From NCBI GenBank assembly GCA_001774685.1, contig MFAS01000001.1, forward strand, positions 1,025,252-1,089,251: 64,000 nt of DNA. The letters run 5' to 3'. Under the pieces are notes generated by a model. It saw only the letters and a list, made by a program, of their open reading frames with translations. It searched no databases and was not told where the DNA came from. The stretch comes from Candidatus Collierbacteria bacterium RIFOXYD2_FULL_45_13. GTDB lineage: Bacteria; Patescibacteriota; Microgenomatia; UBA1400; MFAQ01. Shown here one piece after another: positions 1 through 64,000 of this stretch. How positions within the stretch are numbered: the stretch's first letter is position 1; every line of letters starts with the position of its first letter. The position numbers were made by a program, and so were the translations under genes.

Positions 1-1174
1 ACAACGCGGCCGGATCAAAACCTCCGGACAACGTTCTTCCTGAGGTTGGAATTGCCAAGTTGTAGGCACGGGCCAGACGGGTAATTGAGTCAAGCAAAAT
101 AACCACATCTTTCCCCATTTCGACCAAACGTTTCGCTCTTTCGAGGGCCATCTCGGCTACTCGGGTTTGCTCTTCGGCTTTTTCATCAAAGTTACTGGCC
201 GCTGTCTCACCAGGCATGGCACTATCTTTAGTCACAGCCAAAATATGCCTGCTAATATCGGTCACCTCCTCGGGGCGCTCTCCTACTAGCACCGCCATCA
301 AGTGTATTTCTGGATAATTTGTGGCTATTCCACTGGCAATTTCTTTAATTATTGTGGTCTTTCCGGCTTTGGGAGGAGACACAATCAAACCTCTCTGCCC
401 TCTCCCAATGGGAGCACACAGATCAATCAGTCGTGTCGATAATATTTCTTTGCCGGTTTCCAGTTTTAGCTTCTCAAATGGGTAAATAGGGGTGCCTTTT
501 TCAAATCTGAACCTGTCGAACATCTTCGACGGCTCCTCACCATTTACTTTAGTGATCTGGACCATTGTCCAGTATGGTTCAGTCTCCTTTGGCCTACGGG
601 CCAACCCAGTCACCACATCTCCGGCTCTAAGCTTGGACAATCGGCTAACCATCGAGGGGATCAAAACATCATCTTCACCCGAGCGGAATCCATGGCGCAG
701 GATTCCCCGTCCATCGGTTCCGGTCATCTCCAATATTCCGGAGACCTCCTCAGTAATTACCGGTTCCTGGGCCACTCTTTGGTATCCAGGACGCATTGGA
801 GCAAATCTGGGTTGAAATGGCACGCGCAGAGGCAAGGGAGCCCGTGTAAACGATCTTATAGGCTGAGGAACTACACCTGCCGATGGAGGTACCACATATG
901 GTTTTTTCTCACTACCACCACTCTCCTCTTTCGCCTCCTGGGCCACAACGTCACCGTTGTTTTTAGTTTCTTCCAGCGTCACGGCCTCGTTCTGGCTCTG
1001 TGTAGCCGTCGCTTCCGGCACTACAGCAGATTCTTGAGCTGGCTCCGGCGCCTCTTCAGGCGCAGAAACCACCTCCTTGGTTTTTGGAGCAATATCCAGT
1101 TCTTCGAGCTTGGGTATAACCTTCTTAACTTCGACTTTCGTCTTACTAACAACGGTCTTGGCTTTTGTGGCCAT
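1..1174 (-). CDS. rho: Transcription termination factor Rho, N-terminal ~390 aa; C-terminus runs off the window start
   Basis: Manual translation of the minus strand from ATG (complement of 1172-1174). It gives a Lys/Glu/Pro-rich N-terminal extension, a Rho OB-fold/CSD-like RNA-binding region (GILEMTGTDGRGILRH...DVLIPSMVSRLSKLRAGDVV) and the Rho ATPase core with P-loop PPKAGKTT, then LVGERPEEV. No stop before position 1. The plus-strand ORFs 492..815 and 692..1195 in the track are shadows of this gene. Confidence 0.85.
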   Translation of the reverse strand, partial: MATKAKTVVSKTKVEVKKVIPKLEELDIAPKTKEVVSAPEEAPEPAQESAVVPEATATQSQNEAVTLEETKNNGDVVAQEAKEESGGSEKKPYVVPPSAGVVPQPIRSFTRAPLPLRVPFQPRFAPMRPGYQRVAQEPVITEEVSGILEMTGTDGRGILRHGFRSGEDDVLIPSMVSRLSKLRAGDVVTGLARRPKETEPYWTMVQITKVNGEEPSKMFDRFRFEKGTPIYPFEKLKLETGKEILSTRLIDLCAPIGRGQRGLIVSPPKAGKTTIIKEIASGIATNYPEIHLMAVLVGERPEEVTDISRHILAVTKDSAMPGETAASNFDEKAEEQTRVAEMALERAKRLVEMGKDVVILLDSITRLARAYNLAIPTSGRTLSGGFDPAAL

Positions 1175-1661
1175 ATGGAAAATAAGGGGGGGTAATTGAT
1201 TAAATTAGGTGAAACAAAAAAGGTGAAATCTCATCCAACAAACTAATTCTACATCTCATCCATCCTCTGTCAAGCCAATTATTGTGACTACGCTGTCTTA
1301 CCTCTTGGCAAAATGCCTAGTCAAGCCTCCTGTCTGGATAAATACGTAACGTATGTCCTCAGTATTCTGAGGATCTTTTAGAATCGACGGAAAGGGGGTT
1401 TAGTTTAACTTTTAAGCCAGCAAAGGGTGAAACGCGTAAGGCTTTAGCCGCAGCGCCGGTTTTAAAGTGGCACTGCAAACCAAACCCATTTCACCTTTGG
1501 CTGACTCAAGAATATATCAAACTGATGGGTAGTATAACACCTATGGCTATAGTTTGTCAAGTCTACGCTATAGGTTCCACACACCACATCAATCTATCAA
1601 TCACCAACTCACCATCGGTTATTGAGCTCTTAGGTTCCTGAGTTCTTGATAGAATGGTCAT
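1175..1661. other. ~490-nt non-coding region between divergent rho and sortase genes (long rho leader is expected)
   Basis: No ORF with coding character. rho genes are classically preceded by long autoregulatory leaders. Confidence 0.4.
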
Positions 1662-2321
1662 ATGTTCCCCAAAAAAAGGCTCTTCGTTTCTATCGGTATC
1701 ATGTTTTGGACTCTGACTCTCGTTTTCGCTGTTCTCCCCTCCTGGCCCCATCTCTATTACCGCCTCCAACCCCAAGCCTCGAGCCTACTTGCCTCTACAA
1801 TAGCCGACACTGCCACTCAGGCACAAGAAACGATTACCGAACCAAGAACAACCCCATCTCCCTCCCCAACGTCAGTGCCAACAACCAACAACCCTGAACT
1901 TCCACCAGTCGACCCCTCACTACCCGAAGAAAATGGCCTCATTATTGACAAAATCGGAGTACGAGGAGAGATTCACGATGGCGAAGATGTCGAAGCTATT
2001 CTCAGAACAGGCATCTGGCGTGTCCCTGACTTCGGTACTCCTCCGGAAAACCTTCAACCCATCATTCTCGCAGCCCACCGCTGGGGTTATCTAGAGTGGT
2101 CTGCTTCATTCCGTAAATTAAACTCTTTCTACCATCTTCCCCAGTTGAAAGTCGGCGATACTATCAAGGTCATTTGGGAACAACGTCAGTATGAATACAA
2201 AGTGTACTCGACAGAAACAGGCACCGCAATCACCGACTATAATGCGAAACTCGTGCTCTACACCTGCCAATTATGGAACTCACCGGTCCGCTTCTTTGTT
2301 TACGCAAATCGAAGTAATTAA
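1662..2321 (+). CDS. Sortase-family transpeptidase (N-terminal TM anchor, Pro/Thr-rich linker)
   Basis: N-terminal hydrophobic helix, Thr/Pro-rich linker and a C-terminal domain with a conserved His (IILAAHRWGY) and the sortase active-site Cys context LVLYTCQLW (TLxTC-like). A terminator hairpin follows at 2321-2348. Confidence 0.65.
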   Translation: MFPKKRLFVSIGIMFWTLTLVFAVLPSWPHLYYRLQPQASSLLASTIADTATQAQETITEPRTTPSPSPTSVPTTNNPELPPVDPSLPEENGLIIDKIGVRGEIHDGEDVEAILRTGIWRVPDFGTPPENLQPIILAAHRWGYLEWSASFRKLNSFYHLPQLKVGDTIKVIWEQRQYEYKVYSTETGTAITDYNAKLVLYTCQLWNSPVRFFVYANRSN

Positions 2322-2348
2322 AACCCCTCTATTACGAGGGGTTTGTTT
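2321..2348 (+). terminator. Rho-independent terminator after the sortase gene
   Basis: AAACCCCTCTATTACGAGGGGTTTGTTT. Confidence 0.6.
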
Positions 2349-2351
2349 CCT

Positions 2352-3053
2352 TTATCTCCCAACCTTCTTCTCCAGCTTTTTTACTTCCCGCGCCGTATCG
2401 TCATCGATAACGGGCAAGACCTCTACATATCCAGGCTGAAGCATCAATTGCCGAGCTCGCTCACCGGGCGACAAGCTTTGCGTGCTTGCGTATGCCCCCA
2501 GCGCCTCCATAAACGGATCAGCTAACGCCGGGTCGTTGGTCGACGGGCCAGTAAAGGCCCCTCGAGTAGCCACAGCCGTCAACACCCTCCCGTCCGGATG
2601 CTGTACCCGCACGGTTACTTTGTCCTGCTTCCGGTGACTATACCCCTGCTTCATGCTATAAATCTTCACCGCCATCAGCCCGATCAAGACCAGTGCCACC
2701 ACATAGGAGATCGCGATCCAAAGACCATACTTCGGGTTTGTGAAGTAGAACACCAGAGCAATTACGGCCCCAGCCACAATCAGGCTGGCGGCAAACCCGC
2801 TCCATGTCTTACTAAAGTACAGCACCCCCATTGCCCCAAGGCCAATTGCTAACCAAAATAACAACGTTAGGCCATAGCTCGGGTTCACTACATAAAAAGC
2901 CAAGGCTGTTAGCAAGACGCTGATAAAGAAGCTCGCCCCCAATCCTGCCCATGAGGCTTTTGTCATTTTGAAAATAATCAGGGTAAAGACGACGATCAGC
3001 ACGCCAAACAAAAGCAGATATGTTTCTGGTCCACCACTTAGCAAGTTTTCCAT
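2352..3053 (-). CDS. Hypothetical polytopic membrane protein (4 predicted TM helices + ~90-aa C-terminal soluble domain)
   Basis: 233-aa ORF whose N-terminal 140 aa are strongly hydrophobic. No recognisable family motif. Confidence 0.6.
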   Translation of the reverse strand: MENLLSGGPETYLLLFGVLIVVFTLIIFKMTKASWAGLGASFFISVLLTALAFYVVNPSYGLTLLFWLAIGLGAMGVLYFSKTWSGFAASLIVAGAVIALVFYFTNPKYGLWIAISYVVALVLIGLMAVKIYSMKQGYSHRKQDKVTVRVQHPDGRVLTAVATRGAFTGPSTNDPALADPFMEALGAYASTQSLSPGERARQLMLQPGYVEVLPVIDDDTAREVKKLEKKVGR

Positions 3054-3189
3054 AGAACCTCCATTCCTCTCGGTTCGAATGTCAAAGGAAAATACTAGGC
3101 GTATTCTACTCTAAAGCCACTCATAGTCAATTTTGATCCCAGTAAGTATATAATCCAGTCCAGCAAGTACCCTAACTTTCGGAGGAATC

Positions 3190-3480
3190 ATGAAGTCTCC
3201 CTATTCTGACAGAATCAATCGTTTACGTAGAACCAGTGGGCTTTCCGGTTTAGCAACCCTGATCTTCAGTCTTATTACGGTTGGGCTGATTTTTCTCCCC
3301 GGAACGTACTTCCTTTTCGGGCTGATCCCCCTAATTATTTCCACGTTAATAGGCCTAAATGCCTCCTTCACAGCCGAAGTCTATGAAAGGCAAGAAATCG
3401 ACTGGAAGATAAATCAAAAGTTAGACGCTCTCAAAGCGTACTATCTTCAGGAAAAAGAAAGGATGAATCAGAAGGAATAG
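3190..3480 (+). CDS. Small membrane protein (2 TM), hypothetical
   Basis: 96-aa ORF with two hydrophobic helices. Followed by the terminator hairpin CACCCCTAACCGGGGTG + T-run (3490-3515). Confidence 0.5.
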   Translation: MKSPYSDRINRLRRTSGLSGLATLIFSLITVGLIFLPGTYFLFGLIPLIISTLIGLNASFTAEVYERQEIDWKINQKLDALKAYYLQEKERMNQKE

Positions 3481-3489
3481 CCATACCAA

Positions 3490-3515
3490 CACCCCTAACC
3501 GGGGTGTTTTTATAG
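3490..3515 (+). terminator. Rho-independent terminator
   Basis: CACCCCTAACCGGGGTG followed by TTTTTAT. Confidence 0.65.
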
Positions 3516-3532
3516 TTTTGGCCAAAAGAAAT

Positions 3533-3558
3533 CCCCAGCCTCGGTTTGAGGCTGGGGA
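3533..3558. terminator. Bidirectional hairpin CCCCAGCCTC-GGTTT-GAGGCTGGGG flanked by A/T runs
   Basis: Perfect 10-bp stem between convergent ORFs. Confidence 0.55.
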
Positions 3559-3572
3559 TTTTAATATGTGGC

Positions 3573-3878
3573 TTACGGCCACAAGGGAGCGGAGGTGGGG
3601 CTGGGAACAACAATAGGCGTGGCTGTGGAGGACCATTCCTCCGGACAATTCAGCCCGGCCAGTTGACAAGCTATTCCAAAATTCCCATCAGGGACATGTT
3701 CGTCGATACCAGGCTCGACAATACCACGATAAATGCCTCCAACGACCGCGAACACGATGATGAAAATCATCACCAGCAAGGCCAAAGTCGCGAACTTATA
3801 TTTACCCAATTTGCGCCTCCAAAAATTGAAAAGAATGTGTGGGCTATTACGCCCACGATAACCCATAGTATACCACAC
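3573..3878 (-). CDS. Small hypothetical membrane protein (GTG start)
   Basis: 101-aa ORF with one clear TM helix (LALLVMIFIIVFAVVGGIY). The bidirectional hairpin at 3533-3558 lies just downstream. Weak support only. Confidence 0.3.
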   Translation of the reverse strand: MWYTMGYRGRNSPHILFNFWRRKLGKYKFATLALLVMIFIIVFAVVGGIYRGIVEPGIDEHVPDGNFGIACQLAGLNCPEEWSSTATPIVVPSPTSAPLWP

Positions 3879-3916
3879 TATAGCTACAAAGTCAAATCAC
3901 CCGATCCTTCGGCTAG

Positions 3917-5749
3917 CTATCTCCCTCTTCCTATCAATCTCGACCACATACCAGATACTGCTTTACCTGCTCTTTTCATAAAGGCTGTCAAACCATTATC
4001 CTCAGTTGGATTTTCAGTGGCGGTTACCCCACCAAATCTCTCTGTGGCCTCATCCCTCAAAAATCCAACTAGACTACTCATCACAGCTAGGTTGCTCCTC
4101 GTCTCCTCCATCATCTGATTCATTCTAGTTTCTCCTGATACACGCGCACGGTTCAGTTCGTCCAGTTTTCTATCGCGATCAAGATTTACCTCCCTGGTTT
4201 CATTTCGAGCCCGATCTCTAATGGCTCTAATTTCCGGCTTCACTGGCTGATAGGCTTCTTCAATCATATCTACTGCTTCAAACCCAGTTGCTCCATTTTT
4301 GGCTTTAAAATTACCTTCAGCATCTAGTTCAAGATCTTCGTTATTTTCCAGTACTCTTGCCGTCACCGTATCTACGGACACACGTTTACGCTCAGATACT
4401 CCATCAATTTTCTTGTTTGCTTCATCATTTATTTCCTCAGCCCACTGTTTCGTAGCCTCTTCCAAAGAATCCATCGACTTAGCAGTCTCCACTACTACCG
4501 AAAACTCACTGAGTGCTATTACGTCAGCCACCTCATTAAGGCTCTTCAAAGCCTCAGCTCCACGTAATTCAACTGAGCTCATTTTTTCTGCAGCGCGATC
4601 GAGCATATCCCTGTCTTTTTCGATCAGTGCCTGCAGCTCACCAACTACTTTGACAACTTCTTTTGAATCATTCATCCGTACGTCTCTTTGTCTGCCGATT
4701 TCACTTTTTCTTTCTTCCAGCTGATGGACTTTTTCTTCGGCAGTCAACCTCACCGATTCTAATTCACCGAGCCGGACATTTCCTTGTTTAATTTTCTCTC
4801 CAAAGCCGGCAGTCTTTTTTTCTATACTGCTCTTGGCATCAGATAAAGAATTCACCATATCAGCTTCAGCCGCTTCCAATGCCTTCTTATTGTCCTGCTG
4901 AACGGCCACTTTATCTCTCTCCATCCTCTCACCAAAATTCTCCAGTCTTTTTTGCTGTAACTCCTCACCTTTGTGTGCACCTTCCAGCACCAATCCTGCC
5001 TGATATGTCACATCCAAACCGAGTACAGAAAGAGCCTTTCTCGCATTTTCATCCAAACTCTGGCCCGCTTCTATTTTTGACCTGTACTCAATTAACAACC
5101 TTTCTGCCTCAGCGATCTCTGGTTTATATTTTTCGCTCACCTCACTTAGCTTGTTATTCAAGTCCAAGGACAGACGACCTTTCTCCGCCGAGAATTCGTC
5201 TTCAATCACTCTTGTTTGTCTAGCCAACTTTGCTTCACCTAAGCTCAGTGATTGCTCCATAAAAAACACAGCACCGCTTTGTTGCATTATTTCTGACTGC
5301 ACTTTAGCCAAATCCTGTCTAGCTTGATCAAGATTCTTTTCTGCCAGTTTGTAGTTCTCCTCCAACTTCGCGGCCTCCTTCTGAATTTGTGGCACACTGC
5401 GTTCAACATCAGCCTTGAATGTCTCCCTCTGTTGAAGTCGTGCTCCCACGTTTTCCTGAAATCTGCCCATTCTATCAGCGTGAGAAATACTTAGCTTTGC
5501 CTCTGTCTTTATCCCATTTATATCTACCTGTCCTTGAGCAGCAATGGCGCTAGTCGCCTCAGCTGGGTTTGCAATTGCACCCATACCTTGTTCTGTTGTA
5601 ATGACTGGGGCGGTCGAAAATCCATCCGGGTGCAAAGTTAGTGCTTCCGCCATCGGTTCCGGTGCTACTCCTAGGGTAAATTCAGCTGCAAAGGGTGCAT
5701 CCCCGCCTTGATTACCGTCTTTATCTACTGGAGGATTCTGTGCTTCCAT
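3917..5749 (-). CDS. Long coiled-coil protein (610 aa), hypothetical
   Basis: Long ORF with an Ala/Gly-rich N-terminus followed by ~500 aa of E/K/L/A/Q-rich heptad-like sequence. No Walker motifs, so not SMC-like. Confidence 0.75.
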   Translation of the reverse strand: MEAQNPPVDKDGNQGGDAPFAAEFTLGVAPEPMAEALTLHPDGFSTAPVITTEQGMGAIANPAEATSAIAAQGQVDINGIKTEAKLSISHADRMGRFQENVGARLQQRETFKADVERSVPQIQKEAAKLEENYKLAEKNLDQARQDLAKVQSEIMQQSGAVFFMEQSLSLGEAKLARQTRVIEDEFSAEKGRLSLDLNNKLSEVSEKYKPEIAEAERLLIEYRSKIEAGQSLDENARKALSVLGLDVTYQAGLVLEGAHKGEELQQKRLENFGERMERDKVAVQQDNKKALEAAEADMVNSLSDAKSSIEKKTAGFGEKIKQGNVRLGELESVRLTAEEKVHQLEERKSEIGRQRDVRMNDSKEVVKVVGELQALIEKDRDMLDRAAEKMSSVELRGAEALKSLNEVADVIALSEFSVVVETAKSMDSLEEATKQWAEEINDEANKKIDGVSERKRVSVDTVTARVLENNEDLELDAEGNFKAKNGATGFEAVDMIEEAYQPVKPEIRAIRDRARNETREVNLDRDRKLDELNRARVSGETRMNQMMEETRSNLAVMSSLVGFLRDEATERFGGVTATENPTEDNGLTAFMKRAGKAVSGMWSRLIGRGR

Positions 5750-5873
5750 ATATTTTCTATATATTAACTATCTTTCAGTATTCCACAAATAAATTCACAT
5801 ATCAATAGAAACGTCGTTATTGCTGTATCATACGTCTTAACGTTTTTAGCTCTTTAAATCTCTGGAGGTAATC

Positions 5874-6638
5874 ATGTTCTCTCGACTCACAAAGCAAGTA
5901 GTGCTTGTTCTGATCCTCACTCTGGTTGTTTTTCTAGTCCACCTATGGGCACAAAAACAAAGGCGAGCCACCCCCGAAACAGTTCTCCCGCCTACGCATA
6001 CCGCCACAACGTCACCGACACTCACCCCGTCTCCAGCTACATTCACGGCGATCCCTTCCTTAATACCGGCAACCAATACCCAACAACCAACAACTCCCTC
6101 TGTTCCCCAGTTCTACACCGTCCAAACTGGTCAAACTTTGGGGCAGATCGCCGCCATGTTCGGCTTGAACATCGAGGATTTGGCCTTAGCCAATCATATT
6201 ACAGACATCAATCTCATCTACGCCGGACAAGAACTCTACCTCGGCTCAGTGCCTATCATTGTTCCGGAGCCTTCGGTCTTTGTTGGCAAGCAAATTATCG
6301 TTATTCTCTCTACTCAGCGGGCTTACGCCTTCGAAGATGGTGTTCTCGCCCATATCGAGTTTATCGTCGCTACCGGTGTCACTGCCTATCCCACCGTCAC
6401 CGGCAACTATGAAATTTACATCAAACTGGAATCAACCCGTATGACCGGACCTGGCTACGACATCGCCAATGTTCCCTGGACTATGTACTTTTATCAAGGT
6501 TATGGCTTCCACGGCGCGCCCTGGAACCACAACCTAGGCACTCCGGGCAGTCACGGCTGTGTCAACATGAGCGTCGAAGACGCCGACTGGCTTTTCCACT
6601 GGGCCTCTGTTGGTACTCCAGTCACCATCTTCCCTTAA
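5874..6638 (+). CDS. LysM domain + L,D-transpeptidase (YkuD family) cell-wall protein
   Basis: N-terminal TM, Thr/Pro-rich linker, LysM motif (YTVQTGQTLGQIAAMFGLNIEDLALANHI...YAGQELYL), and a YkuD catalytic signature HGAPW...GTPGSHGCVNMSVEDADWLF (His/Cys dyad). Terminator hairpin at 6645-6672. Confidence 0.8.
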   Translation: MFSRLTKQVVLVLILTLVVFLVHLWAQKQRRATPETVLPPTHTATTSPTLTPSPATFTAIPSLIPATNTQQPTTPSVPQFYTVQTGQTLGQIAAMFGLNIEDLALANHITDINLIYAGQELYLGSVPIIVPEPSVFVGKQIIVILSTQRAYAFEDGVLAHIEFIVATGVTAYPTVTGNYEIYIKLESTRMTGPGYDIANVPWTMYFYQGYGFHGAPWNHNLGTPGSHGCVNMSVEDADWLFHWASVGTPVTIFP

Positions 6639-6644
6639 CCCTCT

Positions 6645-6672
6645 CCCCGCCCCAGGCGGGGTTTTTCTTATT
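6645..6672 (+). terminator. Rho-independent terminator after the L,D-transpeptidase gene
   Basis: CCCCGCCCCAGGCGGGG + TTTTTCTT. Confidence 0.65.
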
Positions 6673-6689
6673 AATCTATCCCATATTAG

Positions 6690-7202
6690 TTGACAAACAA
6701 GCTATTGAGTGTTACACTACTCCTCATGAAATCACTTTTGCCTATCATTCTCATTATTTTGGTTCTTACCGGAGCCATAACGTACTCGCTTTCCAAACGC
6801 AGCATCGCCAAACGTGAGGAAAACCGTTTTGGTATCGCGGCCAATCAGCTAGATTCAGGCTCAATTGTCACTCCTACAGCTACTCCAAAAATTACCCCTC
6901 TTATCACCCCCAAACCCTCGGTCACCCCTACTCCGTCCAAGGCCGTTGAAGGAATAATTTCTACCCTACCTACCGTAACCGAAAACAGCACTGGAACCAA
7001 AGGTGGCCAAGATACCTCTTCAGATCGGGTGGTCACCAAAATAACTAAAACTATCGTTTGTACCCCGGTTTACGGCCAAGCCAACACCTGTACCGAACAC
7101 ATTGTGGTTGATACTGGTGCTGCCGATGCCATCTTCTTTAACTTCGCTGGCCTATCTTACCTTGCCGGTCTAGCTTCATTCGTCCTCGCCAAACGAGCTT
7201 AA
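6690..7202 (+). CDS. Thr/Pro-rich secreted or membrane-anchored protein; real start may be the ATG at 6727
   Basis: N-terminal TM/signal sequence, a long TP-rich low-complexity region, a Cys-containing segment, and a C-terminal hydrophobic stretch ending in KRA, which resembles a cell-wall sorting tail but has no clear LPXTG. Confidence 0.5.
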   Translation: MTNKLLSVTLLLMKSLLPIILIILVLTGAITYSLSKRSIAKREENRFGIAANQLDSGSIVTPTATPKITPLITPKPSVTPTPSKAVEGIISTLPTVTENSTGTKGGQDTSSDRVVTKITKTIVCTPVYGQANTCTEHIVVDTGAADAIFFNFAGLSYLAGLASFVLAKRA

Positions 7203-7327
7203 CAATCGTCATTGAATCCTTCTCCTTGCCTTCTTAGGAAGGCAGGAAGTAGAATTCAATCTACGCACGCTGAAAAATTCCAATACCCCGTAATCGGGGA
7301 ACCCAAACCCAAAAGGAGAATTACTCA

Positions 7328-8308
7328 ATGGGCATTATATTCTGGATCGTTCTTGTTGTCTGGATCGTGGTCCTTCTGGGCTTACTGGCCTGGGTCTGGT
7401 TCGCCGACCGTAAGGTCCTCCCGATCATCGTACTTGCTTTGTTCCTGTTGGCATCCGCCGTCGTGGGCTACTTAAACTTTCCTAGTACCACCGCCGCCGA
7501 CTGTGTCTCGGACACCCTGGTGACCGAGCCTAAGGTCGACCAGATCGTCTACGACGATCTCTCAGACGGTGACCCGACCACCTGGACAGTCACCATCGTC
7601 AATCCGGCCAAGGCATCACTGTCATTGCGCCACACGGTGGTCATCGTCTCAGAAGCTGGACACAGCGTCGATGTTGTCTATTCCAAGATGATCTTCTCCA
7701 GCTACCGCCTCAGCGGTACCCGGGAGGAAGTCCTCTGCTTTATCGAGGCCATCCTCGGCGACAACAAGGTTGGGTTCAAAATCTGGAACAACGACACCAC
7801 CGATATTCCCCGAGGCTGGACCACTGTCGTGGAAACCAAGGGCTGGTGGGACGAAATGACCACCTGGAATTACGGTGATGAAGCCCACATCGACTCGGGC
7901 AAGCCCGTCGAGGGTTTCTGCGAGCCCACCAAGTCATGTGTCATTCTGCCGGCCAAAGACCACCTCATTCACGGCCAACTCTGGCTGGCCGGACACGAAG
8001 GTTATGCCGTCCACTTCCAAGTCGAAGGCGGCTACCGCATGACCGCTCCCATTGGCTGGCAGGGTTCCACCTGGGACTATGCCACTCTTCTGGACTCTCT
8101 CCAGGAGACCATCATGCAGGCCTCACGCTTCGCTGTCGAGCGCGATCACATTCTCGATGTGGTCGAGTACTTCTGCGGCGACCCCAGCCACCTGCCTGGA
8201 ACCGTGCTCGACGCCAGCTACCTTAACGATGATGGTCACACTGTGACCATCCACGCCACCTGGCATACCACCTCCGTTGGATTCACCTGCGAAAAGGTGA
8301 GCCCCTAA
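7328..8308 (+). CDS. Hypothetical membrane-anchored protein (GC-rich gene)
   Basis: An AAGGAG RBS precedes the ATG. Two N-terminal TM helices are followed by a 270-aa soluble domain with several Cys/Trp. GC content is visibly higher than in flanking genes. Strong terminator at 8324-8355. Confidence 0.7.
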   Translation: MGIIFWIVLVVWIVVLLGLLAWVWFADRKVLPIIVLALFLLASAVVGYLNFPSTTAADCVSDTLVTEPKVDQIVYDDLSDGDPTTWTVTIVNPAKASLSLRHTVVIVSEAGHSVDVVYSKMIFSSYRLSGTREEVLCFIEAILGDNKVGFKIWNNDTTDIPRGWTTVVETKGWWDEMTTWNYGDEAHIDSGKPVEGFCEPTKSCVILPAKDHLIHGQLWLAGHEGYAVHFQVEGGYRMTAPIGWQGSTWDYATLLDSLQETIMQASRFAVERDHILDVVEYFCGDPSHLPGTVLDASYLNDDGHTVTIHATWHTTSVGFTCEKVSP

Positions 8309-8323
8309 TCTCCAGTTTCCTCT

Positions 8324-8355
8324 TCGCCCTCCCGCATTGCGGGGGGGCGTTTTTA
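8324..8355 (+). terminator. Rho-independent terminator
   Basis: CGCCCTCCCGCATTGCGGGGGGGCG + TTTTTATT. Confidence 0.7.
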
Positions 8356-8392
8356 TTGACTTTCGAGCCAAACTGTGATATTATAGGGCTTC

Positions 8393-9316
8393 ATGAGATC
8401 GTCCCAAAATCATCCACTCATATCAGTCATCATCCCCGTTTACAATGGAAACGGCTATCTTCCTGCAGCTCTCCAAAGTATTCTGTCACAGACCTACAGA
8501 CATTTTGAAGTAATTGCTATCGACGACGGCTCCACCGATAATTCTTACGAGATTCTCCAGAGATTCGCCAAACTCGACTCCCGCGTTCGCGTTTTCCGAA
8601 ATTCCAAAAATCTTAACATTGCCCACACTCTTAACAGGGGAATTAGACTGGCCAAGGGACAGTTTATCGCCCGCATGGATGCCGACGATGTCTCCCTCCC
8701 TCACCGTCTAGCCAAACAAATTCATTATCTGAAACTCCATCCCGACGTGGTTATTGTAGGCGGCCAAGCCAAAACCATCGACATCGATGGTATGGCTCTC
8801 GGCCGCAAACTATTTCCCATATCCAATAAACAAATCAGAGAGGCGCTTTTCACCAGCAACCCCATCCAGCACCCAACTGCGATGATAAACAGATCCCTTT
8901 TACCCAAAAACTTCTCTTGGTACGATCCGTCGCTACCTCCTGCCGAAGATTATGACCTCTTTTTCCGATTAGGAAAATACGGTAACTATCACAATCTCTC
9001 CTGCTTTGTTCTTCAATACCGTCAGTATATTGGTTCAGCCACATTCAAAAATCCTATTAAAACTTTTAGTGCCACCAGACAAGTTCGACAGCGAGCTACT
9101 TCTAAATATGGCTATATACCTAGTTTTAGATCCAAACTGGTTCACGCTCTTCAGGTCGCCGCCGTCACCCTTCTTCCGGAATCACTTATATATCCTGCAT
9201 ATGTCTTGGCCAGGGGCATCCGTTCCCCACTCCAGCTATTGGCAGACTATTTGGCTGAGATGAGGTTCTTTCCAAACATTGAGCCAAAAGTGGAAGATTT
9301 GTCGTCTCGGGTTTAA
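8393..9316 (+). CDS. Family 2 glycosyltransferase
   Basis: N-terminus ISVIIPVYNGNGYLPAALQSILSQTY...EVIAIDDGSTDNS...ARMDADD matches the GT2 fold (DxD, nucleotide-sugar binding). Confidence 0.85.
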   Translation: MRSSQNHPLISVIIPVYNGNGYLPAALQSILSQTYRHFEVIAIDDGSTDNSYEILQRFAKLDSRVRVFRNSKNLNIAHTLNRGIRLAKGQFIARMDADDVSLPHRLAKQIHYLKLHPDVVIVGGQAKTIDIDGMALGRKLFPISNKQIREALFTSNPIQHPTAMINRSLLPKNFSWYDPSLPPAEDYDLFFRLGKYGNYHNLSCFVLQYRQYIGSATFKNPIKTFSATRQVRQRATSKYGYIPSFRSKLVHALQVAAVTLLPESLIYPAYVLARGIRSPLQLLADYLAEMRFFPNIEPKVEDLSSRV

Positions 9317-9390
9317 TCAGGTTGACTTACACCCTATAACGTGCTACAATTCTCTATCACTTTTCGTATCCTATTCAGCTCATTAAATAT

Positions 9391-9939
9391 TTGGAGGTTA
9401 TCTTGGAAAACACAGCTCAGCGCCGTTCCTGGCGGCCTAACTTCTCTGCCTTCGTCCCTTGGCTCGGTGCCCTACCCCAGTGGCAGATTCGCCTTCTGGT
9501 CGCCCTGGTCGGACTTCCCTTCTTGATTCCCGCTTTCCTACTGAACGGCGGAATCAACCTGATGCCCATGCTCGCCACTCTGGCGATCCTCATTTGGCGC
9601 GCCCCCTGGCTTCGCGAGAAGATTCAAACACTCCCCGGTATCCAGAGCCAGATGGTTATTTCCATGTTGGTCATGGGCCTCGGCTTCATCGCCTTCTCTG
9701 CTCCTTGGCTTTGGGGCACCCTGCCTCTAAACAAAGGCCTGATGTTTTTACTCTCAGGTCTGTCTACCGCTGCGCGGCCAAATCCGATGTTCGTCAAGAT
9801 GGCCAAGCAAATGGCAGCGGCCAAACCCAAACAGGTCAAGCCAAAGCCAGTGAAGGCCGCCAAAACCAAGCCGCCGACAAACACCCAGCGCAAACTCAAT
9901 GCCCGGATTGCGCGACAAGCCGCGAAGAAAAAGAAATAG
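9391..9939 (+). CDS. Membrane protein with Lys-rich C-terminal tail, hypothetical (TTG start in track)
   Basis: Four hydrophobic helices, then a KPKQVKPKPVKAAKTKPP...AAKKKK tail. GC-rich like 7328-8308. Terminator at 9948-9973. Confidence 0.55.
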   Translation: MEVILENTAQRRSWRPNFSAFVPWLGALPQWQIRLLVALVGLPFLIPAFLLNGGINLMPMLATLAILIWRAPWLREKIQTLPGIQSQMVISMLVMGLGFIAFSAPWLWGTLPLNKGLMFLLSGLSTAARPNPMFVKMAKQMAAAKPKQVKPKPVKAAKTKPPTNTQRKLNARIARQAAKKKK

Positions 9940-9947
9940 TTCTCAAG

Positions 9948-9973
9948 AAGACCCCGTCATGCGGGGTCTTTTT
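9948..9973. terminator. Bidirectional terminator between convergent genes
   Basis: AAGACCCCGTCATGCGGGGTCTTTTT (A-run on the other strand). Confidence 0.7.
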
Positions 9974-9978
9974 CCTAT

Positions 9979-10461
9979 CTACTTCAAGCTCAATTCAAAC
10001 TTACTCTTCTCTACTTTCCCTACCTTATCGTCTTCAATCCACTCCTTCTCAAATTCCACAAAACCCCTGTTAATCACAAACTTATACATTTCTGGGAACT
10101 TCTTCTCTATTGTATGTAGCGTCAGTTTCTTAACTCCTTCTTGTTTACACTTCACCGACAGCTCCTCAAACATATTCGAAAATATTCCTAGTTTTCTGTA
10201 TTCACTCAAGACCCCGGCGTTCCAGACATGCATTACCTCATCGGACGTTTTGTAGGCCACAATAAAACCGACAATTTTTCCATCCACTCTCCCGATCACC
10301 AGCAAACCATCCTCATTGATCTTCTTTTGCCAGTCTTCTTTGTTGTGATATTTCTCCTCTTCCGCAGGTGTCGGCTCAAATACTATTTTGGAGACGCGCA
10401 AGGCATCATCCAGATTTTCCACTCCCCCAATTTCTATCTCCACCCTTACTTTATTTTCCAT
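9979..10461 (-). CDS. GNAT-family N-acetyltransferase
   Basis: 160-aa ORF containing the acetyl-CoA binding motif region (...VAYKTSDEVMHVWNAGVLSEYRKLGIFSNMFEEL...) typical of GNAT. Confidence 0.7.
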   Translation of the reverse strand: MENKVRVEIEIGGVENLDDALRVSKIVFEPTPAEEEKYHNKEDWQKKINEDGLLVIGRVDGKIVGFIVAYKTSDEVMHVWNAGVLSEYRKLGIFSNMFEELSVKCKQEGVKKLTLHTIEKKFPEMYKFVINRGFVEFEKEWIEDDKVGKVEKSKFELSLK

Positions 10462-10498
10462 ACATCAAATATACACGATGCAAATGCTAAACTAATTT

Positions 10499-13400
10499 GT
10501 GGCTAAGAATATTACCAAAGCTAAACATCGTTTCCCCCTCCGGCAGATCCGACACCTGCCGCTCTTCTTCCGTCGCGTCTGGCCCATCCTCGCCCTTTTC
10601 CTTATCACTCTATCTCTTGCCTATCTCAACTTTGAGCCAGGTACCTACTTGATCGGCTGGGACAATCTCAACCCGGAGTTTGACACTCTCATGAATCTCA
10701 AGAGGGCCATCTACTCGGTCTGGCAAGAATATCGGGGTCTTGGTCTCCTCGGAGGGCAAGCTCACGCCGCCGACATTCCCCGTCTCTTACTCATCCTGTT
10801 ACTTCAGCTTGTTCAAACACCCAACTCTCTCATCAGGTATCTCACCACTTTTCTTCCCCTAATTGTCGGGCCTCTTGGTGTCTATTTTCTTTTCTATCAT
10901 CAGCTTTTTCGGGAAAAACTAGACGCCAAAACCACTCAGTTCGCGTCTTTCCTCGGCGCCTTATTTTATTTACTGAATCTAAACACTCTGCAAACATTTT
11001 TTGTTCCATTTGAAACCTTTACCTGGTTCTATGGATCATTTCCCTTCTTGCTCTATTTCACAATTTCCTACATTAGCAAACCCACCTCCAGGAAGTTATT
11101 CACATTGTTTGCTTTCTCCTTTATTGCCTCTCCCTCCTTTTATGTCGAGACCGTTTTTCTGGTTTTCTTTGTCACCATTATCCCTTTTATCATCGAATAT
11201 TTTTCCGAGAAAAGACGGTTTTTTGTTTCTCTAAGAACAGTTTCTTCCGGTACCCTCGGCCTAGTCATTCCCCAACTATACTGGTTACTCCCCATTGTGT
11301 TTTTTGTTTTCGTTGGCGGTGGACAAATTACCGAGACCGCCAAGATCAATCAGATTTCCTCTCCGGAAACCTACTACCGCAACCTCGAGTTCGCCAATCT
11401 TCAGGACATTGCCTTACTTAAAGGCTACCTCTTTAACTACCTAGATATGGGCCCAAACTTCAAGTACGACTACCTTTTATCCGTATGGCGGAGCCACCTT
11501 TCCACGCCACTCATTACCGTCATCGCTTATCTAATAGTCACCACCACTCTCATTGGCTTGTACTACTCCTTCAAGAAAAAATTTGCCTGGACTGCTTCCT
11601 TTATGTCTGTCCTCGGACTTAGTCTCTTCTTTCTTCTTGGAGGAGGATTGCTGATCAACCAAGCCATACCATTACTCGGCGAGCTTTTCCGTTCTCCCTT
11701 TACCAAGTTCTCTATCCCCCTATCTCTCTCGTTTGCTTTTTTCTTTGCTATCGGGAGCATGTTCATCTTGGATCTGTTCACCTTTCTCCATAGTCGCCTT
11801 ACCTTTCTCCTTACTCTTTTTTCTGTTGCCGTCGCTCTTATTCTTTTTATGTCCCCTGCTTTTTCCGGCAATCTGGTTGGAGGTAACGTCCGCCAAACAA
11901 TCCCTCAAGAATACTTCGACTTGTTTTCCTATCTAAAAACCCAAGATCCGGCCACTAGAATTGCTAATTTGCCTCAATATACTTTCTGGGGATGGAACTA
12001 CTACGACTTCGGCTATCGGGGTTCAGGCTTCTTATGGCACGGAATCCGCCAACCTCTCTTGGATCGGGCCTTCGACGTCTGGGACAAATCGTCAGAGAAA
12101 TATTATGAAGAAATATCCACCGCCATATTTTCCAACAATCTGGAAGAGTTTGAAAAAATTATCGATAAGTACTCGATCGGTTGGATTCTGATGGATAAAC
12201 ATGTCATTTCTCCTGATGGCAAATCCAATCTCGGGAACCAAACGCTCGAAAGATTTCTAATATCTACCAAATTCACCTTGAGCAAAAACTTCAATGATCA
12301 AATATTCTTATACGCTGTAACCTCCGACAAACCATCCAATAACTTCCTCACCACTGAAAATATACAATCTGAAATATACAATTTAAAACATCCTTTCGGC
12401 TCCCTCTCTCTCCGTCCCAACCAAGACTGGATCGAAAAAGCCGGTTTCCTCTCAATCACGCAACCAATAACTAATAATCAACAACCAGCAACTCTCTCCA
12501 TCCCCTCCTTCACCGACTCGGAAAAACTAATTCCCGTCAAGGTTGAGTACCAAAAGTTGGACAACCTTATTAACCTACGGCTTACCCCCGTTACCCCCAT
12601 CATCTTCACCGACAACAAACAATTGAACCTGGATGTCACTCCCCGAATTATTTCCTTACCCATTCCAGACGAGAGTAGCTTTATTTTGGAGCTGGACAAA
12701 CAATATTTCTCCCTCCAGCTTCCGGCAGAGCTACCCTACGTCACCGACTATTTCATGGTAGCCAACACCTACCTACCTACCCAAAGCCGCTTCCCCGTTT
12801 CGCTTTACAGTATCGGAACATCCAGCTCCCATTCCCTTACAAACGAACTTTCTTTAGCTACTCCGGTCCAGTGCTATACCCAAAAACCAAACCGCAAAAT
12901 CGAAAAAATTGTGTCTCCCGATGGCATCTCGCTACTGGGAACTGACGTTAATGGTTGTCTCTCCGCTAGCATTCCCGCCTCCTCCACCGATAGTTTAATT
13001 TCCTATTCTTTCCTCTACTCTTCTCCCAGTCTCATTACCGGCAACGTCAATATTTCTGATAAAGATTTTTCGTCTCCGGAAATACCGGGCACCTTAGAAC
13101 CCAGTCTCAATCCCAAAAAAGCGACCCTTTTTGCTCATGTGACGAATAATGATCAACAGTTGAACCTAGTTCTTGAAGCCGAAGATTCCAAGTCTGTTCA
13201 GGAAATCCGGTACCAAGATATTCAAGTCAGCATCCTTCCTCAGATTTACTCCGTCCTGGTATCCGTCCCCAATATTCCGGCACAAGAAGTTAGTCTGGAT
13301 TCAGATGTAAGCCGGATCCAAATTTCGTTACCCATCACGAACACACAGTACGACATTTCAGAAACTCCTCAGTCAAATTCTCTGTTGCCGGAAAGCCGAA

Positions 13401-14344
13401 ACTGCGATCAGTTCAACAAGGGTAAGACTGTTAAGCTTGTTTCCGAAGCGGGCTTCTTCTATCAAAGTCAAAATGCGATCCAGTGCGACTCCCTCAATCT
13501 TCGTCACTTCAGCCATTCACTTAACTATCTTTTTTCTTTCAATGCTAGATCAGAAAAAGGTCTGTCTCTGACCGCTTGTCTCGAAAACTACTCCACCAGA
13601 CGCTGTGATATCTATGAAAGACTTCCGGAAAGTAATCTGACTCAATCAATCATCCAGCCTATCGCCAACCCAGACGAAACCCCAGGGTACACTTTACATT
13701 TGTTCAACCAATCAATCGGGAACCGTATCTCCTCAAACTTGCTGCTGTCTCTTTCCATACACCCCATTCCCCTCAACTTCCTCAAAAACATTAGCCTTTC
13801 CAATTCAGCCGAACTGTCTCCTTCCAACAAATCTACAATCTCAAATGTAAAATATGAAATATCTTCCACCCACCCAGCGGAATTCCTCTACACTGCCACC
13901 ATTTCTCCATCGTCACCGCGAGAAGGTGGAGGCGACGCGACAATCAACAAGAATAATTCTCCATCCACCCTCAACCTCTATCAAACAAAATCCCCTTACT
14001 GGCAAGCCATAGTTGTCAGCCCAGACGACCTCAAAATACCTACTTGGCAACTGGTCACCAAAATCTTCTTCAATTATCCAAAGTTGACCAAGTTGGCTCA
14101 CGACGACTCCGGTCTCTGGCACAACTCCTGGACCCTCCCCGACTCGTCATTGCGAGGAGCGGATGCGACGTGGCCCGCTGGTACCCGAAGGGGTGAATCT
14201 CACTCCATCGCCCTCATCTACCTCCCCCAATATCTTGAATTTATTGGCTTCGCCATCATCCCAATCTCTCTCCTGGGCTTTTTCACTATCCATTTAATTT
14301 CTGGACGTAAACAAACCACAAAAAAGACCTCCAACCACAAATAG
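10499..14344 (+). CDS. Very large polytopic membrane protein (1281 aa), probable GT-C-type glycosyltransferase (YfhO/AftD-like) with a ~850-aa extracytoplasmic domain and a C-terminal TM
   Basis: The N-terminal ~450 aa hold >10 hydrophobic helices with a conserved-looking loop (IGWDNLNPEFD). A long Ser/Thr/Asn-rich soluble region follows, then a terminal TM (IGFAIIPISLLGFFTIHLI). Adjacent to GT2 and GNAT genes. Alternative start codon (GTG) per track. Confidence 0.6.
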   Translation: MAKNITKAKHRFPLRQIRHLPLFFRRVWPILALFLITLSLAYLNFEPGTYLIGWDNLNPEFDTLMNLKRAIYSVWQEYRGLGLLGGQAHAADIPRLLLILLLQLVQTPNSLIRYLTTFLPLIVGPLGVYFLFYHQLFREKLDAKTTQFASFLGALFYLLNLNTLQTFFVPFETFTWFYGSFPFLLYFTISYISKPTSRKLFTLFAFSFIASPSFYVETVFLVFFVTIIPFIIEYFSEKRRFFVSLRTVSSGTLGLVIPQLYWLLPIVFFVFVGGGQITETAKINQISSPETYYRNLEFANLQDIALLKGYLFNYLDMGPNFKYDYLLSVWRSHLSTPLITVIAYLIVTTTLIGLYYSFKKKFAWTASFMSVLGLSLFFLLGGGLLINQAIPLLGELFRSPFTKFSIPLSLSFAFFFAIGSMFILDLFTFLHSRLTFLLTLFSVAVALILFMSPAFSGNLVGGNVRQTIPQEYFDLFSYLKTQDPATRIANLPQYTFWGWNYYDFGYRGSGFLWHGIRQPLLDRAFDVWDKSSEKYYEEISTAIFSNNLEEFEKIIDKYSIGWILMDKHVISPDGKSNLGNQTLERFLISTKFTLSKNFNDQIFLYAVTSDKPSNNFLTTENIQSEIYNLKHPFGSLSLRPNQDWIEKAGFLSITQPITNNQQPATLSIPSFTDSEKLIPVKVEYQKLDNLINLRLTPVTPIIFTDNKQLNLDVTPRIISLPIPDESSFILELDKQYFSLQLPAELPYVTDYFMVANTYLPTQSRFPVSLYSIGTSSSHSLTNELSLATPVQCYTQKPNRKIEKIVSPDGISLLGTDVNGCLSASIPASSTDSLISYSFLYSSPSLITGNVNISDKDFSSPEIPGTLEPSLNPKKATLFAHVTNNDQQLNLVLEAEDSKSVQEIRYQDIQVSILPQIYSVLVSVPNIPAQEVSLDSDVSRIQISLPITNTQYDISETPQSNSLLPESRNCDQFNKGKTVKLVSEAGFFYQSQNAIQCDSLNLRHFSHSLNYLFSFNARSEKGLSLTACLENYSTRRCDIYERLPESNLTQSIIQPIANPDETPGYTLHLFNQSIGNRISSNLLLSLSIHPIPLNFLKNISLSNSAELSPSNKSTISNVKYEISSTHPAEFLYTATISPSSPREGGGDATINKNNSPSTLNLYQTKSPYWQAIVVSPDDLKIPTWQLVTKIFFNYPKLTKLAHDDSGLWHNSWTLPDSSLRGADATWPAGTRRGESHSIALIYLPQYLEFIGFAIIPISLLGFFTIHLISGRKQTTKKTSNHK
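14146..14205 (+). repeat. GTCATTGCGAG-family interspersed element, copy embedded in frame at the 3' end of the 1281-aa CDS (encodes SLRGADATWPAGTRRGESHS)
   Basis: Shares GTCATTGCGAG...CGTGGC.CGCTG.TACCCGAAGGGGT.AATCTCACTCCA with 17012-17075 (~40 of 43 nt) and its 5' part with 46772-46800. Confidence 0.7.
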
Positions 14345-14348
14345 TTAG

Positions 14349-16085
14349 CTACTCCAACTTTCCAAAAACTATCTCTCTAATCTTTCTCGAATAGGTATCT
14401 ACCACCTGCCTCATGTCATTCCTAAGATTCTCATTTTCCGCCACCTTTGCAGCCTTCTCTTTGGATTTATTGTATAGTGCCGCCGGAATATCATACTTAA
14501 GTCGCAAATCAACCACCTCTTTTTTAAACTCCTGCCAAAGGTCTGCCATTACTACCTCTTTTTCTGATAACTCAACCCCATTCGCTCGCTTCATATCAGC
14601 GAACATCGCACCAACTAGTTCTTGTGACTCTTGGTTCAACCTAAATGTCGGAAAATTCTTGAATTCAGTGATCTTTATCTCCAACCTTCTCCCCCCACTC
14701 TTCTCAGTTCTCGAGACATTAGTGGTCTTGATCGAATATGAAAAACCAGATGACTTACGGACCCTGAGTCTATGAGGAGATACAAAGGCATAGACCAACC
14801 CATCAACCAACACGTCTATATCAGTTCCTCCTGTCGACTCTATTACCGTTTCGATTTCTTGTGGAATACCAAAATTCAGATGCAACGACAATACATTCTC
14901 TGGACTAATGATCAAACTACCATTTTCATTTTCCTCCAGATCTATTGCTCCAAGCTTAGTCAATTCTTCCAACAATCGAGACTGAGTCGAGGGTGAATAT
15001 GAATATCCGTGATTGACTTCGAGCAAATCGTCTTGCTCATTCATTAGAGAAATACCCAAAGATTCCAGTATTTTTCTGTGTCTGGCCCGATCAAAAACCG
15101 GTTGCATCTCCAGCTCGTTACCAACCGTCGGCAAAAGTATAGCACCGTCACGATATCTCTTTTCTATAACGTTTATTCTATTCAACCTGTTGGCCAACCA
15201 CTCTCGATCCGCATCGGTGATGTTTTCATGCGTTGTCAGAAAATTATATGCATATAGTAGAAGCTCACCCTTTACAGTTTCCTCCACATTATCCATGCGA
15301 AACACTGCCATCTTGGCTTCAGCAGCAATCCTGTTTATTTCTTCAATGTCCAATGTCTCATCTGGGTCGAGATTGACACGTCCTCCCAAGTCCCAAACCT
15401 GGATTTGGCTTTCCAGTTCATCATCCAAAAAAGTGTGCTGTAGCGTAGTGTCTGGTTTTGGAATAGGTTCTCTGCCTATAAGATACAGTGGCACTCTCTT
15501 AGCATCAGCCAACATTTGTACATTGTCATACGTCATCATCTGTTTTTCTTCAATAAACCTGCGAGCTTCTTCGGTCCCGGTCAACGCTAGTACACTTATG
15601 GCTCTATACTTTTTGTACTCATTGCCGTGTAGGTCGTAAGTATCTATCATCAATTTAGCCGCCTGGTGAAGTCTAGGATCATCTGGATCTTTTTCCCTAA
15701 TTTCTTTAAGTATAGTCGCCAGTATTTTTTGTAGATTGGACACCGCACTACCGTCAGGGTTTGATAGCACATCCTTGTTTCTCAGTAATTTTTCTACCAA
15801 CCCCAAGTCATCCTCCTCCGCAAGAGCTTGAAACAAATATGACGCCTCAAAAGATGCATGCTCATTGAATCTGTCCTCGATTGCTTTTTCCAAGAAAGGT
15901 AACACCGGTCTACCCAATTTATATAGTTCGTATCTGGGAGTTATTGCGTCAATGTTCTGTTCCCATCGATAGTCCTCAAGCACCTTCCAATTACTCTCCA
16001 ATTTTTGTTTCTGTTCTTGGTCCAGGCCAATTTCAACGATCTCTGTTGGGTAATTCATATCTGAAATATATACTTGATAAACCAT
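14349..16085 (-). CDS. Hypothetical cytoplasmic protein (578 aa), no recognisable domain
   Basis: Long uninterrupted ORF, acidic, with no TM segments and no motifs I can assign. Confidence 0.65.
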   Translation of the reverse strand: MVYQVYISDMNYPTEIVEIGLDQEQKQKLESNWKVLEDYRWEQNIDAITPRYELYKLGRPVLPFLEKAIEDRFNEHASFEASYLFQALAEEDDLGLVEKLLRNKDVLSNPDGSAVSNLQKILATILKEIREKDPDDPRLHQAAKLMIDTYDLHGNEYKKYRAISVLALTGTEEARRFIEEKQMMTYDNVQMLADAKRVPLYLIGREPIPKPDTTLQHTFLDDELESQIQVWDLGGRVNLDPDETLDIEEINRIAAEAKMAVFRMDNVEETVKGELLLYAYNFLTTHENITDADREWLANRLNRINVIEKRYRDGAILLPTVGNELEMQPVFDRARHRKILESLGISLMNEQDDLLEVNHGYSYSPSTQSRLLEELTKLGAIDLEENENGSLIISPENVLSLHLNFGIPQEIETVIESTGGTDIDVLVDGLVYAFVSPHRLRVRKSSGFSYSIKTTNVSRTEKSGGRRLEIKITEFKNFPTFRLNQESQELVGAMFADMKRANGVELSEKEVVMADLWQEFKKEVVDLRLKYDIPAALYNKSKEKAAKVAENENLRNDMRQVVDTYSRKIREIVFGKLE

Positions 16086-16156
16086 AAATTACAAGTGCTT
16101 GCAGTATGTATGTATTCCAAAATAAAAAGACCTCCCATTAAGAGAGGTCAACCGAA

Positions 16157-16411
16157 CTACGAATGGACAGGAACCACTTTTCCCCGACTATTTCCAGTTT
16201 CCTTTCTGAATGTATACTGGATCGCCGGACAACCTTCAAATTCGGTGTTGTTAGTTCCAACCAGTTCCCATCCTTCTTTGCCCAAACGCTTCAATGTTGA
16301 ATCTACATGCTCCAAGTCGAAGAGGTCCATGTCGATGTCCACCCCATCAATTTGCACCACCTCATTGGTACTGCACATAGCCACAACTCGCTTATTTCTC
16401 CATTCAGCCAT
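16157..16411 (-). CDS. DUF4177-like small protein
   Basis: 84-aa ORF ending ...LKRLGKEGWELVGT, the DUF4177 signature (EGWELV). Confidence 0.5.
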   Translation of the reverse strand: MAEWRNKRVVAMCSTNEVVQIDGVDIDMDLFDLEHVDSTLKRLGKEGWELVGTNNTEFEGCPAIQYTFRKETGNSRGKVVPVHS

Positions 16412-16427
16412 TTTTTCTCCTCAAAGT

Positions 16428-16742
16428 CTAGCTGTTTTGCTTCGGCCGTTTGAAATACAATTTCACGAAAAGGGCACTATTACGCACCATGCTGACTACC
16501 GACACCAACTCCCAGGACTCTTCACCTAGCTCATTCAAGATAACGTCTTCCTGATCGGGCTTCACTACCAAAGTTTTGTATTCCCACCTATCTTCAGTTT
16601 TTCCAAAAATGTACTGCTGGGCAACTTTGGACTCTGCAACACAAATCAAACTCCACCCCAAAGATCCCATTAGATTTCGTTCATGTTGCGATAGAAATGA
16701 ATAACCCGTACTGGTCACAGTTCTAAAAAGATAACTTGACAT
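16428..16742 (-). CDS. DUF4177-like small protein (paralog of 16157..16411)
   Basis: Contains WEYKTLVV...ILNELGEESWELVSV, a good DUF4177 pattern. Tandem with the preceding ORF. Confidence 0.55.
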   Translation of the reverse strand: MSSYLFRTVTSTGYSFLSQHERNLMGSLGWSLICVAESKVAQQYIFGKTEDRWEYKTLVVKPDQEDVILNELGEESWELVSVVSMVRNSALFVKLYFKRPKQNS

Positions 16743-17011
16743 TGTCGCTCTCCTCTTCGGATCGTAGATTATTCAAAAAGCCCCAAAGTTGGGGTGACGA
16801 CCTGCCTGCCCGACTGGTCATCACTCCCATCTCTGAGGCCTTTTGTTATAGTTGACAGTTATTTTTTGCAGTGTTAATCTGTAAGTGGTTAAAGACTTCT
16901 GTCCAGTCAATAGCCGGAAAAAGAAAAGCAATGTCATTCGAGTTAGGCTACGGTGATATTGCTTTTTTTCTGCCTAAAAAATTTCTCATTTCAAAGACCT
17001 CTCCATTTTGT

Positions 17012-17075
17012 CATTGCGAGTTTCGTACTCGAACCGTGGCTCGCTGATACCCGAAGGGGTAAATCTCACTCCACG
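17012..17075 (+). repeat. GTCATTGCGAG-family interspersed element, intergenic copy
   Basis: See 14146-14205. Confidence 0.7.
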
Positions 17076-17449
17076 ATTGTTATCTGCTCATAATCACCAA
17101 GCTTTGACCGAGTCGGCCCATCTTGGAAATCTGAGTGGAGTTGATATTTCTGGAATTAATTCGCGTCAAGCGGACAGATTTTTTGCGTCTGTTCACCAGT
17201 CGACTGAGCAGATTTTTCATAAATTTTGAAGGAATTACCCTATCTATGGGAAAATATATCACATCTTGTCAAGTTTCTCAACCTATAAACAAAATCCCCA
17301 CCAGCCCATAAAATATCTAGCTTCATTTTTTCCCAAATATACCCCCCCTATGGTCACCAGCGTGTCGCGTCTCCCTGAAAAGCCAAGAAGTTTTTTTTCA
17401 ATAAAAAATGAGCCCGTGATTTCTCACGAGCTCAACGCAGACACAAGCA

Positions 17450-17770
17450 TCAAACTACGATAAACTGGCGGGTCGCAATACCGTGGTAACGATTGATGGC
17501 GTCCACCACGGGTTTCCAGTAGTAGAGAGTCATCTCGACCGCCGAGGCGATCATAATTACCCACATAATCTGGACGGCAGGGAGCGAAGCTCCCATCAAA
17601 ACGAAGAGGCCCACTGTCGAGATAAGGAGACTAAGGCCGTAGATCAGACCCATGGCCACAACCTCGAACAGGTTACGATATACCACTGACCCGGCGGGGC
17701 GTGGCTGGATCGCGATCTGGAAACCGATCTTGACGTAAATCAGTGCTAGCATGATCCCAAGGTAGGCCAT
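17450..17770 (-). CDS. Small membrane protein (3 TM), hypothetical
   Basis: 106-aa ORF made almost entirely of hydrophobic helices. Confidence 0.5.
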   Translation of the reverse strand: MAYLGIMLALIYVKIGFQIAIQPRPAGSVVYRNLFEVVAMGLIYGLSLLISTVGLFVLMGASLPAVQIMWVIMIASAVEMTLYYWKPVVDAINRYHGIATRQFIVV

Positions 17771-17899
17771 TTTTCTCCTCTTCTGTGAATGTTCCGACTC
17801 ATTCTAACAGTGGCTATTATACCACCATCAGCCTCAAAAGTCAAGTCTATGGGCTTAAGGTATAATATCAGCACTTAGGTCTTTAACAAAGGAGGTCAC

Positions 17900-18496
17900 A
17901 TGCCTGACCATTTGCGCTTGGTTTACCCGGGTTCACCACTCCTACCAGTTTTTGATCACAACGGACTTGTTAAAAGAGTCATACAGGATCTCATTGTTGG
18001 GCACCAACATGCCGCCGCCATCGCCATGGCCACTTCTCCACTGATGAGTATTCACGCCTCCTTACTTCGTCAAGAATCGTCCATCTTGACCACCCAGCAC
18101 ATCACCGAAGCCGATCTTCAAATGCTCGTCCTTGGCTACTTATATCCCCTTGGAACGATTCTTGCTTCGACCGTTTGCGCGCCCCTAAATCCCAAAGCAC
18201 GATCGACAACCTTCGAAGAACTTCTGGCCGCTACCCAGAGCTTCGATCTGCTTCGGCTTCAAGACCAAATGCTCCAAGATTTACGAGCGACGATTAACCT
18301 CCTCAAGATGGATCCTTCCGGCGCCATGATCTTTGATTTCCTCAAAAAGTACCCCTTCTCCAATGACGAGCACTTCCTAAATGGCATGGAAATCGCCGCC
18401 ATAATTTTCTTCGGCGTTTCTCTCGAAGTCGCCAAGAAAACTGGTGACGACTACTGGCTAAATGTTCCCATTTTCGATCCCAACAGACTAGACTAA
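17900..18496 (+). CDS. Hypothetical protein (198 aa)
   Basis: A GGAGG RBS precedes the ATG. No recognisable motif. Confidence 0.55.
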   Translation: MPDHLRLVYPGSPLLPVFDHNGLVKRVIQDLIVGHQHAAAIAMATSPLMSIHASLLRQESSILTTQHITEADLQMLVLGYLYPLGTILASTVCAPLNPKARSTTFEELLAATQSFDLLRLQDQMLQDLRATINLLKMDPSGAMIFDFLKKYPFSNDEHFLNGMEIAAIIFFGVSLEVAKKTGDDYWLNVPIFDPNRLD

Positions 18497-18508
18497 AAAG
18501 GAGAAATT

Positions 18509-18829
18509 ATGAACTGGCCAATCGTTTGGATTTTTAGCTGCGTCCTCGCTTGGGCCTTCACCGGCAGTGCCACCCAAATGGGAGACACGCTTCCTGGCTC
18601 CGGCTTCCGTAAAGGCGTCCGCATCTTCGCCTTGATTGTCTCCATCGTGGCACTCGCTACCACCCCAGCAGTCAGTTCTGCCTTCGTGATCGCCTTCCAC
18701 ACAGCCAGTCTCGACACTCTCACCGCCTCAATGACTTACACTTTCTTGCTTTGGGCCTTTATCCACCTCTCTGGTGCTCTTTATACGGTCATCGCCACCA
18801 GTCACCGGTTGGTAACGAACACTCTGTAA
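18509..18829 (+). CDS. Small membrane protein (3 TM), hypothetical
   Basis: An AAAGGAG RBS precedes the ATG. The protein is hydrophobic. A terminator hairpin follows immediately at 18836-18860. Confidence 0.6.
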   Translation: MNWPIVWIFSCVLAWAFTGSATQMGDTLPGSGFRKGVRIFALIVSIVALATTPAVSSAFVIAFHTASLDTLTASMTYTFLLWAFIHLSGALYTVIATSHRLVTNTL

Positions 18830-18835
18830 TTTTTT

Positions 18836-18860
18836 AGACCGCCTTCGGGCGGTCTTTTTA
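18836..18860 (+). terminator. Rho-independent terminator
   Basis: AGACCGCCTTCGGGCGGTCTTTTT. Confidence 0.75.
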
Positions 18861-18943
18861 CATTAAAATACCCGCCGAAGCGGCCTAGTACTCGGCAACC
18901 GCCTTACATCCCAATGCAAAATATAAAATGTACAATATAAAAT

Positions 18944-20254
18944 GTGAAATCTTCTTCCGTCTTTTTTTGCAATAGTTGTGGCAATGAGTTCGCCAAGTGG
19001 GCCGGCCAGTGTCCTGCCTGCCACGAATGGAATACTCTGGTCGAAACCGCCCCCTTCCTCAAAACGGCCAAGACCAAGACGGGTCAAAAAGTGTCCATTA
19101 AGCCCGCCGAAAGCTTTTCGGTTAAAACCGCTCTCTCCTCCCAAACGGGCTATACCTTCCCCACCGGCATCGGTGAGTTCGATCGGGTTTTGGGACCCGG
19201 GCTTACCAAAGGCGGAGTCTACCTTCTGGCTGGTCAGCCGGGCATTGGCAAGTCTACACTCCTGACTCAATTGGCCTTAAACTCCAAAATCAACGTCGTT
19301 TATGTTTGCTCCGAGGAAAACCCCGCTCAAGTAGCCTCGCGTATCAAACGTCTCTCTTCAAAAGAAAACTCCCACATCAAACTCTTGAACACTTCCACCG
19401 TTGAAAACGTTCTGGAAACCGTCAAGTCTGACCCAAACTGCCTAGTAATCATTGATTCGATTCAGTCCGTAAGTACCGCCACCAACCCCACCACTCCAGG
19501 CTCCCCATCCCAGATCCGTGATAGTGCCTCGTATCTGATCCAAAGCGCCAAAGAAAACTCGGTTCCCATGATCATCGTGGGGCACGTAACCAAGGACGGG
19601 GACATCGCCGGCCCCAAGATGCTCGAGCACATGGTGGACACCGTCCTTGAGCTTTCAGGAGATCGACAGCACCTTCTTCGGCTCCTGCGCAGTGTCAAAA
19701 ATCGCTTTGGCCCAACAGACGAAACAGGGATCTTCCGTATGAACAGTACTGGGCTCGAAGAAGTCAAAGACCCCGGTTCCATTCTTCTTGAAGGCAGGGT
19801 CAAAAATGCCCCGGGCTCCTGCCTCACCATGATTATGGAAGGCACCCGTCCCCTCACCGTCGAGATCCAGGCTTTGGTGGTAGCCTCTCCTCTCCCCATT
19901 CCCCGGCGCATCGCCAAAGGCATCTCCGGCAACCGCCTCCAGCTCATCTGTGCTATTCTCACCAAGCACTTGAATCTACCCATCGCCACCAAAGACGTTT
20001 TTGTAAACGTCACGGGAGGAATGGATGTCAAAGATCCCGGAGCAGACTTGGGCATCGCTCTAGCTATCGTCAGCTCCGTCAAAGATAAGCCCCTGCCGGA
20101 AAACTCCATTTGCTTCGGCGAGCTAGGTCTTCTGGGCGAAATCCGCAAGGTCGGCTTCACTGACAAGATGCTCAAAGAGGCCAAATCCCTCGGTTATTCG
20201 GAGATATTCTCCCCTCTCTCTCACACCTCCATCCGCTCCATCAAGCTCTTGTAG
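18944..20254 (+). CDS. radA: DNA repair protein RadA/Sms
   Basis: N-terminal C4 zinc finger (CNSCGNEF...CPACHEWNT), Walker A GQPGIGKSTLLTQL, the RadA-specific KNRFGPTDETGIF motif, and a C-terminal Lon-protease-like domain. GTG start per track. Confidence 0.9.
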   Translation: MKSSSVFFCNSCGNEFAKWAGQCPACHEWNTLVETAPFLKTAKTKTGQKVSIKPAESFSVKTALSSQTGYTFPTGIGEFDRVLGPGLTKGGVYLLAGQPGIGKSTLLTQLALNSKINVVYVCSEENPAQVASRIKRLSSKENSHIKLLNTSTVENVLETVKSDPNCLVIIDSIQSVSTATNPTTPGSPSQIRDSASYLIQSAKENSVPMIIVGHVTKDGDIAGPKMLEHMVDTVLELSGDRQHLLRLLRSVKNRFGPTDETGIFRMNSTGLEEVKDPGSILLEGRVKNAPGSCLTMIMEGTRPLTVEIQALVVASPLPIPRRIAKGISGNRLQLICAILTKHLNLPIATKDVFVNVTGGMDVKDPGADLGIALAIVSSVKDKPLPENSICFGELGLLGEIRKVGFTDKMLKEAKSLGYSEIFSPLSHTSIRSIKLL

Positions 20255-20293
20255 TAAAATACCCCATCTTGCAAATTAAAATTGGAGGTCCTC

Positions 20294-20953
20294 ATGAGGT
20301 TTTCACCCGATCAGGGAGAAGATATCTCCCTCTGTACCCCACAAGAAGTAATTGAATTCCGCGAAAAGCGTGGAACCAGCAAGGGATTTGAAGACCGTCG
20401 ACCCATGTCTCCAGATGTGGAAGCCAGAATGGTCGCTATCCATAAAGTTCATGGTTTTCAACCAGAAGGCTATACTCTCGGACTCTTGCTCAAGGTAGAT
20501 TTTGATCTACTCTTCAGTTACAGCTTTCGTGACGGCTATCGTTTCATGTTCGGAGACTCGGTTTTTCCAGAATGGGTCAAAGAACTAGAAACAAAAAAGA
20601 AAATTATTGTCTACGCCACCATGATTCTCGAGGCGTACGGCTGGGTAGTCACATTCACCGAAGACCAGGAGTGGTATTATCTGGACTTCGCACCACTCCA
20701 AGCCCTTACACCAGAAGAGGTCTCTCGAGAACGTGAACAAATCGCCTTCCGAATAGCAGCAAACGCCCTTCAAGTCATCAACCAGGGCCTGATCGAAGGC
20801 AAAACCTTCTTCACCCTTGAAGAACTCGCCATTTCTGAAAGCGACTCTCGACTATTCACCGCCTGCCTCACACGACTTAGACAACTTATGCCCAGATATA
20901 AAATCGAGCATTCTTTGTCAAGATTCTTTCTCACCCCCACCACCCCTTCCTAG
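20294..20953 (+). CDS. Hypothetical protein (track ORF starts at TTG 20282; ATG at 20294 has a GGAGG RBS)
   Basis: ORF with an RBS and a strong terminator at ~20932-20967. No motif recognised. Confidence 0.55.
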   Translation: MRFSPDQGEDISLCTPQEVIEFREKRGTSKGFEDRRPMSPDVEARMVAIHKVHGFQPEGYTLGLLLKVDFDLLFSYSFRDGYRFMFGDSVFPEWVKELETKKKIIVYATMILEAYGWVVTFTEDQEWYYLDFAPLQALTPEEVSREREQIAFRIAANALQVINQGLIEGKTFFTLEELAISESDSRLFTACLTRLRQLMPRYKIEHSLSRFFLTPTTPS

Positions 20954-20967
20954 GGGTGGTTTTTTTA
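20932..20967 (+). terminator. Rho-independent terminator
   Basis: CACCCCTTCCTAGGGGTGG + TTTTTTTATT. Confidence 0.65.
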
Positions 20968-21021
20968 TTCTACGTTCTGCTACAATTTCCCATCTCATCT
21001 CATTGAAATAAGGAGGTCGGC

Positions 21022-21570
21022 GTGTTGGATCAAAATTACGACTCGGTTCTATATCAGAACTCACCATTTGTTCCACCCGTTACAATCCAGTCGGCCTTCA
21101 ACATCCAGAGGTTTGTCCAATCAAACGACTATCCACCGTCCGTGGCCATCGCTAAGGAACTCCGCGATCTGTTTGGGGAACATCTACAGTTTCTGGAATC
21201 CCAGATGGACTGGATTGTCGAGAAATTCAATGTCTCCCAACAAGACATGGATGACTATTACTTCGGATTACTTGTTCCGGTAACCCTGATGATCGCAACC
21301 CACATGGCCCGCCACAACCGTCTGGAAAACGTCCTCAATCTCTACTTCCCTCTATCAGAGGATCCATTTTTCGACAATCTGAGAAGCTACGGTTGCGACC
21401 AGCTTTATCGTGTAGAAGAACTCCTAAGTCTGGAAACAGCCGAACCCATGTCCTCAGCCGGACCGATTTATGCCCATTGCCAGCTCGAAGTTTTTGCCTT
21501 CTCGTACTGGTACCAAGTGGGTCTCGAGGCTGGACTGCGCACTTTCCAACAATACGCACGGCTTCACTAA
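21022..21570 (+). CDS. Hypothetical protein (182 aa, GTG start)
   Basis: An AAGGAGG RBS precedes the start. Terminator hairpin at 21579-21607. Confidence 0.55.
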   Translation: MLDQNYDSVLYQNSPFVPPVTIQSAFNIQRFVQSNDYPPSVAIAKELRDLFGEHLQFLESQMDWIVEKFNVSQQDMDDYYFGLLVPVTLMIATHMARHNRLENVLNLYFPLSEDPFFDNLRSYGCDQLYRVEELLSLETAEPMSSAGPIYAHCQLEVFAFSYWYQVGLEAGLRTFQQYARLH

Positions 21571-21578
21571 CTTACTCA

Positions 21579-21607
21579 GGCAGGCTCCCCAGCCTGCCTT
21601 TTTTTCT
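21579..21607 (+). terminator. Rho-independent terminator
   Basis: GGCAGGCTCCCCAGCCTGCC + TTTTTTT. Confidence 0.7.
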
Positions 21608-21719
21608 TGACTTTTAGCTCAAACTATGTTATTATAGGGCAATTCCTTTGAACCTGATTCACACGACGCAGGCTCAACTGTACCTTTCCATTTTTTCCAC
21701 CCTCCCGAAAGGAGTTTCC

Positions 21720-22400
21720 ATGTTACAGACTACCACAAACCTAACACTCAACGGCTTCCCGTGGCCACGACTCTCACTGGGAAGTCTCCAGCCCACTGAT
21801 GTGGTCAACTTCCAAATCATCTGCCCCCCTGAATTTGTAGCCATTCTGAACACCAACCTGGGAGCAGCTTTCAACGGATTTGAGAGTCGATACGAAGTAG
21901 CCATGACCGGCCAAGACGCGAACGATGGCAATAATGTGGCCATCCAGTTTATCGAGAAGATTGGCATGGGTATTTTCGTTCTCCACACCATTGGTCTGGC
22001 CCGCTACGGTGGCAAGTGGCAGTTTATGAAGACCACCCAAACAATCCAGACCTACAAAGTACAAGGGAATCCGTATCTTTTCATTCCCTCTCTGTCTGGC
22101 CAGGTGTGGTTGGCCGATAAGGTCAACGAGATCATGAAGGGCGAGAAAGGGATCCCCAGCTCAAGCAAGCACGTTGAACCAACGTACCCCGACGGAACCA
22201 TCAAATTCTGGAACCCCTTCCGTGGGTTCGGAGTCATCAGCGCCAAGGAAGGGGACGTCTACTTCGACCTCGGAGATATCCATCGCCTCATTCCTTCGCG
22301 TGCACGGTTGTACTTGAATGCTGGGAAAAAGGTCCACTTCCAGGCTAAACCGGTCTCCGGCAAATCCTGCCCGTTCAAAGCCACTTCGGTGGTTTGGTAG
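21720..22400 (+). CDS. Protein with unknown N-terminal domain and a C-terminal cold-shock (CSD/OB) domain. Track ORF starts at 21648; the ATG at 21720 has an AAGGAG RBS
   Basis: C-terminus GTIKFWNPFRGFGVISAKEGDVYFDLGDIH...GKKVHFQAKP matches the CspA-like pattern (GxVKWFNxxKGFGFI...DVFVHxSAI). Terminator at 22419-22449. Confidence 0.6.
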   Translation: MLQTTTNLTLNGFPWPRLSLGSLQPTDVVNFQIICPPEFVAILNTNLGAAFNGFESRYEVAMTGQDANDGNNVAIQFIEKIGMGIFVLHTIGLARYGGKWQFMKTTQTIQTYKVQGNPYLFIPSLSGQVWLADKVNEIMKGEKGIPSSSKHVEPTYPDGTIKFWNPFRGFGVISAKEGDVYFDLGDIHRLIPSRARLYLNAGKKVHFQAKPVSGKSCPFKATSVVW

Positions 22401-22418
22401 GATTTCCATTCTTCAACA

Positions 22419-22449
22419 AAACCCCGCCATCACTGGCGGGGTTTTTCTT
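22419..22449 (+). terminator. Rho-independent terminator
   Basis: AAACCCCGCCATCACTGGCGGGGTTTTTC. Confidence 0.7.
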
Positions 22450-22597
22450 AATCTAAATCAAAACAGTCTGCCATCTTGACATCATTTGTAACATATATTA
22501 CATTTATATCTAGCTCTACAATGCAGGTTGTAAGCAAAAAGGAGATTCCGGAAGGAGTCTCCTTTTTATTTCCTGGGTAACGATCTATTATTAGAGT

Positions 22598-23773
22598 GTG
22601 TCCAAGCCGACCCAAAAAATCCTCGGAAATATTTTCCTCTTGCTCGGAGCTTCTATCGCTTTACGCTTTGGTCTTCTGAGGCTCATCAGCGAAGACTTAC
22701 CCGTTTACGTAAGGGTTCTTAGCTCCATCGCTATCCTTATCTTTGGCGCCGTTTTTGTACTTACGAGGAGTGCAGAGCTCATCGAAGAAACTACTGAAGT
22801 ATTAAGCGAAAAAACCAAGTTGGCCGGTGGTTTACTCCAGTCCTTTGGCACCGCCTTCCCGGACATGGTTCTCGGTGTCAGTGCCGCTTTTATCAGTCTC
22901 AGTCTTAGAAGTTCCGATTACGAGAGGGCCATCAACTTCGCCATCATCGCCGCCGCCACTACCTTTGGCTCCAATATTTACAACATCGGTCATGCTGCCT
23001 GGTGTGTTTGGAGACAAAATCTAGCCAACACCAGTTCACATCTTACCCTCATGTTTCCTCATATCAAATCAGGTGGTCACTTAACTCCCATGAAAGATCA
23101 CCGCAAAAAGCCTCTGCTGGCCGAGTTCAATACGGCTAGTCTCGTCTTGGTATCTCTCACTGTCTTAACCACTTTCGTCGCTGTCTCTATGGTTCTCTTC
23201 GGCAAGGTATCTTCTCCTCTTCTCAAAATATCAGAAGATCTCTACCAACTCTCCGCCCCTGTGGGATGGGTACTTTTAGTATTATGTCTCGTTACTCTTT
23301 TTCGTTTTCGCAAAACCGAACGACCGGGTACAGACACCTTGGTCGTTAACTCAGAAGAGAATCAGTTTCGCCACAATGCCGGAGGGTTAATCTGGCTCGC
23401 TCTCATCGGCTCCGGTATCTCTATCTTCTTGGCCGCCGAGTCCATGGTTCGAGGTATCGAAGTTATCTCCGCTATTTCCGGTACCCCCTTTGTCATCGCC
23501 GGAATCATGGCCGGAGTTATCGGCTGTCTGGGAGAAATCATTGTTGTCCACAATTTTTCGGTCAATCCGAGTGGACGAATTGGAGACGCCATCGTGGGCG
23601 TAGCTATGGACAACATCGTTACCATTACCGGTGCCAGCCTTGTCGCCATTATGGGTGGTATTTTCCTCGGAGGCAGTTCTCTAATCATGATCTTCGTTCT
23701 CATCCTCTGCTTAAACACTGTCCTCATTTGGCAAATCAGCGACCTCAAGAACTTTTTTATACATACCAAATAA
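22598..23773 (+). CDS. CaCA-family cation/Ca2+ antiporter (YrbG-like)
   Basis: Ten predicted TM helices with two alpha-repeat signatures (LLQSFGTAFPDMVLGVSAA and IAGIMAGVIGCLGEIIV). GTG start. Confidence 0.7.
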   Translation: MSKPTQKILGNIFLLLGASIALRFGLLRLISEDLPVYVRVLSSIAILIFGAVFVLTRSAELIEETTEVLSEKTKLAGGLLQSFGTAFPDMVLGVSAAFISLSLRSSDYERAINFAIIAAATTFGSNIYNIGHAAWCVWRQNLANTSSHLTLMFPHIKSGGHLTPMKDHRKKPLLAEFNTASLVLVSLTVLTTFVAVSMVLFGKVSSPLLKISEDLYQLSAPVGWVLLVLCLVTLFRFRKTERPGTDTLVVNSEENQFRHNAGGLIWLALIGSGISIFLAAESMVRGIEVISAISGTPFVIAGIMAGVIGCLGEIIVVHNFSVNPSGRIGDAIVGVAMDNIVTITGASLVAIMGGIFLGGSSLIMIFVLILCLNTVLIWQISDLKNFFIHTK

Positions 23774-23775
23774 CC

Positions 23776-23808
23776 AAAGAGAGCGAATAAGACCACTCTC
23801 TTTAATTA
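23776..23808. terminator. Bidirectional hairpin between the CaCA gene and the DUF378 gene
   Basis: AAAGAGAGCGAATAAGACCACTCTCTTT. Confidence 0.45.
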
Positions 23809-23824
23809 CTGCTTAGTTATGTTC

Positions 23825-24085
23825 TTATCTTCTGGATCTCTTCTTCATAGGCGTCGTTTTTGCCATACTCATATCCATCAGGCAATATTTGCAATATGAC
23901 ATGTGCACCATCGCCTCAAAAATCGCTGAGAGACCAACCAGAATATAAATTAACTTCTCAAGCCACGGCCATGCGCCAAAAATAGTCGAGACCAAATTAA
24001 AATCAAACAAACCGATCATTCCCCAGTTTAGTGCTCCCACAATTACCAAGGCATAGGCAATCTTGTGTTTCATTACCATCATCAA
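23825..24085 (-). CDS. DUF378-family small membrane protein
   Basis: VIVGALNWGMIGLFDFNLVSTIFG...ILVGLSAIFEA matches the DUF378 consensus. Confidence 0.65.
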   Translation of the reverse strand: MMMVMKHKIAYALVIVGALNWGMIGLFDFNLVSTIFGAWPWLEKLIYILVGLSAIFEAMVHMSYCKYCLMDMSMAKTTPMKKRSRR

Positions 24086-24175
24086 CTGTCACCCCCCTTC
24101 TCCTGAAAACAAATTATTTCCATGTAACTATTATTACATATTTATCCCGAGCTTGTCGTTCAAGGAGTTCTTTTC

Positions 24176-26641
<2,466 letters not shown>

Positions 26642-26642
26642 A

Positions 26643-28067
26643 TCACAGTTTATTAGTTACAAAAGCGACTAACTCATCCGCCGAGTCGGTCTGTTCCAGT
26701 AGTTTCTTCCAGGCATCGATCTGTCCCTTGGTTTTAATCAGTTCCAGTAGCTCCGCCGGAGTCCGTTCTTCCTTTTTATCCTGTCGATACCAAGCAAAAA
26801 GATAAAGCATCTCCCATTCCTCAAAAACTTTACTTCCAGACTGCCACAATAGTTTATCCATGTTTTCGCCTTTTATCAAAGTATTTTTAACTTCCTCTGT
26901 TTGTTCTGGCCCAAACTTGGTAAAGACTTTTGCCCCCTCTACGCTTTTAACCGTGGCATAGATCTCTCTTGACACATTGTGAAACAATCCGCTTCTGGTT
27001 TGTCTTCCCACTCTGGTGACAGACAAGAAAATATTCACCGCTGGCCTTATTCCATGTTGAAAACGATCAATATCAAAGTAAATATGGCCGTCGGTAATAG
27101 ACATCAAATTTGTCTGAATATATCCCGTCAGGTCCCCTCCTACACTTTCGGCAATTGCCAGACACGAAATCGATCTTTCCTTACCTTCCACTTCAAAACA
27201 ACCAGCTCTCTCCAGCAGTTTAGACTGCAAATAGAATATGTCTCCAGGATAAGAGTCCCGTCCTGGAAACTTTCCCATAATGAGCGACATCTCTCGGTAG
27301 TACTTTGCGTGAGTAGTCAGGTCATCCAAGACCACCAACACTTCACTTCCTTTATCTCTCACACTTTCGGCTATGCTCATGGCCGTAAAGGGTGCCATCA
27401 CTATCTCCGCCTGGTTCTCCCTCGCCCCAGATGCCACAATAATTACTTTATCCATAACCTTGTTTTTTATCAGCCATTCTTTGACCGCCACGATCTCACC
27501 GGCTTGTTTTCCAATGGCACAGTAAATTCCTGTCTTCCCAGCCTTTACTTGTGTGGCCAAAGTTTGCAGAGCAAACCAGGTCTTACCGGTTTTTCTTTCT
27601 CCTATCACTAGTTCTCTTTGTCCAGCTCCCAGAGGTAGAGCCAAATCAATCAAGGTGGTGCCTGTCAGTAGAGGCCTGGTAATAATTACTCGTTTCTCTA
27701 CCCCTAAGGCATCTTTGTCTATCTCTACCGACTCTGTTGTAGTACTAAGATCTTTATCTCCATCAATTACATAGCCGAGGGCCGATACGATATGTCCGAG
27801 CAGCCCGTCTCCTGCCGACACCAGTAGCTTTCGCCCCGTCCTCGCCACTCTTGTTCCCAGATCGATTGACTCTTTACAAAATACCACCACCCAAACGTAC
27901 TTCTCGTCAATTCGCGAAACATAGCCATGATGTCCGTCTTCGAAGGCAACCCCTTCATTTATTCGAGCTCCGTTTAGGCCATCGACATGGACGATATAAT
28001 CTCTCGCCGCCACCACAGTTCCAATATCTTTAATTTTTTCCTGGCAGTATTCAAAAGAGTGGATCAT
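26643..28067 (-). CDS. atpA: F1-ATPase alpha subunit, divergent
   Basis: Walker A GERKTGKT (alpha-type GDRQTGKT-like) and the alpha/beta nucleotide-binding fold pattern (VLVVLDDLTTHA...). 474 aa. Confidence 0.8.
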   Translation of the reverse strand: MIHSFEYCQEKIKDIGTVVAARDYIVHVDGLNGARINEGVAFEDGHHGYVSRIDEKYVWVVVFCKESIDLGTRVARTGRKLLVSAGDGLLGHIVSALGYVIDGDKDLSTTTESVEIDKDALGVEKRVIITRPLLTGTTLIDLALPLGAGQRELVIGERKTGKTWFALQTLATQVKAGKTGIYCAIGKQAGEIVAVKEWLIKNKVMDKVIIVASGARENQAEIVMAPFTAMSIAESVRDKGSEVLVVLDDLTTHAKYYREMSLIMGKFPGRDSYPGDIFYLQSKLLERAGCFEVEGKERSISCLAIAESVGGDLTGYIQTNLMSITDGHIYFDIDRFQHGIRPAVNIFLSVTRVGRQTRSGLFHNVSREIYATVKSVEGAKVFTKFGPEQTEEVKNTLIKGENMDKLLWQSGSKVFEEWEMLYLFAWYRQDKKEERTPAELLELIKTKGQIDAWKKLLEQTDSADELVAFVTNKL

Positions 28068-28071
28068 GGGT

Positions 28072-28839
28072 TTATAAAACGAGAATCATGTAAGCAATTA
28101 ATAATCCAAATCCCATCACTAGTCCCGTCAAAACAAAGTTCATTACCATTCCTACTCCAATTTTTTTGGCCGCTAATGGGTTTCTCCCCAGTGCTTCGAT
28201 TCCTGTCTTTCCAGATCGTCCAAAAAAGTAAAAGCCAAACGCAAAAGCAGATGCAGTGGTCAAGACAGCCAGTAAGTATCTGAGTGAGGTCAAAGGAGAC
28301 AAGAAAGGAGATCCGGCTGCCTTCTTAATATTTAGAAAAAGGTTGACTCCTCTCGTGCCAGAGTTTGATCCCGGACTATATCTAGGAGCCAGAGACACTT
28401 TTATCAAACACTCCTTAGTTATATCTGCCTCCACGCAAGGCTCCAAAGCCGTTCCCACCACATAGCCCTCAAACTCAGCCACGACCCCAACTCCAGCCCG
28501 TGTAGAGGTTGTTATATTATCTCCCACTTTTATTTTTCCACCCTGTGTCGTCACCCTCACCTGTACCGTACCGGTCGTCGTCACCAAAAAAGACCCACTT
28601 GCCGAAGAGATATCCTCAAAAGCAATCGCTGGGCTTGTCGTCACCACTCCGTAAAAAGCTGAGTCATACTCCACTTTAGATGTTTCAAAGCCGGTCAAAC
28701 CGGAAGATATTAACGTTCCGTCAGTTATCCCCTGGTCAGCTATCGGCACCGAGAGCGCCATTCCGGAAGACTGTGCCAAGACCTTTCCGGTCGAAAGTAC
28801 AAAAAGTATCAACAAGAACAGGTTCTTTATTAGTTTCAT
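28072..28839 (-). CDS. Secreted beta-rich ectodomain (~170 aa, signal peptide) fused to a C-terminal ATP-synthase subunit-c-like 2-TM hairpin that has no carboxylate
   Basis: Signal peptide MKLIKNLFLLILFVLSTGKVLAQ. C-terminal 75 aa read TM1 - GIEALGRNPLAAKKIG - TM2, closely resembling the c-subunit polar loop (GIEGIARQPEAxGKI, the RQP motif). TM2 (VGMVMNFVLTGLVMGFGLLIAYMILVL) contains no Asp/Glu. Overlaps the upstream gene by 4 nt and lies 4 nt from alpha. Confidence 0.6.
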   Translation of the reverse strand: MKLIKNLFLLILFVLSTGKVLAQSSGMALSVPIADQGITDGTLISSGLTGFETSKVEYDSAFYGVVTTSPAIAFEDISSASGSFLVTTTGTVQVRVTTQGGKIKVGDNITTSTRAGVGVVAEFEGYVVGTALEPCVEADITKECLIKVSLAPRYSPGSNSGTRGVNLFLNIKKAAGSPFLSPLTSLRYLLAVLTTASAFAFGFYFFGRSGKTGIEALGRNPLAAKKIGVGMVMNFVLTGLVMGFGLLIAYMILVL

Positions 28840-31800
28840 AGAGTTTGAGCTGATTCAGAGGCAACTGGGGTTGTTTCAGGTATCGGAGTCGGCGTTGAGG
28901 TTGGTGTAGGAGATACCTCCGATGTCGGTGTCGTCTGCCCGTCTAACTGCGGAGCTGTTAGTGTGGCCGATGGGGTTGCTGGCAAACTCTGTATGACTCT
29001 ATCTACCTGTTCTTTCGTTAAACAAGTTTTATTGTTTACATCACCCACACAAAGGGTTGTAAAAGTGGCCTCTTTAGCAAACAGTTTATCAGCCATCTCG
29101 GTCAGTCTGGTTTCAATGGCCATTATTCGGTCTTTCAAGTTTTCTATGGCTACAGACAAAGAGTTCGCCAAGTCGCTAAGCGAATTCCATTGCGACTCAG
29201 AAATAGCCGCACTCCTCGACGATAGAGCAATCTCATCTATCAAGAGTTGTTGTTCTTGTATAGCTTTGGCCAGCACCGGAATTAACTGAGTAGTGTAGAG
29301 TCCCAGTGTTCCATCGTTATTGCTACCCACCAGTTCAGGAAACACGTCACGCACTTCTTGAGCTATAAATCCCAGTGCGCCATCTCCTGTAGACTTCCAG
29401 TTGTAGGACACCGGTCGTAGCCCCAAGACCTTATCCAGAGTATCATCCCCCAAGCTCAACACATCTTTCTTTAAGTTAATATCAGAAGGATCTGTGTTGG
29501 TTAGGACTCCGCTATTACTATAGACAGTCCCTGTCCCCAAAGTGGTTGTCACGGTTCCATCATTTCCAATGGTGAACTTGGTCACCCCAGATGAGCTAGC
29601 CGTCAAAATATTCTGGTCCCCTGTCTGATCAAAAATCGCCAGTGCCTTGCCGGTCACTGCGCCAGTGACGTGGAGTTTGGAAGTTGGGGCAGTGGTGCCG
29701 ATACCTACGTTGCCAGAAGAATCAATACGCAGACGTTCGGTTCCACCAGTTACCCAGGCAAAAGTGTTGGCGGCGGGGTTTATCCAATACGTGTCCGAGT
29801 CGTTGCTTAAAATAATTCTTGCCCTGGTTTGGTCGTCAGGATATTCGTTGGTGCCTATTCGAAAATATTCTGAGCCATCAATAAGAAACCTGTGTCCATA
29901 GGTTGATGATTTATTGTACCCTGAAGCGTAGGTGGTTACTTGGGTATTGTTGGAAATATAGTTACTGCTAGTAAATGAATCGTTAAGGTATAAAGTGTTA
30001 TTTAGTGTTAGGGCGCCACTAAAATGGCTTGTACCTACAACCTCCAGCTTATACCCTGGATTTGTTGTCCCAATGCCCACATTCCCACTTCCCAAAATAG
30101 TCATTTTTTCTGTGGGGGTGTTATCTGATGTTCCGGTTGACCCAGCTGTTGCTGTGTAGAGGTGAAGTGCGGATGTGCCAGTTCCTGTTGATATTCCAGA
30201 TTTTAAGGTTAAATCTCCACCCGCAAGATCAGCTGTACCTGAAATTGCTCCACCCGAAGAAAGTGTTAATCCTTGTCCTGCCGTAGCTGCAGTAGTATTC
30301 CTCTCCATCCAGATTGTCCTTGCTGCAGTTCCATCAAGAGACAAAAGTTGAGTTGGAGAAGTAGTTCCAATTCCTATCAGTCCATTTTGATCAATTCTTA
30401 TTCTTGTAACTGGGTCATCGACGCCAGACGGTTTAGTCATTATATCAAAATTTCCCGTCATCAGACTTCGTGTTGTACTGCCGGTAACTACGGTTGATTG
30501 AAATCCAGCAACGTGCGTGACCGAATCGGTGGTTTTGGCATAAAAATATACCGCGCCAAGGGGATTATCACTACCGGGTACTGCGTTGAATTTACCGATG
30601 TATAAATAACCACCCAAATTATCAGCAGCCGTTGCATTGCTGTTGCCTATATATAGCCGACCATGATTTGTGGAATTATTGTAGATATTTACCTGCGTGC
30701 CGACGACTTCTAGCGGTGCTCCAGGAGCCGTGGTACCAATGCCAACCAGGCCTGTGTTTCCAATGTATAGATAATCCCCATCGTTGGCAGCCGCAGAAGA
30801 AATCATAAGTAGGGGATCTGTGCTAAACTTAACAACTTCAAGAGTTCCATCAGGAGAACTATCTTTTATGCCAACTCTTGAATTGGCTTCAATTCTCATC
30901 ATTTCAGAACCATTATCAATACTAAATATATGCCCGTATCCAGCTCCTGCGTTAAACCCAGCGTTATAACGCATGGTTTGACCATCGGTTGAACGTTGAA
31001 TATAGTTAAAATACCCTTGGGCATCGTTGCCTCCAGGTACAGAAAAGCCAATCCTTGGGGTAGCCGCAGCAGCTAGGTTGAGGGTGTTGTAGGTAGTATC
31101 TGTTCCCCCAATGGTCATTTTTCCGGTGCGATCGATAACTAACTTGGGGGTTCCTGATGCTGAGGCAACTAAGATATTCTGATTCCCAGTCTCATCAAAA
31201 ATTGCCAAGGCCTTGCCGGTTACGGCCCCTGAGACGTGGAGTTTTCCTGTTGGGGCTGTGGTGCCGATACCGACGTTGCCGGTACTGGCTTTGATGGTTA
31301 ATCTTTCGGCGTGAGTAGAGTCTGTGGGATTTCCGGTCCACGTCCAAACACTCACATCACCCCCAGAATTATAACCTCCACCATAAAAATCTAAGCCATA
31401 TGCCGTACTGCCCAATGTGATGCTTGCACCATTACTTGAACCGTTTGTGTAGTTAATTGACCAAGGATTCGTGTTACCTTGCGTTCCAATTCCACCTGTA
31501 GACATGTAAATATAGTTTGAAGCAGTCCCCGCTTGAACGGTTCCGTATGCTGTCAAGTTACCGGAGCGGTCAAGAGTTAGTTTTGTTGAACCTGAGGCCG
31601 AGGCTACCAAGATATTCTGATTCCCAGTTTCATCAAAAATAGCCAGAGCCTTGCCGGTTACTGCTCCAGAGACGTGGAGTTTGGAGGTGGGTGCCGTGGT
31701 GCCAATGCCGACTCCCGTTGTAGTAACGTTTAATATATTTGTTCCTCCCGCTATCAACGACGCAATGTCTGATCCAGCTGATCCTAAACCAGTATTAAGG

Positions 31801-33341
31801 TCGTTTCTGAATACAAAAACAGGAACTGTACTACTGGCAATACTATTAACTAAGTAGGCGTAGTTACTTGAGCTTCCGCCACCCATAGACAGTGTACCAC
31901 CGGCTACAGAAATATTACTATTGATTAGGCCATCGCCATTGATGGTTAGTTTTCCATTTACTGTGAGTGCTTGATTCCATTGGCTGTCACCAATAATTGC
32001 TTCTCCGTTGACTGTTAGCATTTTACTCGGTTCAGTTGTTCCAATCCCCACTCTTCCGGTTGACGTATCCACATACAGATCATCAGTATTGACGGCGAAG
32101 TCGCCGGTGGTGGAGAGGGCCACATTTAAGTTTTGTCCTGCAAGGGGGGTAATGGTTAAGGCACCGGAGGAGGAAAGACCGGTACCCATGTAAAAATTAC
32201 CAGAAGTGTCTATGTAACTTACTCTTGTTCCACTGTGTCCGTAAATATTGAGGGGGTAGTCAGTTGCCGGAGCGCTGGTAGCATCAGAGTAACCAAGAAT
32301 AATATCTCCATCTTCGTCGATCAGGGCTTTTTGGTAACCGGCAATGGCCAGGCCCAGGAGTTGGCCGTTGGCAGCACTGGTCGTGGGGTTAATAATGACT
32401 GAGCCTTGAGAGATAGTGGTATCGGTGGGGGCGTAGGAGAAGGTAGTTTGTCCGGAAAAGGCTTGGGAAGAGTTGGAATTAATGTTAGCCACCCAGAGGT
32501 TGTTGAAGCGTTTGGTGGTCGACCCCAGATCACTACCCAAATCCGTATCCGGTAGGAAGGATTCCCCGTTGGTAATGGTGGCGTTGCCAAAGGTCAAGGT
32601 GTCCACAACTACACTGTCCGTAGTGGTTGTTAAGCCCACACTTGTACCATTGTCTGTCCAACCGGAGAGTGCATAATTTGGTTCTACTGCCGTAAAGGTA
32701 ATCTTGTCATTGGTGGCATCGGTGGTAATGGTTACACCACTACCAGCAAAGGTTAAGGTGTCACCATTTGTGTCTGTAACCACATCACTTTGTCCGCTGA
32801 CACTGATGGTTTTGAAAATACTTTGGGAAGAGCCTGTGTCTGAGTTGGTGACTTCGTTACCACTGACACTAATACCACCACCAGCCGAGAGGGACCGTAT
32901 GCCGGAGTTGCTGATCTTCAGTCCGTCAATGGAAATGCCGTCACCGGCAGATAGAGTCAAGTCTCCCGTCTTCGTCTGCAGTGAAGTAACACCCGTATTG
33001 GTCAGTGTTGGTGTCTGCCCCAAAGAAATACTGATTCCCTTACCGGCAGTTAGAGAATAGATGATATTGGGAGCAGAAATATCTTGTAGGAATGTGGCCA
33101 GCCCCGAGAAGGTAGTCGTGTCGGCAAACTGTGCCGGGACATTGATGGAAAAGATATAGTTAGCAGGAGATTCTTCAGCCGTTGTGTCAGCCAAGACACT
33201 CCCTGGAGTAGTACTCTCACCCAATACTTGAGTAGACCTTTCAGCCATCACTAGTCGTATTTCCTTGAAGCAGATTACCAATCCAACCAGTACCAGCGGT
33301 ATAGACAGGAGATATTGTAGTTTACCAAACTTGGTAGTCAT
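28836..33341 (-). CDS. Giant (1501 aa) tail-fibre-like surface protein with C-terminal Peptidase_S74 (intramolecular chaperone) domain, three ~40-aa repeats and Thr/Pro-rich tail
   Basis: N-terminal signal/anchor helix. G/T/S/N-rich beta-structure-like sequence. Triplicated repeat VGIGTTAPTxKLHVxGAVTGKALAIFDxTGxQNIL. C-terminal ...DKVLGLRPVSYNWKSTGDGALGFIAQEVRDVFPELV matches the S74 chaperone domain of phage tail fibres/endosialidases, followed by a coiled coil and PT-rich end. Confidence 0.8.
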   Translation of the reverse strand: MTTKFGKLQYLLSIPLVLVGLVICFKEIRLVMAERSTQVLGESTTPGSVLADTTAEESPANYIFSINVPAQFADTTTFSGLATFLQDISAPNIIYSLTAGKGISISLGQTPTLTNTGVTSLQTKTGDLTLSAGDGISIDGLKISNSGIRSLSAGGGISVSGNEVTNSDTGSSQSIFKTISVSGQSDVVTDTNGDTLTFAGSGVTITTDATNDKITFTAVEPNYALSGWTDNGTSVGLTTTTDSVVVDTLTFGNATITNGESFLPDTDLGSDLGSTTKRFNNLWVANINSNSSQAFSGQTTFSYAPTDTTISQGSVIINPTTSAANGQLLGLAIAGYQKALIDEDGDIILGYSDATSAPATDYPLNIYGHSGTRVSYIDTSGNFYMGTGLSSSGALTITPLAGQNLNVALSTTGDFAVNTDDLYVDTSTGRVGIGTTEPSKMLTVNGEAIIGDSQWNQALTVNGKLTINGDGLINSNISVAGGTLSMGGGSSSNYAYLVNSIASSTVPVFVFRNDLNTGLGSAGSDIASLIAGGTNILNVTTTGVGIGTTAPTSKLHVSGAVTGKALAIFDETGNQNILVASASGSTKLTLDRSGNLTAYGTVQAGTASNYIYMSTGGIGTQGNTNPWSINYTNGSSNGASITLGSTAYGLDFYGGGYNSGGDVSVWTWTGNPTDSTHAERLTIKASTGNVGIGTTAPTGKLHVSGAVTGKALAIFDETGNQNILVASASGTPKLVIDRTGKMTIGGTDTTYNTLNLAAAATPRIGFSVPGGNDAQGYFNYIQRSTDGQTMRYNAGFNAGAGYGHIFSIDNGSEMMRIEANSRVGIKDSSPDGTLEVVKFSTDPLLMISSAAANDGDYLYIGNTGLVGIGTTAPGAPLEVVGTQVNIYNNSTNHGRLYIGNSNATAADNLGGYLYIGKFNAVPGSDNPLGAVYFYAKTTDSVTHVAGFQSTVVTGSTTRSLMTGNFDIMTKPSGVDDPVTRIRIDQNGLIGIGTTSPTQLLSLDGTAARTIWMERNTTAATAGQGLTLSSGGAISGTADLAGGDLTLKSGISTGTGTSALHLYTATAGSTGTSDNTPTEKMTILGSGNVGIGTTNPGYKLEVVGTSHFSGALTLNNTLYLNDSFTSSNYISNNTQVTTYASGYNKSSTYGHRFLIDGSEYFRIGTNEYPDDQTRARIILSNDSDTYWINPAANTFAWVTGGTERLRIDSSGNVGIGTTAPTSKLHVTGAVTGKALAIFDQTGDQNILTASSSGVTKFTIGNDGTVTTTLGTGTVYSNSGVLTNTDPSDINLKKDVLSLGDDTLDKVLGLRPVSYNWKSTGDGALGFIAQEVRDVFPELVGSNNDGTLGLYTTQLIPVLAKAIQEQQLLIDEIALSSRSAAISESQWNSLSDLANSLSVAIENLKDRIMAIETRLTEMADKLFAKEATFTTLCVGDVNNKTCLTKEQVDRVIQSLPATPSATLTAPQLDGQTTPTSEVSPTPTSTPTPIPETTPVASESAQTL
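29600..29720. repeat. Intragenic ~100-nt DNA repeat of the tail-fibre gene (copy 1; ~80% identical to copies at 31170-31290 and 31605-31720)
   Basis: ...ATATTCTG.T.CCC.GTCTCATCAAAAAT.GCCA..GCCTTGCCGGT.AC.GC.CC.G.GACGTGGAGTTT... recurs three times and encodes the ALAIFDxTGxQNIL repeats. Confidence 0.7.
31170..31290. repeat. Intragenic DNA repeat of the tail-fibre gene, copy 2 (~90% identical to copy 3)
   Basis: See 29600-29720. Confidence 0.7.
31605..31720. repeat. Intragenic DNA repeat of the tail-fibre gene, copy 3
   Basis: See 29600-29720. Confidence 0.7.
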
Positions 33342-33465
33342 GACTTAGTCAAAGCTTTTCAGGCATATGGCACAACACGCCACAACCGATGGCTGAACAT
33401 AAGTTTCAGTATATAGATTATCGGGGGAAATGGGTATATGTCAGAATAGGTCAGATACCACTTCT

Positions 33466-34197
33466 TTACTGCGCTGGCGTGGGAGATATTTCTAAGGTAG
33501 GAATGATTTCCACTGTAGGAGTTGGACTTACCTGTGTAAGTTTGAGATTTGCCCCCACAATCACCAACAAATCTACTTGTTGAGTTCCGGTCATTGGAAC
33601 CACTTCCCCTTCTGGAAGCACGGAAACTACTCCACCTATTAAATCAGCCATCTGTTTAGCCAGTTCCGGTTTCTTTCCGGATATATCGACCACCACACTC
33701 TTTGCATAATCATTCTTTTTCGCCGATTCTTCACCTAATACATTTATATTTGTCACCTGAGCCTTAATCGAAGCCGAAAAGGTTTTTGCCAGGCCAACCG
33801 TCGCTGTTCCATTCAGGACTACTATATTTATCGGTGCCTGAGATTCACCCAAATTTATCGGAGCAATATCTACGATTCTCCCGGTTGACGGACGAAACAA
33901 AATAGCCTTCCCTGATTTTGTGTAGATAATCACCTTGTCCCCATTTTCCGCTCTGGCAAAAAAGGGTTGGTCTTTCAGCTTCTCTTTGTCGAGAACTGTA
34001 GCGACCGAAGGTTCTTCGTCGGGCAAATCCATAAATTTGGATAGTGCTTTAGTCACCGTCTTGATTTCCTCTTTTGATGCTGCTGTCGGATCTTTCAATA
34101 GTTTCTGAGCTCTTCTATTTTGGTTAAAGAAATAAGCCGTGCTAGACAGAGATACCAAGGATACCAAAATTAAAAGAAACACAAGTATTTTTTTCAT
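33466..34197 (-). CDS. Membrane-anchored LytR_C (LytR/CpsA/Psr C-terminal) domain protein
   Basis: N-terminal TM. The C-terminal segment INIVVLNGTATVGLAKTF...NINVLGEESAKKNDYAKSVVVDISG...DLLVIVGANL fits the LytR_C pattern. Pro/Thr-rich tail. Confidence 0.6.
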   Translation of the reverse strand: MKKILVFLLILVSLVSLSSTAYFFNQNRRAQKLLKDPTAASKEEIKTVTKALSKFMDLPDEEPSVATVLDKEKLKDQPFFARAENGDKVIIYTKSGKAILFRPSTGRIVDIAPINLGESQAPINIVVLNGTATVGLAKTFSASIKAQVTNINVLGEESAKKNDYAKSVVVDISGKKPELAKQMADLIGGVVSVLPEGEVVPMTGTQQVDLLVIVGANLKLTQVSPTPTVEIIPTLEISPTPAQ

Positions 34198-34247
34198 AGT
34201 GTGGTCTTATTCTAATACTTTTTTCTCCTATTACAAGCGCTTGCCAC

Positions 34248-36506
34248 CTAAACAGCAACCATCTCTTTTTCCGCTCGCTTCAGGAGTACCGCATTTGTCG
34301 CCACAATGATCGAAGACACACTCATTAGTAGCGCCGAGACTTCAGGTCGGAGCGAAATACCATAAGCCGGATACAAAACACCGGCAGCCACCGGAATCGC
34401 CAGCAGATTGTAGATCGAAGCCCAAAAAAGATTTTGTTTCATTTTTCGTACCGTCGCCTTAGAAAGTTTTATTGCCCGAAGAATATCTGCCGGATCAGAC
34501 TTCATCAGCACCACCCTGGCCGTTTCAATCGCCACGTCCGTCCCTGCTCCAATGGCGATACCAACATCCGACTGAGCCAAGGCCGGGGCATCATTCACCC
34601 CATCCCCCACCATGGCAACAAACTTGCCTTCATCTTGTAATTTTTTAACATAAGAAGCTTTCTCTCCGGGCAGTACCTCAGCAAAAATTCTCTCGATTCC
34701 TAGTTGCTTCCCAATCGCTTCCGCAGTTTTTTGATTGTCTCCGGTGATCATGGCCACTTCCAGTCCCATTTCTTTCATTCGAGTTACTGCCAGCTTGGCA
34801 TTTTCTTTTACCGGGTCAGACGCCGCCGCTACCCCCGCCAGCTTTTTATTCACCGCAAGTATCATTATCGTTTTTCCTTCAGACAAGAGCCTATCTATCT
34901 CACTCTTCAGGGTCGTTGTATCAACTTTATAATCTTTCATCAGTTTTTCGGTACCTACCAAGACATGCTTACCTGCCACCACCGCCTCCACTCCATGCCC
35001 CGCCAAGTTCTTAAATTTTTCCACCTTTGTCGAAATAGTTATTTTTCTTCTCTTCGCCTCTTCCAATATCGCCAAGCTCAACGGGTGAGATGACTTTGCT
35101 TCCACCGCTCCATCGAGACCAATAATTTCATTTTCAGTAAAGCCACTTGCCGCAATCACATCCGTAATTCTCGGCTTTCCTTCCGTTAGTGTTCCGGTCT
35201 TGTCTAGCACTACTGCTTGAATTTTTGAAACCTGTTCCAGGGTAGGCGCATCTTTGATCAAGATATTATGTTTTGCTCCCAACCCTGTCCCTACCGCTAC
35301 CGCTGTCGGTGTTGCCAGTCCGAGCGCATCCGGGCAAGCTATAACTATCGCCGAGATAGCAAAAGTCAGAGCCAGCATCAGTGGTTGACCAAGTACAAAG
35401 TACCAAACCAAGAATGTAATCAGACCTCCGCCTACCGCCACGATGACCAGATACTGAGCAAATCTATCTGCAATTTTTTGTCCTGGCGCTTTCGAGTTCT
35501 GAGCTGTCTCCACCATCTTGACGATCTGAGCGAGTGCAGTGTCTTCTCCTATTTTTGTCGCTTTGAATCGTACCGAGCCCGAAGTATTTATCGAACCGCC
35601 AATCACCTTATCACTCACATTTTTTACGACTGGTAGTGACTCCCCTGTTACGAGTGATTCGTCGATCGCTGTTTCTCCTTCGGTAATTTCTCCATCCACC
35701 GGCACTTTGTCCCCGGGTTTCAGAATCAGAATGTCGCCAAGTCTTACTTCAGATGTTGCTATCAGAGATTCTTTTCCGTTCTTCCACAGTCTGGCTTGAG
35801 GTGGCACCAGATCAAAAAGTGCTTGGAGGGCATCAGTCGTCCCTCTTCGGCTTTTCATCTCCATCCAGTGGCCAAACAAAACAAAGGTGGTGAGCATGGC
35901 TGCCGCTTCATAAAAAGACTCCTCACTCCCCAGCAGTGTGAGCACCACACTAAAAGCATAAGCCGCTGTTATACCTACAGCGATGAGCACCGCCATGTTT
36001 AATGCCTTGGCTTGTAATGCCTTGTAAGTAGAGTACAGAAAAATCCAGCCGGAATAAAAATAAACCGGTGTAGTTAAGAAGAACATTATCCAGCTCGCAG
36101 AAATCGGCATCGGCAGCTTCAATCCAAATATATTTGTTCCGAGAGGAGAATAAGCCACTATCGGTATGGTCAAAAGAAGGGACACAAAAAATTTATTTCG
36201 AATATCTTCTTCCATCATCTTCGCCATTTCCCGGCCGGCCAATCCGGTGTGTTCCATTCCCATCGCCATGGTCATACTCATTTTAAATTTTTCCCAAAAT
36301 GACATTTTTACACCGGGCTTCATCTCATGCTCCATCACCTGGTCACCATGACCCTTTTTATTGTGGTCCATTTTCATCTCCCCACCTGCAGGGCCTGGCC
36401 CTGCAGGCTTGTCATGTTTCATCACAAGCTCCATTCCGCACTTGGGGCACTTCCCTGGTTTGTCTAAGATAACCTCTGTGTGCATCGGACAGGTGTAGTT
36501 CATCAT
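34248..36506 (-). CDS. copA: Heavy-metal (Cu-type) P1B-ATPase with N-terminal CPxH/CxxC metal-binding (HMBD-like) domain, Met/His-rich stretch and atypical CPD transmembrane motif
   Basis: N-terminus YTCPMHTEV...KCPKCGMEL; MxM/His-rich segment; TGES (LVTGESLPV), DKTGTLT, GDGVNDAPAL. Ion-pathway motif IACPDALGLATP (CPD, verified on the DNA). The REP palindrome is inserted in frame at 36385-36407 and encodes PAGPGPAG. Confidence 0.85.
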   Translation of the reverse strand: MMNYTCPMHTEVILDKPGKCPKCGMELVMKHDKPAGPGPAGGEMKMDHNKKGHGDQVMEHEMKPGVKMSFWEKFKMSMTMAMGMEHTGLAGREMAKMMEEDIRNKFFVSLLLTIPIVAYSPLGTNIFGLKLPMPISASWIMFFLTTPVYFYSGWIFLYSTYKALQAKALNMAVLIAVGITAAYAFSVVLTLLGSEESFYEAAAMLTTFVLFGHWMEMKSRRGTTDALQALFDLVPPQARLWKNGKESLIATSEVRLGDILILKPGDKVPVDGEITEGETAIDESLVTGESLPVVKNVSDKVIGGSINTSGSVRFKATKIGEDTALAQIVKMVETAQNSKAPGQKIADRFAQYLVIVAVGGGLITFLVWYFVLGQPLMLALTFAISAIVIACPDALGLATPTAVAVGTGLGAKHNILIKDAPTLEQVSKIQAVVLDKTGTLTEGKPRITDVIAASGFTENEIIGLDGAVEAKSSHPLSLAILEEAKRRKITISTKVEKFKNLAGHGVEAVVAGKHVLVGTEKLMKDYKVDTTTLKSEIDRLLSEGKTIMILAVNKKLAGVAAASDPVKENAKLAVTRMKEMGLEVAMITGDNQKTAEAIGKQLGIERIFAEVLPGEKASYVKKLQDEGKFVAMVGDGVNDAPALAQSDVGIAIGAGTDVAIETARVVLMKSDPADILRAIKLSKATVRKMKQNLFWASIYNLLAIPVAAGVLYPAYGISLRPEVSALLMSVSSIIVATNAVLLKRAEKEMVAV
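36385..36407. repeat. REP-like 23-bp palindrome CCTGCAGGGCCTGGCCCTGCAGG, in frame inside copA (encodes PAGPGPAG)
   Basis: Exact copy of the palindrome found four times around the RAYT gene. Confidence 0.9.
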
Positions 36507-36580
36507 TTCATTTTATCCTTTTTCAAATATTTTGGTCTCTTCCCAATTTACTCCAAATCAACTACAATTTGTAGTAGCTT

Positions 36581-36889
36581 ATGAAAAAAGCTATTGGCAC
36601 TATCTTTCCATTTCTAATAATTCATCTCATTTGCTGCGGCAGTATTCTTCTGTTTCTTATCAGTTCCGGCTATTTATTACTACTTTCCAACGAAAGTCAA
36701 AACAAATGGTTTCTCCTCCCCAGCCTTCTCGCTCTTTTCCTTGCGTGGCGGGAACTAAACAAAATTGAACAAAAACCTTGGAAGATACTACTAACCGTTA
36801 TTATTTATCTGATCATCAGTTACATTTTTATTACTTATTTATTCATCCCTTGGTGGATACCGGGCTATGAAGGTGGACCATTACTCTAA
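36581..36889 (+). CDS. MerT-like heavy-metal transport membrane protein
   Basis: First TM carries a vicinal Cys pair (HLICCGSILLFLISSG), and ...SLLALFLAWRELNK resembles MerT (...ACCLGPL... / ...ALFFAWRRIYR). 102 aa, 3 TM. Confidence 0.55.
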   Translation: MKKAIGTIFPFLIIHLICCGSILLFLISSGYLLLLSNESQNKWFLLPSLLALFLAWRELNKIEQKPWKILLTVIIYLIISYIFITYLFIPWWIPGYEGGPLL

Positions 36890-37637
36890 CTTGAAAAATA
36901 CCAATCGGACACGCTTTTGGCAAATAGATGCTGTCCGTGGCTTAGCCGTCGTGGGTATGGTCATTTATCACCTACTTTTTGATCTCGAATATCTTTTTCA
37001 GCTTCCTCTAAATGTTAGTCATCTGCCTCTCATTGCATTAGCCAGATCAGTAGCGGTGACCTTTATTCTACTTATCGGCTTTTCTGTCGCCCTCAAATTT
37101 GAAACAATCAAGCGGTACGGACCAAAGCAGGTCATTCTCGCGTTTGTAAAAAAAGCAGTCACGATTTCTCTTTACGCTCTGCTCATAACCTTAGTCACCT
37201 ATCTAATTTTTCCACAGGGAACCATCATCTTCGGCATTCTCCATTTTATATCCCTATCGTTAGTGCTCCTGATACCTTTCCTATATCTACGCTCAAACGG
37301 GTTGGTGGCTCTATTAGCCACCGTTACTTTTGTTCTTGGTCTGGCAGTTCCTAATGTCACAGCTTCTCACAGCTGGCTCCTCATTCTCGGAATGACATCT
37401 TCCACTTTTTCCAGTCTCGACTACTTTCCCCTTCTCCCATGGTTCGCAGTCGTACTTTTTGGATTAGTTCTGGGCCGGAAATACTCACCTGCCCTCCAAA
37501 AACCAAGTCCTTCAAAAACTCCCCCATTATTTTTGTATAGAATAGTTTCTAAGCTCGGCAAACACTCTCTACCTATATATCTATGGCATCAGCCGGTGCT
37601 TTGGACTATATTATTTGTTATCAAATACTTCTTATGA
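36867..37637 (+). CDS. DUF1624-family (HGSNAT-like acyltransferase fold) polytopic membrane protein
   Basis: N-terminal RFWQIDAVRGLAVVGMVIYHLLFD matches the DUF1624 signature. ~8 TM helices. Confidence 0.55.
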   Translation: MKVDHYSNLKNTNRTRFWQIDAVRGLAVVGMVIYHLLFDLEYLFQLPLNVSHLPLIALARSVAVTFILLIGFSVALKFETIKRYGPKQVILAFVKKAVTISLYALLITLVTYLIFPQGTIIFGILHFISLSLVLLIPFLYLRSNGLVALLATVTFVLGLAVPNVTASHSWLLILGMTSSTFSSLDYFPLLPWFAVVLFGLVLGRKYSPALQKPSPSKTPPLFLYRIVSKLGKHSLPIYLWHQPVLWTILFVIKYFL

Positions 37638-37672
37638 ACCCACCTTCCCACCATTACGAAGAAACCATTTAA

Positions 37673-38056
37673 TTATTTACTTTCGTCAATAATCCCTCTA
37701 ATTACTGCATCAACCTCATCAGGCAGATTGCCCAGATCGGCCTCAGGAAAAAATTGAGGCAAAATGATCGGTCTCATCCCTGAAATATACGTCGCTCCAT
37801 CCTTCCGGTAGACATTTATCTTACATGGCAGACAAAGACCCATTTTAATGTCCGCTTGTAGTACCGCGTAAGCACTTTTGGCATTACAGATCTCAATAAT
37901 CTTCAAAGGCTCAATTTCCAAGCCTTTTTCTTTCAAGGTTTCAGCTACATCGTGAATATAAAGCACCCTAAAACCAGCCTTCAGTGTCTCCCGCTCAACC
38001 GCACCGACCGCTTCGTCAAATGATTTTTTTGTAGTAACAGTGTAATCAAAATTCAT
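37673..38056 (-). CDS. DUF302 domain protein
   Basis: 127 aa. The pattern ...ICNAKSAYAVLQADIKMGLCLPCKINVYRKDGATYI fits DUF302. Confidence 0.6.
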   Translation of the reverse strand: MNFDYTVTTKKSFDEAVGAVERETLKAGFRVLYIHDVAETLKEKGLEIEPLKIIEICNAKSAYAVLQADIKMGLCLPCKINVYRKDGATYISGMRPIILPQFFPEADLGNLPDEVDAVIRGIIDESK

Positions 38057-38121
38057 AAAAATTATTAACTAATAACAACCATAACTTTATCACCTTCAGT
38101 CTTTTGTCACAGGCCTGCAGT

Positions 38122-38520
38122 CTATGGAACATTTACCACAAAGTCCTTGTTTTTAGTGCTTCCCTCCGGCATGCTTGCTGTGATACGGACACGCCAAGGT
38201 CCTTGCATCGAAAGATTTCCGGTGACTATGTATCGCCCTTTGCCCTGAGAGGTCGCGGTTGCTCGCTGGGTACCCATATTCATCGTGGTCATATTTAGAT
38301 CAAATGACACTGTGGCATTGTCAACAGGCTTACCGTCCGCACCCCTAACATTAATGATAAAAGTTGCTTGTCCAGGTTGTAATGGATTTGGATCGGTAGT
38401 AAGAGAAATCACTTCGCTATTGGTAGTCGCACCCAAAACCGAAGATTTTACCTTCCAACTCATGACACCAATTAACCCTACTGCAATTACAAACATCGTT
38501 AACAATATTTTATTGCTCAT
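38122..38520 (-). CDS. YtkA/FixH-like secreted Ig-fold protein (possible Cu-binding)
   Basis: Signal/anchor helix, then a ~100-aa beta domain (...GKGRYIVTGNLSMQGPWRVRITAS) resembling YtkA-family copper-associated lipoproteins. Confidence 0.45.
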   Translation of the reverse strand: MSNKILLTMFVIAVGLIGVMSWKVKSSVLGATTNSEVISLTTDPNPLQPGQATFIINVRGADGKPVDNATVSFDLNMTTMNMGTQRATATSQGKGRYIVTGNLSMQGPWRVRITASMPEGSTKNKDFVVNVP

Positions 38521-38528
38521 CTTTATAT

Positions 38529-39014
38529 TTATTTTTTATAATTAACCACACACGATGAATTTCGACTTCTTATAAGCACAAAAAGAGAAACCGATAGGAG
38601 AAATATAGACAAGTAAGACAGTTCCGCTCCCCGATAAGGTAAATAAACGAGAGAACCACCGAGTCCTAGTAATGACAATATTGGCAGTCCGCAAGCCACA
38701 CACCCACTCCCCACAATTCCCAATAAAGAATTTCCACCCACCACTACTTGCAGCTTATCAAATTTATTAAGGACCACGATCTTCTCAAAAAGCAAACTAA
38801 GATTCGCACCAGTTAAGACCGCGATCAAAAACAAAATGACCAGTCCAGATAAAGTCATTGATGTCCACATACCCTGAATTAAAGCAAACAGGATCTGAAC
38901 TTTGTAACCAATTCCATAGCTACCTATCAAAGTATCTCTGGCCAAGCTACTATTCATCAGCAGGGTGACAAACAGTAGATAAAGACTGGAAATGGTAACA
39001 ATTGAGGCAAACAC
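38529..39014 (-). CDS. Polytopic membrane protein with intramembrane CxxC (GSGCVACG), putative thiol-disulfide oxidoreductase partner of DsbA (DsbB/VKOR-like role)
   Basis: 161 aa with 4-5 TM, a CVAC motif in a helix, and a position immediately downstream of the DsbA-like gene with a 3-nt gap. Confidence 0.4.
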   Translation of the reverse strand: MFASIVTISSLYLLFVTLLMNSSLARDTLIGSYGIGYKVQILFALIQGMWTSMTLSGLVILFLIAVLTGANLSLLFEKIVVLNKFDKLQVVVGGNSLLGIVGSGCVACGLPILSLLGLGGSLVYLPYRGAELSYLSIFLLSVSLFVLIRSRNSSCVVNYKK

Positions 39015-39016
39015 GT

Positions 39017-39805
39017 TTACTTCAGCAATTCATCAATGATGGCCTTGAAAACGCTATACGGTTGAGCACCGACGATTTTAATACCATCAATCTCGCCATT
39101 ACTTGTGGACTTACCGATAAAGAAGGTCGGCGTACCTGAGGCTCCTACCTTTGCGGCATCAGCTAAATCTTTGTCCACTTCGGTCTTAAACTCACCGGAA
39201 TCCAAACACTGCTGAAATTTACTCACGTTTAGGCCCAGTTCTTTTGCGATGACTGGTAGTTGGTCAAGAGCCAAACCTGTCCCATTGGAGGTTGTTTTAG
39301 TAAAGATCTGATCGTGATATTTGAAGTACGCCGTGTCTCCGCCTTGCTTCCTGGCACACTCAGCCGCCTCAGCTTCCTTGGGGGCGTTTTGATGGAAACC
39401 AAGAGGCAAATCACGAAACACCATCTTAACTTTTCCGGTATCGATGTAGTCTTTTTTAATTTGTGGATAAGTATCGGTAAAATATTTTTTACAGAACGGG
39501 CATTCGTAGTCCGAAAATTCAATCAAGGTCACCTTAGCCTTTTTGTCTCCCAATATCGGGTCGTCATCCACAGATACTTTTACCGGTGCGCCGCTATCTT
39601 CCGGAGCTTGTTGAGCTGGCGGCGTATTCCTACTACCAGCTCCCAATACTGGTTGACCAACACCATTTTTAAGATACTTAACCTCGGTCCAAAGCGAACC
39701 CAGAAAAAAGGCCGCCACGATTAGAAGAACCACCAATGCTGGAGCATAACTGTTATGTTTTTGGTTGGGACTCGAAATCACTTTTTTTATTTTTTCGACT
39801 GACAT
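39017..39805 (-). CDS. DsbA-family thioredoxin-like thiol:disulfide oxidoreductase (membrane-anchored)
   Basis: N-terminal TM and the CPFC active site (FSDYECPFCKKYF). DsbA fold pattern with a C-terminal ...GTPTFFIG (cis-Pro loop). Confidence 0.8.
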   Translation of the reverse strand: MSVEKIKKVISSPNQKHNSYAPALVVLLIVAAFFLGSLWTEVKYLKNGVGQPVLGAGSRNTPPAQQAPEDSGAPVKVSVDDDPILGDKKAKVTLIEFSDYECPFCKKYFTDTYPQIKKDYIDTGKVKMVFRDLPLGFHQNAPKEAEAAECARKQGGDTAYFKYHDQIFTKTTSNGTGLALDQLPVIAKELGLNVSKFQQCLDSGEFKTEVDKDLADAAKVGASGTPTFFIGKSTSNGEIDGIKIVGAQPYSVFKAIIDELLK

Positions 39806-39898
39806 ATATTTTGGATGTAACTAATAAACAATTACCCTACTACAAGTGTAGTAAGGAAATCAACAATTGTCAACAGAGGGTGTTGAATAACTTCGTCT

Positions 39899-39922
39899 TG
39901 TCATCCTCGCGAATGCGGGGAT
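39899..39922 (+). repeat. 24-nt direct repeat GTCATCCTCGCGAATGCGGGGATC (hairpin-forming), copy 1. A second hairpin, ATTCCCGATCAGGTCGGGAAT, sits at 39937-39957
   Basis: Identical 24-mer recurs at 41409-41432. Both are followed by similar AT-rich ATA.AAATAAG sequence. Confidence 0.8.
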
Positions 39923-40008
39923 CTATATAAATAAGTTCCAGATGGATTCCCGATCAGGTCGGGAATGACAAATAAATGCATTATTCAACGGTCTCGTCAA
40001 CACCAATT

Positions 40009-40959
40009 TTAGATATGGGAAAATAAAGCCTCCACCACCTTTGATTCACAGATGTTTGTACAGTTTTTATCCTTTGAACACAAAAGAATGGCGTCTCCGC
40101 CACCATTGTGATATTCAAATGCAGTAACTTGGCTGAGAGATAACCCCACCAGAACTACCAGGGAGACAAGGCTGACGACAATGTTAGTTACCGGAGATCT
40201 CCTTCTCTCGACTTTTTGATTAACCAATTTTTTAACTCTATACTCCAAAGTATCCCATTCTCCCAAAGAAGGGGCAAAATTAAAGGTATTTTTGTGGTCA
40301 TGGCTCAGCAGTTTTTTTAGTACCGATATTAATGATTTAGAATTTTTCATCCCCCTTATAGCCGCCCTATCAGCCTCAACCTCATTCAAAATGCGATATC
40401 TTTTTGAAACATCCGAAATAACTGGAAAGAATGGAAACATCGTTTGCACGACGGAAGCAAAAAGGCAAGTAAAAGCATCTTTGTTTTCTAGATGGTATCT
40501 TTCGTGTCTCATTACCGCTTCTAATTCAATCTCAGAAAGAATATTAACCAAACCTGTAGACACATAAATCTTAGTATTAATAAAACCAAAACAAAAAGCA
40601 GAGGGGTGATCACTCAAATAAACAGATAGCTTGTTTTGAAGACCTAGTTTTTTAGCCATCCTTTTAATTACAGGGCTTCGAACAGTTGATGCAGACAGAT
40701 CTCTGCCAATCTTCGAGGTCTTTACCATAGTCGCCACTAACTTTATAGTTATATACATAAGCATAACCAGAAACACCATCAGACTGGCTTCTCCTAAATT
40801 ATTTGGCAGTCGTATTGGCAAACCATCAATCACCTGCTGGCAGTAGTAAATCGACTGGTGAAAAAATATGAGAACATACTTCCGGAAAAGGCTTCCCAAC
40901 ATCATGCTAGAGAAAGCAAAAAAACCAATCAGAACCATGAAGTATCTATTTACTTTCAT
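40009..40959 (-). CDS. BlaR1-like M56 family zinc metalloprotease lacking a PBP sensor domain. Short Cys-rich C-terminal tail
   Basis: HExxH (MRHERYHLEN) in the M56 context with 4 TM. 316 aa, against ~600 for BlaR1. C-terminus ...LLCSKDKNCTNICESK. Overlaps the BlaI-like gene by 14 nt. Confidence 0.7.
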   Translation of the reverse strand: MKVNRYFMVLIGFFAFSSMMLGSLFRKYVLIFFHQSIYYCQQVIDGLPIRLPNNLGEASLMVFLVMLMYITIKLVATMVKTSKIGRDLSASTVRSPVIKRMAKKLGLQNKLSVYLSDHPSAFCFGFINTKIYVSTGLVNILSEIELEAVMRHERYHLENKDAFTCLFASVVQTMFPFFPVISDVSKRYRILNEVEADRAAIRGMKNSKSLISVLKKLLSHDHKNTFNFAPSLGEWDTLEYRVKKLVNQKVERRRSPVTNIVVSLVSLVVLVGLSLSQVTAFEYHNGGGDAILLCSKDKNCTNICESKVVEALFSHI

Positions 40960-41323
40960 GGGTACCCAAAAGCCTTAATAACTCTTCTCGTTTCTCTTTT
41001 TGCAAACTTTCGACTGATTTGGCAAACGAAACTGTTGCTGACTCCCCGAACGAATCAAAAAAGTTATTAAGAAAAGATTTGGCAATTTTTTTACTATATT
41101 CTTCGCTGGTGGACTTTGGAGAGAACACAAAGGCCATACCTTCGTTTCTTTTATTAACCATACCTTTTTTGTAGAGTCGGTCTAGCAGTGTTGCCACTGT
41201 TGTATAAGCCATAGGTTTGGCTTTTCCAAATTTATTCACCACATCTCGCACATGACATTTTTTAAGATCCCAAACCACAACCATCACTTCTTGCTCCAAT
41301 GGACTTAACTTTGTTTGTATCAT
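40946..41323 (-). CDS. BlaI/MecI/CopY-family winged-helix transcriptional repressor
   Basis: LSPLEQEVMVVVWD...VRDVVNKF...YTTVATLLDRLYKKGMV matches the penicillinase-repressor family fold. Confidence 0.75.
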   Translation of the reverse strand: MIQTKLSPLEQEVMVVVWDLKKCHVRDVVNKFGKAKPMAYTTVATLLDRLYKKGMVNKRNEGMAFVFSPKSTSEEYSKKIAKSFLNNFFDSFGESATVSFAKSVESLQKEKREELLRLLGTHESK

Positions 41324-41408
41324 AAGATACTACTATTGTAGTACAATTTTAAAAAGGGTAATTTTCTACAAATATTTGTTCGATGTATTACAATAATTTA
41401 TCACCCAA

Positions 41409-41432
41409 GTCATCCTCGCGAATGCGGGGATC
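41409..41432 (+). repeat. 24-nt direct repeat GTCATCCTCGCGAATGCGGGGATC, copy 2 (divergent promoter region between blaI-1 and the DUF305 gene)
   Basis: Exact match to 39899-39922. Confidence 0.8.
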
Positions 41433-41455
41433 CATAGAAATTATAAATAATAAGT

Positions 41456-42043
41456 ATGACCAAACAACCTTTTCTTTATCTCGTACTCGGTCTTCTTGCC
41501 GGCGCTCTCATCACTTCGGCATTCTTATCACCCAACAGATCAGAAACTTCGTCTGACTCCAATATCGACCGCCACTTTATCGAGCAAATGATTCCCCATC
41601 ACGAAGATGCTATCACCATGGCAAACTCCGCCCTAAAAAAATCCAAGAAATCGGAAATAAAAACTTTGGCTCAGAACATCTTAAAAAGCCAGGGTGATGA
41701 AATTGCTCAAATGACTCAGTGGTACGGCGAGTGGTTCGGAAAAGAAGTTCCCCGTGGTGCAACTCAGATGGGTACTCATGGCATGATGGGCTCTGGAAGC
41801 AGTATGCATATGGGTTTACTGGGAAACGAAACAGACATTCTTTCTCTTGACACTGCTGTAGATTTCGATAAAGAATTTATTAGACAAATGATCCCCCATC
41901 ACCAGATGGCCGTCATGATGGCAACGATGCTGGAAAACAGCACGGATAAGTCCGAAACGAAACAACTGGCCAAAAACATCATCATCGCCCAAAATAAAGA
42001 AATCACCGACATGCGATCCTGGTACTCCACTTGGTACAAATAA
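41456..42043 (+). CDS. DUF305 family protein (secreted, two internal repeats)
   Basis: Two copies of the DUF305 motif: DRHFIEQMIPHHEDAITMA and DKEFIRQMIPHHQMAVMMA. N-terminal signal/TM. Confidence 0.8.
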   Translation: MTKQPFLYLVLGLLAGALITSAFLSPNRSETSSDSNIDRHFIEQMIPHHEDAITMANSALKKSKKSEIKTLAQNILKSQGDEIAQMTQWYGEWFGKEVPRGATQMGTHGMMGSGSSMHMGLLGNETDILSLDTAVDFDKEFIRQMIPHHQMAVMMATMLENSTDKSETKQLAKNIIIAQNKEITDMRSWYSTWYK

Positions 42044-42071
42044 TTACCTCTTATTATTAATAATAAATAAT

Positions 42072-42341
42072 ATGAAACACGATCCAATCGTCACTGGACA
42101 CGCCGCGGGAGCCACCACCGCTATTGTCTATACCGTCTGCCGTCTCTTGGTGGGATTATTTCCCGACTGGATGTATTCCATGGGCCAATCCTGGTTCCAC
42201 GGAATAGCTTTACAAAAACTAGAAAACACCAACCTGACACTGGGAAGCTTTTTCTCAGGTTTCATCTCTGTCACCATAAGCGCTTGGCTAGTCGGTTTCC
42301 TCTTCGCCAGCATGTACAACTCCTTCCTCACCAAGAAATAA
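42072..42341 (+). CDS. Small membrane protein, hypothetical
   Basis: 89 aa with two hydrophobic helices. The REP palindrome follows immediately at 42358-42380. Confidence 0.45.
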   Translation: MKHDPIVTGHAAGATTAIVYTVCRLLVGLFPDWMYSMGQSWFHGIALQKLENTNLTLGSFFSGFISVTISAWLVGFLFASMYNSFLTKK

Positions 42342-42357
42342 TCAATCCAATCACCCC

Positions 42358-42380
42358 CCTGCAGGGCCTGGCCCTGCAGG
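42358..42380. repeat. REP-like 23-bp palindrome, copy 1 (just 3' of the RAYT gene)
   Basis: Exact sequence CCTGCAGGGCCTGGCCCTGCAGG, a perfect palindrome around a central T. Confidence 0.9.
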
Positions 42381-42387
42381 TAAAAAA

Positions 42388-43071
42388 CTACTCATCTAAA
42401 TCAATCATCTCGTAATAAACTTTCTTAATATCTTCCATGTCTTGTGGATCTTCTACGAAGGATTGGTATGTATTCCTTCTATTTATTTTTGAAAAGTTTG
42501 AAAGTATCTCCTCAATCTTTACCCAATTTTGTTGAAACAATCCCAAGTAATTTCCATAACTAGAATATTTATACTCCACCAGACCTGCAGGGCCTGGCCC
42601 TGCAGGCAAAATGTCAATTGGATTCCGATGAATATATTTAGTTATATATACAAACTGATCTTCATTTTCAATCAAAACAGTCTTGTACCTGCTTTGAAAC
42701 AAACCACCTACTCGTTTGTATTTCTTATTAAAATACATCACGTACTTCAGCACTAAAGATTGCATGAATTCCGCGATACCACGATCGGTCGATTGTTTTA
42801 TCAAAAAATGGAAATGGTTGGGCATCAAGCAGTAGGCTAGCAAATCAATCTGATCATGGTAATTCTTAAGAACTTTCGATGGTGATACCTCCTGCAGGGC
42901 CTGGCCCTGCAGGATGGGCATCTCGAGATAAAATTTCATATATCCTAGGAAGACCTTGTAATCTTGCTCATCAAGAAAAATCGCCCGCTTCTCCACTCCT
43001 CGATTAAAGATATGGTAATACCCACCAGCCCCATATTCCTTTCGACTGTTTTTTTGTGGCATATACCACAA
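42388..43071 (-). CDS. IS200/IS605-family Y1 (HUH) transposase, likely REP-associated tyrosine transposase (RAYT), carrying two in-frame REP insertions
   Basis: YHIFNRGVEKRAIF...AYCLMPNHFHFLIK (HuH) ...GGLFQSRYK (catalytic Tyr). Flanked by two copies of the 23-bp palindrome and containing two more, which encode PAGPGPAG and LQGQALQE. Confidence 0.8.
   Translation of the reverse strand: MWYMPQKNSRKEYGAGGYYHIFNRGVEKRAIFLDEQDYKVFLGYMKFYLEMPILQGQALQEVSPSKVLKNYHDQIDLLAYCLMPNHFHFLIKQSTDRGIAEFMQSLVLKYVMYFNKKYKRVGGLFQSRYKTVLIENEDQFVYITKYIHRNPIDILPAGPGPAGLVEYKYSSYGNYLGLFQQNWVKIEEILSNFSKINRRNTYQSFVEDPQDMEDIKKVYYEMIDLDE
42584..42606. repeat. REP-like 23-bp palindrome, copy 2 (inside the RAYT CDS, in frame, encoding PAGPGPAG)
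   Basis: Exact copy. Confidence 0.9.
42891..42913. repeat. REP-like 23-bp palindrome, copy 3 (inside the RAYT CDS, in frame, encoding LQGQALQE)
   Basis: Exact copy. Confidence 0.9.
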
Positions 43072-43094
43072 TTATAAACACCAGTCACCTCCCC

Positions 43095-43117
43095 CCTGCA
43101 GGGCCTGGCCCTGCAGG
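43095..43117. repeat. REP-like 23-bp palindrome, copy 4 (between the RAYT start and the copA stop)
   Basis: Exact copy. Confidence 0.9.
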
Positions 43118-43125
43118 GTACCGGA

Positions 43126-46100
43126 TCATTTAGTTTGGTTTTGTACCAATTTAAAATAATTTTCCTTGAACTCTTTCGACACAAAGTGCATCTCATCCAG
43201 AACCGTAAAGTTCTTTTTGGCTACCCCGGCAACTAGCACATCACTGCCAAAGAGTCCGGTTATTCTATCTTGGTTGTTTGTAAACAGTTTCTCCTTCTTC
43301 ATCATGGCTGCTTCATTGTAACCAATATAAATCGGCAGGAATCTCTTACCTTCAATGTTGTAACTCAGCTTATACGGATCCACTATTCCCTTAAGCTGTT
43401 CAGGAGTATTCTTCCCGTCCAGAATGTAGAACAGTTTCAGCTCATCATAAGGAGTCTGGGCTACGACCAGGTCAGATCCGTCGACTTTAGCAAATGCCTC
43501 TTTACCCATCAAGTGATACTCGTCCAAAATTGTATTGGTAGGAGCTAGGATTCCCGCTATTCTTACCTTGGGCACTCCAAAGAAGTTATCGATAGTGTCA
43601 CCGACTTTTCCAAATAATTTTTCTTCTCTCATCATCTCGGCCTCCTTACTACCAATCACGATTCCCGGAACTTCACCCGACATATCCAAACCGCCCTCGG
43701 CTACTTTAATGTTTCCATTCACCGTACCGGCACTCAAGAACATCTTTGTCTGTCCTTCCTCAGTAATCAGCACCCTTGATTCTCCTGCAGTCAAAAGCTG
43801 AACTATCAAAGTATTTATTCCCGGCTGCGTCTGGGCATAAGTCTTCACCACACCCATATTTTCTTTTGTCGAGATCGTGGCAAACTGCCAGAAGATAAAC
43901 AGGAAGGCGGCGGTCATCACTACCGGAGCCAGTTTTGATAACAGGTTCCATCCCTTCGGATTAAATCTTTTTAACACTAGTGAGTTACTTACGACCGACA
44001 CGGACGACAGTGTCATGGCCAGTCCCGCCAGCTCCGGTTTGAGTATCAGACCAATTCCGGCAAAGATTCTGGCGGCCACCGGGATTCCCAGAACGTTGTA
44101 GAACAAAGCGAAGAACATGTTTTGTCTGATCTTATCGACAGTTTCTTCACTGAGTTTGATGGCTGTCAGGACTCCATTCAAATCATTGTTCATAATGATT
44201 ATTCCACCGGACTCCAGAGCAATGTCCGCGCCTGACGCCATGGCAATCCCCAGATCGGCCTGCACCAAAGCGGGTGAGTCATTGATTCCGTCCCCCACCA
44301 TCGCCACGGTTTTACCCAGCCCTTGAAGTTTTTTAACTTCCTCGGCCTTATTCTGTGGCAACACTTCTGCGAGCACGTTGGTAATACCTATCTGCTTGGC
44401 AATCGCATTCGCTGTCCTTCGGTTATCCCCCGTGATCATGTAAACTTCAATCCCTTTGTCTTGTAGTTTTTTGACTACTTCGGCAGTGGATTCTTTTACC
44501 TGATCTGCGACCGCGATAATTCCTAAGATCTGTTCTTTGTTGGCAATCAGCATGGCTGTCTTACCATCTTCTTCCAGTCTTTCCAGATCCATAAAGGAGA
44601 AGGCTTGGACTTTCTTCGACTCCATCAGTCTTCTGTTGCCGATATAGTAAGTCTGTCCGGCAATGACGGCTTCTACTCCGTGTCCCGGAATTGCTTGGAA
44701 GGATTCCACGGGAGTTTGCAAATCCACTGAAGAGATTCTTGTCTTGCAGTAATCCACAATGGCAGCTGCCAGTGGATGTTCCGACTTGGCTTCGACAGCA
44801 TTCAGCACCGTCAAGATTTCCTGTTCGGCTTTATTGGAATAATTAATAAAGTTAGTCACTTCCGGTTTCCCTTTTGTCAGAGTTCCCGTTTTATCAAACA
44901 CAATCGCGTCAATCTTGCAGGCCGTCTCCAGAGGCTCTCCGCCTTTGATTAATATTCCCAGCTCCGCACCCTTACCTGTCGCCACCATAATGGCTGTTGG
45001 TGTCGCAAGACCCAAAGCGCATGGGCAAGCGATCACAATCACCGACACAAAGGCCAGCAGGGCAAAGGTTAGTGGCATGCCGAGAAGAAAGTACCACACC
45101 GCAAAAGTCAGCAGAGCGATACCAATCACGACCGGGACAAAGATAGCTGAGATTTTGTCGGCAAATCCTTGTATCGGAGCTTTTGATCCCTGCGCATCTT
45201 CAATCAGTCTCACAATCTGAGAAAGAACCGTATCGGCACCGACTTTACTTACCTGGAACTCAAAACTACCTGTTTTATTAATTGTGGCGGTATACACTTT
45301 ACTTCCCATCTGTTTCTCCACCGGAATACTTTCCCCTGTTAGAGCCGACTCATCTACCGCACTATTGCCGGTCACAATCACGCCATCGACCGGTACTCTT
45401 TCGCCGGGCCGGACCAGAACAATATCACCCACTACTACCTTTTCTATCGGCAGATCCTCAGGCATTCCATTACGCATGACTCTCGCGGTTTTAGGAGCCA
45501 GCCCCATCAATTTCTCGATCGCCTGTGAGGTTCGCCCTTTAGCCTTGGCCTCTAGCCACTTTCCAAGTGCCACAAAGGTAATTAGTAATGCCGCTACTTC
45601 GAAGTACAAATTCCCGATCTTCATTCCGTTTAGTCCATAAATCGATCCGGTTTCCACTGTAAACTTCAAAAACTCAAGCAGACTATATACATAGGCTGTC
45701 AGTGTTCCGATAGCGATCAAACTATCCATGCTAAAGGTTTTCATTTTTAAAGCCGAAATTGCCCCACGAATAAAGTTATTACCTACCCAAAACTGAACGG
45801 GGGTCGCAAGCACCAAAGAGATAATTCCACTGATTGGCATAATTACTTTGGCAAAGGGAAGTCCTGCCACAAAGTCATAGATCATAAAACCCACCATCGG
45901 TAAACTTAAAATTAATCCGGTGAGAAACTTCCTTCCCCAATACCTAATCTCCAAAGATCTTTTTTCGTTTTCACTTACTCCGGCACTCTCTTCGGGCAGT
46001 GTTGCGGTATAGCCGGTTCTTTTTACCGCTTCTTTAAGCTCACTTGGACTAACCGCCAGAGATTGATATTTTATTCTGGCTTTACTGGTCGCAAAGTTAA

Positions 46101-46533
46101 CATTCGCTTCGGTAACTCCTTTAGTTTTCACTAGTGATCTTTCAATCAGTCCGGCGCAACTGGAACAATGCATCCCTGAGATATTTAGGTAAGCAATCTG
46201 ACTATCCGACTTTTCCTCTATCATTGTCTCGCGACTTGGCTGGACCATATCAACGATTTCACTATCTAGAGTTTTTGAGTTTTTGAGTTCTTGAGTTTTC
46301 TGTATTCCGTTCCCCGTGATCGACGTCGCCGTATACCCTGCTTCCTTAATGTTTTCAATCAGTTTATCTTCCGTAATTGCCTTCGGATTGTATTCCACGT
46401 CCACCTGTTTTGTCGCTAGTAATGCGTTAACAGACTTCACTCCTTTTAGTCCTTTAAGATTCAAAGAAATGAGTTTTGGGCAGGACTCGCAGTGCATGTC
46501 GGCAACTGCAAATGAAGTTTGTTTATAGTTCAT
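43126..46533 (-). CDS. copA: Cu+-exporting P1B-1 ATPase with two N-terminal HMA domains and an unusual ~330-aa C-terminal extension containing an internal duplication
   Basis: HMA1 [11 protein letters not shown] and HMA2 [11 protein letters not shown]; TGES (ALTGESIPV); CPC ([12 protein letters not shown]); DKTGTLT; [10 protein letters not shown]. After the last TM there is a ~330-aa tail with two similar ~50-aa segments (…[24 protein letters not shown]… and …[24 protein letters not shown]…). Confidence 0.85.
46263..46298. repeat. GAGTTTTT/AAAAACTC octamer tandem repeat (x4), in frame in the copA HMA1-HMA2 linker (encodes [12 protein letters not shown])
   Basis: The same tandem octamer recurs at 56764-56799 and 60468-60495. 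Confidence 0.7.
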
Positions 46534-46538
46534 ATTTT

Positions 46539-46757
46539 TTATTTTGTAACACTGGCTGCGTAACCGGTTTCCTCAATTGCGCTAATTATTAACTCAGGAG
46601 ACACTTTTTCGGTATGGCTGACAATAACCGTTTTGTCCTTCAAGGAAGCGTTAGAACTTACCACACCCGGTATCTCTTCCAAGGTAATATTGATTAATTT
46701 TGGACACGACTCGCAGTGCATGTCCGGAACCGAGAACTTGATTGTTTTTGTACTCAT
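46539..46757 (-). CDS. copZ: HMA-domain metallochaperone (CopZ-like)
   Basis: 72 aa with [11 protein letters not shown], the same variant motif as HMA1 of the adjacent ATPase. Confidence 0.8.
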
Positions 46758-46771
46758 ATTTTTTATTCATC

Positions 46772-46800
46772 GTCATTGCGAGGAACGCAGTGACGTGGCA
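46772..46800 (+). repeat. GTCATTGCGAGGAACGCAGTGACGTGGC, a short member of the GTCATTGCGAG family (between copZ and the HMA-DsbD_2 gene)
   Basis: Matches the first ~28 nt of the 14146 copy at most positions. Confidence 0.55.
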
Positions 46801-46826
46801 ATCTATATTGATAATTAATTGATAAT

Positions 46827-48362
46827 TTATTTATTTCCTCCACAAGATCCCGTACCACTACCTCCACAACCACACCCTTTCGCTCCGGAACCGACGGGCT
46901 CTGTGACTGTCCCCACCGAACCCTGACTATCCACTACCTCGATCGTCCCCGAAACCATACCCATCCAGCAGGTAAACTTGTAGACACCAACTTTTGCTGG
47001 TGTAAACTCTCTTGTTGAGACCTGTCCTGGAATCAAATCAATCTGTCCTTCAAACAGCTTAGAAATAATGGCATTGGTACATCCGCTGGTGCCGGTATCG
47101 GTAACTTCCATAATGGTTGGAACTCCAACTCTAATCTGAAAGCGGTTAGGTGAGTATCCTCTTGCCGATGCTTCCATTTTGATAACTTGCTTTCCCCCCA
47201 CCATCGGCACCAGATTTATTACTCCTGCTGTTGTGGTCCTTCCCAAGATTTGTCTTGTTCCAATTCCGGCAATCACATCTCCGACATTGGTAAGTCCAAG
47301 CACCGAGAGCTGGCTGTTAACATTAAAAAGTGAGAAAGCAAGCACCAAAATCCCCGCCAGAGTCGAAAAGTTCTTCGAAGAGTTTTTATCAGCCAACATC
47401 TTGGTACTCCCTAGTCCAATGGCCAAAAGACCAGGAACTGTCCCAAGTGCAAAGAGACCCATTATCAGAGCTCCTTGCACCGGTGATCCCGAGGCTAAGG
47501 CCAACGCCTGGGCCGTTACCGTAAATCCACAAGGTAAGAAGAATGTTAAAGCACCCATAAATAAAGGTGACAGTTTTCCTTGAAAATTATTTTCATCCGA
47601 GACACTTCTAGTAATTGATTTTGGTAATCTAAACTGGAACTTTTGCACTGCTTTTACCCCAAGCATCTGCAAACCAAGAACAATCATCACCACAGAAACC
47701 GCTATTACGAGCATCGCAGAAAAAGACGGAGACAAGCGGAAGAAGTTACCCACAAAACCAAGAATCGCTCCAAAGAAACCATATCCGGCCACACGCCCAA
47801 TGTTAAACAATATATGCGGTTCTGACTTTGTCGCTAGGGAATCGTTCTCACTATATTTAGACATCCACTGCTTAGACATCGATAACACCAAACTGCCTAC
47901 CAAAGCCGCACAGCTGGAAACCCCAGCTAGCAACCCAAAAAGGAAAAAGACCGGCAAAGCCGATTGAGAGTTTACGGAAACTAGTGAGGCAAACCCAGTC
48001 TTTTGGAGTATGTAGAATCCCATCAGAAATAAAGCCGCCACCATAAAAGGCACAAACCTATCATTAGGATTACCTTCATCTCTCACCTCACAAGAGATAT
48101 TTTTAGTTTTACTTTGTTTTTGAAAAGGCTCGGTTGAGAAGGCATAGCCATCCCCAGCGAAAAATCCATTCAAGAAATCAACCGATATTAGGTGATCTTT
48201 TTCCGTCTCAATACTCAGTGTTTCTTTATCCAAAGAAACATCAGCCATGATAACCCCCTCAGTTTTCTTTAGTCTCTTTTCTATGATCAGTTCACAAGAG
48301 GCACAGTGCAGACCTCTGATGTAGAAAGTAGAGACTGTCCGGTCTTCTTTGTTGCTTAACAT
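46827..48362 (-). CDS. Three-part fusion: N-terminal HMA domain + DsbD_2/TauE-like multi-TM domain (Cys in separate helices) + C-terminal Cys/Met-rich soluble domain, with a Gly/Cys-rich tail
   Basis: GLHCASCELI (HMA). Membrane domain with ...AGVSSCAALVG... and ...FFLPCGFTVTAQ.... C-terminal ...YKFTCWMGMVSGTIEVV and a GCGCGGSGTGSCGG tail. Confidence 0.65.
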   Translation of the reverse strand: MLSNKEDRTVSTFYIRGLHCASCELIIEKRLKKTEGVIMADVSLDKETLSIETEKDHLISVDFLNGFFAGDGYAFSTEPFQKQSKTKNISCEVRDEGNPNDRFVPFMVAALFLMGFYILQKTGFASLVSVNSQSALPVFFLFGLLAGVSSCAALVGSLVLSMSKQWMSKYSENDSLATKSEPHILFNIGRVAGYGFFGAILGFVGNFFRLSPSFSAMLVIAVSVVMIVLGLQMLGVKAVQKFQFRLPKSITRSVSDENNFQGKLSPLFMGALTFFLPCGFTVTAQALALASGSPVQGALIMGLFALGTVPGLLAIGLGSTKMLADKNSSKNFSTLAGILVLAFSLFNVNSQLSVLGLTNVGDVIAGIGTRQILGRTTTAGVINLVPMVGGKQVIKMEASARGYSPNRFQIRVGVPTIMEVTDTGTSGCTNAIISKLFEGQIDLIPGQVSTREFTPAKVGVYKFTCWMGMVSGTIEVVDSQGSVGTVTEPVGSGAKGCGCGGSGTGSCGGNK

Positions 48363-48406
48363 ACTACATAGTGTAGTTGGTTAAACATTCTCTGTCAAGA
48401 GGGTAT

Positions 48407-49324
48407 TCAGTGGAGCTCCAGCACCGAGGAAATAGCGGACAAACACAAGGTCAAATGAGGGCAACTGTAGAAGTTTACCTTAGTCACGAGGTAAGCAAAA
48501 ACCAACGCTCCTACCCCAGTCGAACAGGCCACGCCAAGCACCATCTTTTTATTGAGCCTCTTCCTTCCAACTAGCAGACCAATTCTCTCGCTCTGGCTAC
48601 TAAAGAAATTAATCCCGGCTAACATGGCAGTGTCTCCCCAGTTCAATCGTTTGTACAGAGCCGTAATCAGGGGCAGTCCTGTTCCCAGTCTTTCTTCGGC
48701 CTTTTTGTCGGCACACACTTCGACCAAGGTATAAAAGTAGCCAGCCAGCTTTGTCTTCCCCGGGAAACTGGGCAAAATCTTCTCAACCATTCCTACCACA
48801 GTAGTTCGCAACGGGTCTCTCGACTGGGCATGATTGAGTTCATGCAACACCATCGCTTTGAGTTCCTTAGAACCATGCATTTTGTGAAGGCTCTTAGATA
48901 TGTATATTTTTGGAGACCACAAGCCGGCCGTAAAGATCTCCCCACCAGCTGAATCGAAGAGAACTTTCTTCCCGGTTTGCGAACAGATCTTGAGTCCACC
49001 CACAAACATTCTTGTTTTTCTTACCATCTGCACCGTTTTTAAGGCAACATTCAAAGCTCGCCATATTAAAGCCAAGCTTAGTAGCCACAACCCGAGAGAT
49101 ATCCAGAGCTGAGATAAATTACCATAACTTTCGAGACTGTACCCATACTTTCTGGCGTCGAACAAATAAACTATCAACATCAGTGTCCCAGGTGAACTCT
49201 GAAAAAACACCCACAGTATCGAGGCCAAATAGATAATACCCAGAGCCAATATGGCCCAAAAGTACAGGTCCGATAATTTACTTAGTTTTCGATGATTCAT
49301 TCGATTTAGTACTATCCTCAACAT
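48407..49324 (-). CDS. BlaR1-like M56 zinc metalloprotease, second copy, sensor-less. C-terminal CPHLTLC
   Basis: HExxH (VLHELNHAQS) with 4 TM, 305 aa. Overlaps its BlaI-like partner by 47 nt. Confidence 0.7.
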   Translation of the reverse strand: MLRIVLNRMNHRKLSKLSDLYFWAILALGIIYLASILWVFFQSSPGTLMLIVYLFDARKYGYSLESYGNLSQLWISLGLWLLSLALIWRALNVALKTVQMVRKTRMFVGGLKICSQTGKKVLFDSAGGEIFTAGLWSPKIYISKSLHKMHGSKELKAMVLHELNHAQSRDPLRTTVVGMVEKILPSFPGKTKLAGYFYTLVEVCADKKAEERLGTGLPLITALYKRLNWGDTAMLAGINFFSSQSERIGLLVGRKRLNKKMVLGVACSTGVGALVFAYLVTKVNFYSCPHLTLCLSAISSVLELH

Positions 49325-49670
49325 ACTGCTTGAGTAGCTCCAGATCTCCTTTATTATTTTTCAACTCGTCTACAAACTGAGAGATCGCTAATCCCCCAAA
49401 ATCATTTACGAGGTTGCCATAGATCGCCGACAAGTTTTTCTTCACAAAAACCTCTTTTTCCAAACAAGGACAATACTCAAAGGCTTTTCCGCACATTTCC
49501 CTCTTTAGGATCTTCTTGTCAGCCATTCTTTTGAGCACCGTCATAATCGTAGTGTAGGCATGATCGCCTCCCAGCTTTCCCAAGACTTCCTGTGGTTTGA
49601 GTGGCTTTTCAGCCTCCCAGAGAATGTTCATCACCTGCTCCTCAAGCGGTCCAAATAATTTGCTTTTCAT
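49278..49670 (-). CDS. BlaI/CopY-family repressor with internal Cys cluster (CGKAFEYCPC)
   Basis: EEQVMNILWEAEKPLKPQEVL...YTTIMTVLKRMADKKIL winged-helix pattern of the BlaI family. The extra Cx6CxC is absent from classical BlaI. Confidence 0.7.
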   Translation of the reverse strand: MKSKLFGPLEEQVMNILWEAEKPLKPQEVLGKLGGDHAYTTIMTVLKRMADKKILKREMCGKAFEYCPCLEKEVFVKKNLSAIYGNLVNDFGGLAISQFVDELKNNKGDLELLKQYVEDSTKSNESSKTK

Positions 49671-49722
49671 ATACTACGTATTGTAGCATAGACTATTATA
49701 TCGTCGCCTCGAATCTACAATC

Positions 49723-49778
49723 TCCTGTAGGGCCAGGCCTTGAAGGATGAGTTTCCTATAAGGCCTGGCCCTAACGGA
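49723..49778. repeat. Degenerate, split REP-like element: CCTGTAGGGCCAGGCC-(22 nt)-GGCCTGGCCCTAACGG in the blaI-2 / DsbD_2 divergent promoter region
   Basis: Two half-sites related to the REP palindrome form a 16-bp inverted repeat around a 22-nt loop. Confidence 0.55.
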
Positions 49779-49807
49779 AGCAATCAAATAAAATATAATT
49801 TAACCAA

Positions 49808-50863
49808 ATGCAAAACACCAACTTACTCATCATCTTCCTCACCGGTCTCACCACTGGCGGTCTCACCTGCCTAGCCCTCCAAGGCGGACTACTGACCTCG
49901 GTTATGGCCAAAAGAGAGGAAGAGTTCCTCAACACTTCTTCCAAAAAAACCCTGCGAGAATCTTCCTCAAAGATAAACTCCGGTAACTTGGTACCGGTTA
50001 TCTCTTTTCTCTCCGGCAAACTTTTCATTCACACCCTCCTGGGAGCTCTACTTGGCTTGCTCGGCTCGGCTATCACCCTTTCTCCGATCACTCGCGGTTG
50101 GCTCGAAGTTTTTATCGGTATTTACCTTTTTGGTATTGCCGGTAATCTACTGCACCTACACCCTCTGTTCCGTTATTTTGTCATCACGCCTCCCAAGTTT
50201 CTGGCCAAACTAGCCAAAAACGAATCAAAAAGTAATTCCGTCTTTGCCCCTGCCCTTCTCGGTCTCATGACGGTTTTCCTCCCTTGTGCCACCACTCAGG
50301 CTATGGAAGTAATCGCCATCGGCACCGGAAATCCTCTTTATGGCGCCGCCATCATGTTTGCTTTTGTCCTCGGTACCTCTCCCACTTTCCTCATTTTTGG
50401 CTTCCTTCTCAATCAAGGCTCCACTTGGTTAAAAAAATATTTCCCTACTGTCGCGGCTACCGCTATGTTTGGCATGTCTATTTACAGTATCAACGCCGGC
50501 ATTGGTCTCATGGGCTCCGTCTATACCATTCAAAACTTTATCTCAGCGGCCAAGTCCGAACCGGTTCTGGCCAGCAACTCCGTTCTGGGCGACAAGGTCC
50601 AGACTACTACCATCACAGTAGCCAATTCCGGTTACACCCCCAGACAAATCACCCTCAAAAAAGGGGTTCTGACAAAACTAAAATTAATCACGAATAATGT
50701 CCAGTCGTGTTCACGCTCCTTTACCATTCCCAGTCTTAACATTCAAAAGCTGTTGCCCGTGACTGGTGAAACCACCATCGAATTCACCCCCAAAACCACT
50801 GGCCCTCTCGCCTTCTCCTGCTCCATGGGCATGTACACCGGCCGTTTCAATATTATTAATTAA
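49808..50863 (+). CDS. DsbD_2/TauE-like multi-TM protein with C-terminal Cys/Met-rich soluble domain (paralog of the 46827..48362 core)
   Basis: ...GGLTCLALQGG... and ...VFLPCATTQAMEV... in TM helices. C-terminal ...LAFSCSMGMYTGRFNII parallels FTCWMGMVSG of the paralog. Confidence 0.6.
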   Translation: MQNTNLLIIFLTGLTTGGLTCLALQGGLLTSVMAKREEEFLNTSSKKTLRESSSKINSGNLVPVISFLSGKLFIHTLLGALLGLLGSAITLSPITRGWLEVFIGIYLFGIAGNLLHLHPLFRYFVITPPKFLAKLAKNESKSNSVFAPALLGLMTVFLPCATTQAMEVIAIGTGNPLYGAAIMFAFVLGTSPTFLIFGFLLNQGSTWLKKYFPTVAATAMFGMSIYSINAGIGLMGSVYTIQNFISAAKSEPVLASNSVLGDKVQTTTITVANSGYTPRQITLKKGVLTKLKLITNNVQSCSRSFTIPSLNIQKLLPVTGETTIEFTPKTTGPLAFSCSMGMYTGRFNIIN

Positions 50864-50879
50864 ATTTTTATTGAATATA

Positions 50880-50960
50880 TTGTGCAGAGGCGCCAGCAAA
50901 AAGCCGCACGGAGCGGATCCGCACTCGTACTCGAGGGACGGAGGTCGAGTACAGCTTTTT
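50880..50960. promoter_or_regulatory. GC-rich, multiply palindromic intergenic element upstream of the copZ-like gene (candidate operator or structured leader)
   Basis: GCAAAAAGC...GCTTTTTGC outer inverted repeat enclosing GAGCGGATCCGCAC (near-palindrome) and GTACTCGAGGGACGGAGGTCGAGTAC (8-bp inverted repeat). Confidence 0.35.
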
Positions 50961-50998
50961 GCGCGGCTCGAACAATCAAAATAAAAATTTAAATCAAA

Positions 50999-51246
50999 TG
51001 TTTAACTTTTTCAAACCAAAAACCATCAGCATCACCCCCAACACCGAGTCAATTACTTTACAGCTTTCCGGCCTCCACTGTTCCTCTTGTGCCGTGAACA
51101 TCGATCTGGCTCTCGAAGACCTCCCTGGCGTGATAGCCAAAACCAACTACGCCAAGTCCGAAACCAAGATAACCTTCGACCCCTCCCAAACCTCTCTCGA
51201 TGCTATCCACTTCACCATCCGCGACCTCGGGTACAACATCATATAG
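50999..51246 (+). CDS. copZ: HMA-domain metallochaperone (CopZ-like). Track ORF begins at 50959; the ATG at 50999 is preferred
   Basis: LSGLHCSSCAVNIDLALEDLPGV, with a βαββαβ-sized ORF. Confidence 0.7.
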
Positions 51247-51257
51247 GAGCCCGGTTT

Positions 51258-51608
51258 CTATGTCTTACCAGTCAAGTATTTTGGAATGACATGCATGTGA
51301 ATATGTCCCACATGCATAGGGTCGTTCTCTAGTTTGTATACATTATTATTTAACTTCAGCACGTAAGCCGGGGCTCGCCATTTTTTTGTAAACTTCTCCG
51401 CCAGGAAAACCACTAGCTCAAAAAAGTCACCAGGATCCGACATTTCTGTCATCTCGCCGACATGTAGCTTCGGAAAAACAATGAAATGCCCTTCCGTTTC
51501 CGGGTGTATCACTTTCATGGCCACACACTTCTCACCCTCCCAGATAATCTCATGGTCTAAGTGTTTCGGATCGCTCAGTATTCGACAAAAGACACATGTA
51601 TTATTCAT
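51258..51608 (-). CDS. HIT-family (histidine triad) hydrolase
   Basis: C-terminal HVGHIHMHVIP (HxHxHxx) and an N-terminal CVFCRI zinc-ribbon-like motif typical of HIT/Hint. Confidence 0.8.
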   Translation of the reverse strand: MNNTCVFCRILSDPKHLDHEIIWEGEKCVAMKVIHPETEGHFIVFPKLHVGEMTEMSDPGDFFELVVFLAEKFTKKWRAPAYVLKLNNNVYKLENDPMHVGHIHMHVIPKYLTGKT

Positions 51609-52942
51609 AATCCTAGTCTAACTAAACAACACTCGATCATCAAGCCCACCTGCATAAAATCATCGGCAGATATTGTGTCCAAGTCAGTCACAAACTTCCT
51701 TATGCCATTCAATGTATTGAAATAATAGTTCTGCCTTACCCCATCAATTATTTTCTTTGACTCTGCCAGTACTCTCGCTGGTTCTCCTTTCAACAGAGCC
51801 GTTGCCTTGAACTCAAGATGATCAGCAAACTTTTGTGTCTTCTTGTTTTTCACCACCGTTCTCTCACCCACTTTGGCAACCAAGCCTTCCATGTCCGCCA
51901 TTGTTTGTTGCACGAATAATTCACAGGCATCAGCACTCTTTACCAGCGCCGTAACAGCCTCTGCGTTATTTGCAAAATCAAAGATATGTCCACGCTTGGA
52001 CAACAAATCTTCCTCTCTTAGCATCGGCTTTGTCAGGGTCAGGTAGACAGCTGCCTTCTTCAGCTTCTCGGCTAGTCTATGTTTTCCAAACTCCTCCAAT
52101 ATCTTCTTTATAGTCATTGCTTCACCCCCGGTGCCACTCGCTATCTTTCCCGCAAAACTTACTCCCGCTCCAAATATCTGCACTCCTTTTTCTTGTCCCT
52201 CTTTTTCAGACAATACAAATGCCGTGTCCCCTACCCCCGCCTCATCATCCACAAGAACTGCCAAGTCTGCCGTTGTAGCGTCTATCAGTGTTTGTGTTGC
52301 CACCAAAAGGGCCCCCGTCGCCGTCAACTCACCTGATTTTTGTAGGGTCACTACCCTACCCCTCTGAACAAAAGGCAAAAAACCGGACCCTGACCAAGTA
52401 GTGTTTAGTTTGTGTACCTGATCTCCAGATATATGCTGCAGCTCCGCTTCAGAAGCTATCTCTACTCCAAAACCAGCTTGTTTCAATACCTGCTCTGTTT
52501 CCTGAGCCACAACTGAAAATACATCCAACCCGCTAGCCATAATCAATTCATTGACCGTTCGTATGTTTGCAACATTCTCACTTCGTTTTCTGTATCTTTC
52601 CACCACCTCACTCACCGGAAAAGTTCCAGCGCTCATTAGTTCTACCGCTTCAGCAAGATTCAATCCCCAGGCCTCAGCCAAGCTCACCACGGCTCCTGCC
52701 GCCCTCGGACCCGTATTGTTATTTATGAGTACCACAGACAAATCACCACCCAAAGCGCTCTTGGTCTGCTCTGCTATTGCCAGTAAGAATAGATGCCCCA
52801 AATGAGGTTCTTTACCCAAAGTAATACAGCACACTACCAACGGATTCTCCGTTTGAAGCGTTTCATTTTCTTTATTTACCGTCAGCTCTGATAGTTCAGC
52901 TGGCTTCACCGATAGTTTCAATTTTTCGATGTATTTTTCCAT
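51605..52942 (-). CDS. Class I aminoacyl-tRNA-synthetase-like protein, possibly a short arginyl-tRNA synthetase
   Basis: HIGH-type motif PHLGHL in the context LGKEPHLGHLFLLAIAE...LINNNTGPRAAG, comparable to ArgRS HVGHLRSTIIGD...NHVGDWGTQFG. 445 aa, shorter than typical ArgRS. Overlaps the HIT gene by 4 nt. Confidence 0.4.
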   Translation of the reverse strand: MEKYIEKLKLSVKPAELSELTVNKENETLQTENPLVVCCITLGKEPHLGHLFLLAIAEQTKSALGGDLSVVLINNNTGPRAAGAVVSLAEAWGLNLAEAVELMSAGTFPVSEVVERYRKRSENVANIRTVNELIMASGLDVFSVVAQETEQVLKQAGFGVEIASEAELQHISGDQVHKLNTTWSGSGFLPFVQRGRVVTLQKSGELTATGALLVATQTLIDATTADLAVLVDDEAGVGDTAFVLSEKEGQEKGVQIFGAGVSFAGKIASGTGGEAMTIKKILEEFGKHRLAEKLKKAAVYLTLTKPMLREEDLLSKRGHIFDFANNAEAVTALVKSADACELFVQQTMADMEGLVAKVGERTVVKNKKTQKFADHLEFKATALLKGEPARVLAESKKIIDGVRQNYYFNTLNGIRKFVTDLDTISADDFMQVGLMIECCLVRLGL

Positions 52943-52949
52943 GTTATTT

Positions 52950-53618
52950 TTATTTGATTACCGCTCCCATTATCTTGGGTACGTATTTGTTAACCATGCT
53001 TCCATAAATTCTGAGCGATGTCTGCTGGTTGTGAAGCTTAGTCGTCAGGATTTCTTCTTCAGTCATCTGCACAGTTACAAAACCTCTCTCTGCTACAGAC
53101 TCCACTGCTTGTTTATAATGGCTAGCTAACGGTCTTCCGCCACCGGACTCAGCTATGGTTATGTCCCAGATCAGTTCATTGACCAAATGCAAATAGCAGA
53201 TCAGGAACGCATCAACAGTGACGGCCTCAGTGTTGATTCCCAGTACTGCCAAATCTCCCTCGGGAAGTGAACTCACCATATGTTCTACAGCCACCGGCGC
53301 CGTTGTCATCACCGGCACGTACAGCTTACCCCTGACATCCCCCACTTCCATCAAGTGACAGCCCAGAGACTCTTTGGGGTTTAGCCCCACGATCGACTTA
53401 TCCCACGCCTTCGTCCACAAAAAGGCTTCCCGTGGTCTCGCATACAACTGGTCCAGCAGTGTTGCTGTAATTTGGGACAGGTCTGGTTCAGGAGAATCAA
53501 TATTTACATAGCAAGTAAAGGGGTTCTCCCCAAACGTCTCCCTACCTTTCTTCTCGGCATAGGCCGCCCGAATCAGATTTTCTTTATCTAATAATGGTGT
53601 GTTGGTTATTTTTTCCAT
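52950..53618 (-). CDS. Hypothetical protein (222 aa)
   Basis: ORF coupled 7 nt downstream of the aaRS-like gene. No family recognised. Confidence 0.5.
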   Translation of the reverse strand: MEKITNTPLLDKENLIRAAYAEKKGRETFGENPFTCYVNIDSPEPDLSQITATLLDQLYARPREAFLWTKAWDKSIVGLNPKESLGCHLMEVGDVRGKLYVPVMTTAPVAVEHMVSSLPEGDLAVLGINTEAVTVDAFLICYLHLVNELIWDITIAESGGGRPLASHYKQAVESVAERGFVTVQMTEEEILTTKLHNQQTSLRIYGSMVNKYVPKIMGAVIK

Positions 53619-53887
53619 AGGCTTTTGATCACAAAAAAACTCCCCAGGGAGCCAAAGCTGGCTTCTTGGGGAGTCTTTCTGGTTGTTACTTTGTTATTCC
53701 GTTATTACTCCATCGCAAGACAAGCCAACTAAGGCCATAAAACGGCGGTACCAGAAAGCCTGACTTGCATTAATAACTCTCATAACTCCACAGATTATAA
53801 GATCACTCCACACCCTTGTCAATCCTCAACTATCGAATCATAAGTCTCCAAAATGTAATTTTAATTACCCCGTGTTAGGATGTTATT

Positions 53888-55099
53888 ATGTCCAAAAACA
53901 CGACCACTTCGTTCGGTTGGCCCGCCCTAGTTGTAGTCCTCACCATCATTCTCACCGTAATGTCATACGCTTTCCGTCAGTCCTGGTCGCGACAAGTCAC
54001 TCTAGAATCAACGTCGCTAATTCAGTCCGAAAAAATCGCTTCGGCAGAAGCCCAGATAAAAGACTTGGCCCAGCAAATCCTCGTTCTGGAAAGTGAGGAC
54101 CAAAGAGTCAAGAACAACACTCTGCAAAAAGAAATTGCCAGTCTAAAAGCCATCTACAACACGACCCTCGTCCAGTACGAGGATATCCTGAACCTCAGGG
54201 AACAGTCGGCCTCCAAGACAACCGTGCTGGAGAATCTCTTGGCAGATATTTTAGCGGCTATTTCCAAAAATGACCTCAAAACCGCCCAGGATATTTCCAA
54301 AAAACTTGCCGCCGAAATCACCAAAGAAAAATCTAGACTAGCCTCCCTGGCTCAGACGGCCTTCGTTGCCATTCCCGCCAGTGTCCCGGCTAAAACTACA
54401 CCTCCATCTTCCGGTTTTGGTCGACAAAAAGTTACCGTCGAAGGTTTGGGCGACTACCTTGTTGATATCGTCGCAGGAGACCTTGGTTCCACCAAAGTCA
54501 TCGTCGATACCGCCTCCACTAGTACTTGTGCCAACAACTGCCCGGTTATGTCTCTAGCCAGCTATGCCGCTCGCACCGGCGCGTATGCAGGCGTCAATGG
54601 ATCATATTTCTGTCCCGCCAGTTACCCCGGCTGTGCCGGCAAAACCAATTCTTTTGATCTACTGCTCATGAACAAAGATAAAGTCTACTTCAACTCGGAT
54701 AATAATGTTTACAGCAACAATCCGGGTGTCGTCTTCGGTAGTGGCTACATCCGCTTTCTCAGTGCCGTCTCCGGTTGGGGACGCGATACGGGTATCGATA
54801 GCATGATCAGTAACTACCCGCTGTTACTTTCTGGAGGTAGCATCACTTTTGGCGGCAACTCCGACCCCAAGCAAGGTTCGAGGGGTAATCGCAGTTTTGT
54901 CGCCAGCAAGGGGAACACTGTTTATATTGGCGTCGTTCACGGTGTTACCGTCGCCGAATCGGCCAGAGTCCTGAAAGCTATGGGCATGGAAAATGCTTTA
55001 AATCTTGACAGCGGAGGATCCACCGCTCTATGGTCGGGCGGCTACAAAGTCGGCCCCGGCCGCGACCTCCCCAACGCCATCCTCTTCGTCAGGAAATAG
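53888..55099 (+). CDS. Membrane-anchored phosphodiester glycosidase-family (NAGPA/DUF2233) protein with coiled-coil stalk
   Basis: N-terminal TM, ~150-aa coiled coil, and a C-terminal domain ending ...ENALNLDSGGSTALWSGGYKV, the NAGPA family signature. Confidence 0.65.
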   Translation: MSKNTTTSFGWPALVVVLTIILTVMSYAFRQSWSRQVTLESTSLIQSEKIASAEAQIKDLAQQILVLESEDQRVKNNTLQKEIASLKAIYNTTLVQYEDILNLREQSASKTTVLENLLADILAAISKNDLKTAQDISKKLAAEITKEKSRLASLAQTAFVAIPASVPAKTTPPSSGFGRQKVTVEGLGDYLVDIVAGDLGSTKVIVDTASTSTCANNCPVMSLASYAARTGAYAGVNGSYFCPASYPGCAGKTNSFDLLLMNKDKVYFNSDNNVYSNNPGVVFGSGYIRFLSAVSGWGRDTGIDSMISNYPLLLSGGSITFGGNSDPKQGSRGNRSFVASKGNTVYIGVVHGVTVAESARVLKAMGMENALNLDSGGSTALWSGGYKVGPGRDLPNAILFVRK

Positions 55100-55139
55100 T
55101 CATCGCTAAAGATTCCTCAGACTATCAATAGCTCGTCTA

Positions 55140-55913
55140 TTAAATCAACCCCTTCAGCAGCTCATCCGGGTCAGGTCGGGGGGGTTTAATTTTGGCCAAT
55201 CCCCGACTTTCTGAAAACTTTACGGCCTTCATAACAACTTCCAGGTTTGCTGACGATGGTCTCAGTTTTATCATATCAACCCGCACCTGAGCTGACCCGC
55301 CGTTTTTCCATACTGGTATGTAATCCACCCCCCAGCGGTCTTCGTCCGTCTTTTTCGACATTTTATCGCCAAAAGCCTCCCAATCCACCCAGCCGGGGAT
55401 ATCTTCAAGTGTTTCGTTTCCATCTATAGCAAATTTATCATTGGAAAATACAATTATGCCATCAAGCGACAAGACCAGGGTCATACCAGGATATGGCTCC
55501 TCTTTTTGAGCATAGGATGGTACAGGGTGTAACACCCAGTACTCTCTACCATCCCTATCGGTTTTTCTAATAAAGGCATTTGGATTTCTCTCCTCTCCTT
55601 TTTCATCGAATACAATCTTTTTGATCAACCCTTCGTACCACTTCTGGTCTTCTGTCAAACCATGTAGATAGGCCTCCGTCTGAAGCTTGGTTGTTATCTC
55701 ATCCAACCCTTTTTGGGCAACTTCTTTTTGCATATCTGTAGCGTTTTTATCTTGCCTGATACCCTCAAAAGGGGCCATCTCTTGTGCTGCCCCTATATCA
55801 CCAACCAAAACATGGCTCTCGTCAGCGAATATAGTCCGATTATCTTTTGCAAATGACTCAGCCGCTATTTGCTCCTTACTTTTTTGTGATTCTTCCATAT
55901 CCCACATCTTCAC
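55140..55913 (-). CDS. Hypothetical protein (257 aa)
   Basis: Acidic soluble ORF with no motif recognised. Confidence 0.5.
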   Translation of the reverse strand: MKMWDMEESQKSKEQIAAESFAKDNRTIFADESHVLVGDIGAAQEMAPFEGIRQDKNATDMQKEVAQKGLDEITTKLQTEAYLHGLTEDQKWYEGLIKKIVFDEKGEERNPNAFIRKTDRDGREYWVLHPVPSYAQKEEPYPGMTLVLSLDGIIVFSNDKFAIDGNETLEDIPGWVDWEAFGDKMSKKTDEDRWGVDYIPVWKNGGSAQVRVDMIKLRPSSANLEVVMKAVKFSESRGLAKIKPPRPDPDELLKGLI

Positions 55914-55959
55914 ACATTACATGCTCTCTTGTCAATCGTGCGGTCTACAAAAAACTTTT

Positions 55960-56484
55960 TCAGTTCTTCTTCAGTGTTACCACCCATGTGTTGCTCTGCT
56001 CATTTGAGGCAGGGATCATCATCGACCCAACTACTTCTAGTGACGTCTCCAGTTTCAGTTTCCCATCGCAAAAATGTTCACTTGAAACTATTAGCAAGGT
56101 TTCTCCCCCATTTATCAACACTCTCTCAATTTCTCCTATTGCTCTAGCCAAATCGAACTTCTCCTCAAATATATTCACCGAAACCACCACATCCACCGAG
56201 TTTCCGGATATCGGTAAACACTGCAGTTCTCCTTGAACCAGTCCGGCATGAATCTTTTTGTTTCTCTGATTCCAATCACCCAGATCCATTCTGCACACTT
56301 TTTCACCAAATTTATTAAACAAAAAAGGCATCAAGGTTTCTTCTCCAAAGCCAAGCTCCATCACCCTCTTGCCATATGGGTTAGTATGTCGGCCATCCAA
56401 TATTTTCTGAAGTTCCATTACCACATTCACAGTTTCCGCCAAACCAGGCTCCTGGCCCGTTAGAAAAACTGTTGCGGTTTCCAT
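55960..56484 (-). CDS. Class I SAM-dependent methyltransferase-like protein
   Basis: Motif I-like RVMELGFGEE, acidic RMDLGD, motif II SVDVVVSVNIFEE and motif III VLINGGETLLIVS. Confidence 0.5.
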   Translation of the reverse strand: METATVFLTGQEPGLAETVNVVMELQKILDGRHTNPYGKRVMELGFGEETLMPFLFNKFGEKVCRMDLGDWNQRNKKIHAGLVQGELQCLPISGNSVDVVVSVNIFEEKFDLARAIGEIERVLINGGETLLIVSSEHFCDGKLKLETSLEVVGSMMIPASNEQSNTWVVTLKKN

Positions 56485-56637
56485 TTACTTGTCCTCGCCT
56501 TTCACGTCTTTGAGGTAAGCCTTAAACTCTTCCCATACTTTCTTCCAGTCACCATCGGCGGCCTCAATCTCTTTGAATATCATCTCCACGTCAACTAATA
56601 TCTGATCCTCTTTTACAATCATTTTTGTTTTTGACAT
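56485..56637 (-). CDS. Small ORF (50 aa, MSKTKMIVKEDQILVDVEMIFKEIEAADGDWKKVWEEFKAYLKDVKGEDK), not in the supplied track
   Basis: Manual translation. Its stop TAA abuts the methyltransferase ATG with 0-nt spacing. Acidic and helical. Confidence 0.35.
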   Translation of the reverse strand: MSKTKMIVKEDQILVDVEMIFKEIEAADGDWKKVWEEFKAYLKDVKGEDK

Positions 56638-56763
56638 ATTTTTTGTTTACTTTTTAACCCGATCTACCGCCCTGGCGGGGCTGATATAGATAATATACTA
56701 CCTTTTCCCTTCTCTACCGGGAGCGGGCACCCTGCCCGCCCCCCTGTTTTAAACTTTTATTAT

Positions 56764-56799
56764 CTCGAGTTTTTGAGTTTTCGAGTTTTTGAGTTTTTT
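56764..56799. repeat. GAGTTTTT octamer tandem repeat (x4), immediately 3' of the rpsA stop
   Basis: CTCGAGTTTTTGAGTTTTCGAGTTTTTGAGTTTTTT. Confidence 0.7.
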
Positions 56800-57949
56800 A
56801 CTTATACGCCACCGGCACTTCAGTGAGCACTACTCCTAGAGACATGCGTCTGGCTTTGACGTCCAGGTTCTCTACAAATACTTCCACTTTGTCACCGACT
56901 TTAAATTCTTTATCCGCCGGTTTTTTCGAGACATGGATCAATCCATCGACACCTTTATCAAAGTTTACAAAAATACCATAAGGTGCAATGCGTACCACTT
57001 TACCTGAATGTTTGGTACCGATAGCAAAGTTTGTTTCAATAGAGGACCATGGGTCGCCGGTCATCTGTTTGATGGATAGGTTCAGTTTTCCTACGGCTTT
57101 GTCAATACCAATCACTTGGACATGGACTTCCTGGCCGACTTTAAACATGACATTAGGGTCTTCCACCTTTTCCCAGGAAATTTCCGAGATGTGGATCAGC
57201 CCTTCCACCTTAGCCACTTCGTCGGTCCCTTTCATAGGCACGTTTACAGTGACAAAGACACCAAAAGGCATAATCCCGGAGACAGTTCCTTCAAACTTGT
57301 CGCCTACATTGACGAGTTCCAGAGCTTCGCCTTTTTTGGCTAGTGCTTCTGAATCGGAAACCAACTTTTCGGAGAAGATTAATCTGTTTTGATCTTTATC
57401 CACTTCAATTACGCGCACCTTGAAGTTCTTGTTTAGAAGCGACTCCATATTACCTAGAAGTTTTTCGCCAAACTGAGAGGTTGGTACAAATCCGCGGATA
57501 TCTCCCACCTTGACCACCATACCGCCTTTGTTTACTTCCAAGCCAGAAACTTCCACCTCTTTCTCCTCATCCATGAGCTTCTTAAACTTGTACCAACGGT
57601 TTTCATCGGCCGCTTGTTTGAGGGTTAGGATTATTTGACCTTGGTCGTTCTCGGGGAACTTCACATAGGCACTTACCTTTTCACCAACTTTCAGCTCCTT
57701 GAGTACATCGTAGGCTTCTGCCAGATCTTCACCGGACACCACCCCTTCGGTCTTGGCTCCAATGTCGATCAACACCATCTTCTTACTAATGGCAGTCACG
57801 GTTCCCTCTACTTTTTGGTTTCTTTTTAGGGCCCCTGAGAAGCTGGATACTCCCTCCATCAGCTTGTCCATTACGGACATTTTGCCCGCCGAAGCGGTGC
57901 TTCCTCCTGTTTTTACTTTAATAACGTCTGATTTTTGAGAATTGCTCAT
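56798..57949 (-). CDS. rpsA: Ribosomal protein S1-like, four S1 domains
   Basis: Repeated S1/OB motifs (G.V.G.V..I..FG.FV.L..G..GL.H.SE) occur four times across 383 aa. Confidence 0.8.
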   Translation of the reverse strand: MSNSQKSDVIKVKTGGSTASAGKMSVMDKLMEGVSSFSGALKRNQKVEGTVTAISKKMVLIDIGAKTEGVVSGEDLAEAYDVLKELKVGEKVSAYVKFPENDQGQIILTLKQAADENRWYKFKKLMDEEKEVEVSGLEVNKGGMVVKVGDIRGFVPTSQFGEKLLGNMESLLNKNFKVRVIEVDKDQNRLIFSEKLVSDSEALAKKGEALELVNVGDKFEGTVSGIMPFGVFVTVNVPMKGTDEVAKVEGLIHISEISWEKVEDPNVMFKVGQEVHVQVIGIDKAVGKLNLSIKQMTGDPWSSIETNFAIGTKHSGKVVRIAPYGIFVNFDKGVDGLIHVSKKPADKEFKVGDKVEVFVENLDVKARRMSLGVVLTEVPVAYK

Positions 57950-58095
57950 TTATCATAAATTCCTTTCTTGTCTTTTAGACCTGTAAATTGTACCACACTT
58001 CCAGCCTAATTAGGTTCAAACACAGCTCAACCAAACTAGACAGCCCATAGCCATTTTGATATAATCCTCCCATCGCACCCTAACAAAGGAGAGTT

Positions 58096-58554
58096 ATGTC
58101 CAAATCCACCGTGAACACCATTCTGTGGTTCTTGTTTTTGACCTTCGTCGGCTTTTTTAGTTATTCCATGACCAGAGTTCCCCGCCTGGAGTCCATCAGC
58201 GTCGGCCCTCACGATACCTACACTTGGTATAACGACTCCAAGTCTGTCCTCCAAAGTGACGGCACAACCCACGTCTATCTCAAATCCACCTCGGGCAACT
58301 TTTCCGTCTTTGACACCGATGATCTCTACGTTGCCTCAGGACTGCCGGATGAGATGTTGCCCGGTGAAACGGAACAAGCCTTCGTGGCTGACTTCCAGCT
58401 TACTGAAGGTAAAGCGTTCAACTTGTCGGACAGCCCTGTGGAAATCTACACTTTGGAGCCCGCCACCCTCACCTTCGAAAGTTTCCGTTATGGTTATGCC
58501 TGGATAGCGGTAATCTGCCTCCTTCTGCTTTTCTTCACCCTCGCGTTGCTTTAA
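58096..58554 (+). CDS. Small bitopic membrane protein (N-terminal and C-terminal TM, ~100-aa ectodomain), hypothetical
   Basis: RBS AAAGGAG. Hydrophobic N- and C-termini. Own terminator at 58577-58600. Confidence 0.55.
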   Translation: MSKSTVNTILWFLFLTFVGFFSYSMTRVPRLESISVGPHDTYTWYNDSKSVLQSDGTTHVYLKSTSGNFSVFDTDDLYVASGLPDEMLPGETEQAFVADFQLTEGKAFNLSDSPVEIYTLEPATLTFESFRYGYAWIAVICLLLLFFTLALL

Positions 58555-58576
58555 AATTACTACCATTCACTTTATT

Positions 58577-58600
58577 CACTCCGGCTCACGCCGGAGTTTT
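58577..58600 (+). terminator. Terminator hairpin ACTCCGGCTCACGCCGGAGTTTTT (copy 1 of 3 identical)
   Basis: Identical hairpin + T-run at 59196-59217 and 60210-60233. Confidence 0.75.
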
Positions 58601-58674
58601 TATTGTACGCCGCATCTCCAGTTGACCACGTGTGTTATAATATCCTAGAACATTTACACCTGGAGGTCAACATT

Positions 58675-59169
58675 ATGCCAAAAGCTTCGAAGTTTCTGAA
58701 TTTTTTACTTGCCATTGCCTGGATTACCGCCTGGGGAGTGGCCACTTATGGTGCCACCGTTCTGGCAGAAAAGCCTGTCTACAAAGACTTTTCCCTGACT
58801 CCACATCAGAATCTTTCCTGGAACCAAGGAGTTGAGATGAAGGTCAAGGCAGGATCCAGCCTGATCGTCAGGGCGGAAGGTGCCAACTTCACCATCGTCG
58901 AGCATAGTTCAGGCCTCTACACCTGCACTGGCACACCTGTCGAAATGACCGCAAGCGACGAGTTCCAGCCATTCGAATGTATTCTGGAGCCTTCCGTCGA
59001 CACTACCTACCGACTCAGCGATGGTTTCGCGACAGTCTATACGACATCCCAGGCAAACCTCGAGGTTGAACAACCAACCTCCATTGGCTGGATCATCCTA
59101 ATCTGTTTCCTAGGAGCCATATTCGGAACATCGATTATCGTTTCCCTGATATACTTTCTCGGTCTGTGA
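58675..59169 (+). CDS. Small bitopic membrane protein, same architecture as the preceding gene (ATG 58675 preferred over the track start 58603)
   Basis: GGAGG RBS then ATG. N- and C-terminal TM with a Cys-containing ectodomain. Terminator at 59196-59217. Confidence 0.55.
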   Translation: MPKASKFLNFLLAIAWITAWGVATYGATVLAEKPVYKDFSLTPHQNLSWNQGVEMKVKAGSSLIVRAEGANFTIVEHSSGLYTCTGTPVEMTASDEFQPFECILEPSVDTTYRLSDGFATVYTTSQANLEVEQPTSIGWIILICFLGAIFGTSIIVSLIYFLGL

Positions 59170-59195
59170 TATCAAAAGCTACACACTCCGGCTCA

Positions 59196-59217
59196 CGCCG
59201 GAGTTTTTTAGTCTTAT
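59196..59217 (+). terminator. Terminator hairpin CTCCGGCTCACGCCGGAG + T-run (copy 2)
   Basis: Exact repeat. Confidence 0.75.
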
Positions 59218-59260
59218 AGCGTGATAAAATATCCAGATATCTTCATTCTTAGGAGGTACT

Positions 59261-59725
59261 TTGAACAACAAACTAACCTTGGCCATCATTCTGTGGTTTT
59301 GCCTGTGGGTTCCACTGACCATCCTCTTGGTAACCCTAAACCCGGAAACCCCGGTTATTGTGGAAATTCTCTTTCTTCTGGTGGCTATGGTGCTGGCTTC
59401 CCCTGTCGCCATCTTCCTCACCAAACTTCTGACAAGCCATACCCGCACACACATAATCAAAACTGGGCTGTCTCCCGTTGAGGGGTCTTTCACCAGTCCC
59501 TCCGTTGGGCTTCCACCGAAGACCACCGTGCAGTATCGCCACGCAGCCAAGTCTCCGGAGGTTACTGTCTACCAAGAGAATGGGCGGTATGTCGGTTACG
59601 AAATCGACTTTGGTAATGGCATTATCGGTTGCATCCGTGGCCGGCAGATCATCCGTCTTACCCGCGGAAACCTTTCAGTCAAAGTTACCGGACCAGGCGG
59701 AACCCAATCCGTCAACTGGAAATAG
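59261..59725 (+). CDS. Small membrane protein (2 N-terminal TM + soluble C-domain), hypothetical (TTG start with AGGAGG RBS)
   Basis: ORF with its own hairpin terminator at 59731-59758. Confidence 0.5.
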   Translation: MNNKLTLAIILWFCLWVPLTILLVTLNPETPVIVEILFLLVAMVLASPVAIFLTKLLTSHTRTHIIKTGLSPVEGSFTSPSVGLPPKTTVQYRHAAKSPEVTVYQENGRYVGYEIDFGNGIIGCIRGRQIIRLTRGNLSVKVTGPGGTQSVNWK

Positions 59726-59730
59726 CTTCC

Positions 59731-59758
59731 ACACCCCTCTACCAGAGGGGCTTTTTTG
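59731..59758 (+). terminator. Rho-independent terminator
   Basis: CCCCTCTACCAGAGGGG + CTTTTTT. Confidence 0.65.
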
Positions 59759-59844
59759 CTCCATTCGACCCCTAAAGATGCACAAAGCTGTGGCAAATCG
59801 TACTCTTATAAGCTATAATATCTTCAGTCAGAACATTAAAACAT

Positions 59845-60185
59845 CTGGAGGCACCATGCTGGGTCATACCTTTATGTCTTTTTTGATCAACGGAGTCTTA
59901 TTGCTGCTCATCGGGCTCGCTGTCCACGCTGTTAGCTATTTTTTCTTTACCAAGCCCGTTGTAAGCTGGAAAGCGGTCATCACCTTCGCTCTCCTATCCG
60001 CTTTTACTTATGCCTTCCCTATTTTGGGCTATATCTTCAGCATCCTGGTAGCAATTTACCTAATTTGGCGGGAAGACAATCTCTACCGGCTTGGAGCGAT
60101 TGCCTTTTTGGTGGCTCTCCTCCTCACTGCTATCTCGCTCTTCATTGGTGGCCACCTCATGCTCGTAATCCCGGTTCGCTTCTAA
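59845..60185 (+). CDS. Small polytopic membrane protein (113 aa)
   Basis: GGAGG RBS + ATG at 59845. The track's longer ORF from 59478 overlaps the previous gene out of frame and is rejected. Terminator at 60210-60233. Confidence 0.5.
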
Positions 60186-60209
60186 CTTGGTTTTCTACTC
60201 ACCCCACTC

Positions 60210-60233
60210 CGGCTCACGCCGGAGTTTTTTTGC
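60210..60233 (+). terminator. Terminator hairpin CTCCGGCTCACGCCGGAG + T-run (copy 3; the A-run on the minus side faces the 5S rRNA 3' end)
   Basis: Exact repeat. Confidence 0.7.
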
Positions 60234-60257
60234 TACAAAAAGCCCCACCCTAAGGTG

Positions 60258-60390
60258 AGGCACTTTGTAGCCCGGCGATGATCTACTTTCGCAACCAATT
60301 GCTCAGCCACTATCATCGACGCTGGCCCGTTTCACTTCTCTGTTCGAAATGGGAAGAGGTGGTTCCAAGCCGCACAAATCACCGGACAGA
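60258..60390 (-). rRNA. rrf: 5S ribosomal RNA
   Basis: The reverse complement reads TCTGTCCGGTGATTTGTGCGGCTTGGAACCACCTCTTCCCATTTCGAACAGAGAAGTGAAACGGGCCAGCGTCGATGATAGTGG..., which aligns with bacterial 5S (…CCCATGCCGAACTCAGAAGTGAAAC…). Confidence 0.85.
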
Positions 60391-60467
60391 AAAATATTCC
60401 GCAGATTCAACCTGTGTTGAGCCAGCCGAAACACTTTTCTGCCTTGTGATCATCAATCACTCAATAT

Positions 60468-60495
60468 TTTGAGTTTTTGATTTTTTGTGTTTTTT
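60468..60495. repeat. GAGTTTTT-like tandem repeat in the 23S-5S spacer
   Basis: TTTTGAGTTTTTGATTTTTTGTGTTTTTT. Confidence 0.5.
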
Positions 60496-60868
60496 ACTTT
60501 TTAAGGAGTTGATATTCCCTGAATAGTGAATAGATTTGCAAAAAGATAGCACGAGAATTTTTGATTTACTCTTTGAACATTAGTACAGATAACCTAAACA
60601 ACTTACGTTGCTTACAGCTTCTGCCTATCAACCTAGTAGTCTACTAGGGTTCTTTCGCCCCTCACGGGGCATGGATTTCTCATCTTGGGAATGGCTTCTC
60701 GCTTAGATGCATTCAGCGATTATCCAATACCATTGTGGCTACCCAGCAATGCGTCTGACGACAACAACTGGCACACCAGGGAATGGCTCACCTTGGTCCT
60801 CTCGTACTGAAGGCAAACTCCCTCAAAAATCCCACGCTGACAGCGGATAGAGACCAACCTGTCTTACG

Positions 60869-61579
60869 CATGTATTCCCCCTATTACTAAGGGCATGGAC
60901 TATATCACCTTCCGATTCCTCGGAAGACCGACGTATTATGGAATAAATTCCATCTACTGATTTAGCAAATCAATAAGTCTCTACGGGGTTACAGATCTTG
61001 AATTTCTTCCAAATGGTGCTTTACCATTTGTGAGTCTACGGTTCTTTTTCTTGAATAATTTAGATTTCGGAATTCATCAATCAACTCTGCTACAGATATA
61101 AAATCCTGCTTTGTTTTGATTCCCTCCATCTTATCCAAGATCAATAGCATTAGTTGTGCTTGTTTCACTTTTAATATTAAAAACTTCATGACTTTAGAGA
61201 GCAATGCCCTGATCGATTTCTTATCAGAAACTATTAGCTCCACCATGCCGTCTTTTCGATATCTCAAATGACCCAAGTTTAATTTTTCATATATTTCCGG
61301 TAATCCTTTTTCTCCATTGTCTTTTTGATAAAAGACAACCGAGGGTGATATCTGAAAGTCATATTTATAAGTTGAGTTTTGCTTCAACTGGACATAAATA
61401 CTTCCATCAGCATCCAGAAAACCAGCGATATATGACCAAAAAATGCTTTTAACCATAGACAAAAAGATTTGAACTTCCCTCGGTATTATCCTAGCACACG
61501 ACAGATTGATTGTGTATTAGGACTTCACCGATATAAGTCAGTTTTGCAAATTGGATTACTCCAATGGGCCGCCAATTTG
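60869..61579 (-). mobile_element. Probable group I intron in 23S rRNA at the I-CreI-type site (between ...GGGTTCAAACCGTC and GTAAGACAGGTTGG..., E. coli ~2593), encoding a LAGLIDADG homing endonuclease
   Basis: Conserved 23S sequence is interrupted by ~710 nt. The interruption contains the ORF 60989..61462. Boundaries are approximate, within a few nt. Confidence 0.7.
60989..61462 (-). CDS. LAGLIDADG-family homing endonuclease (intron-encoded)
   Basis: N-terminal SYIAGFLDADGSIYVQLKQN is a single LAGLIDADG motif. 157 aa, and the ORF lies inside the rRNA insertion. Confidence 0.75.
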   Translation of the reverse strand: MSMVKSIFWSYIAGFLDADGSIYVQLKQNSTYKYDFQISPSVVFYQKDNGEKGLPEIYEKLNLGHLRYRKDGMVELIVSDKKSIRALLSKVMKFLILKVKQAQLMLLILDKMEGIKTKQDFISVAELIDEFRNLNYSRKRTVDSQMVKHHLEEIQDL

Positions 61580-61623
61580 ACGGTTTGAACCCAGCTCACG
61601 TAGCGCTTTAATGGGCGAACAGA

Positions 61624-61658
<35 letters not shown>

Positions 61659-61669
61659 CTGAGCCGACC

Positions 61670-61963
61670 AAAATATATATGAAATTACATATGTATTGTG
61701 CTCTCCAATCTATTACTAGTGGTTTGGACTATATCTTTCGTAAAAATAACTTTTTTTATTTCACTCGTTATTTTTTCTTATTGGCGTTTTATATCTTTTT
61801 CAAAAAAAGATATCTCATCTCATACCTAAACGGTACTTGAATCAGTCTCTACGGGGTCAATCCTTTCGGACGACTTCCCACGATGTTAACCTTAAGTGTT
61901 CATTTCAAGGCCTTCTTCGTTATAAGCCAAATTTATTTCCTCGACATGTTTGGGTCATTGTCT
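61670..61963 (-). mobile_element. ORF-less ~294-nt insertion in the 23S rRNA peptidyl-transferase region (between ...GGTTCGCTACCTCGAT and GGTCGGCTCAGCGCATCCTGG; E. coli ~2500); probable small group I intron
   Basis: Flanking exon sequences are contiguous in E. coli 23S. The insertion is AT-rich and shares the motif ACCCCGTAGAGACT with the other intron. Confidence 0.5.
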
Positions 61964-62381
61964 ATCGAGGTAGCGAACCGCACCGTCGCTGTGGACGCTC
62001 AGGTGCGACTACTCTGTTATCCCCGGGGTAGCTTTTATCCGTTAAGCCCGGCACCTCCCACGAAGTGCACGAGGATCACTTAGACCTACTTTCGTATCTG
62101 ATCGACTTGTATGTCTCACAGTTAAGCACCCATATACCTATGCGCTTACACTCCGATTTCCATCCGGAGAAAGGGTACCTTTGTGCGCTTGCGTTACTCT
62201 TTAGCAAGCAACCTCCCCAGTTAAACTACCCACCAGACAGTGTTCCCTCCAAAGTTTGCATTTGGATTAGGTTAGAAACGTACGTCGCAAAGAGAGGTAT
62301 TTCATTGTCGCGCCCTCAATAAATTGAAAACGCTCCCTCCTATGCTAAACAGTTACAGCATACATTTCAGTGCCAAGTTGT

Positions 62382-62415
<34 letters not shown>

Positions 62416-62487
62416 CAGTAGGCCGCATCTTCACAGCCATTTCAAATTCGCCGAGTCTCTTCTCAAGACAGTTATAAAGTCGTTTCA

Positions 62488-62532
<45 letters not shown>

Positions 62533-64000
62533 ATAGAACAGTTATAGTTACTGCTGCCGTTCACCGGGGCTTCAATTGCAGGCTATCATTCTTGCGAATG
62601 GTCACCCACGCATTTAACCTTCCGGCACTGGGCAGGTTTCAGCCTGTATACCTAAGCTTTCGCTTTTGCACAGACCTGTGTTTTTGTTAAACAGCCGCTT
62701 TATACTCTTTTGTTGTAGCCCAGATTTCAACCTGGGCAAGGCATCTCGTAGAACTTACGCCTAGCTAATTTGCCGAGTTCCTTAAGAAGAGTTCTCTCGC
62801 TATCCTTGGTCTACTCGACCAGAGCACCTGTGTCGGTTTGTGGTACGGATTATTTGCACTCTCACTGCGACGCTTTTCTCGGAAACTGAAGTCATCCATC
62901 TTGCCCACCTTACGGCAGACTCGTATTCATAGCTCGTGTAAACGCCACTGCGGATTTGCCAACAGCGACTGACTTACTATTTAAGCGTATGTATCTTCAA
63001 CACACCGCTTGGACTATCCAACTTCGTCCCGCCCCAGTTAATAACGATTGCAAACAAGGACTGGAATATCAACCAGTAATCCATCGGCTACGCCATATAG
63101 GCCTCACCTAAGGGTCGCCTTACCCTACGTCGACGAACGTTGCGTAGGAAACCTTGCTCATTCGGATATAAAGATTCTCACTTTATTACGCTACTCATGC
63201 CGGCATTCTCACTTCTTGCTGCTCCAGAGAACCTTCCGGTTCGCCTTCAAAGCTACAAGAACGCTCCTCTACCAACCCGTATTGCTACGTGTTCCCAAAA
63301 TTCGGTAATATATTTAGCCTCGTTACGTCTTCAGTCGTGCATCTCTCGGCTAGTGAGCTGTTACGCTTTCTTTCAAGGATGGCTGCTTCTGAGCCGACCT
63401 CCTAGGTGTCTGAGAAATAACACGTCTTTTACCACTTAATATATATTTAGAGACCTTATTTGTGGGTCTGGGATGTTTCCCTTTCGCCCCCGGAGCTTAG
63501 CCCCCGGGTACTGACTCCCGCACAATTGATATGGGTATTCGGAGTTTGGTTGAAAATCACGATTTTATTCGTGAAGTTCATTCAGCACTCTACCCCCCAT
63601 ACCGTAAATGCGAGGCCATGCCAAAACATGTTTCGAGGAGAACCAGCTATCTCCAGGTTCGTTAGGCATATTACCTCTAACCACAAGTCATCCGATGATT
63701 TTGCGACATCAACCGGTTCGGGCTTCCAGTCAGATTTCTCTGACCTTCTCCCTGCTCATGGTTAGCTCACCTGGTTTCGGGTCTACACAACACAACTACA
63801 CGCCCTGTTAAGACTTGGTTTCCCTTCGGTTTCCCGGAACATATCGGTTAACCTTGCTGTGTTGAGTAACTCGCCGGCTCATTCTTCAATAGGCACGCCG
63901 TCACCCACGACTTATTAGGTCGGGGCTCCGACTGTTTGTTAGCAATCAGTTTCAGGATCTTTTAATAGGGCTACTCACCCTTCTTTTCACCTTTCCCTCG

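What the first reader, a model, noticed from the sequence alone, without database searches (positions are those of the whole stretch)
28836..33341. 1501-aa tail-fibre-like adhesin with Peptidase_S74 intramolecular-chaperone domain, three protein repeats and long near-identical intragenic DNA repeats
Seen: C-terminal ...DVLSLGDDTLDKVLGLRPVSYNWKSTGDGALGFIAQEVRDVFPELV... is the signature of the self-cleaving chaperone domain of phage tail fibres and endosialidases. The protein also has a three-fold repeat VGIGTTAPTxKLHVxGAVTGKALAIFDxTGxQNIL. The underlying DNA repeats (29600-29720, 31170-31290, 31605-31720) are ~80-90% identical over ~100 nt. Established: S74 domains drive trimerisation of beta-helical fibres and are then auto-cleaved. 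Long direct repeats inside a gene promote recombinational length variation. Inference: a trimeric, phase- or length-variable surface fibre, plausibly an attachment organelle of an episymbiont, whose expression is tied to the ATPase module.
Basis: partly seen in the sequence, partly recalled or inferred. Interest (0 to 1): 0.7.

Follow-up and report, generated by a model that had tools for sequence, protein, structure and literature searches.

The report
Membrane-anchored self-cleaving surface fibre, Collierbacteria
This gene of an ultrasmall groundwater bacterium (Candidatus Collierbacteria) encodes a long, phage-tail-fibre-like surface fibre that very probably folds as a trimer and then cuts off its own folding domain; its repeats are old protein modules rather than a DNA switch, and across relatives the gene always sits beside an unusual ATPase gene cluster.

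Summary
The ORF (28836-33341, minus strand, 1501 aa) is real. It carries a genuine Peptidase_S74 chaperone domain (Pfam E 1e-13). The Ser1286/Lys1291 dyad is invariant in 24 homologues, and the predicted fold matches the MyRF and endosialidase chaperones.

The shaft has eight G-x-VGIGTTxP "capping-loop" modules, and three of them carry a near-invariant 40-aa unit. Their DNA is only 76-83% identical. The longest shared exact run is 20 nt, and dS is about 1 against dN of 0.03-0.13. These are old protein modules under purifying selection, not near-identical DNA.

I found no simple-sequence tracts and no length variants among 11 near-identical database copies, so phase or length variation by repeats is unsupported. 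Three metagenome contigs do carry a nonsense allele (Leu1046 to TGA).

The closest characterised relatives are the Bdellovibrio MAT fibres. This family differs in four ways: an N-terminal membrane anchor, a 400-aa base domain found so far only in Patescibacteria, an optional cytoplasmic MerR-type HTH domain (absent here), and conserved adjacency to a divergent F1-like ATPase cluster in 14 of 17 informative related loci.

The gene body also has a codon-third-position strand skew opposite to its neighbours.

The parts
28836..33341 (-). Fibre gene, 1501 codons plus stop. It is identical to NCBI 'hypothetical protein A3K29_05890' of Candidatus Collierbacteria.
33261..33314 (-). N-terminal hydrophobic membrane anchor or signal anchor (aa 10-27, LQYLLSIPLVLVGLVICF). 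Only about 9 residues lie on the cytoplasmic side, and there is no HTH domain.
   Evidence: Read directly from the sequence. Homologues have either the same kind of anchor or HTH plus TM.
32052..33164 (-). Family-defining N-terminal 'base' domain (aa about 60-430). It includes short AGxGISxDGxxITN repeats and the LPDTDLGSDLGSxxxRFNNLWVANINSN block.
   Evidence: It is 40-69% identical in about 60 homologues, and the alignment has 34 invariant columns. A profile search finds 196 cluster representatives at E<=1e-30. Only the 26-80 aa DLGS...RFNNLWV motif recurs in viral contigs.
29487..32051 (-). Shaft (aa 431-1285) built of eight modules, each opened by the capping-loop motif G-x-VGIGTTxPxxxL.
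   Evidence: Sequence matches to the solved Bdellovibrio MAT fibres 8ond, 8oml, 8ojn and 8on4 run through this motif. PHROG tail-fibre families score 1e-35 and 3.5e-31.
31593..31712 (-). Repeat unit R1 (aa 544-583), VGIGTTAPTSKLHVSGAVTGKALAIFDETGNQNILVASAS.
31155..31274 (-). Repeat unit R2 (aa 690-729), 39/40 aa identical to R1 but only 83% identical in DNA.
29589..29708 (-). Repeat unit R3 (aa 1212-1251). It is the last shaft module before the cleavage site, and the 3' compositional change point falls within it.
29328..29486 (-). Peptidase_S74 core (aa 1286-1338). The predicted nucleophile is Ser1286 (29484-29486) and the predicted base is Lys1291 (29469-29471). The predicted self-cleavage lies between Pro1285 and Ser1286.
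   Evidence: S, D and K invariant in 24 sequences; pLDDT 85-95. The cleavage position is set by analogy with Bd3182 S782 (PMC10769870).
29076..29327 (-). Remainder of the chaperone domain: a small beta/alpha part and one long helix (aa 1350-1422), expected to form the trimeric coiled coil.
28839..29057 (-). C-terminal extension released together with the chaperone. It comprises a conserved two-cysteine beta-hairpin plus helix (LCVGDVNNKTCLTKEQVDRVIQSLP) and a Pro/Thr/Ser-rich tail.
29637..32954 (-). Compositionally deviant gene body (aa about 130-1235). Its four-fold-site GC skew is opposite to that of every other minus-strand gene in the window.
30205..30205 (-). Polymorphic site. Codon 1046 is TTA (Leu) here and TGA (stop) in three near-identical metagenome contigs.
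33417..33444 (-). Only promoter-like hexamer pair in the 124-nt spacer upstream of the gene (CTGACA-16-GATAAT). The number of such sites in the region is not above chance.
28072..28839 (-). Downstream gene orf255, whose start overlaps the fibre stop (ATGA). It has a signal peptide, a conserved ectodomain of about 150 aa, and a C-terminal two-helix hairpin with a GIEALGRNPLAAK loop. It is the conserved neighbour of the fibre gene in relatives.
24176..28067 (-). F1-like ATPase genes alpha (26643-28067), gamma (25802-26641), beta (24424-25812) and epsilon (24176-24427). All score below NCBIfam's cutoffs for genuine F0F1 subunits.
33466..34197 (-). Membrane-anchored LytR_C-domain protein with a Pro/Thr-rich tail. 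It is the second conserved neighbour of the fibre gene.

Best explanation
The gene encodes a cell-surface fibre of a Candidatus Collierbacteria (Microgenomates, Patescibacteria) cell.

Proposed mechanism:
- The protein is inserted in the cytoplasmic membrane by one N-terminal hydrophobic helix.
- The next 400 residues form a conserved base domain that sits in or on the envelope.
- The following 850 residues form a trimeric beta-structured shaft of eight modules, each opened by the capping-loop motif known from Bdellovibrio MAT fibres.
- The C-terminal S74 intramolecular chaperone brings three chains into register and then cuts itself off at Ser1286, using Lys1291 as base.
- This leaves a mature fibre of about 1285 aa with a free distal tip, and releases a 216-aa fragment.
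- By analogy with phage tail fibres and MAT fibres, the fibre most likely binds another cell or a surface.

What is shown: the ORF, the S74 domain with its conserved dyad and fold, the module motif and its homology to solved MAT fibres, the anchor sequence, the chromosomal context and the family distribution.

What is inferred: trimerisation, self-cleavage, surface display and adhesion.

The three 40-aa repeats are ancient shaft modules kept by purifying selection on the protein. They are not a recombination switch.

The gene belongs to a conserved neighbourhood with a LytR_C membrane protein and a divergent F1-like ATPase cluster. In this genome it is co-directional with that cluster and overlaps its first gene.
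For: S74 domain:
- Pfam E 1.1e-13.
- S1286, D1287 and K1291 are invariant in 24 homologues.
- The AF2 model has pLDDT 85-95 over the S74 core.
- The top Foldseek PDB matches are the MyRF ICA domain 7dc3 (E 1.3e-4), the endosialidase chaperone 3gw6 and the GA-1 chaperone 3gud.

Shaft:
- Eight capping-loop motifs are present.
- phmmer matches the solved Bdellovibrio MAT fibres 8ond/Bd2133 (1.7e-9), 8oml, 8ojn and 8on4.
- The motif V-G-G/N-pi-x-x-P-x-x-x-L and S74 self-cleavage are described experimentally for those fibres (PMC10769870).
- PHROG tail-fibre families match.

Cellular rather than viral origin:
- 23S and 5S rRNA lie in the same window, and the flanking genes are housekeeping or metal-transport genes.
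- The same neighbourhood recurs in other Microgenomates species.
- The full N-domain is absent from IMG/VR.

Repeats as protein modules:
- dN is 0.03-0.13 against dS of 1.0-1.2.
- The same unit occurs 31 times in 17 homologues, up to 39/40 identical across species.
- The pattern is the same in the Woesebacteria orthologue.
Against: - No trimer model could be made. The monomer AF2 model of the base domain was unusable (pLDDT 53), and the shaft part of the C-terminal model was poor.
- Self-cleavage, export and surface display are untested.
- The anchor is judged by eye from an 18-residue hydrophobic run. One public gene call (P0001, 1471 aa) starts at Met31 and would lack it.
- No ligand or host is known.
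- A nonsense allele segregates in the population, so the intact fibre is not indispensable under all conditions.
Confidence: 0.72

Rival explanations
1. The fibre is one part of a conserved multi-gene apparatus of Microgenomates, with two possible modes of action. In the first, the F1-like ATPase (alpha, gamma, beta, epsilon), the orf255 membrane protein with its ectodomain, and the LytR_C protein work with the fibre. The ATPase would power assembly, movement or release of the fibre, as the F1-like ATPases of mycoplasmas serve the gliding legs or the MIB-MIP surface system. In the second, the HTH-bearing versions of the fibre regulate the divergently transcribed ATPase operon in response to contact.
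For: - The fibre gene lies next to orf255 and the ATPase genes in 12 of 14 informative GTDB-species loci holding the base domain, and in the window. It also lies there in 2 of 3 informative loci reached from the orf255 side.
- The arrangement is divergent in most loci and co-directional in the window and in Daviesbacteria L019.
- Alpha, beta, gamma and epsilon all score below NCBIfam cutoffs for genuine F0F1 subunits: 337 against 484, 416 against 463, 46 against 194, and no match. Alpha scores equally well against the Mycoplasma mobile gliding ATPase family (343 bits).
- No a, b or c subunit genes are found in the window or in any locus.
- At least 8 atp-adjacent homologues, and about a quarter of the 120 listed homologues, have an N-terminal MerR/HTH_17 domain followed by a TM helix.
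- Precedents exist in mycoplasmas: PMC3369863, PMC8406192 and PMC12994834.
Against: - Synteny is not function, and Patescibacteria gene order may simply be conservative here.
- The ATPase may be the cell's only, if odd, ATP synthase. More distant clusters (L027, L028) contain a weak OSCP/delta-like gene and one more unknown gene.
- The c-subunit likeness of orf255 is not significant (hhalign probability 1.5%, E 0.034).
- The alpha and beta scores also fall below the cutoffs of the mycoplasma families.
- The window protein has no HTH domain.
- One locus (L028) has the cluster without a fibre.
Confidence: 0.28
2. The three direct DNA repeats promote RecA-type or slippage recombination, so the population carries fibres of different length or switched off. 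The gene would then be a phase- or length-variable adhesin.
For: - Direct repeats of 120-160 nt exist, and their identity is 7-10 points above the codon-usage expectation.
- The copy number of the 40-aa unit differs between species, from 0 to 4.
- The 3' compositional change point lies within R3, which would fit an old recombination junction.
- The population is heterogeneous for an intact or truncated gene.
Against: - The longest identical run is 20 nt, divergence is 17-24%, and dS is saturated. The copies therefore have not been homogenised or exchanged recently.
- Deletions between the repeats would give proteins of 1355, 979 or 833 aa. None is seen among 11 near-identical database members, where all complete copies are 1501 aa.
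- There are no homopolymer or SSR tracts.
- The observed on/off variant is a single T-to-G nonsense substitution unrelated to the repeats.
Confidence: 0.06
3. The gene is a phage or prophage tail-fibre gene, that is, a virion part rather than a cellular organelle.
For: - PHROG tail-fibre matches.
- The S74 domain is typical of phage fibres.
- One partial database copy is named 'Long tail fiber protein p37'.
- The DLGS...RFNNLWV motif recurs in viral contigs.
Against: - No phage genes lie nearby, and the neighbours are ATPase, metal-transport and envelope genes.
- The N-terminal membrane anchor does not fit a virion protein.
- The same chromosomal neighbourhood recurs in many species.
- The whole base domain is not found in 2.9 million viral contigs.
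- orf255 and LytR_C keep the background strand skew.
Confidence: 0.03
4. The fibre is a structural envelope component, such as a spacer, an S-layer-like coat or a wall tether. It would have no specific ligand, rather than acting as an adhesin.
For: - The most conserved parts are the base domain and the 40-aa shaft unit, not a variable tip.
- The neighbour is a LytR_C envelope protein.
- There is a single copy in this window.
Against: - Family members differ greatly in their shafts and inserted domains, such as F5/8 type C, FG-GAP and pectate-lyase-like repeats. This is the pattern of ligand-binding mosaics.
- Relatives carry tandem arrays of different fibres.
- All characterised S74 fibres bind ligands (PMC10769870).
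Confidence: 0.12

Closest known systems
Bdellovibrio bacteriovorus MAT (mosaic adhesive trimer) fibres, S74 subgroup, e.g. Bd3182 and Bd2133 (Caulton et al. 2024, PMC10769870)
   Same: - Both are chromosomally encoded, roughly 1000-aa phage-like fibres of a bacterium that lives on other cells.
- Both have a shaft with the V-G-G/N-pi-x-x-P-x-x-x-L capping-loop motif.
- Both end in a C-terminal S74 chaperone with SDxxxK.
- In both, one end is conserved and the rest is mosaic.
- Direct sequence matches reach E 1.7e-9.
   Different: - This protein has an N-terminal transmembrane anchor instead of a cleaved signal peptide followed by a 130-aa MAT base domain.
- Its 400-aa base domain was found here only in Patescibacteria-type sequences.
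- Many family members add a cytoplasmic MerR-type HTH domain.
- The family shows conserved synteny with an F1-like ATPase cluster.
- The host is a presumably monoderm-like ultrasmall bacterium.
- There are no experimental data.
Phage tail fibres and tailspikes with a C-terminal intramolecular chaperone domain (K1F endosialidase 3gw6, GA-1 neck appendage 3gud, T5 pb1), and eukaryotic MyRF (7dc3)
   Same: They share the S74 fold and the Ser-Lys dyad. They also share the expected logic of trimerise first, then self-cleave.
   Different: This protein is not part of a virion. It is membrane anchored and much longer upstream of the chaperone. It also carries an extra Cys-hairpin and a Pro/Thr tail after the chaperone.
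Mycoplasma F1-like X0 ATPases (Type 2 gliding motor of M. mobile; Type 3 associated with MIB-MIP)
   Same: In both cases a genome-reduced, host-dependent bacterium has a divergent alpha/beta/gamma/epsilon cluster without canonical Fo genes. The cluster has its own membrane proteins and is genetically tied to large surface proteins.
   Different: - This concerns the neighbouring genes, not the fibre itself.
- The scores fall below those families' cutoffs.
- The accessory genes differ.
- It is unknown whether a genuine F1Fo exists elsewhere in the genome.
- No functional link has been shown.
Membrane-tethered one-component regulators (ToxR/CadC type)
   Same: Many homologues, though not this protein, have the layout of a cytoplasmic DNA-binding domain, a single TM helix and an extracytoplasmic part. 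They sit divergently from a conserved operon.
   Different: The HTH is of the MerR/excisionase type, and the extracytoplasmic part is a fibre of 1000-2500 aa. The window protein lacks the HTH altogether.

Membership tests
Peptidase_S74 / C-terminal intramolecular chaperone domain | Match to PF13884 above the gathering score | tested here: met
   51.7 bits against a cutoff of 22, E 1.1e-13, at aa 1286-1338
Peptidase_S74 / C-terminal intramolecular chaperone domain | Catalytic Ser-Lys dyad in an S-D-x-x-x-K motif at the start of the domain | tested here: met
   S1286-D-I-N-L-K1291. S, D and K are invariant in an alignment of 24 homologues.
Peptidase_S74 / C-terminal intramolecular chaperone domain | Chaperone fold (a small beta/alpha core followed by a long helix) | tested here: met
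   The AF2 core has pLDDT 85-95 and a long helix at aa 1350-1422. The top Foldseek hits are 7dc3, 3gw6 and 3gud.
Peptidase_S74 / C-terminal intramolecular chaperone domain | Autoproteolytic release after trimerisation | not testable with these tools
   This needs expression and SDS-PAGE of the wild type against S1286A.
MAT superfamily (Bdellovibrio) | Shaft with the capping-loop motif V-G-G/N-pi-x-x-P-x-x-x-L and sequence similarity to solved MAT fibres | tested here: met
   Eight motifs are present. Matches are 8ond at 1.7e-9, 8oml at 5.6e-7, 8ojn at 3.8e-5 and 8on4 at 1e-4.
MAT superfamily (Bdellovibrio) | Conserved beta-rich MAT domain of about 130 aa directly after a signal peptide | not testable with these tools
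   No MAT N-domain sequence or structure was available, since the PDB entries cover only the tips. Here the region is a TM anchor plus a 400-aa domain whose full-length matches all look patescibacterial.
MAT superfamily (Bdellovibrio) | Trimeric fibre displayed on the cell surface | not testable with these tools
   The monomer AF2 model of the base domain is unusable (pLDDT 53), and no multimer prediction was available.
Phage tail fibre (virion component) | Encoded within a phage or prophage gene set | tested here: not met
   The neighbours are cellular. The chromosomal synteny is conserved. The full base domain is absent from IMG/VR.
Contingency locus (phase- or length-variable adhesin) | Simple-sequence or homopolymer tract in the gene or promoter, or long identical repeats able to recombine | tested here: not met
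   There is only one G6 run and one (TA)4, and TRF scores are no higher than 33. The longest identical repeat run is 20 nt.
Contingency locus (phase- or length-variable adhesin) | Length or frame variants among near-identical genomes | tested here: not met
   Among the 11 members of the 90% cluster there is no repeat-interval deletion and no frameshift. The only variant is a nonsense SNP allele in 3 contigs.
Mycoplasma-type F1-like X0 ATPase system (for the neighbouring cluster) | Alpha/beta/gamma/epsilon-like genes without canonical a, b, c and delta genes in the cluster | tested here: met
   More distant relatives do have a weak OSCP-like gene.
Mycoplasma-type F1-like X0 ATPase system (for the neighbouring cluster) | Membership of the MMOB1660/1670 or MSC_0618/0619 families at their cutoffs | tested here: not met
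   Scores are 343 against 600, 333 against 850, 357 against 570 and 241 against 520 bits.
Mycoplasma-type F1-like X0 ATPase system (for the neighbouring cluster) | Presence alongside a separate genuine F1Fo operon in the same genome | not tested
Membrane-tethered HTH regulator | Cytoplasmic DNA-binding domain before the TM helix | tested here: not met
   The window protein has 9 residues before the anchor and no HTH hit. Homologues such as P0002, P0010 and P0017 do have one.

The most novel reading that the evidence does not exclude
Microgenomates carry a conserved surface apparatus that has not been described. It consists of a membrane-anchored, S74-matured giant fibre (usually with a cytoplasmic MerR-type HTH head), a LytR_C envelope protein, a secreted-domain membrane protein with a c-subunit-like hairpin lacking the carboxylate (orf255), and a divergent F1-like ATPase. 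These parts would work together in one of two ways: as an ATP-driven attachment or motility device analogous to the mycoplasma F1-like X0 systems, or as a contact-sensing circuit in which the fibre's HTH head controls the divergently transcribed ATPase operon. The window would then show a derived form in which the HTH was lost and the fibre gene was joined to the ATPase operon. The foreign strand skew of the gene body would be the trace of that rearrangement or of an allele import.
Probability: 0.22. Interest if true: 0.85.

Novelty: new variant of a known kind. Interest (0 to 1): 0.58.

Why it matters
How Patescibacteria outside the Saccharibacteria find and hold on to hosts is largely unknown, and type IV pili are the only well-studied device.

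This family is large. The base-domain profile finds 196 cluster representatives at E<=1e-30 and about 1000 at E<=1e-10. It is built like the prey-recognition fibres of Bdellovibrio and the receptor-binding fibres of phages, so it is an obvious candidate for host recognition in Microgenomates.

The S74 self-cleavage and the binding tip could be tested directly with recombinant fragments, without cultivating the organism.

The conserved pairing with an atypical F1-like ATPase recalls the two mycoplasma systems in which such ATPases serve surface proteins. Together with the HTH-TM-fibre layout of most relatives, it gives concrete hypotheses that link energy, gene regulation and attachment in these cells.

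Tried and rejected
- **AF2 monomer model of the base domain (aa 36-440, 22-sequence alignment).** Mean pLDDT was 53, so no fold search was run on it. The shaft part of the C-terminal model was also below 50.
- **Is orf255 a c-subunit fusion?** NCBIfam gives E 0.14. An HMM of those c subunits ranks several orf255 orthologues at the top of 2495 ORFs, but only at E 0.01-4. Three JGI records call members 'subunit c/K'. I treated this as a hint only.
- **Paralogues in the window.** None were found.
- **Viral contigs.** Only short motif matches were found.
- **Literature.** No paper in the library mentions both S74 and Patescibacteria. The MAT paper's supplement lists Omnitrophica and other predators but no CPR member.
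- **A clean in-genome inversion as the cause of the reversed GC skew of the gene body.** I rejected it as the sole explanation for three reasons. The AT skew of the body resembles minus-strand genes rather than plus-strand genes. Both gene ends and LytR_C keep the resident skew. An internal inversion would also destroy the reading frame.
- **Translational selection as the cause of the skew.** I rejected it because the last 270 codons of the same gene do not share the skew.
- **Assembly collapse of the repeats.** This is unlikely at 76-83% identity, and five separate assembly records agree base for base in the repeats.
- **Taxon names for distant base-domain hits.** The look-up returned almost no names.

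Full report
**1. What is there**

The window holds a 23S and a 5S rRNA gene and ordinary cellular genes, so it is a piece of a bacterial chromosome. The ORF at 28836..33341 on the minus strand is intact and encodes 1501 aa. The identical protein is in NCBI as 'hypothetical protein A3K29_05890' of Candidatus Collierbacteria. It is seen on 16 contigs, one of them 1.09 Mb long. Collierbacteria belong to the Microgenomates group of Patescibacteria. A JGI contig of 14,750 bp is 100% identical to window 26350-41099.

**2. The S74 claim holds**

- Pfam PF13884 matches aa 1286-1338 with E 1.1e-13, well above the gathering score.
- In an alignment of the C-terminal 312 aa with 23 homologues, Ser1286, Asp1287 and Lys1291 (S-D-I-N-L-K) are invariant. 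This is the SDxxxK catalytic motif of S74 domains, as described for Bdellovibrio Bd3182 and for phage proteins (PMC10769870).
- An AlphaFold2 model of aa 1190-1501 is confident over the S74 core (pLDDT 85-95). It shows one long helix at aa 1350-1422, then a beta-hairpin closed by two conserved cysteines and a short helix, then a disordered Pro/Thr-rich tail.
- The best matches in the PDB by Foldseek are the MyRF intramolecular chaperone domain (7dc3, E 1.3e-4), the endosialidase chaperone (3gw6) and the GA-1 chaperone (3gud).
- By analogy with Bd3182, where the mature fibre ends one residue before the catalytic serine, cleavage would fall between Pro1285 and Ser1286. That would release a 216-aa fragment. 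The cleavage position is an inference.

**3. Anatomy of the rest**

- Residues 10-27 (LQYLLSIPLVLVGLVICF) form the only hydrophobic helix.
- The next 400 residues are the best-conserved part of the family. They are 40-69% identical in about 60 homologues, and an alignment of 22 sequences has 34 invariant columns.
- From aa 431 to 1285 there are eight modules, each opened by G-x-VGIGTTxPxxxL. This is the 'capping loop' motif V-G-G/N-pi-x-x-P-x-x-x-L that Caulton et al. defined in the crystal structures of Bdellovibrio MAT fibres.
- A sequence search of the PDB finds exactly those proteins through this motif: 8ond (Bd2133) at E 1.7e-9, then 8oml, 8ojn and 8on4.
- PHROGs gives tail-fibre families at 1e-35 and 3.5e-31.
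- I could not model the trimer. The monomer model of the base domain was too poor to use.

**4. The repeats**

Three of the eight modules (aa 544-583, 690-729, 1212-1251) share a 40-aa unit. R1 and R2 are 39/40 identical, and R3 is 34-35/40 identical to them.

At the DNA level the cores are 83%, 77% and 76% identical. The longest shared exact run is 20 nt, and 14-15 nt for pairs involving R3. Almost all differences are synonymous: dN is 0.03-0.13 against dS of 1.0-1.2. Drawing codons at random from the gene's own usage for the same peptides gives 69-74% identity. The observed values are only 7-10 points higher (p 0.001-0.015).

The same unit occurs 31 times in 17 homologues, at one to four copies per protein, and is up to 39/40 identical to R1 in another species. 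In the Woesebacteria orthologue the copies are again saturated at synonymous sites.

The repeats are therefore old protein modules under strong purifying selection, and the DNA similarity is mostly a by-product. 'Near-identical DNA repeats' is not an accurate description.

**5. No sign of programmed variation, but a null allele exists**

- The gene and its upstream spacer have no homopolymer longer than G6 and no simple-sequence tract.
- Among the 11 members of the 90%-identity cluster, every complete copy is 1501 aa. The shorter entries are contig-end fragments or halves of one allele.
- That allele is carried by three ENA contigs that are 99.96-99.99% identical to the window. All have codon 1046 changed from TTA to TGA (window position 30205).
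- In one of these contigs it is the only difference in 7,838 bp. Another also carries G402R.
- The truncated product would lack the last shaft modules and the chaperone, so by inference it should not fold.

The population is thus heterogeneous for an intact fibre, through an ordinary point mutation rather than through the repeats.

**6. Neighbourhood**

The fibre stop overlaps the start of a 255-aa gene, orf255 (ATGA). No terminator-like site intervenes. orf255 is followed by alpha-, gamma-, beta- and epsilon-like ATPase genes. Upstream lies a membrane-anchored LytR_C-domain protein.

I then asked whether this neighbourhood is conserved.

- A scan of one genome per GTDB species with the base-domain alignment gave 17 loci in Woesebacteria, Gottesmanbacteria, Daviesbacteria and unnamed Patescibacteria, some of them in mislabelled MAGs.
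- In 12 of these loci the fibre gene lies next to orf255 and the ATPase genes, and a LytR_C gene follows the fibre in most loci where sequence downstream of the fibre is available.
- Of the five exceptions, two stop at a contig end (L011, L013), one (L008) holds the second and third fibre copies of the tandem array in L007, and two have enough flank but no ATPase genes (L018 and L021). L004, reached by protein look-up rather than by the scan, also ends about 1.2 kb upstream of its fibre gene.
- Starting instead from orf255 homologues, two of three informative loci again have a giant HTH-bearing protein directly upstream and divergent. One has none, and the fourth begins at a contig edge.
- In nearly all relatives the fibre and the ATPase cluster are divergent, with 130-700 bp between their starts. 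The window and Daviesbacteria L019 are co-directional.

The operon-like join seen here is the exception.

**7. Two features of the relatives matter for interpretation**

First, about a quarter of the listed homologues carry an N-terminal MerR/HTH_17 domain followed by a TM helix, and so do at least eight of the ATPase-adjacent ones. The layout is a cytoplasmic DNA-binding head, a membrane helix and a giant extracellular fibre. The window protein lacks the head.

Second, the ATPase is not a standard F1Fo.
- Alpha scores 337 bits against a cutoff of 484, beta 416 against 463, and gamma 46 against 194. Epsilon has no match.
- Alpha scores just as well against the Mycoplasma mobile gliding-ATPase family, although below that cutoff too.
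- No a, b or c subunit gene is present in the window or in any related locus.
- orf255 is a family of about 255-aa proteins. All named members are patescibacterial, and none has a Pfam domain. Each has a signal peptide, a conserved ectodomain and a C-terminal hairpin with the loop GIEALGRNPLAAK, but no conserved acidic residue in the last helix.
- Its likeness to subunit c is suggestive but not significant.
- More distant clusters have a weak OSCP-like gene and one more unknown gene between orf255 and alpha.

Mycoplasmas offer precedents in which F1-like ATPases lacking Fo serve surface proteins (PMC3369863, PMC8406192, PMC12994834). Whether the same holds here is open, and I give it about one chance in four.

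**8. A compositional oddity**

At four-fold degenerate third positions, every gene in the window has a negative plus-strand GC skew (-0.21 to -0.72), whichever strand encodes it. The two exceptions are the S1 gene and the fibre, which scores +0.24 from 847 sites.

Within the fibre, codons about 130-1235 have 67-72% C among G+C on the coding strand, like plus-strand genes. Codons 1-130 and 1235-1501 have 37-38%, like the other minus-strand genes. All eight codon families shift the same way. The 3' change point has a support interval of aa 1220-1295 and lies in or just after R3, before the S74 domain.

The AT skew does not fit a simple inversion, and the two gene ends, LytR_C and orf255 all keep the resident skew. 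In the Woesebacteria relative, genes on both strands show a coding-strand C excess. The best reading is that the gene body was brought in or rearranged more recently than its S74 end, most likely by recombination with a related allele. That would fit the mosaic habit of fibre genes and the unusual orientation of this locus. This reading is an inference. The statistics are moderate, with lnL gains of 9.2 and 6.3.

**9. Verdict**

- The protein is a membrane-anchored, S74-matured, MAT-like surface fibre of a Collierbacteria cell. The fold and family assignment are well supported, while adhesion is inferred.
- It is a new variant of a known kind. Cellular S74 fibres are known from Bdellovibrio, and NCBI already labels relatives 'tail fiber domain-containing protein'. 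No paper in the searchable library links S74 fibres with Patescibacteria.
- The distinctive traits are the membrane anchor, the large base domain, the optional HTH head and the conserved ATPase neighbourhood.
- The proposed repeat-driven phase or length variation should be dropped.

Noticed in passing
window 24176-28839 (minus strand): The 'ATP synthase' cluster is atypical. Its alpha, gamma, beta and epsilon genes all score below NCBIfam cutoffs, and no a, b, c or delta genes are present. It is headed by orf255, which has a signal peptide, an ectodomain and a hairpin with a c-subunit-like RNP loop but no conserved carboxylate. All named members of the orf255 family are patescibacterial (146 hits).
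   Followed up: partly
L001 10001-14305; L009 7563-12992; L010 7563-10598; L029 4801-8886 and others: Most homologues of the fibre begin with a cytoplasmic MerR/HTH_17 (excisionase-like) domain followed by one TM helix, and are transcribed divergently from the ATPase cluster. This is the layout of a membrane-tethered DNA-binding protein with an extracellular fibre of 1000-2500 aa. NCBI names some of them 'MerR family transcriptional regulator'.
   Followed up: partly
window 30205; L031 4445-4447, L032 4325-4327, L033 4402-4404: Three near-identical metagenome contigs carry a nonsense allele of the fibre gene (Leu1046 TTA to TGA). In L032 it is the only difference in 7.8 kb. L033 also has G402R (window 32138).
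   Followed up: yes
whole window; fibre body 29637-32954: The window shows a strong strand asymmetry. At four-fold degenerate sites the plus-strand GC skew is -0.2 to -0.7 for genes on either strand, which recalls the strand disparity reported for another Microgenomates genome (PMC7143001). The fibre gene body and the S1 gene are the only exceptions.
   Followed up: partly
window 33221-33341: One public gene call (P0001, 1471 aa) starts at Met31 and so omits the hydrophobic anchor. Homologues without an HTH all keep an N-terminal hydrophobic segment followed by a conserved VLG motif, which favours the 1501-aa start. The VLG could be a processing site.
   Followed up: no
window 33466-33530 and 28839-28985: The LytR_C protein and the fibre both end in similar Pro/Thr/Ser-rich tails (SPTPT...). 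In the fibre family the tail follows a conserved LLPSPTP motif. This may be a shared wall-spanning or glycosylated segment.
   Followed up: no
L007 8125-14805 and 15265 to the locus end; L008 290-5230 and 7905-11444 (Gottesmanbacteria OY969569.1; the second L007 ORF and the first L008 ORF are the same gene): Three fibre genes with the same base domain but different bodies lie in tandem next to the ATPase cluster, followed by two LytR_C genes. This is a repertoire like the MAT family of Bdellovibrio. The first two lack an obvious anchor at the called start.
   Followed up: no
window 34248-36506, 43126-46533, 46827-48362: There are two heavy-metal P-type ATPases (one with an HMBD domain, one with two HMA domains) and a DsbD_2/HMA/cupredoxin protein. 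Together they look like a copper or heavy-metal handling region beside the fibre locus.
   Followed up: no
window 10499-14344 (+), 3917-5749 (-), 14349-16085 (-), 51605-52942 (-): Several large ORFs (1281, 610, 578 and 445 aa) have no Pfam match at E<=1e-4. They are unrelated to the fibre by tblastn.
   Followed up: no
window 60270-64000: 5S rRNA and the 3' part of 23S rRNA lie on the minus strand. ARAGORN found no tRNA gene in the whole 64 kb.
   Followed up: no

Follow-up and report, generated by a model that had tools for sequence, protein, structure and literature searches.

Some of the proteins and circuits encoded at this locus have described counterparts. PetR and PetP are the precedent for a copper-dependent switch of the BlaI/BlaR1 type (PMC7896320), and the copper-binding protein CopM belongs to the DUF305 family (PMC4335983). 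For the CPD ion-path motif of P1B ATPases, the only description is that of an atypical P1B-3 subtype (PMC5552934). The 64-kb stretch analysed here (the window) comes from the 1.09-Mb genome of a Candidatus Collierbacteria member (CPR) and contains a copper-handling gene cluster of ~17 kb, equal to 1.6% of the genome (Table 1). The metal (copper) genes of the cluster are densely packed and functionally coherent; for a genome of this size the block is unusually large. It lies between the rRNA/S1 gene region and radA.

A sequence-only reading of the same DNA had listed two P1B ATPases, DUF302, YtkA, DsbA and DUF1624 proteins, two BlaI/BlaR1 pairs, two DsbD_2 proteins, two HMA chaperones, and a RAYT with REPs in a small genome. 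All were found where it had placed them, with Pfam backing nearly all of the family calls, and the genome is indeed small. The DUF5676 gene was missing from its list.

Table 1. Features of the copper-handling cluster (window positions)
Feature	Position	Strand	Evidence or remark
CPD-type P1B ATPase (CopB-like)	34248..36506	-	Pfam HMBD + E1-E2_ATPase + Hydrolase
REP copy in ATPase linker	36385..36407		In frame; encodes PAGPGPAG
Type-b operator candidate AACTACAATTTGTAGTA	36560..36576		Divergent promoter, CPD ATPase / CC102-DUF1624; overlaps -10 box of promoter-like site 36540-36568 (+)
CC102	36581..36889	+	102-aa membrane protein with CC motif; overlaps DUF1624 start
HGSNAT_cat/DUF1624 membrane acyltransferase-like protein	36867..37637	+	Pfam, E=1.8e-59
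Predicted operon dsbA-CxxC-ytkA-DUF302	37673..39805	-	Pfam; order shared with relatives
DUF302	37673-38056	-	Pfam DUF302
ytkA	38122-38520	-	Pfam YtkA
CxxC membrane partner	38529-39014	-	161 aa
dsbA	39017-39805	-	Pfam DsbA
Type-a operator candidate TACTACAAGTGTAGTA	39838..39853		Upstream of dsbA; canonical TACAnnTGTA box; overlaps -10 box of 10/12 promoter-like site 39845-39873 (-)
blaR1_a	40009-40959	-	Short M56 protease, HERYH; Pfam M56 BlaR1
blaI_a	40946-41323	-	Winged-helix repressor; Pfam BlaI
Type-a operator candidate TACTACTATTGTAGTA	41328..41343		Between blaI_a and divergent DUF305 gene
DUF305 protein	41456-42043	+	N-terminal anchor; Pfam; same family as CopM
DUF5676 protein	42072-42341	+	2 TM helices; Pfam
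RAYT/REP unit	42358..43117		
Flanking REPs	42358-42380 and 43095-43117		
RAYT-like Y1 transposase gene	42388-43071	-	Y1_Tnp; HUH = HFH, Tyr motif YIHRNP
In-frame REPs inside RAYT gene	42584-42606 and 42891-42913		
Long-form CopA (P1B-1, CPC)	43126..46533	-	Two N-terminal HMA domains; Pfam, NCBIfam
CopA C-terminal domain	43126-43986		~250 aa
CopZ-type HMA chaperone	46539..46757	-	Pfam HMA
Fusion protein: HMA, extra TM helix, DsbD_2 (CcdA-like) core, CupA-type cupredoxin	46827..48362	-	Pfam HMA+DsbD_2+Cupredoxin_1
Type-b operator candidate TACTACATAGTGTAGTT	48362..48378		Directly upstream of fusion gene; overlaps -10 box of 10/12 promoter-like site 48370-48398 (-)
blaR1_b	48407-49324	-	HELNH; Pfam BlaR1, weak match
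blaI_b	49278-49670	-	Pfam BlaI
Type-b operator candidate TACTACGTATTGTAGCA	49672..49688		Divergent region, blaI_b / DsbD_2/CupA gene
Two degenerate REP copies	49723..49778		Inverted pair; sister-genome homology ends at 49785
DsbD_2 + CupA-type cupredoxin protein	49808-50863	+	Pfam (Cupredoxin_1)
HMA protein	50959-51246	+	Pfam; gene callers predict 82 aa

Proteins encoded by the cluster

Both ATPases score above the NCBIfam cutoff for copper-translocating P-type ATPases, and their named relatives are all from the CPR. Hydropathy of CopA gives nine hydrophobic segments, the usual eight helices and then a ninth, and its C-terminal domain was modelled with high confidence (AF2, pLDDT 90). The best PDB fold matches of this extension are the periplasmic domains of LolC, LolE and MacB, at weak scores (E ~0.01, TM 0.24-0.34). 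The ninth helix is CPR-typical, and the MacB/LolC-like domain is predicted to be extracytoplasmic; long CopA forms occur across many CPR groups. The second ATPase carries a Met/His-rich linker and an N-terminal HMBD, whose metal site resembles a zinc ribbon. Along the ion path it has CPD in place of the CPC of CopA; this motif aligns with the CPC of Legionella CopA (3rfu) and is kept in 119 of 120 homologues. Among the same 120 proteins, the REP-encoded linker peptide is present only in the ATPase of this genome.

The Cys-x-Met-Gly-Met domains pointed out by the sequence-only reading proved to be homologues of pneumococcal CupA by both sequence and fold. In the fusion protein, the cupredoxin domain has CupA (4f2e) as its top fold match (TM 0.89, rmsd 1.3 Å), with sequence matches to 4f2f and 2mry, and the residues C20/C23, C151, C278, C428 and C465-x-M-x-M are invariant in 43 homologues. 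Most relatives of this protein are from the CPR, with some from Actinobacteria at ~47-49% identity. The second DsbD_2 protein also matches CupA (E=7.5e-9), with both Cys residues and the CxMxM motif aligned. The CopZ-type chaperone shares 92-93% identity with its counterparts in two related loci, L008 and L014 (loci of relatives are given by number).

The DsbA protein with its CxxC membrane partner, and the added HMA domain and C-terminal GCGCGG tail of the fusion protein, were likewise confirmed. The CxxC partner has no Pfam match even at E<=10; its GxGCxxCG motif is invariant among homologues. Together with ytkA and DUF302 these genes form a predicted thiol and copper module of the membrane's outer face, repeated in the same order in L008, L009, L015 and L016. 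The protein described as a double DUF305 does have two halves with HH motifs, but constitutes a single Pfam domain. The DUF305-DUF5676-RAYT order is also found in L134. For CC102, the CC motif and membrane location of the proposed MerT-like transporter hold, but the protein has no family match at Pfam and NCBIfam cutoffs, and the label depends on the motif. The clusters of L008 and L011 encode homologues of CC102 (58-70% identity), and the DUF1624 gene recurs in those of L008 and L134.

The REP is a perfect 23-nt palindrome with five copies, all within the region, where none would be expected by chance. The palindrome is free of stop codons and often lies in frame within genes. The same four-REP layout, with two flanking and two internal copies, is found at RAYT loci that are 72-91% identical. 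As a class, RAYTs have been domesticated: they occur in single copy and spread REPs, and do not serve as vehicles of islands.

Repressors and candidate operators

Both regulatory pairs combine a BlaI repressor with a short BlaR1-type protease. The BlaR1_a protein has no penicillin-binding sensor domain, and its tail contains His284 and Cys300, both invariant in the ortholog alignment. BlaR1_b has an invariant C-P-H-x3-C...H tail after the last transmembrane helix, predicted from hydropathy to lie on the opposite side of the membrane from the protease domain.

Two conserved classes of BlaI-type operators, with N4 (type a) and N5 (type b) spacing, link the cluster into two predicted regulons. 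There are two perfect type-a sites, and the exact type-b core CTAC-N5-GTAG has three matches in the 64-kb window, all in promoter regions of the cluster. The best promoter-like sites have -10 boxes that overlap with the candidates. Six relatives have them at equivalent relative positions, and they are absent from the sister genomes without blaI. AACTACAATTTGTAGTA has a counterpart in L015, TACTACAAGTGTAGTA is kept ahead of dsbA also in L008, L009 and L015, and TACTACTATTGTAGTA recurs in L009 and L015, while TACTACATAGTGTAGTT and TACTACGTATTGTAGCA (the latter upstream of blaI_b) are each kept in L008, L009, L011 and L014.

Gene order in relatives and origin of the cluster

The same modules are present, collinear and in the same S1...radA slot, in at least four other Collierbacteria-like lineages (L009; L011-13, which are Collierbacteria; L015; and the lineage L019/L021/L033/L069). 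Proteins of the cluster are 58-91% identical in these relatives, versus 84-89% for the flanking S1 protein, and cluster divergence is similar to that of core genes, scaling roughly with S1. In L009, the order is 23S-5S-S1(84%)-blaI_b-blaR1_b-fusion-copA-blaI_a-blaR1_a-dsbA-CxxC-ytkA-DUF302...radA, with metal genes 59-91% identical. The L019/L021/L033/L069 lineage (S1 89%) likewise has the RAYT between copA and blaI_a. A Woesebacteria-like locus contains the same modules and a multicopper oxidase (MCO). In this plastic slot, lineages differ in module order and in which additional genes are present (FtrD-like, MCO, methyltransferase, a DUF1573 set).

Three nearer sister species (L005-7) have only the HMA–DsbD_2/CupA part and a different CopA (CopA'). 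This part, the right 1.4 kb of the locus, is 70-90% (DsbD_2/CupA) and 74-89% (HMA) identical in the sisters, with unbroken nucleotide homology to L006 as far as window position 49785. In L014 the long CopA occurs alongside CopA'', which shares 73% identity with the CopA' of the sisters. The state of the sisters is thus most readily explained by a deletion of ~7.6 kb from an L014-like arrangement. Such a loss is required by inheritance, since the three closest available species are without most of the cluster.

The sequence-only reading took positions 34248-51246 for a discrete island of ~17 kb, recently transferred into the lineage, and the gap in the sisters, the RAYT and REPs inside the block, the degenerate REPs at the end of sister homology and a G+C of 43.5% versus ~47% in the flanks would fit this. 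However, its di- and tetranucleotide composition is native, no more deviant than the core flank (delta* 0.027 for the block, 0.0285 for the right core flank). REPs are no specific marker of the region, because members of the family are scattered over more than 117 stretches of metagenome contigs. Besides the RAYT and REPs, none of the window ORFs that were tested proved to be an integrase or recombinase, and the window has no tRNA gene and no flanking or junction repeats. The proposed edges are the ends of the metal-gene run and not evolutionary boundaries: the right one lies inside sister-conserved sequence, and on the left the break falls at ~24.16 kb instead of 34.25 kb. The truly variable segment spans 24.16–49.79 kb (~25.6 kb here vs only ~4 kb in the three sisters). 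The DsbD_2 / blaI_b junction is ancestral, being shared with L011 and L014, and L014 bridges both states. That reading had itself named conserved gene order in relatives as evidence against an island, and modules, order and slot are largely the same, also in more distant relatives, which argues for an inherited locus and contradicts a recent import. What stands of the island claim is the dense metal-gene block, the variable region, the RAYT and REPs, an ATPase incongruent with lineage, and a prophage remnant with an integrase next to the cluster of one relative; a recent 17-kb import with these edges is improbable.

The incongruent ATPase also bears on a second history, in which the slot is old and its modules (blaI_b-copA, blaI_a-DUF302, CPD ATPase, DUF305-DUF5676-RAYT) arrived in repeated exchanges with other Microgenomates, through either homologous or illegitimate recombination, the present cluster being largely assembled by transfer within the CPR. 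The CPD ATPase shares 82-84% identity with proteins of Woese- and Daviesbacteria (82-83% for Woesebacteria alone), which are 89% identical to each other, but only 75-76% with two Collierbacteria-like proteins (Collierbacteria L011 and the relative L008). These identities do not track lineage and make some exchange within Microgenomates plausible, although a highly conserved ATPase core could give flat values of 75-91% without transfer. Extensive swapping is further suggested by the variable module order and extra genes, by RAYTs that share 90-91% identity between lineages where CopA reaches only 70%, by the constantly low G+C of the blaI_a-DUF302 module (40-41% in three genomes, with flanks of 45-47%) and by a prophage remnant (terminases, serine integrase) that abuts the cluster in L008. 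Against it stand the collinearity with the same anchors in at least four lineages, the rough scaling of divergence with S1, the lack of a compositional break, and the window's lack of junction repeats and recombinase; we regard assembly chiefly by such swapping as possible, but rather unlikely. A horizontally acquired island thus finds only partial support in these comparisons, and the locus is better explained as inherited but much reshuffled.

Proposed function of the cluster

A primary role in envelope thiol or redox stress, or in handling another soft metal (Ag, Hg, Cd, Zn) by the ATPases and Cys-rich proteins, could draw on the redox families DsbA and DsbD_2, on the CPD motif, noted as an atypical P1B-3 subtype (PMC5552934), and on the CC-motif protein and HMA domains, types also known from mercury systems (with sub-threshold matches to MerTP and MerP of NCBIfam). 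This is highly improbable given the copper-translocating scores of both ATPases, the CPC of CopA, the invariant CupA-type binuclear Cu(I) ligands, the joint presence of DUF305 (CopM family), CopZ and YtkA, the multicopper oxidase of the Woesebacteria version, and the absence of MerA, MerR and ArsR from the cluster in the window.

With copper as the presumed signal, the two BlaR1-type membrane proteases would sense it via Cys/His tails predicted on the outer face, and each would then clear the BlaI repressor paired with it, in the manner of cyanobacterial PetP, which removes PetR. BlaI_b may bind TACTAC-N5-GTAG(T/C)A operators and control its own operon, the HMA-DsbD_2-CupA/copZ/copA genes, the divergent DsbD_2-CupA/HMA genes and the CPD-ATPase / CC102-DUF1624 pair. 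BlaI_a may bind TACTAC-N4-GTAGTA operators and control its own operon, DUF305-DUF5676 and dsbA-CxxC-ytkA-DUF302. After derepression, Cu(I) would pass from CopZ to CopA, with the CPD ATPase as a putative second exporter. Outside the membrane, metal could be bound by the MacB/LolC-like domain of CopA, the CupA-type domains, YtkA and the DUF305 protein. The CcdA-like membrane cores would keep the CupA-type domains reduced, and DsbA with its CxxC partner might repair copper-damaged surface thiols.

Overall, it is reasonably likely that the locus represents a copper-homeostasis supercluster typical of Collierbacteria, and more broadly of Microgenomates/CPR, which has been inherited and remodelled by gain, loss and probably exchange of modules among CPR relatives, and which is apparently run by two protease-controlled repressors.

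Gene content of the metal block

Every gene that the sequence-only reading had named in the block (34248-51246) was confirmed by ORF listing and Pfam scans. The block encodes two P1B ATPases, two BlaI/BlaR1-like pairs, two small HMA proteins and two DsbD_2 membrane proteins, both with a C-terminal Cupredoxin_1 domain and one (the fusion protein) with an added N-terminal HMA domain and a GCGCGG tail. Also present are YtkA, DUF302, DUF305 and HGSNAT_cat/DUF1624 proteins, a 102-aa CC-motif membrane protein (CC102), a RAYT-like gene with a Y1_Tnp domain, and a dsbA gene followed by the gene for a 161-aa CxxC membrane protein.

The 161-aa protein, CC102 and the CopA extension gave no family match in Pfam or NCBIfam. 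The 161-aa protein is always encoded directly after dsbA and its GxGCxxCG and LP(Y/F)RGxE motifs are invariant; in CPR bacteria it may serve DsbA as a redox partner not yet described. A 22-nt repeat able to form a hairpin, CATCCTCGCGAATGCGGGGATC, is present in two identical copies against none expected (94% identity over 33 nt), and may represent an attenuator, a processing site or else a small mobile repeat.

Features of the metal block and its surroundings (window positions, except for the last row)
Feature	Position (strand)	Remarks
ATP synthase genes and 255-aa ORF	24176-28839
1501-aa protein gene	28836-33341	internal 161-nt repeats at 29548, 31114, 31552
CPD ATPase	34248-36506 (-)
REP copy	36385-36407	in CPD ATPase linker
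Type-b operator candidate	36560-36576	TACTAC-N5-GTAG(T/C)A; between CPD ATPase and CC102
CC102	36581-36889 (+)
161-aa CxxC protein	38529-39014
Type-a operator candidate	39838-39853	TACTAC-N4-GTAGTA; upstream of dsbA
22-nt repeat	39902-39923	between blaR1_a and dsbA
blaR1_a	40009-40959 (-)
blaI_a	40946-41323 (-)
Type-a operator candidate	41328-41343	between blaI_a and DUF305
22-nt repeat	41411-41432	just upstream of DUF305 start
DUF5676 gene	42072-42341	missing from the earlier gene list
RAYT	42388-43071 (-)	REPs on either side at 42358 and 43095
CopA	43126-46533
copZ	46539-46757 (-)	HMA gene
Fusion	46827-48362 (-)	HMA-DsbD_2-cupredoxin
CupA-type domain	46830-47240
Type-b operator candidate	48362-48378	upstream of fusion-copZ-copA
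Promoter-like site	48362-48398	fusion-copZ-copA
blaR1_b	48407-49324 (-)
blaI_b	49278-49670 (-)
Type-b operator candidate	49672-49688	between blaI_b and DsbD_2/CupA
Degenerate inverted REP pair	49723-49778
CupA-type domain	50555-50860
Insertion between 23S and 5S rRNA genes	60868-61579	LAGLIDADG endonuclease ORF 60989-61462
Prophage remnant in L008	774-6278	ParB-methyltransferase, small terminase, large terminase (E=6.5e-74), Sie-like protein, large serine integrase (E=1.8e-56)

Genomic context and conservation

The density of metal genes and the transposase-like gene had been taken to indicate a horizontally acquired island, a proposal that is only partly supported. Neither proposed edge shows a break in G+C content, dinucleotide delta* or tetranucleotide composition. 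The delta* of the block (0.027) compares with 0.0285 for the right-hand core flank, and its tetranucleotide profile is ordinary, with a correlation inside the range of the window. The G+C content of the block is 43.5% versus 46.5-47%, and the sole consistent composition dip is the blaI_a-DUF302 module, which has ~41% G+C in three genomes, a dip that relatives share. Mobile-element signs at the edges are also lacking: the search of the 64-kb window revealed no tRNA, the ORFs scanned across it include no integrase or recombinase, and no direct repeats were found flanking the block. RAYT genes and REPs belong to these genomes at large, and provide no evidence that the 17-kb block moves. The degenerate inverted REP pair was considered as an insertion scar and rejected, because the junction between DsbD_2 and blaI_b is conserved in two relatives (L011 and L014).

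The genome-collection scan gave three sister loci only (L005-L007), and wider relatives were sampled through exact-protein look-ups. The flank proteins of these three sister species share 85-98% identity with those of the window, in the order S1 - methyltransferase - NAGPA - 222 aa - 445 aa - HIT - HMA - DsbD_2/cupredoxin - CopA' - ... - 391-aa gene, where CopA' is the sisters' own CopA. The right-edge genes are kept (HMA 74-89%, DsbD_2/cupredoxin 70-90% identity), but most of the block is missing from the sisters at this site, though present, collinear and in the same slot in more distant lineages. Nucleotide homology with L006 is continuous from 55099 to 49785 and resumes on the other side at ~24140-24160. 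The segment specific to the window in comparison with the sisters therefore spans 24.16-49.79 kb. Beyond the metal genes, this segment holds the ATP synthase alpha, gamma, beta and epsilon genes, the gene for a 1501-aa protein and a LytR_C gene. The equivalent segment in the sisters is just 3.8-4.0 kb and contains CopA', whose identity in L006 and L007 is 42-43% with the window CopA and 40-42% with the CPD ATPase. The L006 record (CAYHNG010000017) is titled 'uncultured Pseudomonadales bacterium', yet its gene order matches that of Collierbacteria, with identities of 83-98%, and the record is probably mislabelled or misbinned.

Gene order is largely conserved across related lineages (L009, L011-13, L015 and the L019/L021/L033/L069 lineage), the outcome that the sequence-only reading had named as refuting an island: these more distant relatives carry collinear metal modules. 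The 841-kb contig L009 reads 23S-5S-...-S1 (84%) - blaI_b - blaR1_b - HMA-DsbD_2-cupredoxin - copA - blaI_a - blaR1_a - dsbA - CxxC - ytkA - DUF302 - DUF5676 ... radA, collinear with the window and with metal proteins 59-91% identical. The loci L011-13, which are Collierbacteria from the same aquifer study, show S1 - HMA - DsbD_2/cupredoxin, then blaI_b - blaR1_b - fusion - copZ - copA ... CC102 ... CPD ATPase ... radA. L015 has the fusion gene, copA, a complete blaI_a-DUF302 module, the CPD ATPase (88%) and radA, and the L019/L021/L033/L069 lineage (S1 89%) has the same order, there too with a RAYT between copA and blaI_a. The closest relative by CopA, L014 (87%), has the right-hand arrangement of the window and a second ATPase with 73% identity to CopA' of the sisters. 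The sister arrangement can be derived from an L014-like state by a ~7.6 kb deletion. A Woesebacteria-like locus contains the same modules in a different order.

Signs of exchange within CPR remain. The CPD ATPase shares 75-91% identity across Woese-, Davies-, Levy- and Roizmanbacteria and Collierbacteria-like loci, with values independent of the lineage names. RAYT proteins are 90-91% identical in loci where CopA is only 70% identical, and the low G+C content of the blaI_a-DUF302 module in three genomes is a further sign. All named relatives of CopA and of the CPD ATPase are CPR, and relatives of the fusion protein are also present in Actinobacteria (~47-49% identity). In L008, whose CopA is 79% identical, a prophage remnant lies directly upstream of blaI_b. 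This locus was rejected as proof of phage carriage, as the terminases, Sie-like protein and integrase demonstrate proximity only, not cargo; no phage structural genes were found in the stretch read. What stands of the island proposal is a variable accessory region with signs of within-CPR exchange, set against same-slot collinearity, native composition and the lack of an integrase or tRNA in the window. The locus is accessory and plastic, not core. For genome scans, gene density plus a transposase-like gene are insufficient for an island call, which was overturned here by synteny across graded relatives.

Neighbouring segments

The ATP synthase set next to the block comprises epsilon, beta, gamma and alpha genes and a 255-aa ORF without family match, has no a or c subunit genes upstream, and is missing at this site in L006 and L007. 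In two other loci (L112 and L116), a RAYT gene (56% identical) adjoins ATP synthase gamma and beta. The 1501-aa protein gene overlaps the 255-aa ORF by 4 nt, and its product has a Peptidase_S74 intramolecular-chaperone domain and tail-fibre-like PHROG matches; a homologue adjoins the copper cluster of L014. Relative to L006 and L009, the window carries a ~710-bp insertion between the 23S and 5S rRNA genes. L009 has a separate ~1 kb insertion within the 23S gene, and L011 an upstream LAGLIDADG_2 ORF.

Two P1B ATPases

CopA is a P1B-1 Cu(I) ATPase: it scored 614 bits against TIGR01511 (cutoff 397), has two HMA domains, and the CPC ion-path motif is present in all 120 relatives. Hydropathy analysis revealed the usual eight hydrophobic segments, then a ninth, followed by a domain of ~250 aa without a Pfam family match. 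The C-terminus of P1B ATPases is normally cytoplasmic, and therefore the ninth helix would place this extra domain outside the cell membrane. An alignment of the homologues revealed two repeats with conserved EAxMM and LDxxH motifs. The AlphaFold model of the domain, based on 41 long-form homologues, has a pLDDT of 90 and a pTM of 0.79, and its best and consistent PDB matches, which are weak (E ~0.01, TM 0.24-0.34), are the periplasmic domains of LolC, LolE, MacB and YbbP. The likeness to MacB/LolCE/FtsX-type domains consists of this weak fold match and the preceding membrane helix; those domains belong to ABC permeases, whereas that of CopA is attached to a P-type ATPase. The domain family is small and comprises 173 clusters of proteins, which are either fused to ATPases of ~1000-1125 aa or stand-alone anchored proteins of 230-310 aa. 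Long-form CopA proteins are found in Shapiro-, Davies- and Magasanikbacteria, SR1 and Absconditabacterales.

The second ATPase has an HMBD and a Met/His-rich linker at the N-terminus. Its CPD motif, conserved in 119 of 120 homologues, aligns to the CPC of Legionella CopA and stands in place of the CPH that, with a His-rich N-terminus, characterizes P1B-3 (CopB) enzymes. It matches a CPD subtype noted only as a rare atypical P1B-3 variant (PMC5552934).

CupA-type domains, fusion proteins and DUF305

The domains described earlier as Cys-x-Met-Gly-Met are homologous to pneumococcal CupA and to the metal-binding domain of CopA. Of the two domains in the window, the downstream one (50555-50860) matched 2mry/4f2e with E=7.5e-9 and both Cys residues and CxMxM aligned, and the other with E=6.9e-5 and its ligands aligned; the fold match to 4f2e has a TM of 0.89 and an rmsd of 1.3 Å. 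The HMA CxxC, one Cys per DsbD_2 half, the C...CxMxM site and the GCGCG tail are invariant in 43 homologues. Hydropathy and loop charge (K+R counts, read manually) suggest that the CupA-type domains face outward.

These proteins share with DsbD, CcdA and ScsB of the Scs copper tolerance system the 6-TM DsbD_2 core with one invariant Cys per half, a covalently joined outer domain with redox-sensitive Cys residues, and DsbA-type partners nearby. However, the outer domain here is a CupA-type copper site, whereas theirs has a thioredoxin fold, and the N-terminal HMA domain is unusual for the family.

DUF305 is the family of the copper-binding protein CopM (PMC4335983). Like CopM of Synechocystis, whose locus is copper-responsive, the DUF305 protein is of the secreted or anchored type, but here it is partnered by a DUF5676 membrane protein and predicted to be under BlaI-type operator control, whereas CopM is under CopRS.

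BlaI/BlaR1 pairs and candidate operators

Both repressors have a Penicillinase_R domain, and the C-terminal CxC-x4/5-CxC pair of CopY-type repressors is present in neither BlaI_a nor BlaI_b. The partner of each repressor is a short M56 protease with HExxH (HERYH, HELNH) and no penicillin-binding domain. The genes of both pairs are adjacent or overlapping and conserved dyads are found at the promoters, as expected for a PetR/PetP-like BlaI/BlaR1 system. Beyond the last helix, the tail of BlaR1_b orthologues has an invariant C-P-H-x3-C...H, and BlaR1_a orthologues have an invariant His and Cys.

The canonical cop box TACAnnTGTA was rejected as a motif, with only 2 matches, no better than chance; the informative motif is instead a longer TACTAC-N4/5-GTAGTA dyad. 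These operator candidates, type-a with N4 and type-b with N5 spacing, resemble the TACA/TGTA operators of BlaI, MecI and CopY (PMC7253601), and the 64 kb contain no other perfect type-a site or exact CTAC-N5-GTAG match. They are located at the same relative positions in six relatives (L008, L009, L011, L014, L015 and L016) and are absent from the blaI-less sisters. In three cases the dyad overlaps the -10 box of one of the best promoter-like sites. At the fusion-copZ-copA promoter-like site, the -10 box is just ~8 nt from the start codon, and therefore this transcript may have no leader or almost none.

As a functional precedent, PetR/PetP comes closest (Garcia-Canas et al. 2021, via PMC7896320): a BlaR1-family protease removes a BlaI-family regulator when copper is present. 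The cyanobacterial system likewise has a BlaI-type DNA-binding protein beside a short BlaR1-type protease in a copper context, but governs the plastocyanin/cytochrome c6 choice, whereas the regulons predicted here comprise efflux and envelope defence. The present locus also differs in having two paralogous pairs, whose candidate operators are one base apart in spacing.

RAYT and its palindrome

The REPs of the sequence-only reading proved to be an exact 23-nt palindrome, CCTGCAGGGCCTGGCCCTGCAGG, with five perfect copies in the 64-kb window against none expected, all of them inside the metal region. The RAYT has HFH as its HUH motif and a YIHRNP tyrosine motif, and scored 42 bits with Pfam Y1_Tnp (cutoff 23) and 44 bits, below the cutoff of 80, with NCBIfam REP_Tyr_transpos. 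Its gene is flanked by REPs and contains two more in-frame, an arrangement that RAYTs sharing 72-91% identity have in common. All six reading frames of the 23-mer are free of stop codons, and it encodes PAGPGPAG, LQG[L/Q]ALQ or CRA[W/R]PCR. One copy introduces PAGPGPAG into the CPD ATPase linker, in this genome alone among the aligned homologues.

The 23-mer was found on at least 117 metagenome contig stretches, often deep within long ORFs of groundwater CPR contigs (loci L018-L134). It is mildly depleted in stop-free stretches of at least 150 codons, which contain 61% of singleton copies versus 77% of random positions. A lone Y1 (HUH) transposase gene between cognate short palindromes and a widely dispersed repeat are shared with known RAYT/REP systems, but here two copies are conserved within the RAYT gene itself. 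The in-frame copies within protein genes are reminiscent of Rickettsia palindromic elements (RPEs). In contrast to classical REPs (PMC3733652), which are extragenic and tetranucleotide-tagged, the element is a bare palindrome, and no conserved flank or GTAG/CGTC tag was found around 99 distinct copies.

A proposed model of copper defence

As predicted from its genes, the locus is a variant of known copper-homeostasis systems, notable for the dual BlaI/BlaR1 circuit, the extended CopA and the HMA-CcdA-CupA fusions. With the Firmicute cop operons (CopY-CopZ-CopA-CopB of Enterococcus hirae, CopY-CupA-CopA of Streptococcus pneumoniae) it shares a BlaI/CopY-family repressor, TACA/TGTA-type dyads, an HMA chaperone, a CPC P1B-1 exporter, a second CopB-like ATPase and CupA-type Cu(I) cupredoxin domains. 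However, CopY has a C-terminal CxC...CxC copper site, which the present repressors lack, each having an M56 protease. The CupA-type domains are cytoplasmic in Firmicutes, whereas here they are on CcdA-like 6-TM cores and predicted to face outward. The second ATPase has CPD instead of CPH, and CopA has the extra helix and extra, predicted outer domain.

The PetR/PetP precedent, the BlaI/BlaR1 pairs and the dyad operators lead to a model in which each of two copper-responsive proteolytic switches would govern its own regulon. Metal export would fall to CopZ, CopA and the CPD ATPase, and outward-facing binders, together with proteins for thiol repair, would act outside the membrane. A wider 'outside-first' copper defence of CPR is conceivable but doubtful. 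The short BlaR1 proteases would sense copper via an outward CPHx3C...H tail, the ninth helix and MacB/LolC-like outer domain of CopA, with its Met/His motifs, would receive or expel the exported Cu(I), and CcdA-like thiol relays would carry CupA-type Cu(I) traps on the outside of the cell. To our knowledge, the parts of such a defence have not been described together before. As a separate matter, the RAYT may spread the stop-free palindrome, which would colonise coding sequences in-frame, including the RAYT gene and the CPD ATPase gene.

The genomes of CPR bacteria are minimal, and a host-attached life is assumed for them. The conserved use of ~1.6% of the genome for copper handling suggests that CPR in groundwater are under lasting selection by copper stress. 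The long-form CopA and the HMA-CcdA-CupA fusion represent architectures without described function, and the predicted circuit names specific sites, namely the 16- and 17-bp operators and the CPH...C...H tail. The recently discovered PetR/PetP type of copper sensing would be extended by the predicted two-regulon circuit from cofactor choice to detoxification.

Follow-up and report, generated by a model that had tools for sequence, protein, structure and literature searches.

The window analysed here is a stretch of 64,000 nt from Candidatus Collierbacteria bacterium RIFOXYD2_FULL_45_13, and all coordinates refer to it. Two genes on its minus strand share 14 nt of their reading frames: blaI-1 (40946-41323), which encodes a Penicillinase_R repressor of 125 aa, and M56-1 (40009-40959), which encodes a Peptidase_M56 protein of 316 aa, a BlaR1-type membrane zinc protease without the sensor. 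Both open reading frames and their tight overlap are exactly as an earlier, sequence-only reading of this DNA had given them. The surroundings it named (Cu-ATPase, DUF305 and DsbA genes) were all recovered by a Pfam scan of the neighbours; these include a DUF305 gene (41456-42043) and two P1B ATPase genes, copA-1 (34248-36506, minus strand) and copA-2 (43126-46533, in the operon on the copy-2 side). Pfam and recurrent synteny delimit a putative output operon of the pair at 37673-39805 (minus strand). It consists of a membrane-anchored, DsbA-like Thioredoxin_4 protein gene with a CPFC motif (39017-39805), a conserved CxxC membrane protein gene with CVAC (38529-39014), a YtkA gene (38122-38520) and, as a probable member, a DUF302 gene (37673-38056), all on the minus strand; Pfam identifies all but the CxxC protein, which is placed by recurrent synteny, has no Pfam, NCBIfam or PDB match and gives an AF2 model of pLDDT 64. 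A 24/33-nt direct repeat flanks the pair, with two occurrences in the window. It is absent from all 62 other loci and is not considered part of the system.

M56-1 scores 53.2 bits against Peptidase_M56 (cut-off 31) and 51.5 bits against Peptidase_M48. Its HExxH motif, H152ERYH156, is at 40492-40506, and the key residues H152ExxH156, D161, E193xxxD197 and R241 correspond to H201ExxH, D210, E242xxxD246 and R294 of BlaR1. In alignments of 97 and 112 sequences H152, E153, H156, E193, D197 and R241 are invariant, and D161 is conserved in 96-98%. The family profile matches BlaR1 in the PDB (E 5e-12), and the AF2 model (pLDDT 79) has S. aureus BlaR1 (8EXS, 8EXP) as its best solved Foldseek match. Sequence comparison thus identifies M56-1 as a member of Peptidase_M56 with an intact catalytic site. 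The NCBIfam model blaR1_generic gives 50 bits against a cut-off of 400, covering model positions 114-335 of 585, and the protein stops 40 residues past its final hydrophobic segment, without a penicillin-binding (SxxK) sensor domain. The best 150 relatives are all of 352 aa or less, so that none of these carries a sensor domain. Pfam, blaR1_generic and the end of the reading frame therefore bear out the M56 identity, the HExxH motif, the length of 316 aa and the missing penicillin-binding domain, as first proposed. The four membrane segments proposed along with them are doubtful. Family-averaged hydropathy gives three clear ones (residues 7-25, 57-79 and 258-276), and three may be the true count, as residues 28-47 are weakly hydrophobic. 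Two further features can be placed on BlaR1. C123, cytoplasmic and beside the active site, is 94-100% conserved and aligns with the beta-3 strand of BlaR1 that holds the substrate. BlaR1 is cleaved between S283 and F284 (PMC9834060); the counterpart of this autocleavage loop in M56-1, TFN/FAPS (the slash marks the bond), is weakly conserved, with F228 at.28-.40.

The repressor is similarly well placed. BlaI-1 matches Penicillinase_R (PF03965) over its full length with 90.2 bits (cut-off 22.6), and its best PDB matches are S. aureus BlaI and MecI; against CopY_TcrY (TIGR02698) it reaches 47.8 bits, under the cut-off of 121.95. By these matches BlaI-1 is a predicted winged-helix repressor of the BlaI/MecI/CopY family, in agreement with the BlaI/CopY-like assignment made at the outset, and both members of the pair thus score above their HMM cut-offs. 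The CopY metal-binding motif CxCx4CxC is absent from BlaI-1, whose C-terminus (...LLRLLGTHESK) has no cysteine; C23 (41255-41257) is conserved in at least 80% of the repressors. S. aureus BlaI is cleaved between N101 and F102 (PMC9834060). Alignment with this site, LVLN101/F102AKN, predicts a scissile bond in BlaI-1 between S99 and F100, TVS/FAKS (41024-41029, minus strand), and the motif SFA.S is at least 80% conserved in about 55 aligned orthologous repressors. BlaI-1 would then be cut at S99-F100.

What stands in place of the missing sensor? The M56-1 C-terminus reads ...LLCSKDKNCTNICESKVVEALFSHI. Its tail (residues 277-316; 40012-40131, minus strand) sits where BlaR1 has the sensor domain. 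It begins QVTAFEYH and contains C294SKDKNC300TNIC304; with RRR ahead of the final membrane segment, it is predicted to be extracytoplasmic. The Cys-rich motif CSKDKNCTNIC, to which attention had been drawn from the sequence, is present and conserved down to about 28% identity, which is also the median identity of the 112 representatives. Conservation in the 97 and 112 sequences is.95 and.91 for C294,.78 and.85 for C300, and.74 and.81 for C304; among the other tail residues E282 (.80), H284 (.77) and D289 (.75) are conserved. A fourth cysteine, C40, lies in residues 26-56 (40792-40884, minus strand; RKYV...IYYC40QQ), the counterpart of the BlaR1 loop EL1. Hydropathy here is low (KD 0.63), and the segment would be either an outer loop or a weak second membrane segment. 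C40 is 99-100% conserved and Y38 75-90% in the same alignments. AF2 models the tail as a beta-hairpin (279-294) and then a helix (confidence 52-63, low), and puts a loop strand, 37-39, next to the tail hairpin (confidence 45-57, low). Counting against a sensory role of the tail, the CxxxC pair is missing in about 20% of orthologues and a few tails are degenerate, e.g. that of locus L005.

Pairs of the M56-1 type form a sizeable family of about 970 clusters, which in this analysis come only from CPR (Microgenomates-type) genome bins. Related loci were gathered by a search with a trimmed M56 alignment. The order blaI-M56-dsbA occurs in about 47 of 51 informative loci, and 55 loci with these genes come from Collier-, Gottesman-, Woese-, Roizman- and Levybacteria and WWE3. 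After the dsbA-like gene there follow either the CxxC membrane protein and YtkA, or DsbD_2-cupredoxin and HMA genes. Copper genes are close to the pair in 27 of 30 long loci, and P1B ATPases are usually near. The link to metal genes proposed for the window is therefore conserved and not local: it had been said that the proposal would fall if the M56 assignment failed or the pair were found in contexts unrelated to metals, and the assignment held and the metal context is kept across loci. Among the Pfam-scanned neighbours there is no gene for a beta-lactamase or PBP2a; the predicted operators precede the dsbA-like and copper genes instead. In some genomes CsoR adjoins copA. This counts against the reading proposed below, as the pair would not be the sole copper regulator there.

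The operators themselves are prominent. A palindrome of BlaI/CopY type, aCTACAnnnTGTAGt, lies 1-10 nt ahead of blaI and just ahead of dsbA in nearly every locus. In the window the predicted operator O1, an exact palindrome with a 4-nt spacer (N4; TACTAC-TATT-GTAGTA, 41328-41343), is 4 nt 5' of the blaI-1 ATG, and by position it is the predicted autoregulation site of blaI-1. Operator O2, also N4 (TACTAC-AAGT-GTAGTA, 39838-39853), is predicted upstream of the DsbA-like gene. Within it lie both TACAnnTGTA, the cop box of CopY, and, from a TTGACA-17-TACACT promoter at 39845-39873 on the minus strand, the -10 hexamer. The half-sites, TACA/TGTA, are those of BlaI/MecI/CopY operators. Of 43 orthologous loci, 40 have an equivalent of O1 placed 1-10 nt ahead of blaI, and in about 45 loci a counterpart of O2 immediately precedes dsbA. 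By our own estimate from length and base composition, about 10 copies of CTAC-N5-GTAG would be expected in the 673 kb covered; there are 113, and they cluster right in front of blaI and dsbA. A strict search for TACAnnTGTA gave one relevant site and no enrichment; the longer palindrome, spotted by eye, was used in its place.

Further targets add to the picture. The palindrome precedes multicopper oxidase genes (four loci), CsoR-family repressor genes (two), and genes for a plastocyanin-like cupredoxin, a Met-rich YtkA protein, DsbD_2-cupredoxin, HMA and DUF305 proteins, and within the window copA-1 and the operon that contains copA-2. In locus L003 one palindrome precedes a LysM/M23 peptidase gene. 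As sites stand before multicopper oxidase, CsoR, cupredoxin, HMA and copA genes, the regulon would be one of copper and thiol functions. Of the BlaI-type operators sought from the start near copA, DUF305 and DsbD_2 genes, those of copA and DsbD_2 are present in the window and are of the N5 type, which belongs to a second pair described below. DUF305 was rejected as a clear target of copy 1 in the window, since O1 lies 22 nt upstream of its predicted -35 hexamer and does not overlap it. The placing of the pair in a metal-resistance island is likewise right as to the link, but the ATPases of the window bear the operator type of copy 2 and not that of copy 1, whose operators appear to link it with the DsbA-like operon instead of copA.

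The genome carries two pairs, and their operators differ in spacing, N4 (copy 1) versus N5 (copy 2). BlaI-2 (49278-49670, minus strand; 130 aa, Penicillinase_R 79.2 bits) has YCPC in its wing, as do its counterparts in loci L004 and L005. M56-2 (48407-49324, minus strand) is a divergent, sensor-less protein with HELNH that scores 21.6 bits against Pfam M56, below threshold; it has a conserved family of its own. Copy 2 has independently retained a Cys/His tail, CPHxxxC...H (NFYSC288PH290LTLC294... ending in VLELH), and all of its 16 homologues have C288, with H290 and C294 each conserved in at least 90%. No equivalent of C123 is present in M56-2, which has FTAG. Three N5 operators are predicted: CTAC-GTATT-GTAG at 49674-49686, 4 nt 5' of the blaI-2 ATG and likewise in L004 and L005; 48364-48376, directly before an HMA-DsbD_2-cupredoxin gene and likewise in L004, L005 and L060; and 36562-36574, between copA-1 (minus) and a plus-strand ORF (36581-36889) for a small membrane protein that has a Cys-Cys pair. 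The operon behind the second site comprises the HMA-DsbD_2-cupredoxin gene (46827-48362), a small HMA gene (46539-46757) and copA-2 (43126-46533). We infer that BlaI-1 binds the N4 sites and BlaI-2 the N5 sites.

How do these pairs compare with known systems? BlaR1/BlaI and MecR1/MecI of Staphylococcus and Bacillus have in common with them the protease fold and motifs, the repressor fold, an x-F bond at the cleavage position of the repressor (a candidate site here), TACA/TGTA dyad operators, autoregulation (predicted here) and adjoining genes. Unlike BlaR1 and MecR1, M56-1 lacks the SxxK domain of about 250 aa, is shorter in its N-terminal part and regulates no beta-lactamase or PBP2a gene; beta-lactam acylation cannot be the signal here. 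CopY/TcrY of Firmicutes shares the repressor superfamily, the cop box found in O2 and copper ATPase and chaperone targets, but CopY binds Cu(I) itself through C-terminal CxCx4CxC and works without a protease, whereas BlaI-1 has no such motif and is paired with one. The Scs (suppressor of copper sensitivity) and DsbC/DsbG-type systems use DsbD-like and thioredoxin-fold membrane proteins against envelope copper stress. The Scs outputs resemble the output genes here, but Scs is an output system under different regulators and has no BlaI/M56 switch. CenIR of C. difficile and PvmSR of P. aeruginosa likewise pair a sensor-less M56 protease with a BlaI-like repressor and play no part in resistance to beta-lactams; in the portions of the published accounts at hand, their regulons are of cell envelope or virulence genes, and neither a copper link nor a Cys-rich tail is reported.

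The closest precedent is PetRP. In Synechocystis, PetP, a sensor-less M48/M56 protein, degrades PetR, of the BlaI/CopY family, only with copper; the authors did not decide where the metal is sensed (Garcia-Canas et al., 2021). The sequence-only reading held that a switch relieved by proteolysis is not established for metal islands. This is partly right, but a copper-dependent, sensor-less BlaR/BlaI switch has been known since 2021, and the present pair appears to be a variant of it. Compared by published description and not by sequence, PetR/PetP of Synechocystis sp. PCC 6803 are alike in their overlapping genes, in a repressor without the CopY Cys motif and in a membrane protease of about 300 aa without the penicillin-binding domain. 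They differ in regulon. That of PetRP, made up of petE, petJ and two small genes, serves to switch cofactors and not to confer resistance; the predicted one here comprises DsbA-like, DsbD_2-cupredoxin, HMA, multicopper oxidase, CsoR and copA genes, and neither petE nor petJ is among the targets. PetR has the site GAC-N5-GTC, as against CTAC-N4/5-GTAG here, and the ligands proposed for PetP are Met53 and Met58 in the TM2-TM3 loop, whereas the 48-56 loop of M56-1 (PIRLPNNLG) has no Met and four outer cysteines are found instead. A literature search for BlaI/BlaR1 and copper in CPR bacteria found nothing relevant, and the Cupriavidus CH34 genome paper, taken up as a lead, nowhere mentions BlaI/BlaR.

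On balance, the pair is probably a BlaI/BlaR1-type two-gene switch that answers to copper or thiol stress in the envelope in place of beta-lactams. This is drawn from the families and fold, the catalytic site, synteny, the enrichment and targets of the operators, the cysteines, the Ser-Phe site of a repressor without the CopY motif, the PetRP precedent and the Cys/His tail of copy 2. Family membership, catalytic site, conserved cysteines, operator positions and the copper content of the predicted regulon can be read from sequence; the tail as a sensor, and metal or thiol state as its signal, are suggested by them. The mechanism envisaged is as follows. BlaI-1, bound to TACTAC-N4-GTAGTA where it overlaps the -10 hexamer or the transcription start, would shut its own promoter and that of the DsbA-like operon. 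M56-1 would combine a cytoplasmic zinc site with an outward module, the C40 loop and the 40-residue tail, that replaces the penicillin-binding domain and senses through the C40 loop with E282, H284, D289, C294, C300 and C304. Copper binding to the thiols, or a disulfide change driven by copper or redox state, would alter the coupling of loop and tail, in parallel with the EL1 loop and sensor domain of BlaR1, and activate the protease. Active M56-1 would cut BlaI-1 at S99-F100 in the dimerisation domain and the dimer would leave the DNA; derepression would then yield the DsbA-like protein, the CxxC membrane protein and YtkA, plus more repressor and protease. The DsbA-like activity could re-oxidise the sensor cysteines, a negative feedback. 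Copy 2 may work in the same mode via N5 operators on two copper ATPases, an HMA chaperone and the HMA-DsbD_2-cupredoxin protein.

Is the signal a metal at all? As the first output gene encodes a thiol oxidoreductase, the primary signal could be disulfide stress. The outer cysteines would then form a pure thiol-disulfide sensor that is independent of metal and reports the oxidising power of the envelope, the reduced state calling for more DsbA, with copper genes co-regulated only because copper is one source of disulfide damage. In about 47 of 51 loci the gene directly downstream encodes a DsbA-like thioredoxin with CPFC, and that for the CxxC membrane protein or DsbD_2 comes next; the even count of conserved outer cysteines suits two disulfides. 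Palindromes before multicopper oxidase, CsoR, cupredoxin, HMA and copA genes speak for copper, however, as does a precedent, PetRP, that answers to copper, and E282, H284 and D289, conserved beside the cysteines, are suited to metal binding; a metal-independent sensor is considered unlikely.

If copper is the signal, is it sensed outside? Cytoplasmic sensing of Cu(I), at C123 or in the repressor (at C23, or at YCPC in BlaI-2), would leave the outer cysteines a structural role only. It draws on the conservation of C123, in the substrate-binding strand by the catalytic zinc, on that of C23 and of YCPC in BlaI-2, and on the finding that PetR degradation required copper in extracts of broken cells, which no longer keep the two sides of the membrane apart. 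It is nevertheless improbable: one cysteine per repressor monomer makes a poor Cu(I) site, copy 2 has kept its Cys/His tail while having no equivalent of C123, and the tail cysteines are conserved as well as C123 is. A non-metal signal from the envelope or cell wall, as for CenIR or other atypical BlaIR pairs, with the copper context an effect of the genomic island, would agree with the LysM/M23 peptidase target in L003. The copper association, however, rests on operators and not on proximity alone, and spans distant Microgenomates lineages with 28-38% protein identity, which makes such a signal highly improbable.

Copper or thiol sensing by an outward module is thus the preferred reading, and a bolder form of it can be put forward with somewhat less than an even chance. 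The loop and tail with C40, C294, C300 and C304 may constitute a minimal, direct copper/thiol receptor that replaces a domain of 250 aa; in Microgenomates the switch may act as the master regulator of both copper and disulfide homeostasis in the envelope; and the paralogues may be insulated by a change in half-site spacing from 5 to 4 bp.

The majority of genomic BlaI/BlaR-like pairs are without a beta-lactam domain, and their signals are unknown. Four outer cysteines with nearby Glu, His and Asp offer a concrete candidate sensing site, with a defined operator and regulon, and would, if the proposal is true, give the many BlaR-type proteases classed as ‘sensor-less’ their first ligand site that can be identified. 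The N4/N5 split of the paralogous pairs provides a simple natural case of a way in which repressor circuits might be kept apart after duplication. To our knowledge, CPR bacteria are not culturable and have very few recognisable regulators. The circuit proposed here would count among the very few regulatory circuits described for them, and would join copper defence to extracytoplasmic disulfide chemistry in these bacteria.

The copy 1 protease, M56-1 (316 aa; 40009-40959, minus strand), matches Peptidase_M56 at 53.2 bits (cut-off 31) as well as Peptidase_M48, and its partner, the repressor BlaI-1 (125 aa; 40946-41323, minus strand), matches Penicillinase_R over its full length at 90.2 bits. They are members of these families, as the sequence-only reading had assigned them; both open reading frames and their lengths also stand, and the tight overlap it described amounts to 14 nt shared by the two genes. 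In M56-1, residues 152-156 read HERYH, and the C-terminus is QVTAFEYHNGGGDAILLCSKDKNCTNICESKVVEALFSHI. Residues H152, E153, H156, E193, D197 and R241 are invariant in the family and D161 is kept in 96-98% (97 close orthologues; 112 representatives), the counterparts in BlaR1 being H201ExxH, D210, E242xxxD246 and R294. The family profile matches residues 104-323 of S. aureus BlaR1 (E 5e-12), and BlaR1 cryo-EM structures are the best solved matches to the AF2 model (pLDDT 79, pTM 0.75). Is M56-1 then a beta-lactam sensor of the BlaR1/MecR1 kind? It is not. The penicillin-binding domain, already reported missing, is absent: of the 585 positions in the NCBIfam BlaR1 model just 114-335 are matched, and the score of 50 bits stays under the cut-off of 400. 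An exhaustive profile search with the family gave 974 clusters (50% identity) at E<=1e-30, and the best 150 of these lack a sensor domain, as all are at most 352 aa and match through to the C-terminal tail (residues 277-316 in M56-1).

The BlaR1 sensor domain attaches exactly at the position of this tail. What might the tail do? Family-averaged hydropathy gives clear membrane segments at 7-25, 57-79 and 258-276, the last preceded by RRR. Three of the four segments claimed earlier are clear; the fourth (28-47) is weakly hydrophobic. M56-1 may have three segments (N-terminus inside) or four (N-terminus outside, BlaR1-like), and both predicted topologies place residue 40 and the tail on the outside. 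Conservation was scored in 97 close orthologues and in 112 representatives (median 28% identity), and is given here in that order. It is high for C40 (.99, 1.00) and C294 (.95,.91); the other values are C300 (.78,.85), C304 (.74,.81), E282 (.80,.59), H284 (.77,.50) and D289 (.75,.46). The cytoplasmic C123 (1.00,.94) lies in the substrate-binding strand. At low confidence, AF2 models a short strand (37-39) and a tail hairpin (279-294), which could form one small sheet; such an arrangement would echo the contact between the outer loop EL1 and the sensor that transmits the signal in BlaR1. In L005 (7560-8900), a related locus of Ca. Collierbacteria GW2011_GWB2_45_17, the copy 1 protease tail is degenerate, without ExH or CxxxC, as is the blaI-1 operator; copy 2 is intact, and so is the N4 operator of dsbA. 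Copy 1 may therefore be decaying there.

Could the repressor itself be the sensor, like CopY? BlaI-1 is not a CopY: it scores under the CopY equivalog cut-off and the CxCx4CxC motif is absent. Its sole conserved cysteine is C23, which makes direct metal sensing unlikely. BlaI-1 is a candidate substrate. Its TVS99|F100AKS aligns with LVLN101|F102AKN of BlaI, where N101|F102 is the bond cut by BlaR1, and 'SFA.S' is at least 80% conserved across roughly 55 aligned orthologues. BlaR1 also cuts itself at an S|F bond.

The M56-1 homologues found all belong to the Microgenomates group of the CPR (Collier-, Gottesman-, Woese-, Roizman- and Levybacteria, WWE3), the closest locus being in a Candidatus Collierbacteria bin (82% identity). 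Across 55 genome loci, blaI lies directly 5' of the M56 gene wherever upstream sequence is present. A strict automatic count puts a DsbA-like thioredoxin gene next in at least 43 of 51 loci; allowing for ORF-calling artefacts raises the figure to about 47. After it comes a CxxC membrane protein with YtkA, or DsbD_2-cupredoxin with HMA. In the window the neighbours are DsbA/Thioredoxin_4, YtkA, DUF302, DUF305, DUF5676, two P1B ATPases, HMA and DsbD_2-cupredoxin proteins, which bears out the metal-gene surroundings described before. Conservation of the pair in contexts unrelated to metals, named beforehand as a refuting condition, was not borne out: of 30 loci 12 kb or longer, 27 have a copper-type gene (21 a P1B ATPase).

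The link to these genes consists of regulatory sites as well as proximity. An exact 16-bp palindrome, TACTAC-N4-GTAGTA, lies just 5' of blaI-1 (41328-41343) and again just 5' of the DsbA-like gene (39838-39853; O2). CTAC-N5-GTAG occurs three times in the window, always in promoter regions: before blaI-2 (49674-49686), before the HMA-DsbD_2-cupredoxin/HMA/copA-2 operon (48364-48376) and between copA-1 and a small membrane ORF (36562-36574). The operator search before copper genes that had been proposed yielded sites at both ATPase loci and, across loci, before DUF305 and DsbD_2-cupredoxin genes. The N5 form occurs 113 times in 56 genome loci (673 kb), where by our estimate their length and base composition would predict ~10. 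Of 43 blaI genes, 40 have it 1-10 nt ahead of the start, and in about 45 instances it lies immediately upstream of dsbA. TACA/TGTA half-sites also characterise BlaI/MecI/CopY operators, as in the cop box TACAnnTGTA. The operator centre, TACAAT at blaI and TACACT at dsbA, would double as a -10 hexamer, and a TTGACA-17-TACACT promoter is predicted in the window with its -10 within O2. In about 40 loci (e.g. L010 7614-7626, L013 9029-9041) the operator ends 1-10 nt from start codons. With the start codon a few bases past the operator in most loci, blaI and often dsbA mRNAs are probably nearly leaderless in these CPR genomes.

Operators also precede DsbD_2-cupredoxin and HMA genes, two-domain multicopper oxidases (L010, L017, L018, L037), CsoR-family repressors (L006, L051), a plastocyanin-like cupredoxin (L035), a Met-rich YtkA protein (L036), an ArsR-type regulator (L004) and a LysM/M23 peptidase (L003). 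Judged by its sites, the regulon covers copper and envelope thiols. Always next after the DsbA-like gene is a 161-aa membrane protein (38529-39014, minus strand; AF2 pLDDT 64) with invariant C105xxC108 (GSGCxACGLP) and C155, 164 homologues (50-87% identity) and no match in Pfam, NCBIfam or PDB; it could be a redox partner of the DsbA-like protein, a DsbB/VKOR/CcdA analogue. Divergent from copA-1, and sharing its N5 operator, is a 102-aa membrane ORF (36581-36889, plus strand) with a Cys-Cys pair (HLICCGS) and no significant family match, whose homologues adjoin copA in L015, L026 and L028. CopA-2 (43126-46533, minus strand; 1135 aa) has two HMA domains and ~300 extra C-terminal residues past the ATPase core, without a Pfam match; its L060 orthologue is of like length (1114 aa). 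The HMA-DsbD_2-cupredoxin fusion (46827-48362, minus strand) has a Gly/Cys-rich C-terminal tail, GAKGCGCGGSGTGSCGGNK, and a second, divergent DsbD_2-cupredoxin gene (49808-50863) lacks HMA.

A 33-nt direct repeat (39900-39932 and 41409-41441; 94% identical, core GTCATCCTCGCGAATGCGGGGATC, spacing 1509 nt) exactly brackets the blaI-1/M56-1 pair, with no further copies in the window or in 62 related loci, and a palindrome, ATTCCCGATCAGGTCGGGAAT (39946-39966), adjoins one copy. An IS200-like Y1 transposase gene (42388-43071, minus strand) between the DUF305/DUF5676 genes and copA-2 fits rearrangement inside the copper island.

Why two pairs? In copy 2 (M56-2, 48407-49324; BlaI-2, 49278-49670, minus strand) the protease tail, NFYxCPHLxLC...LELH, is unlike that of M56-1 and equally conserved. 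The BlaI-2 wing region has a YCPC motif (C67, C69; C60 in some), kept in L004 and L005, which suggests that BlaI-2 might bind Cu(I) directly, in a way unlike that of the CopY C-terminal motif. N4 operators are confined to loci with copy 2 (the window, L004, L005, L060), where they mark blaI-1 and dsbA, N5 marking copy 2 targets; N4 is absent from the roughly 50 loci with a single pair. Half-site spacing appears to have diverged after the second pair arose, insulating both circuits, so that copy 1 would drive the DsbA-like operon and copy 2 the ATPases, chaperone and HMA-DsbD_2-cupredoxin. All N4 cases come from one clade, and the split could thus be a single historical event.

The literature search turned up no paper on the CPR sensor-less M56/BlaI family, and none in which a BlaI/M56 pair controls copper-resistance or Dsb genes. 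A beta-lactam domain is missing from most BlaIR-like pairs, and further atypical pairs are being described. In Synechocystis PetR/PetP, a sensor-less M48/M56 protease degrades a BlaI/CopY-family factor in a copper-dependent manner; to call such a mode unestablished, as was done earlier, was an overstatement. That interpretation is partly supported. The case for the architecture, the operators and the copper regulon is strong, and the signal and sensing site of M56-1 are what we infer. The putative CPR switch would work like PetRP and BlaIR.
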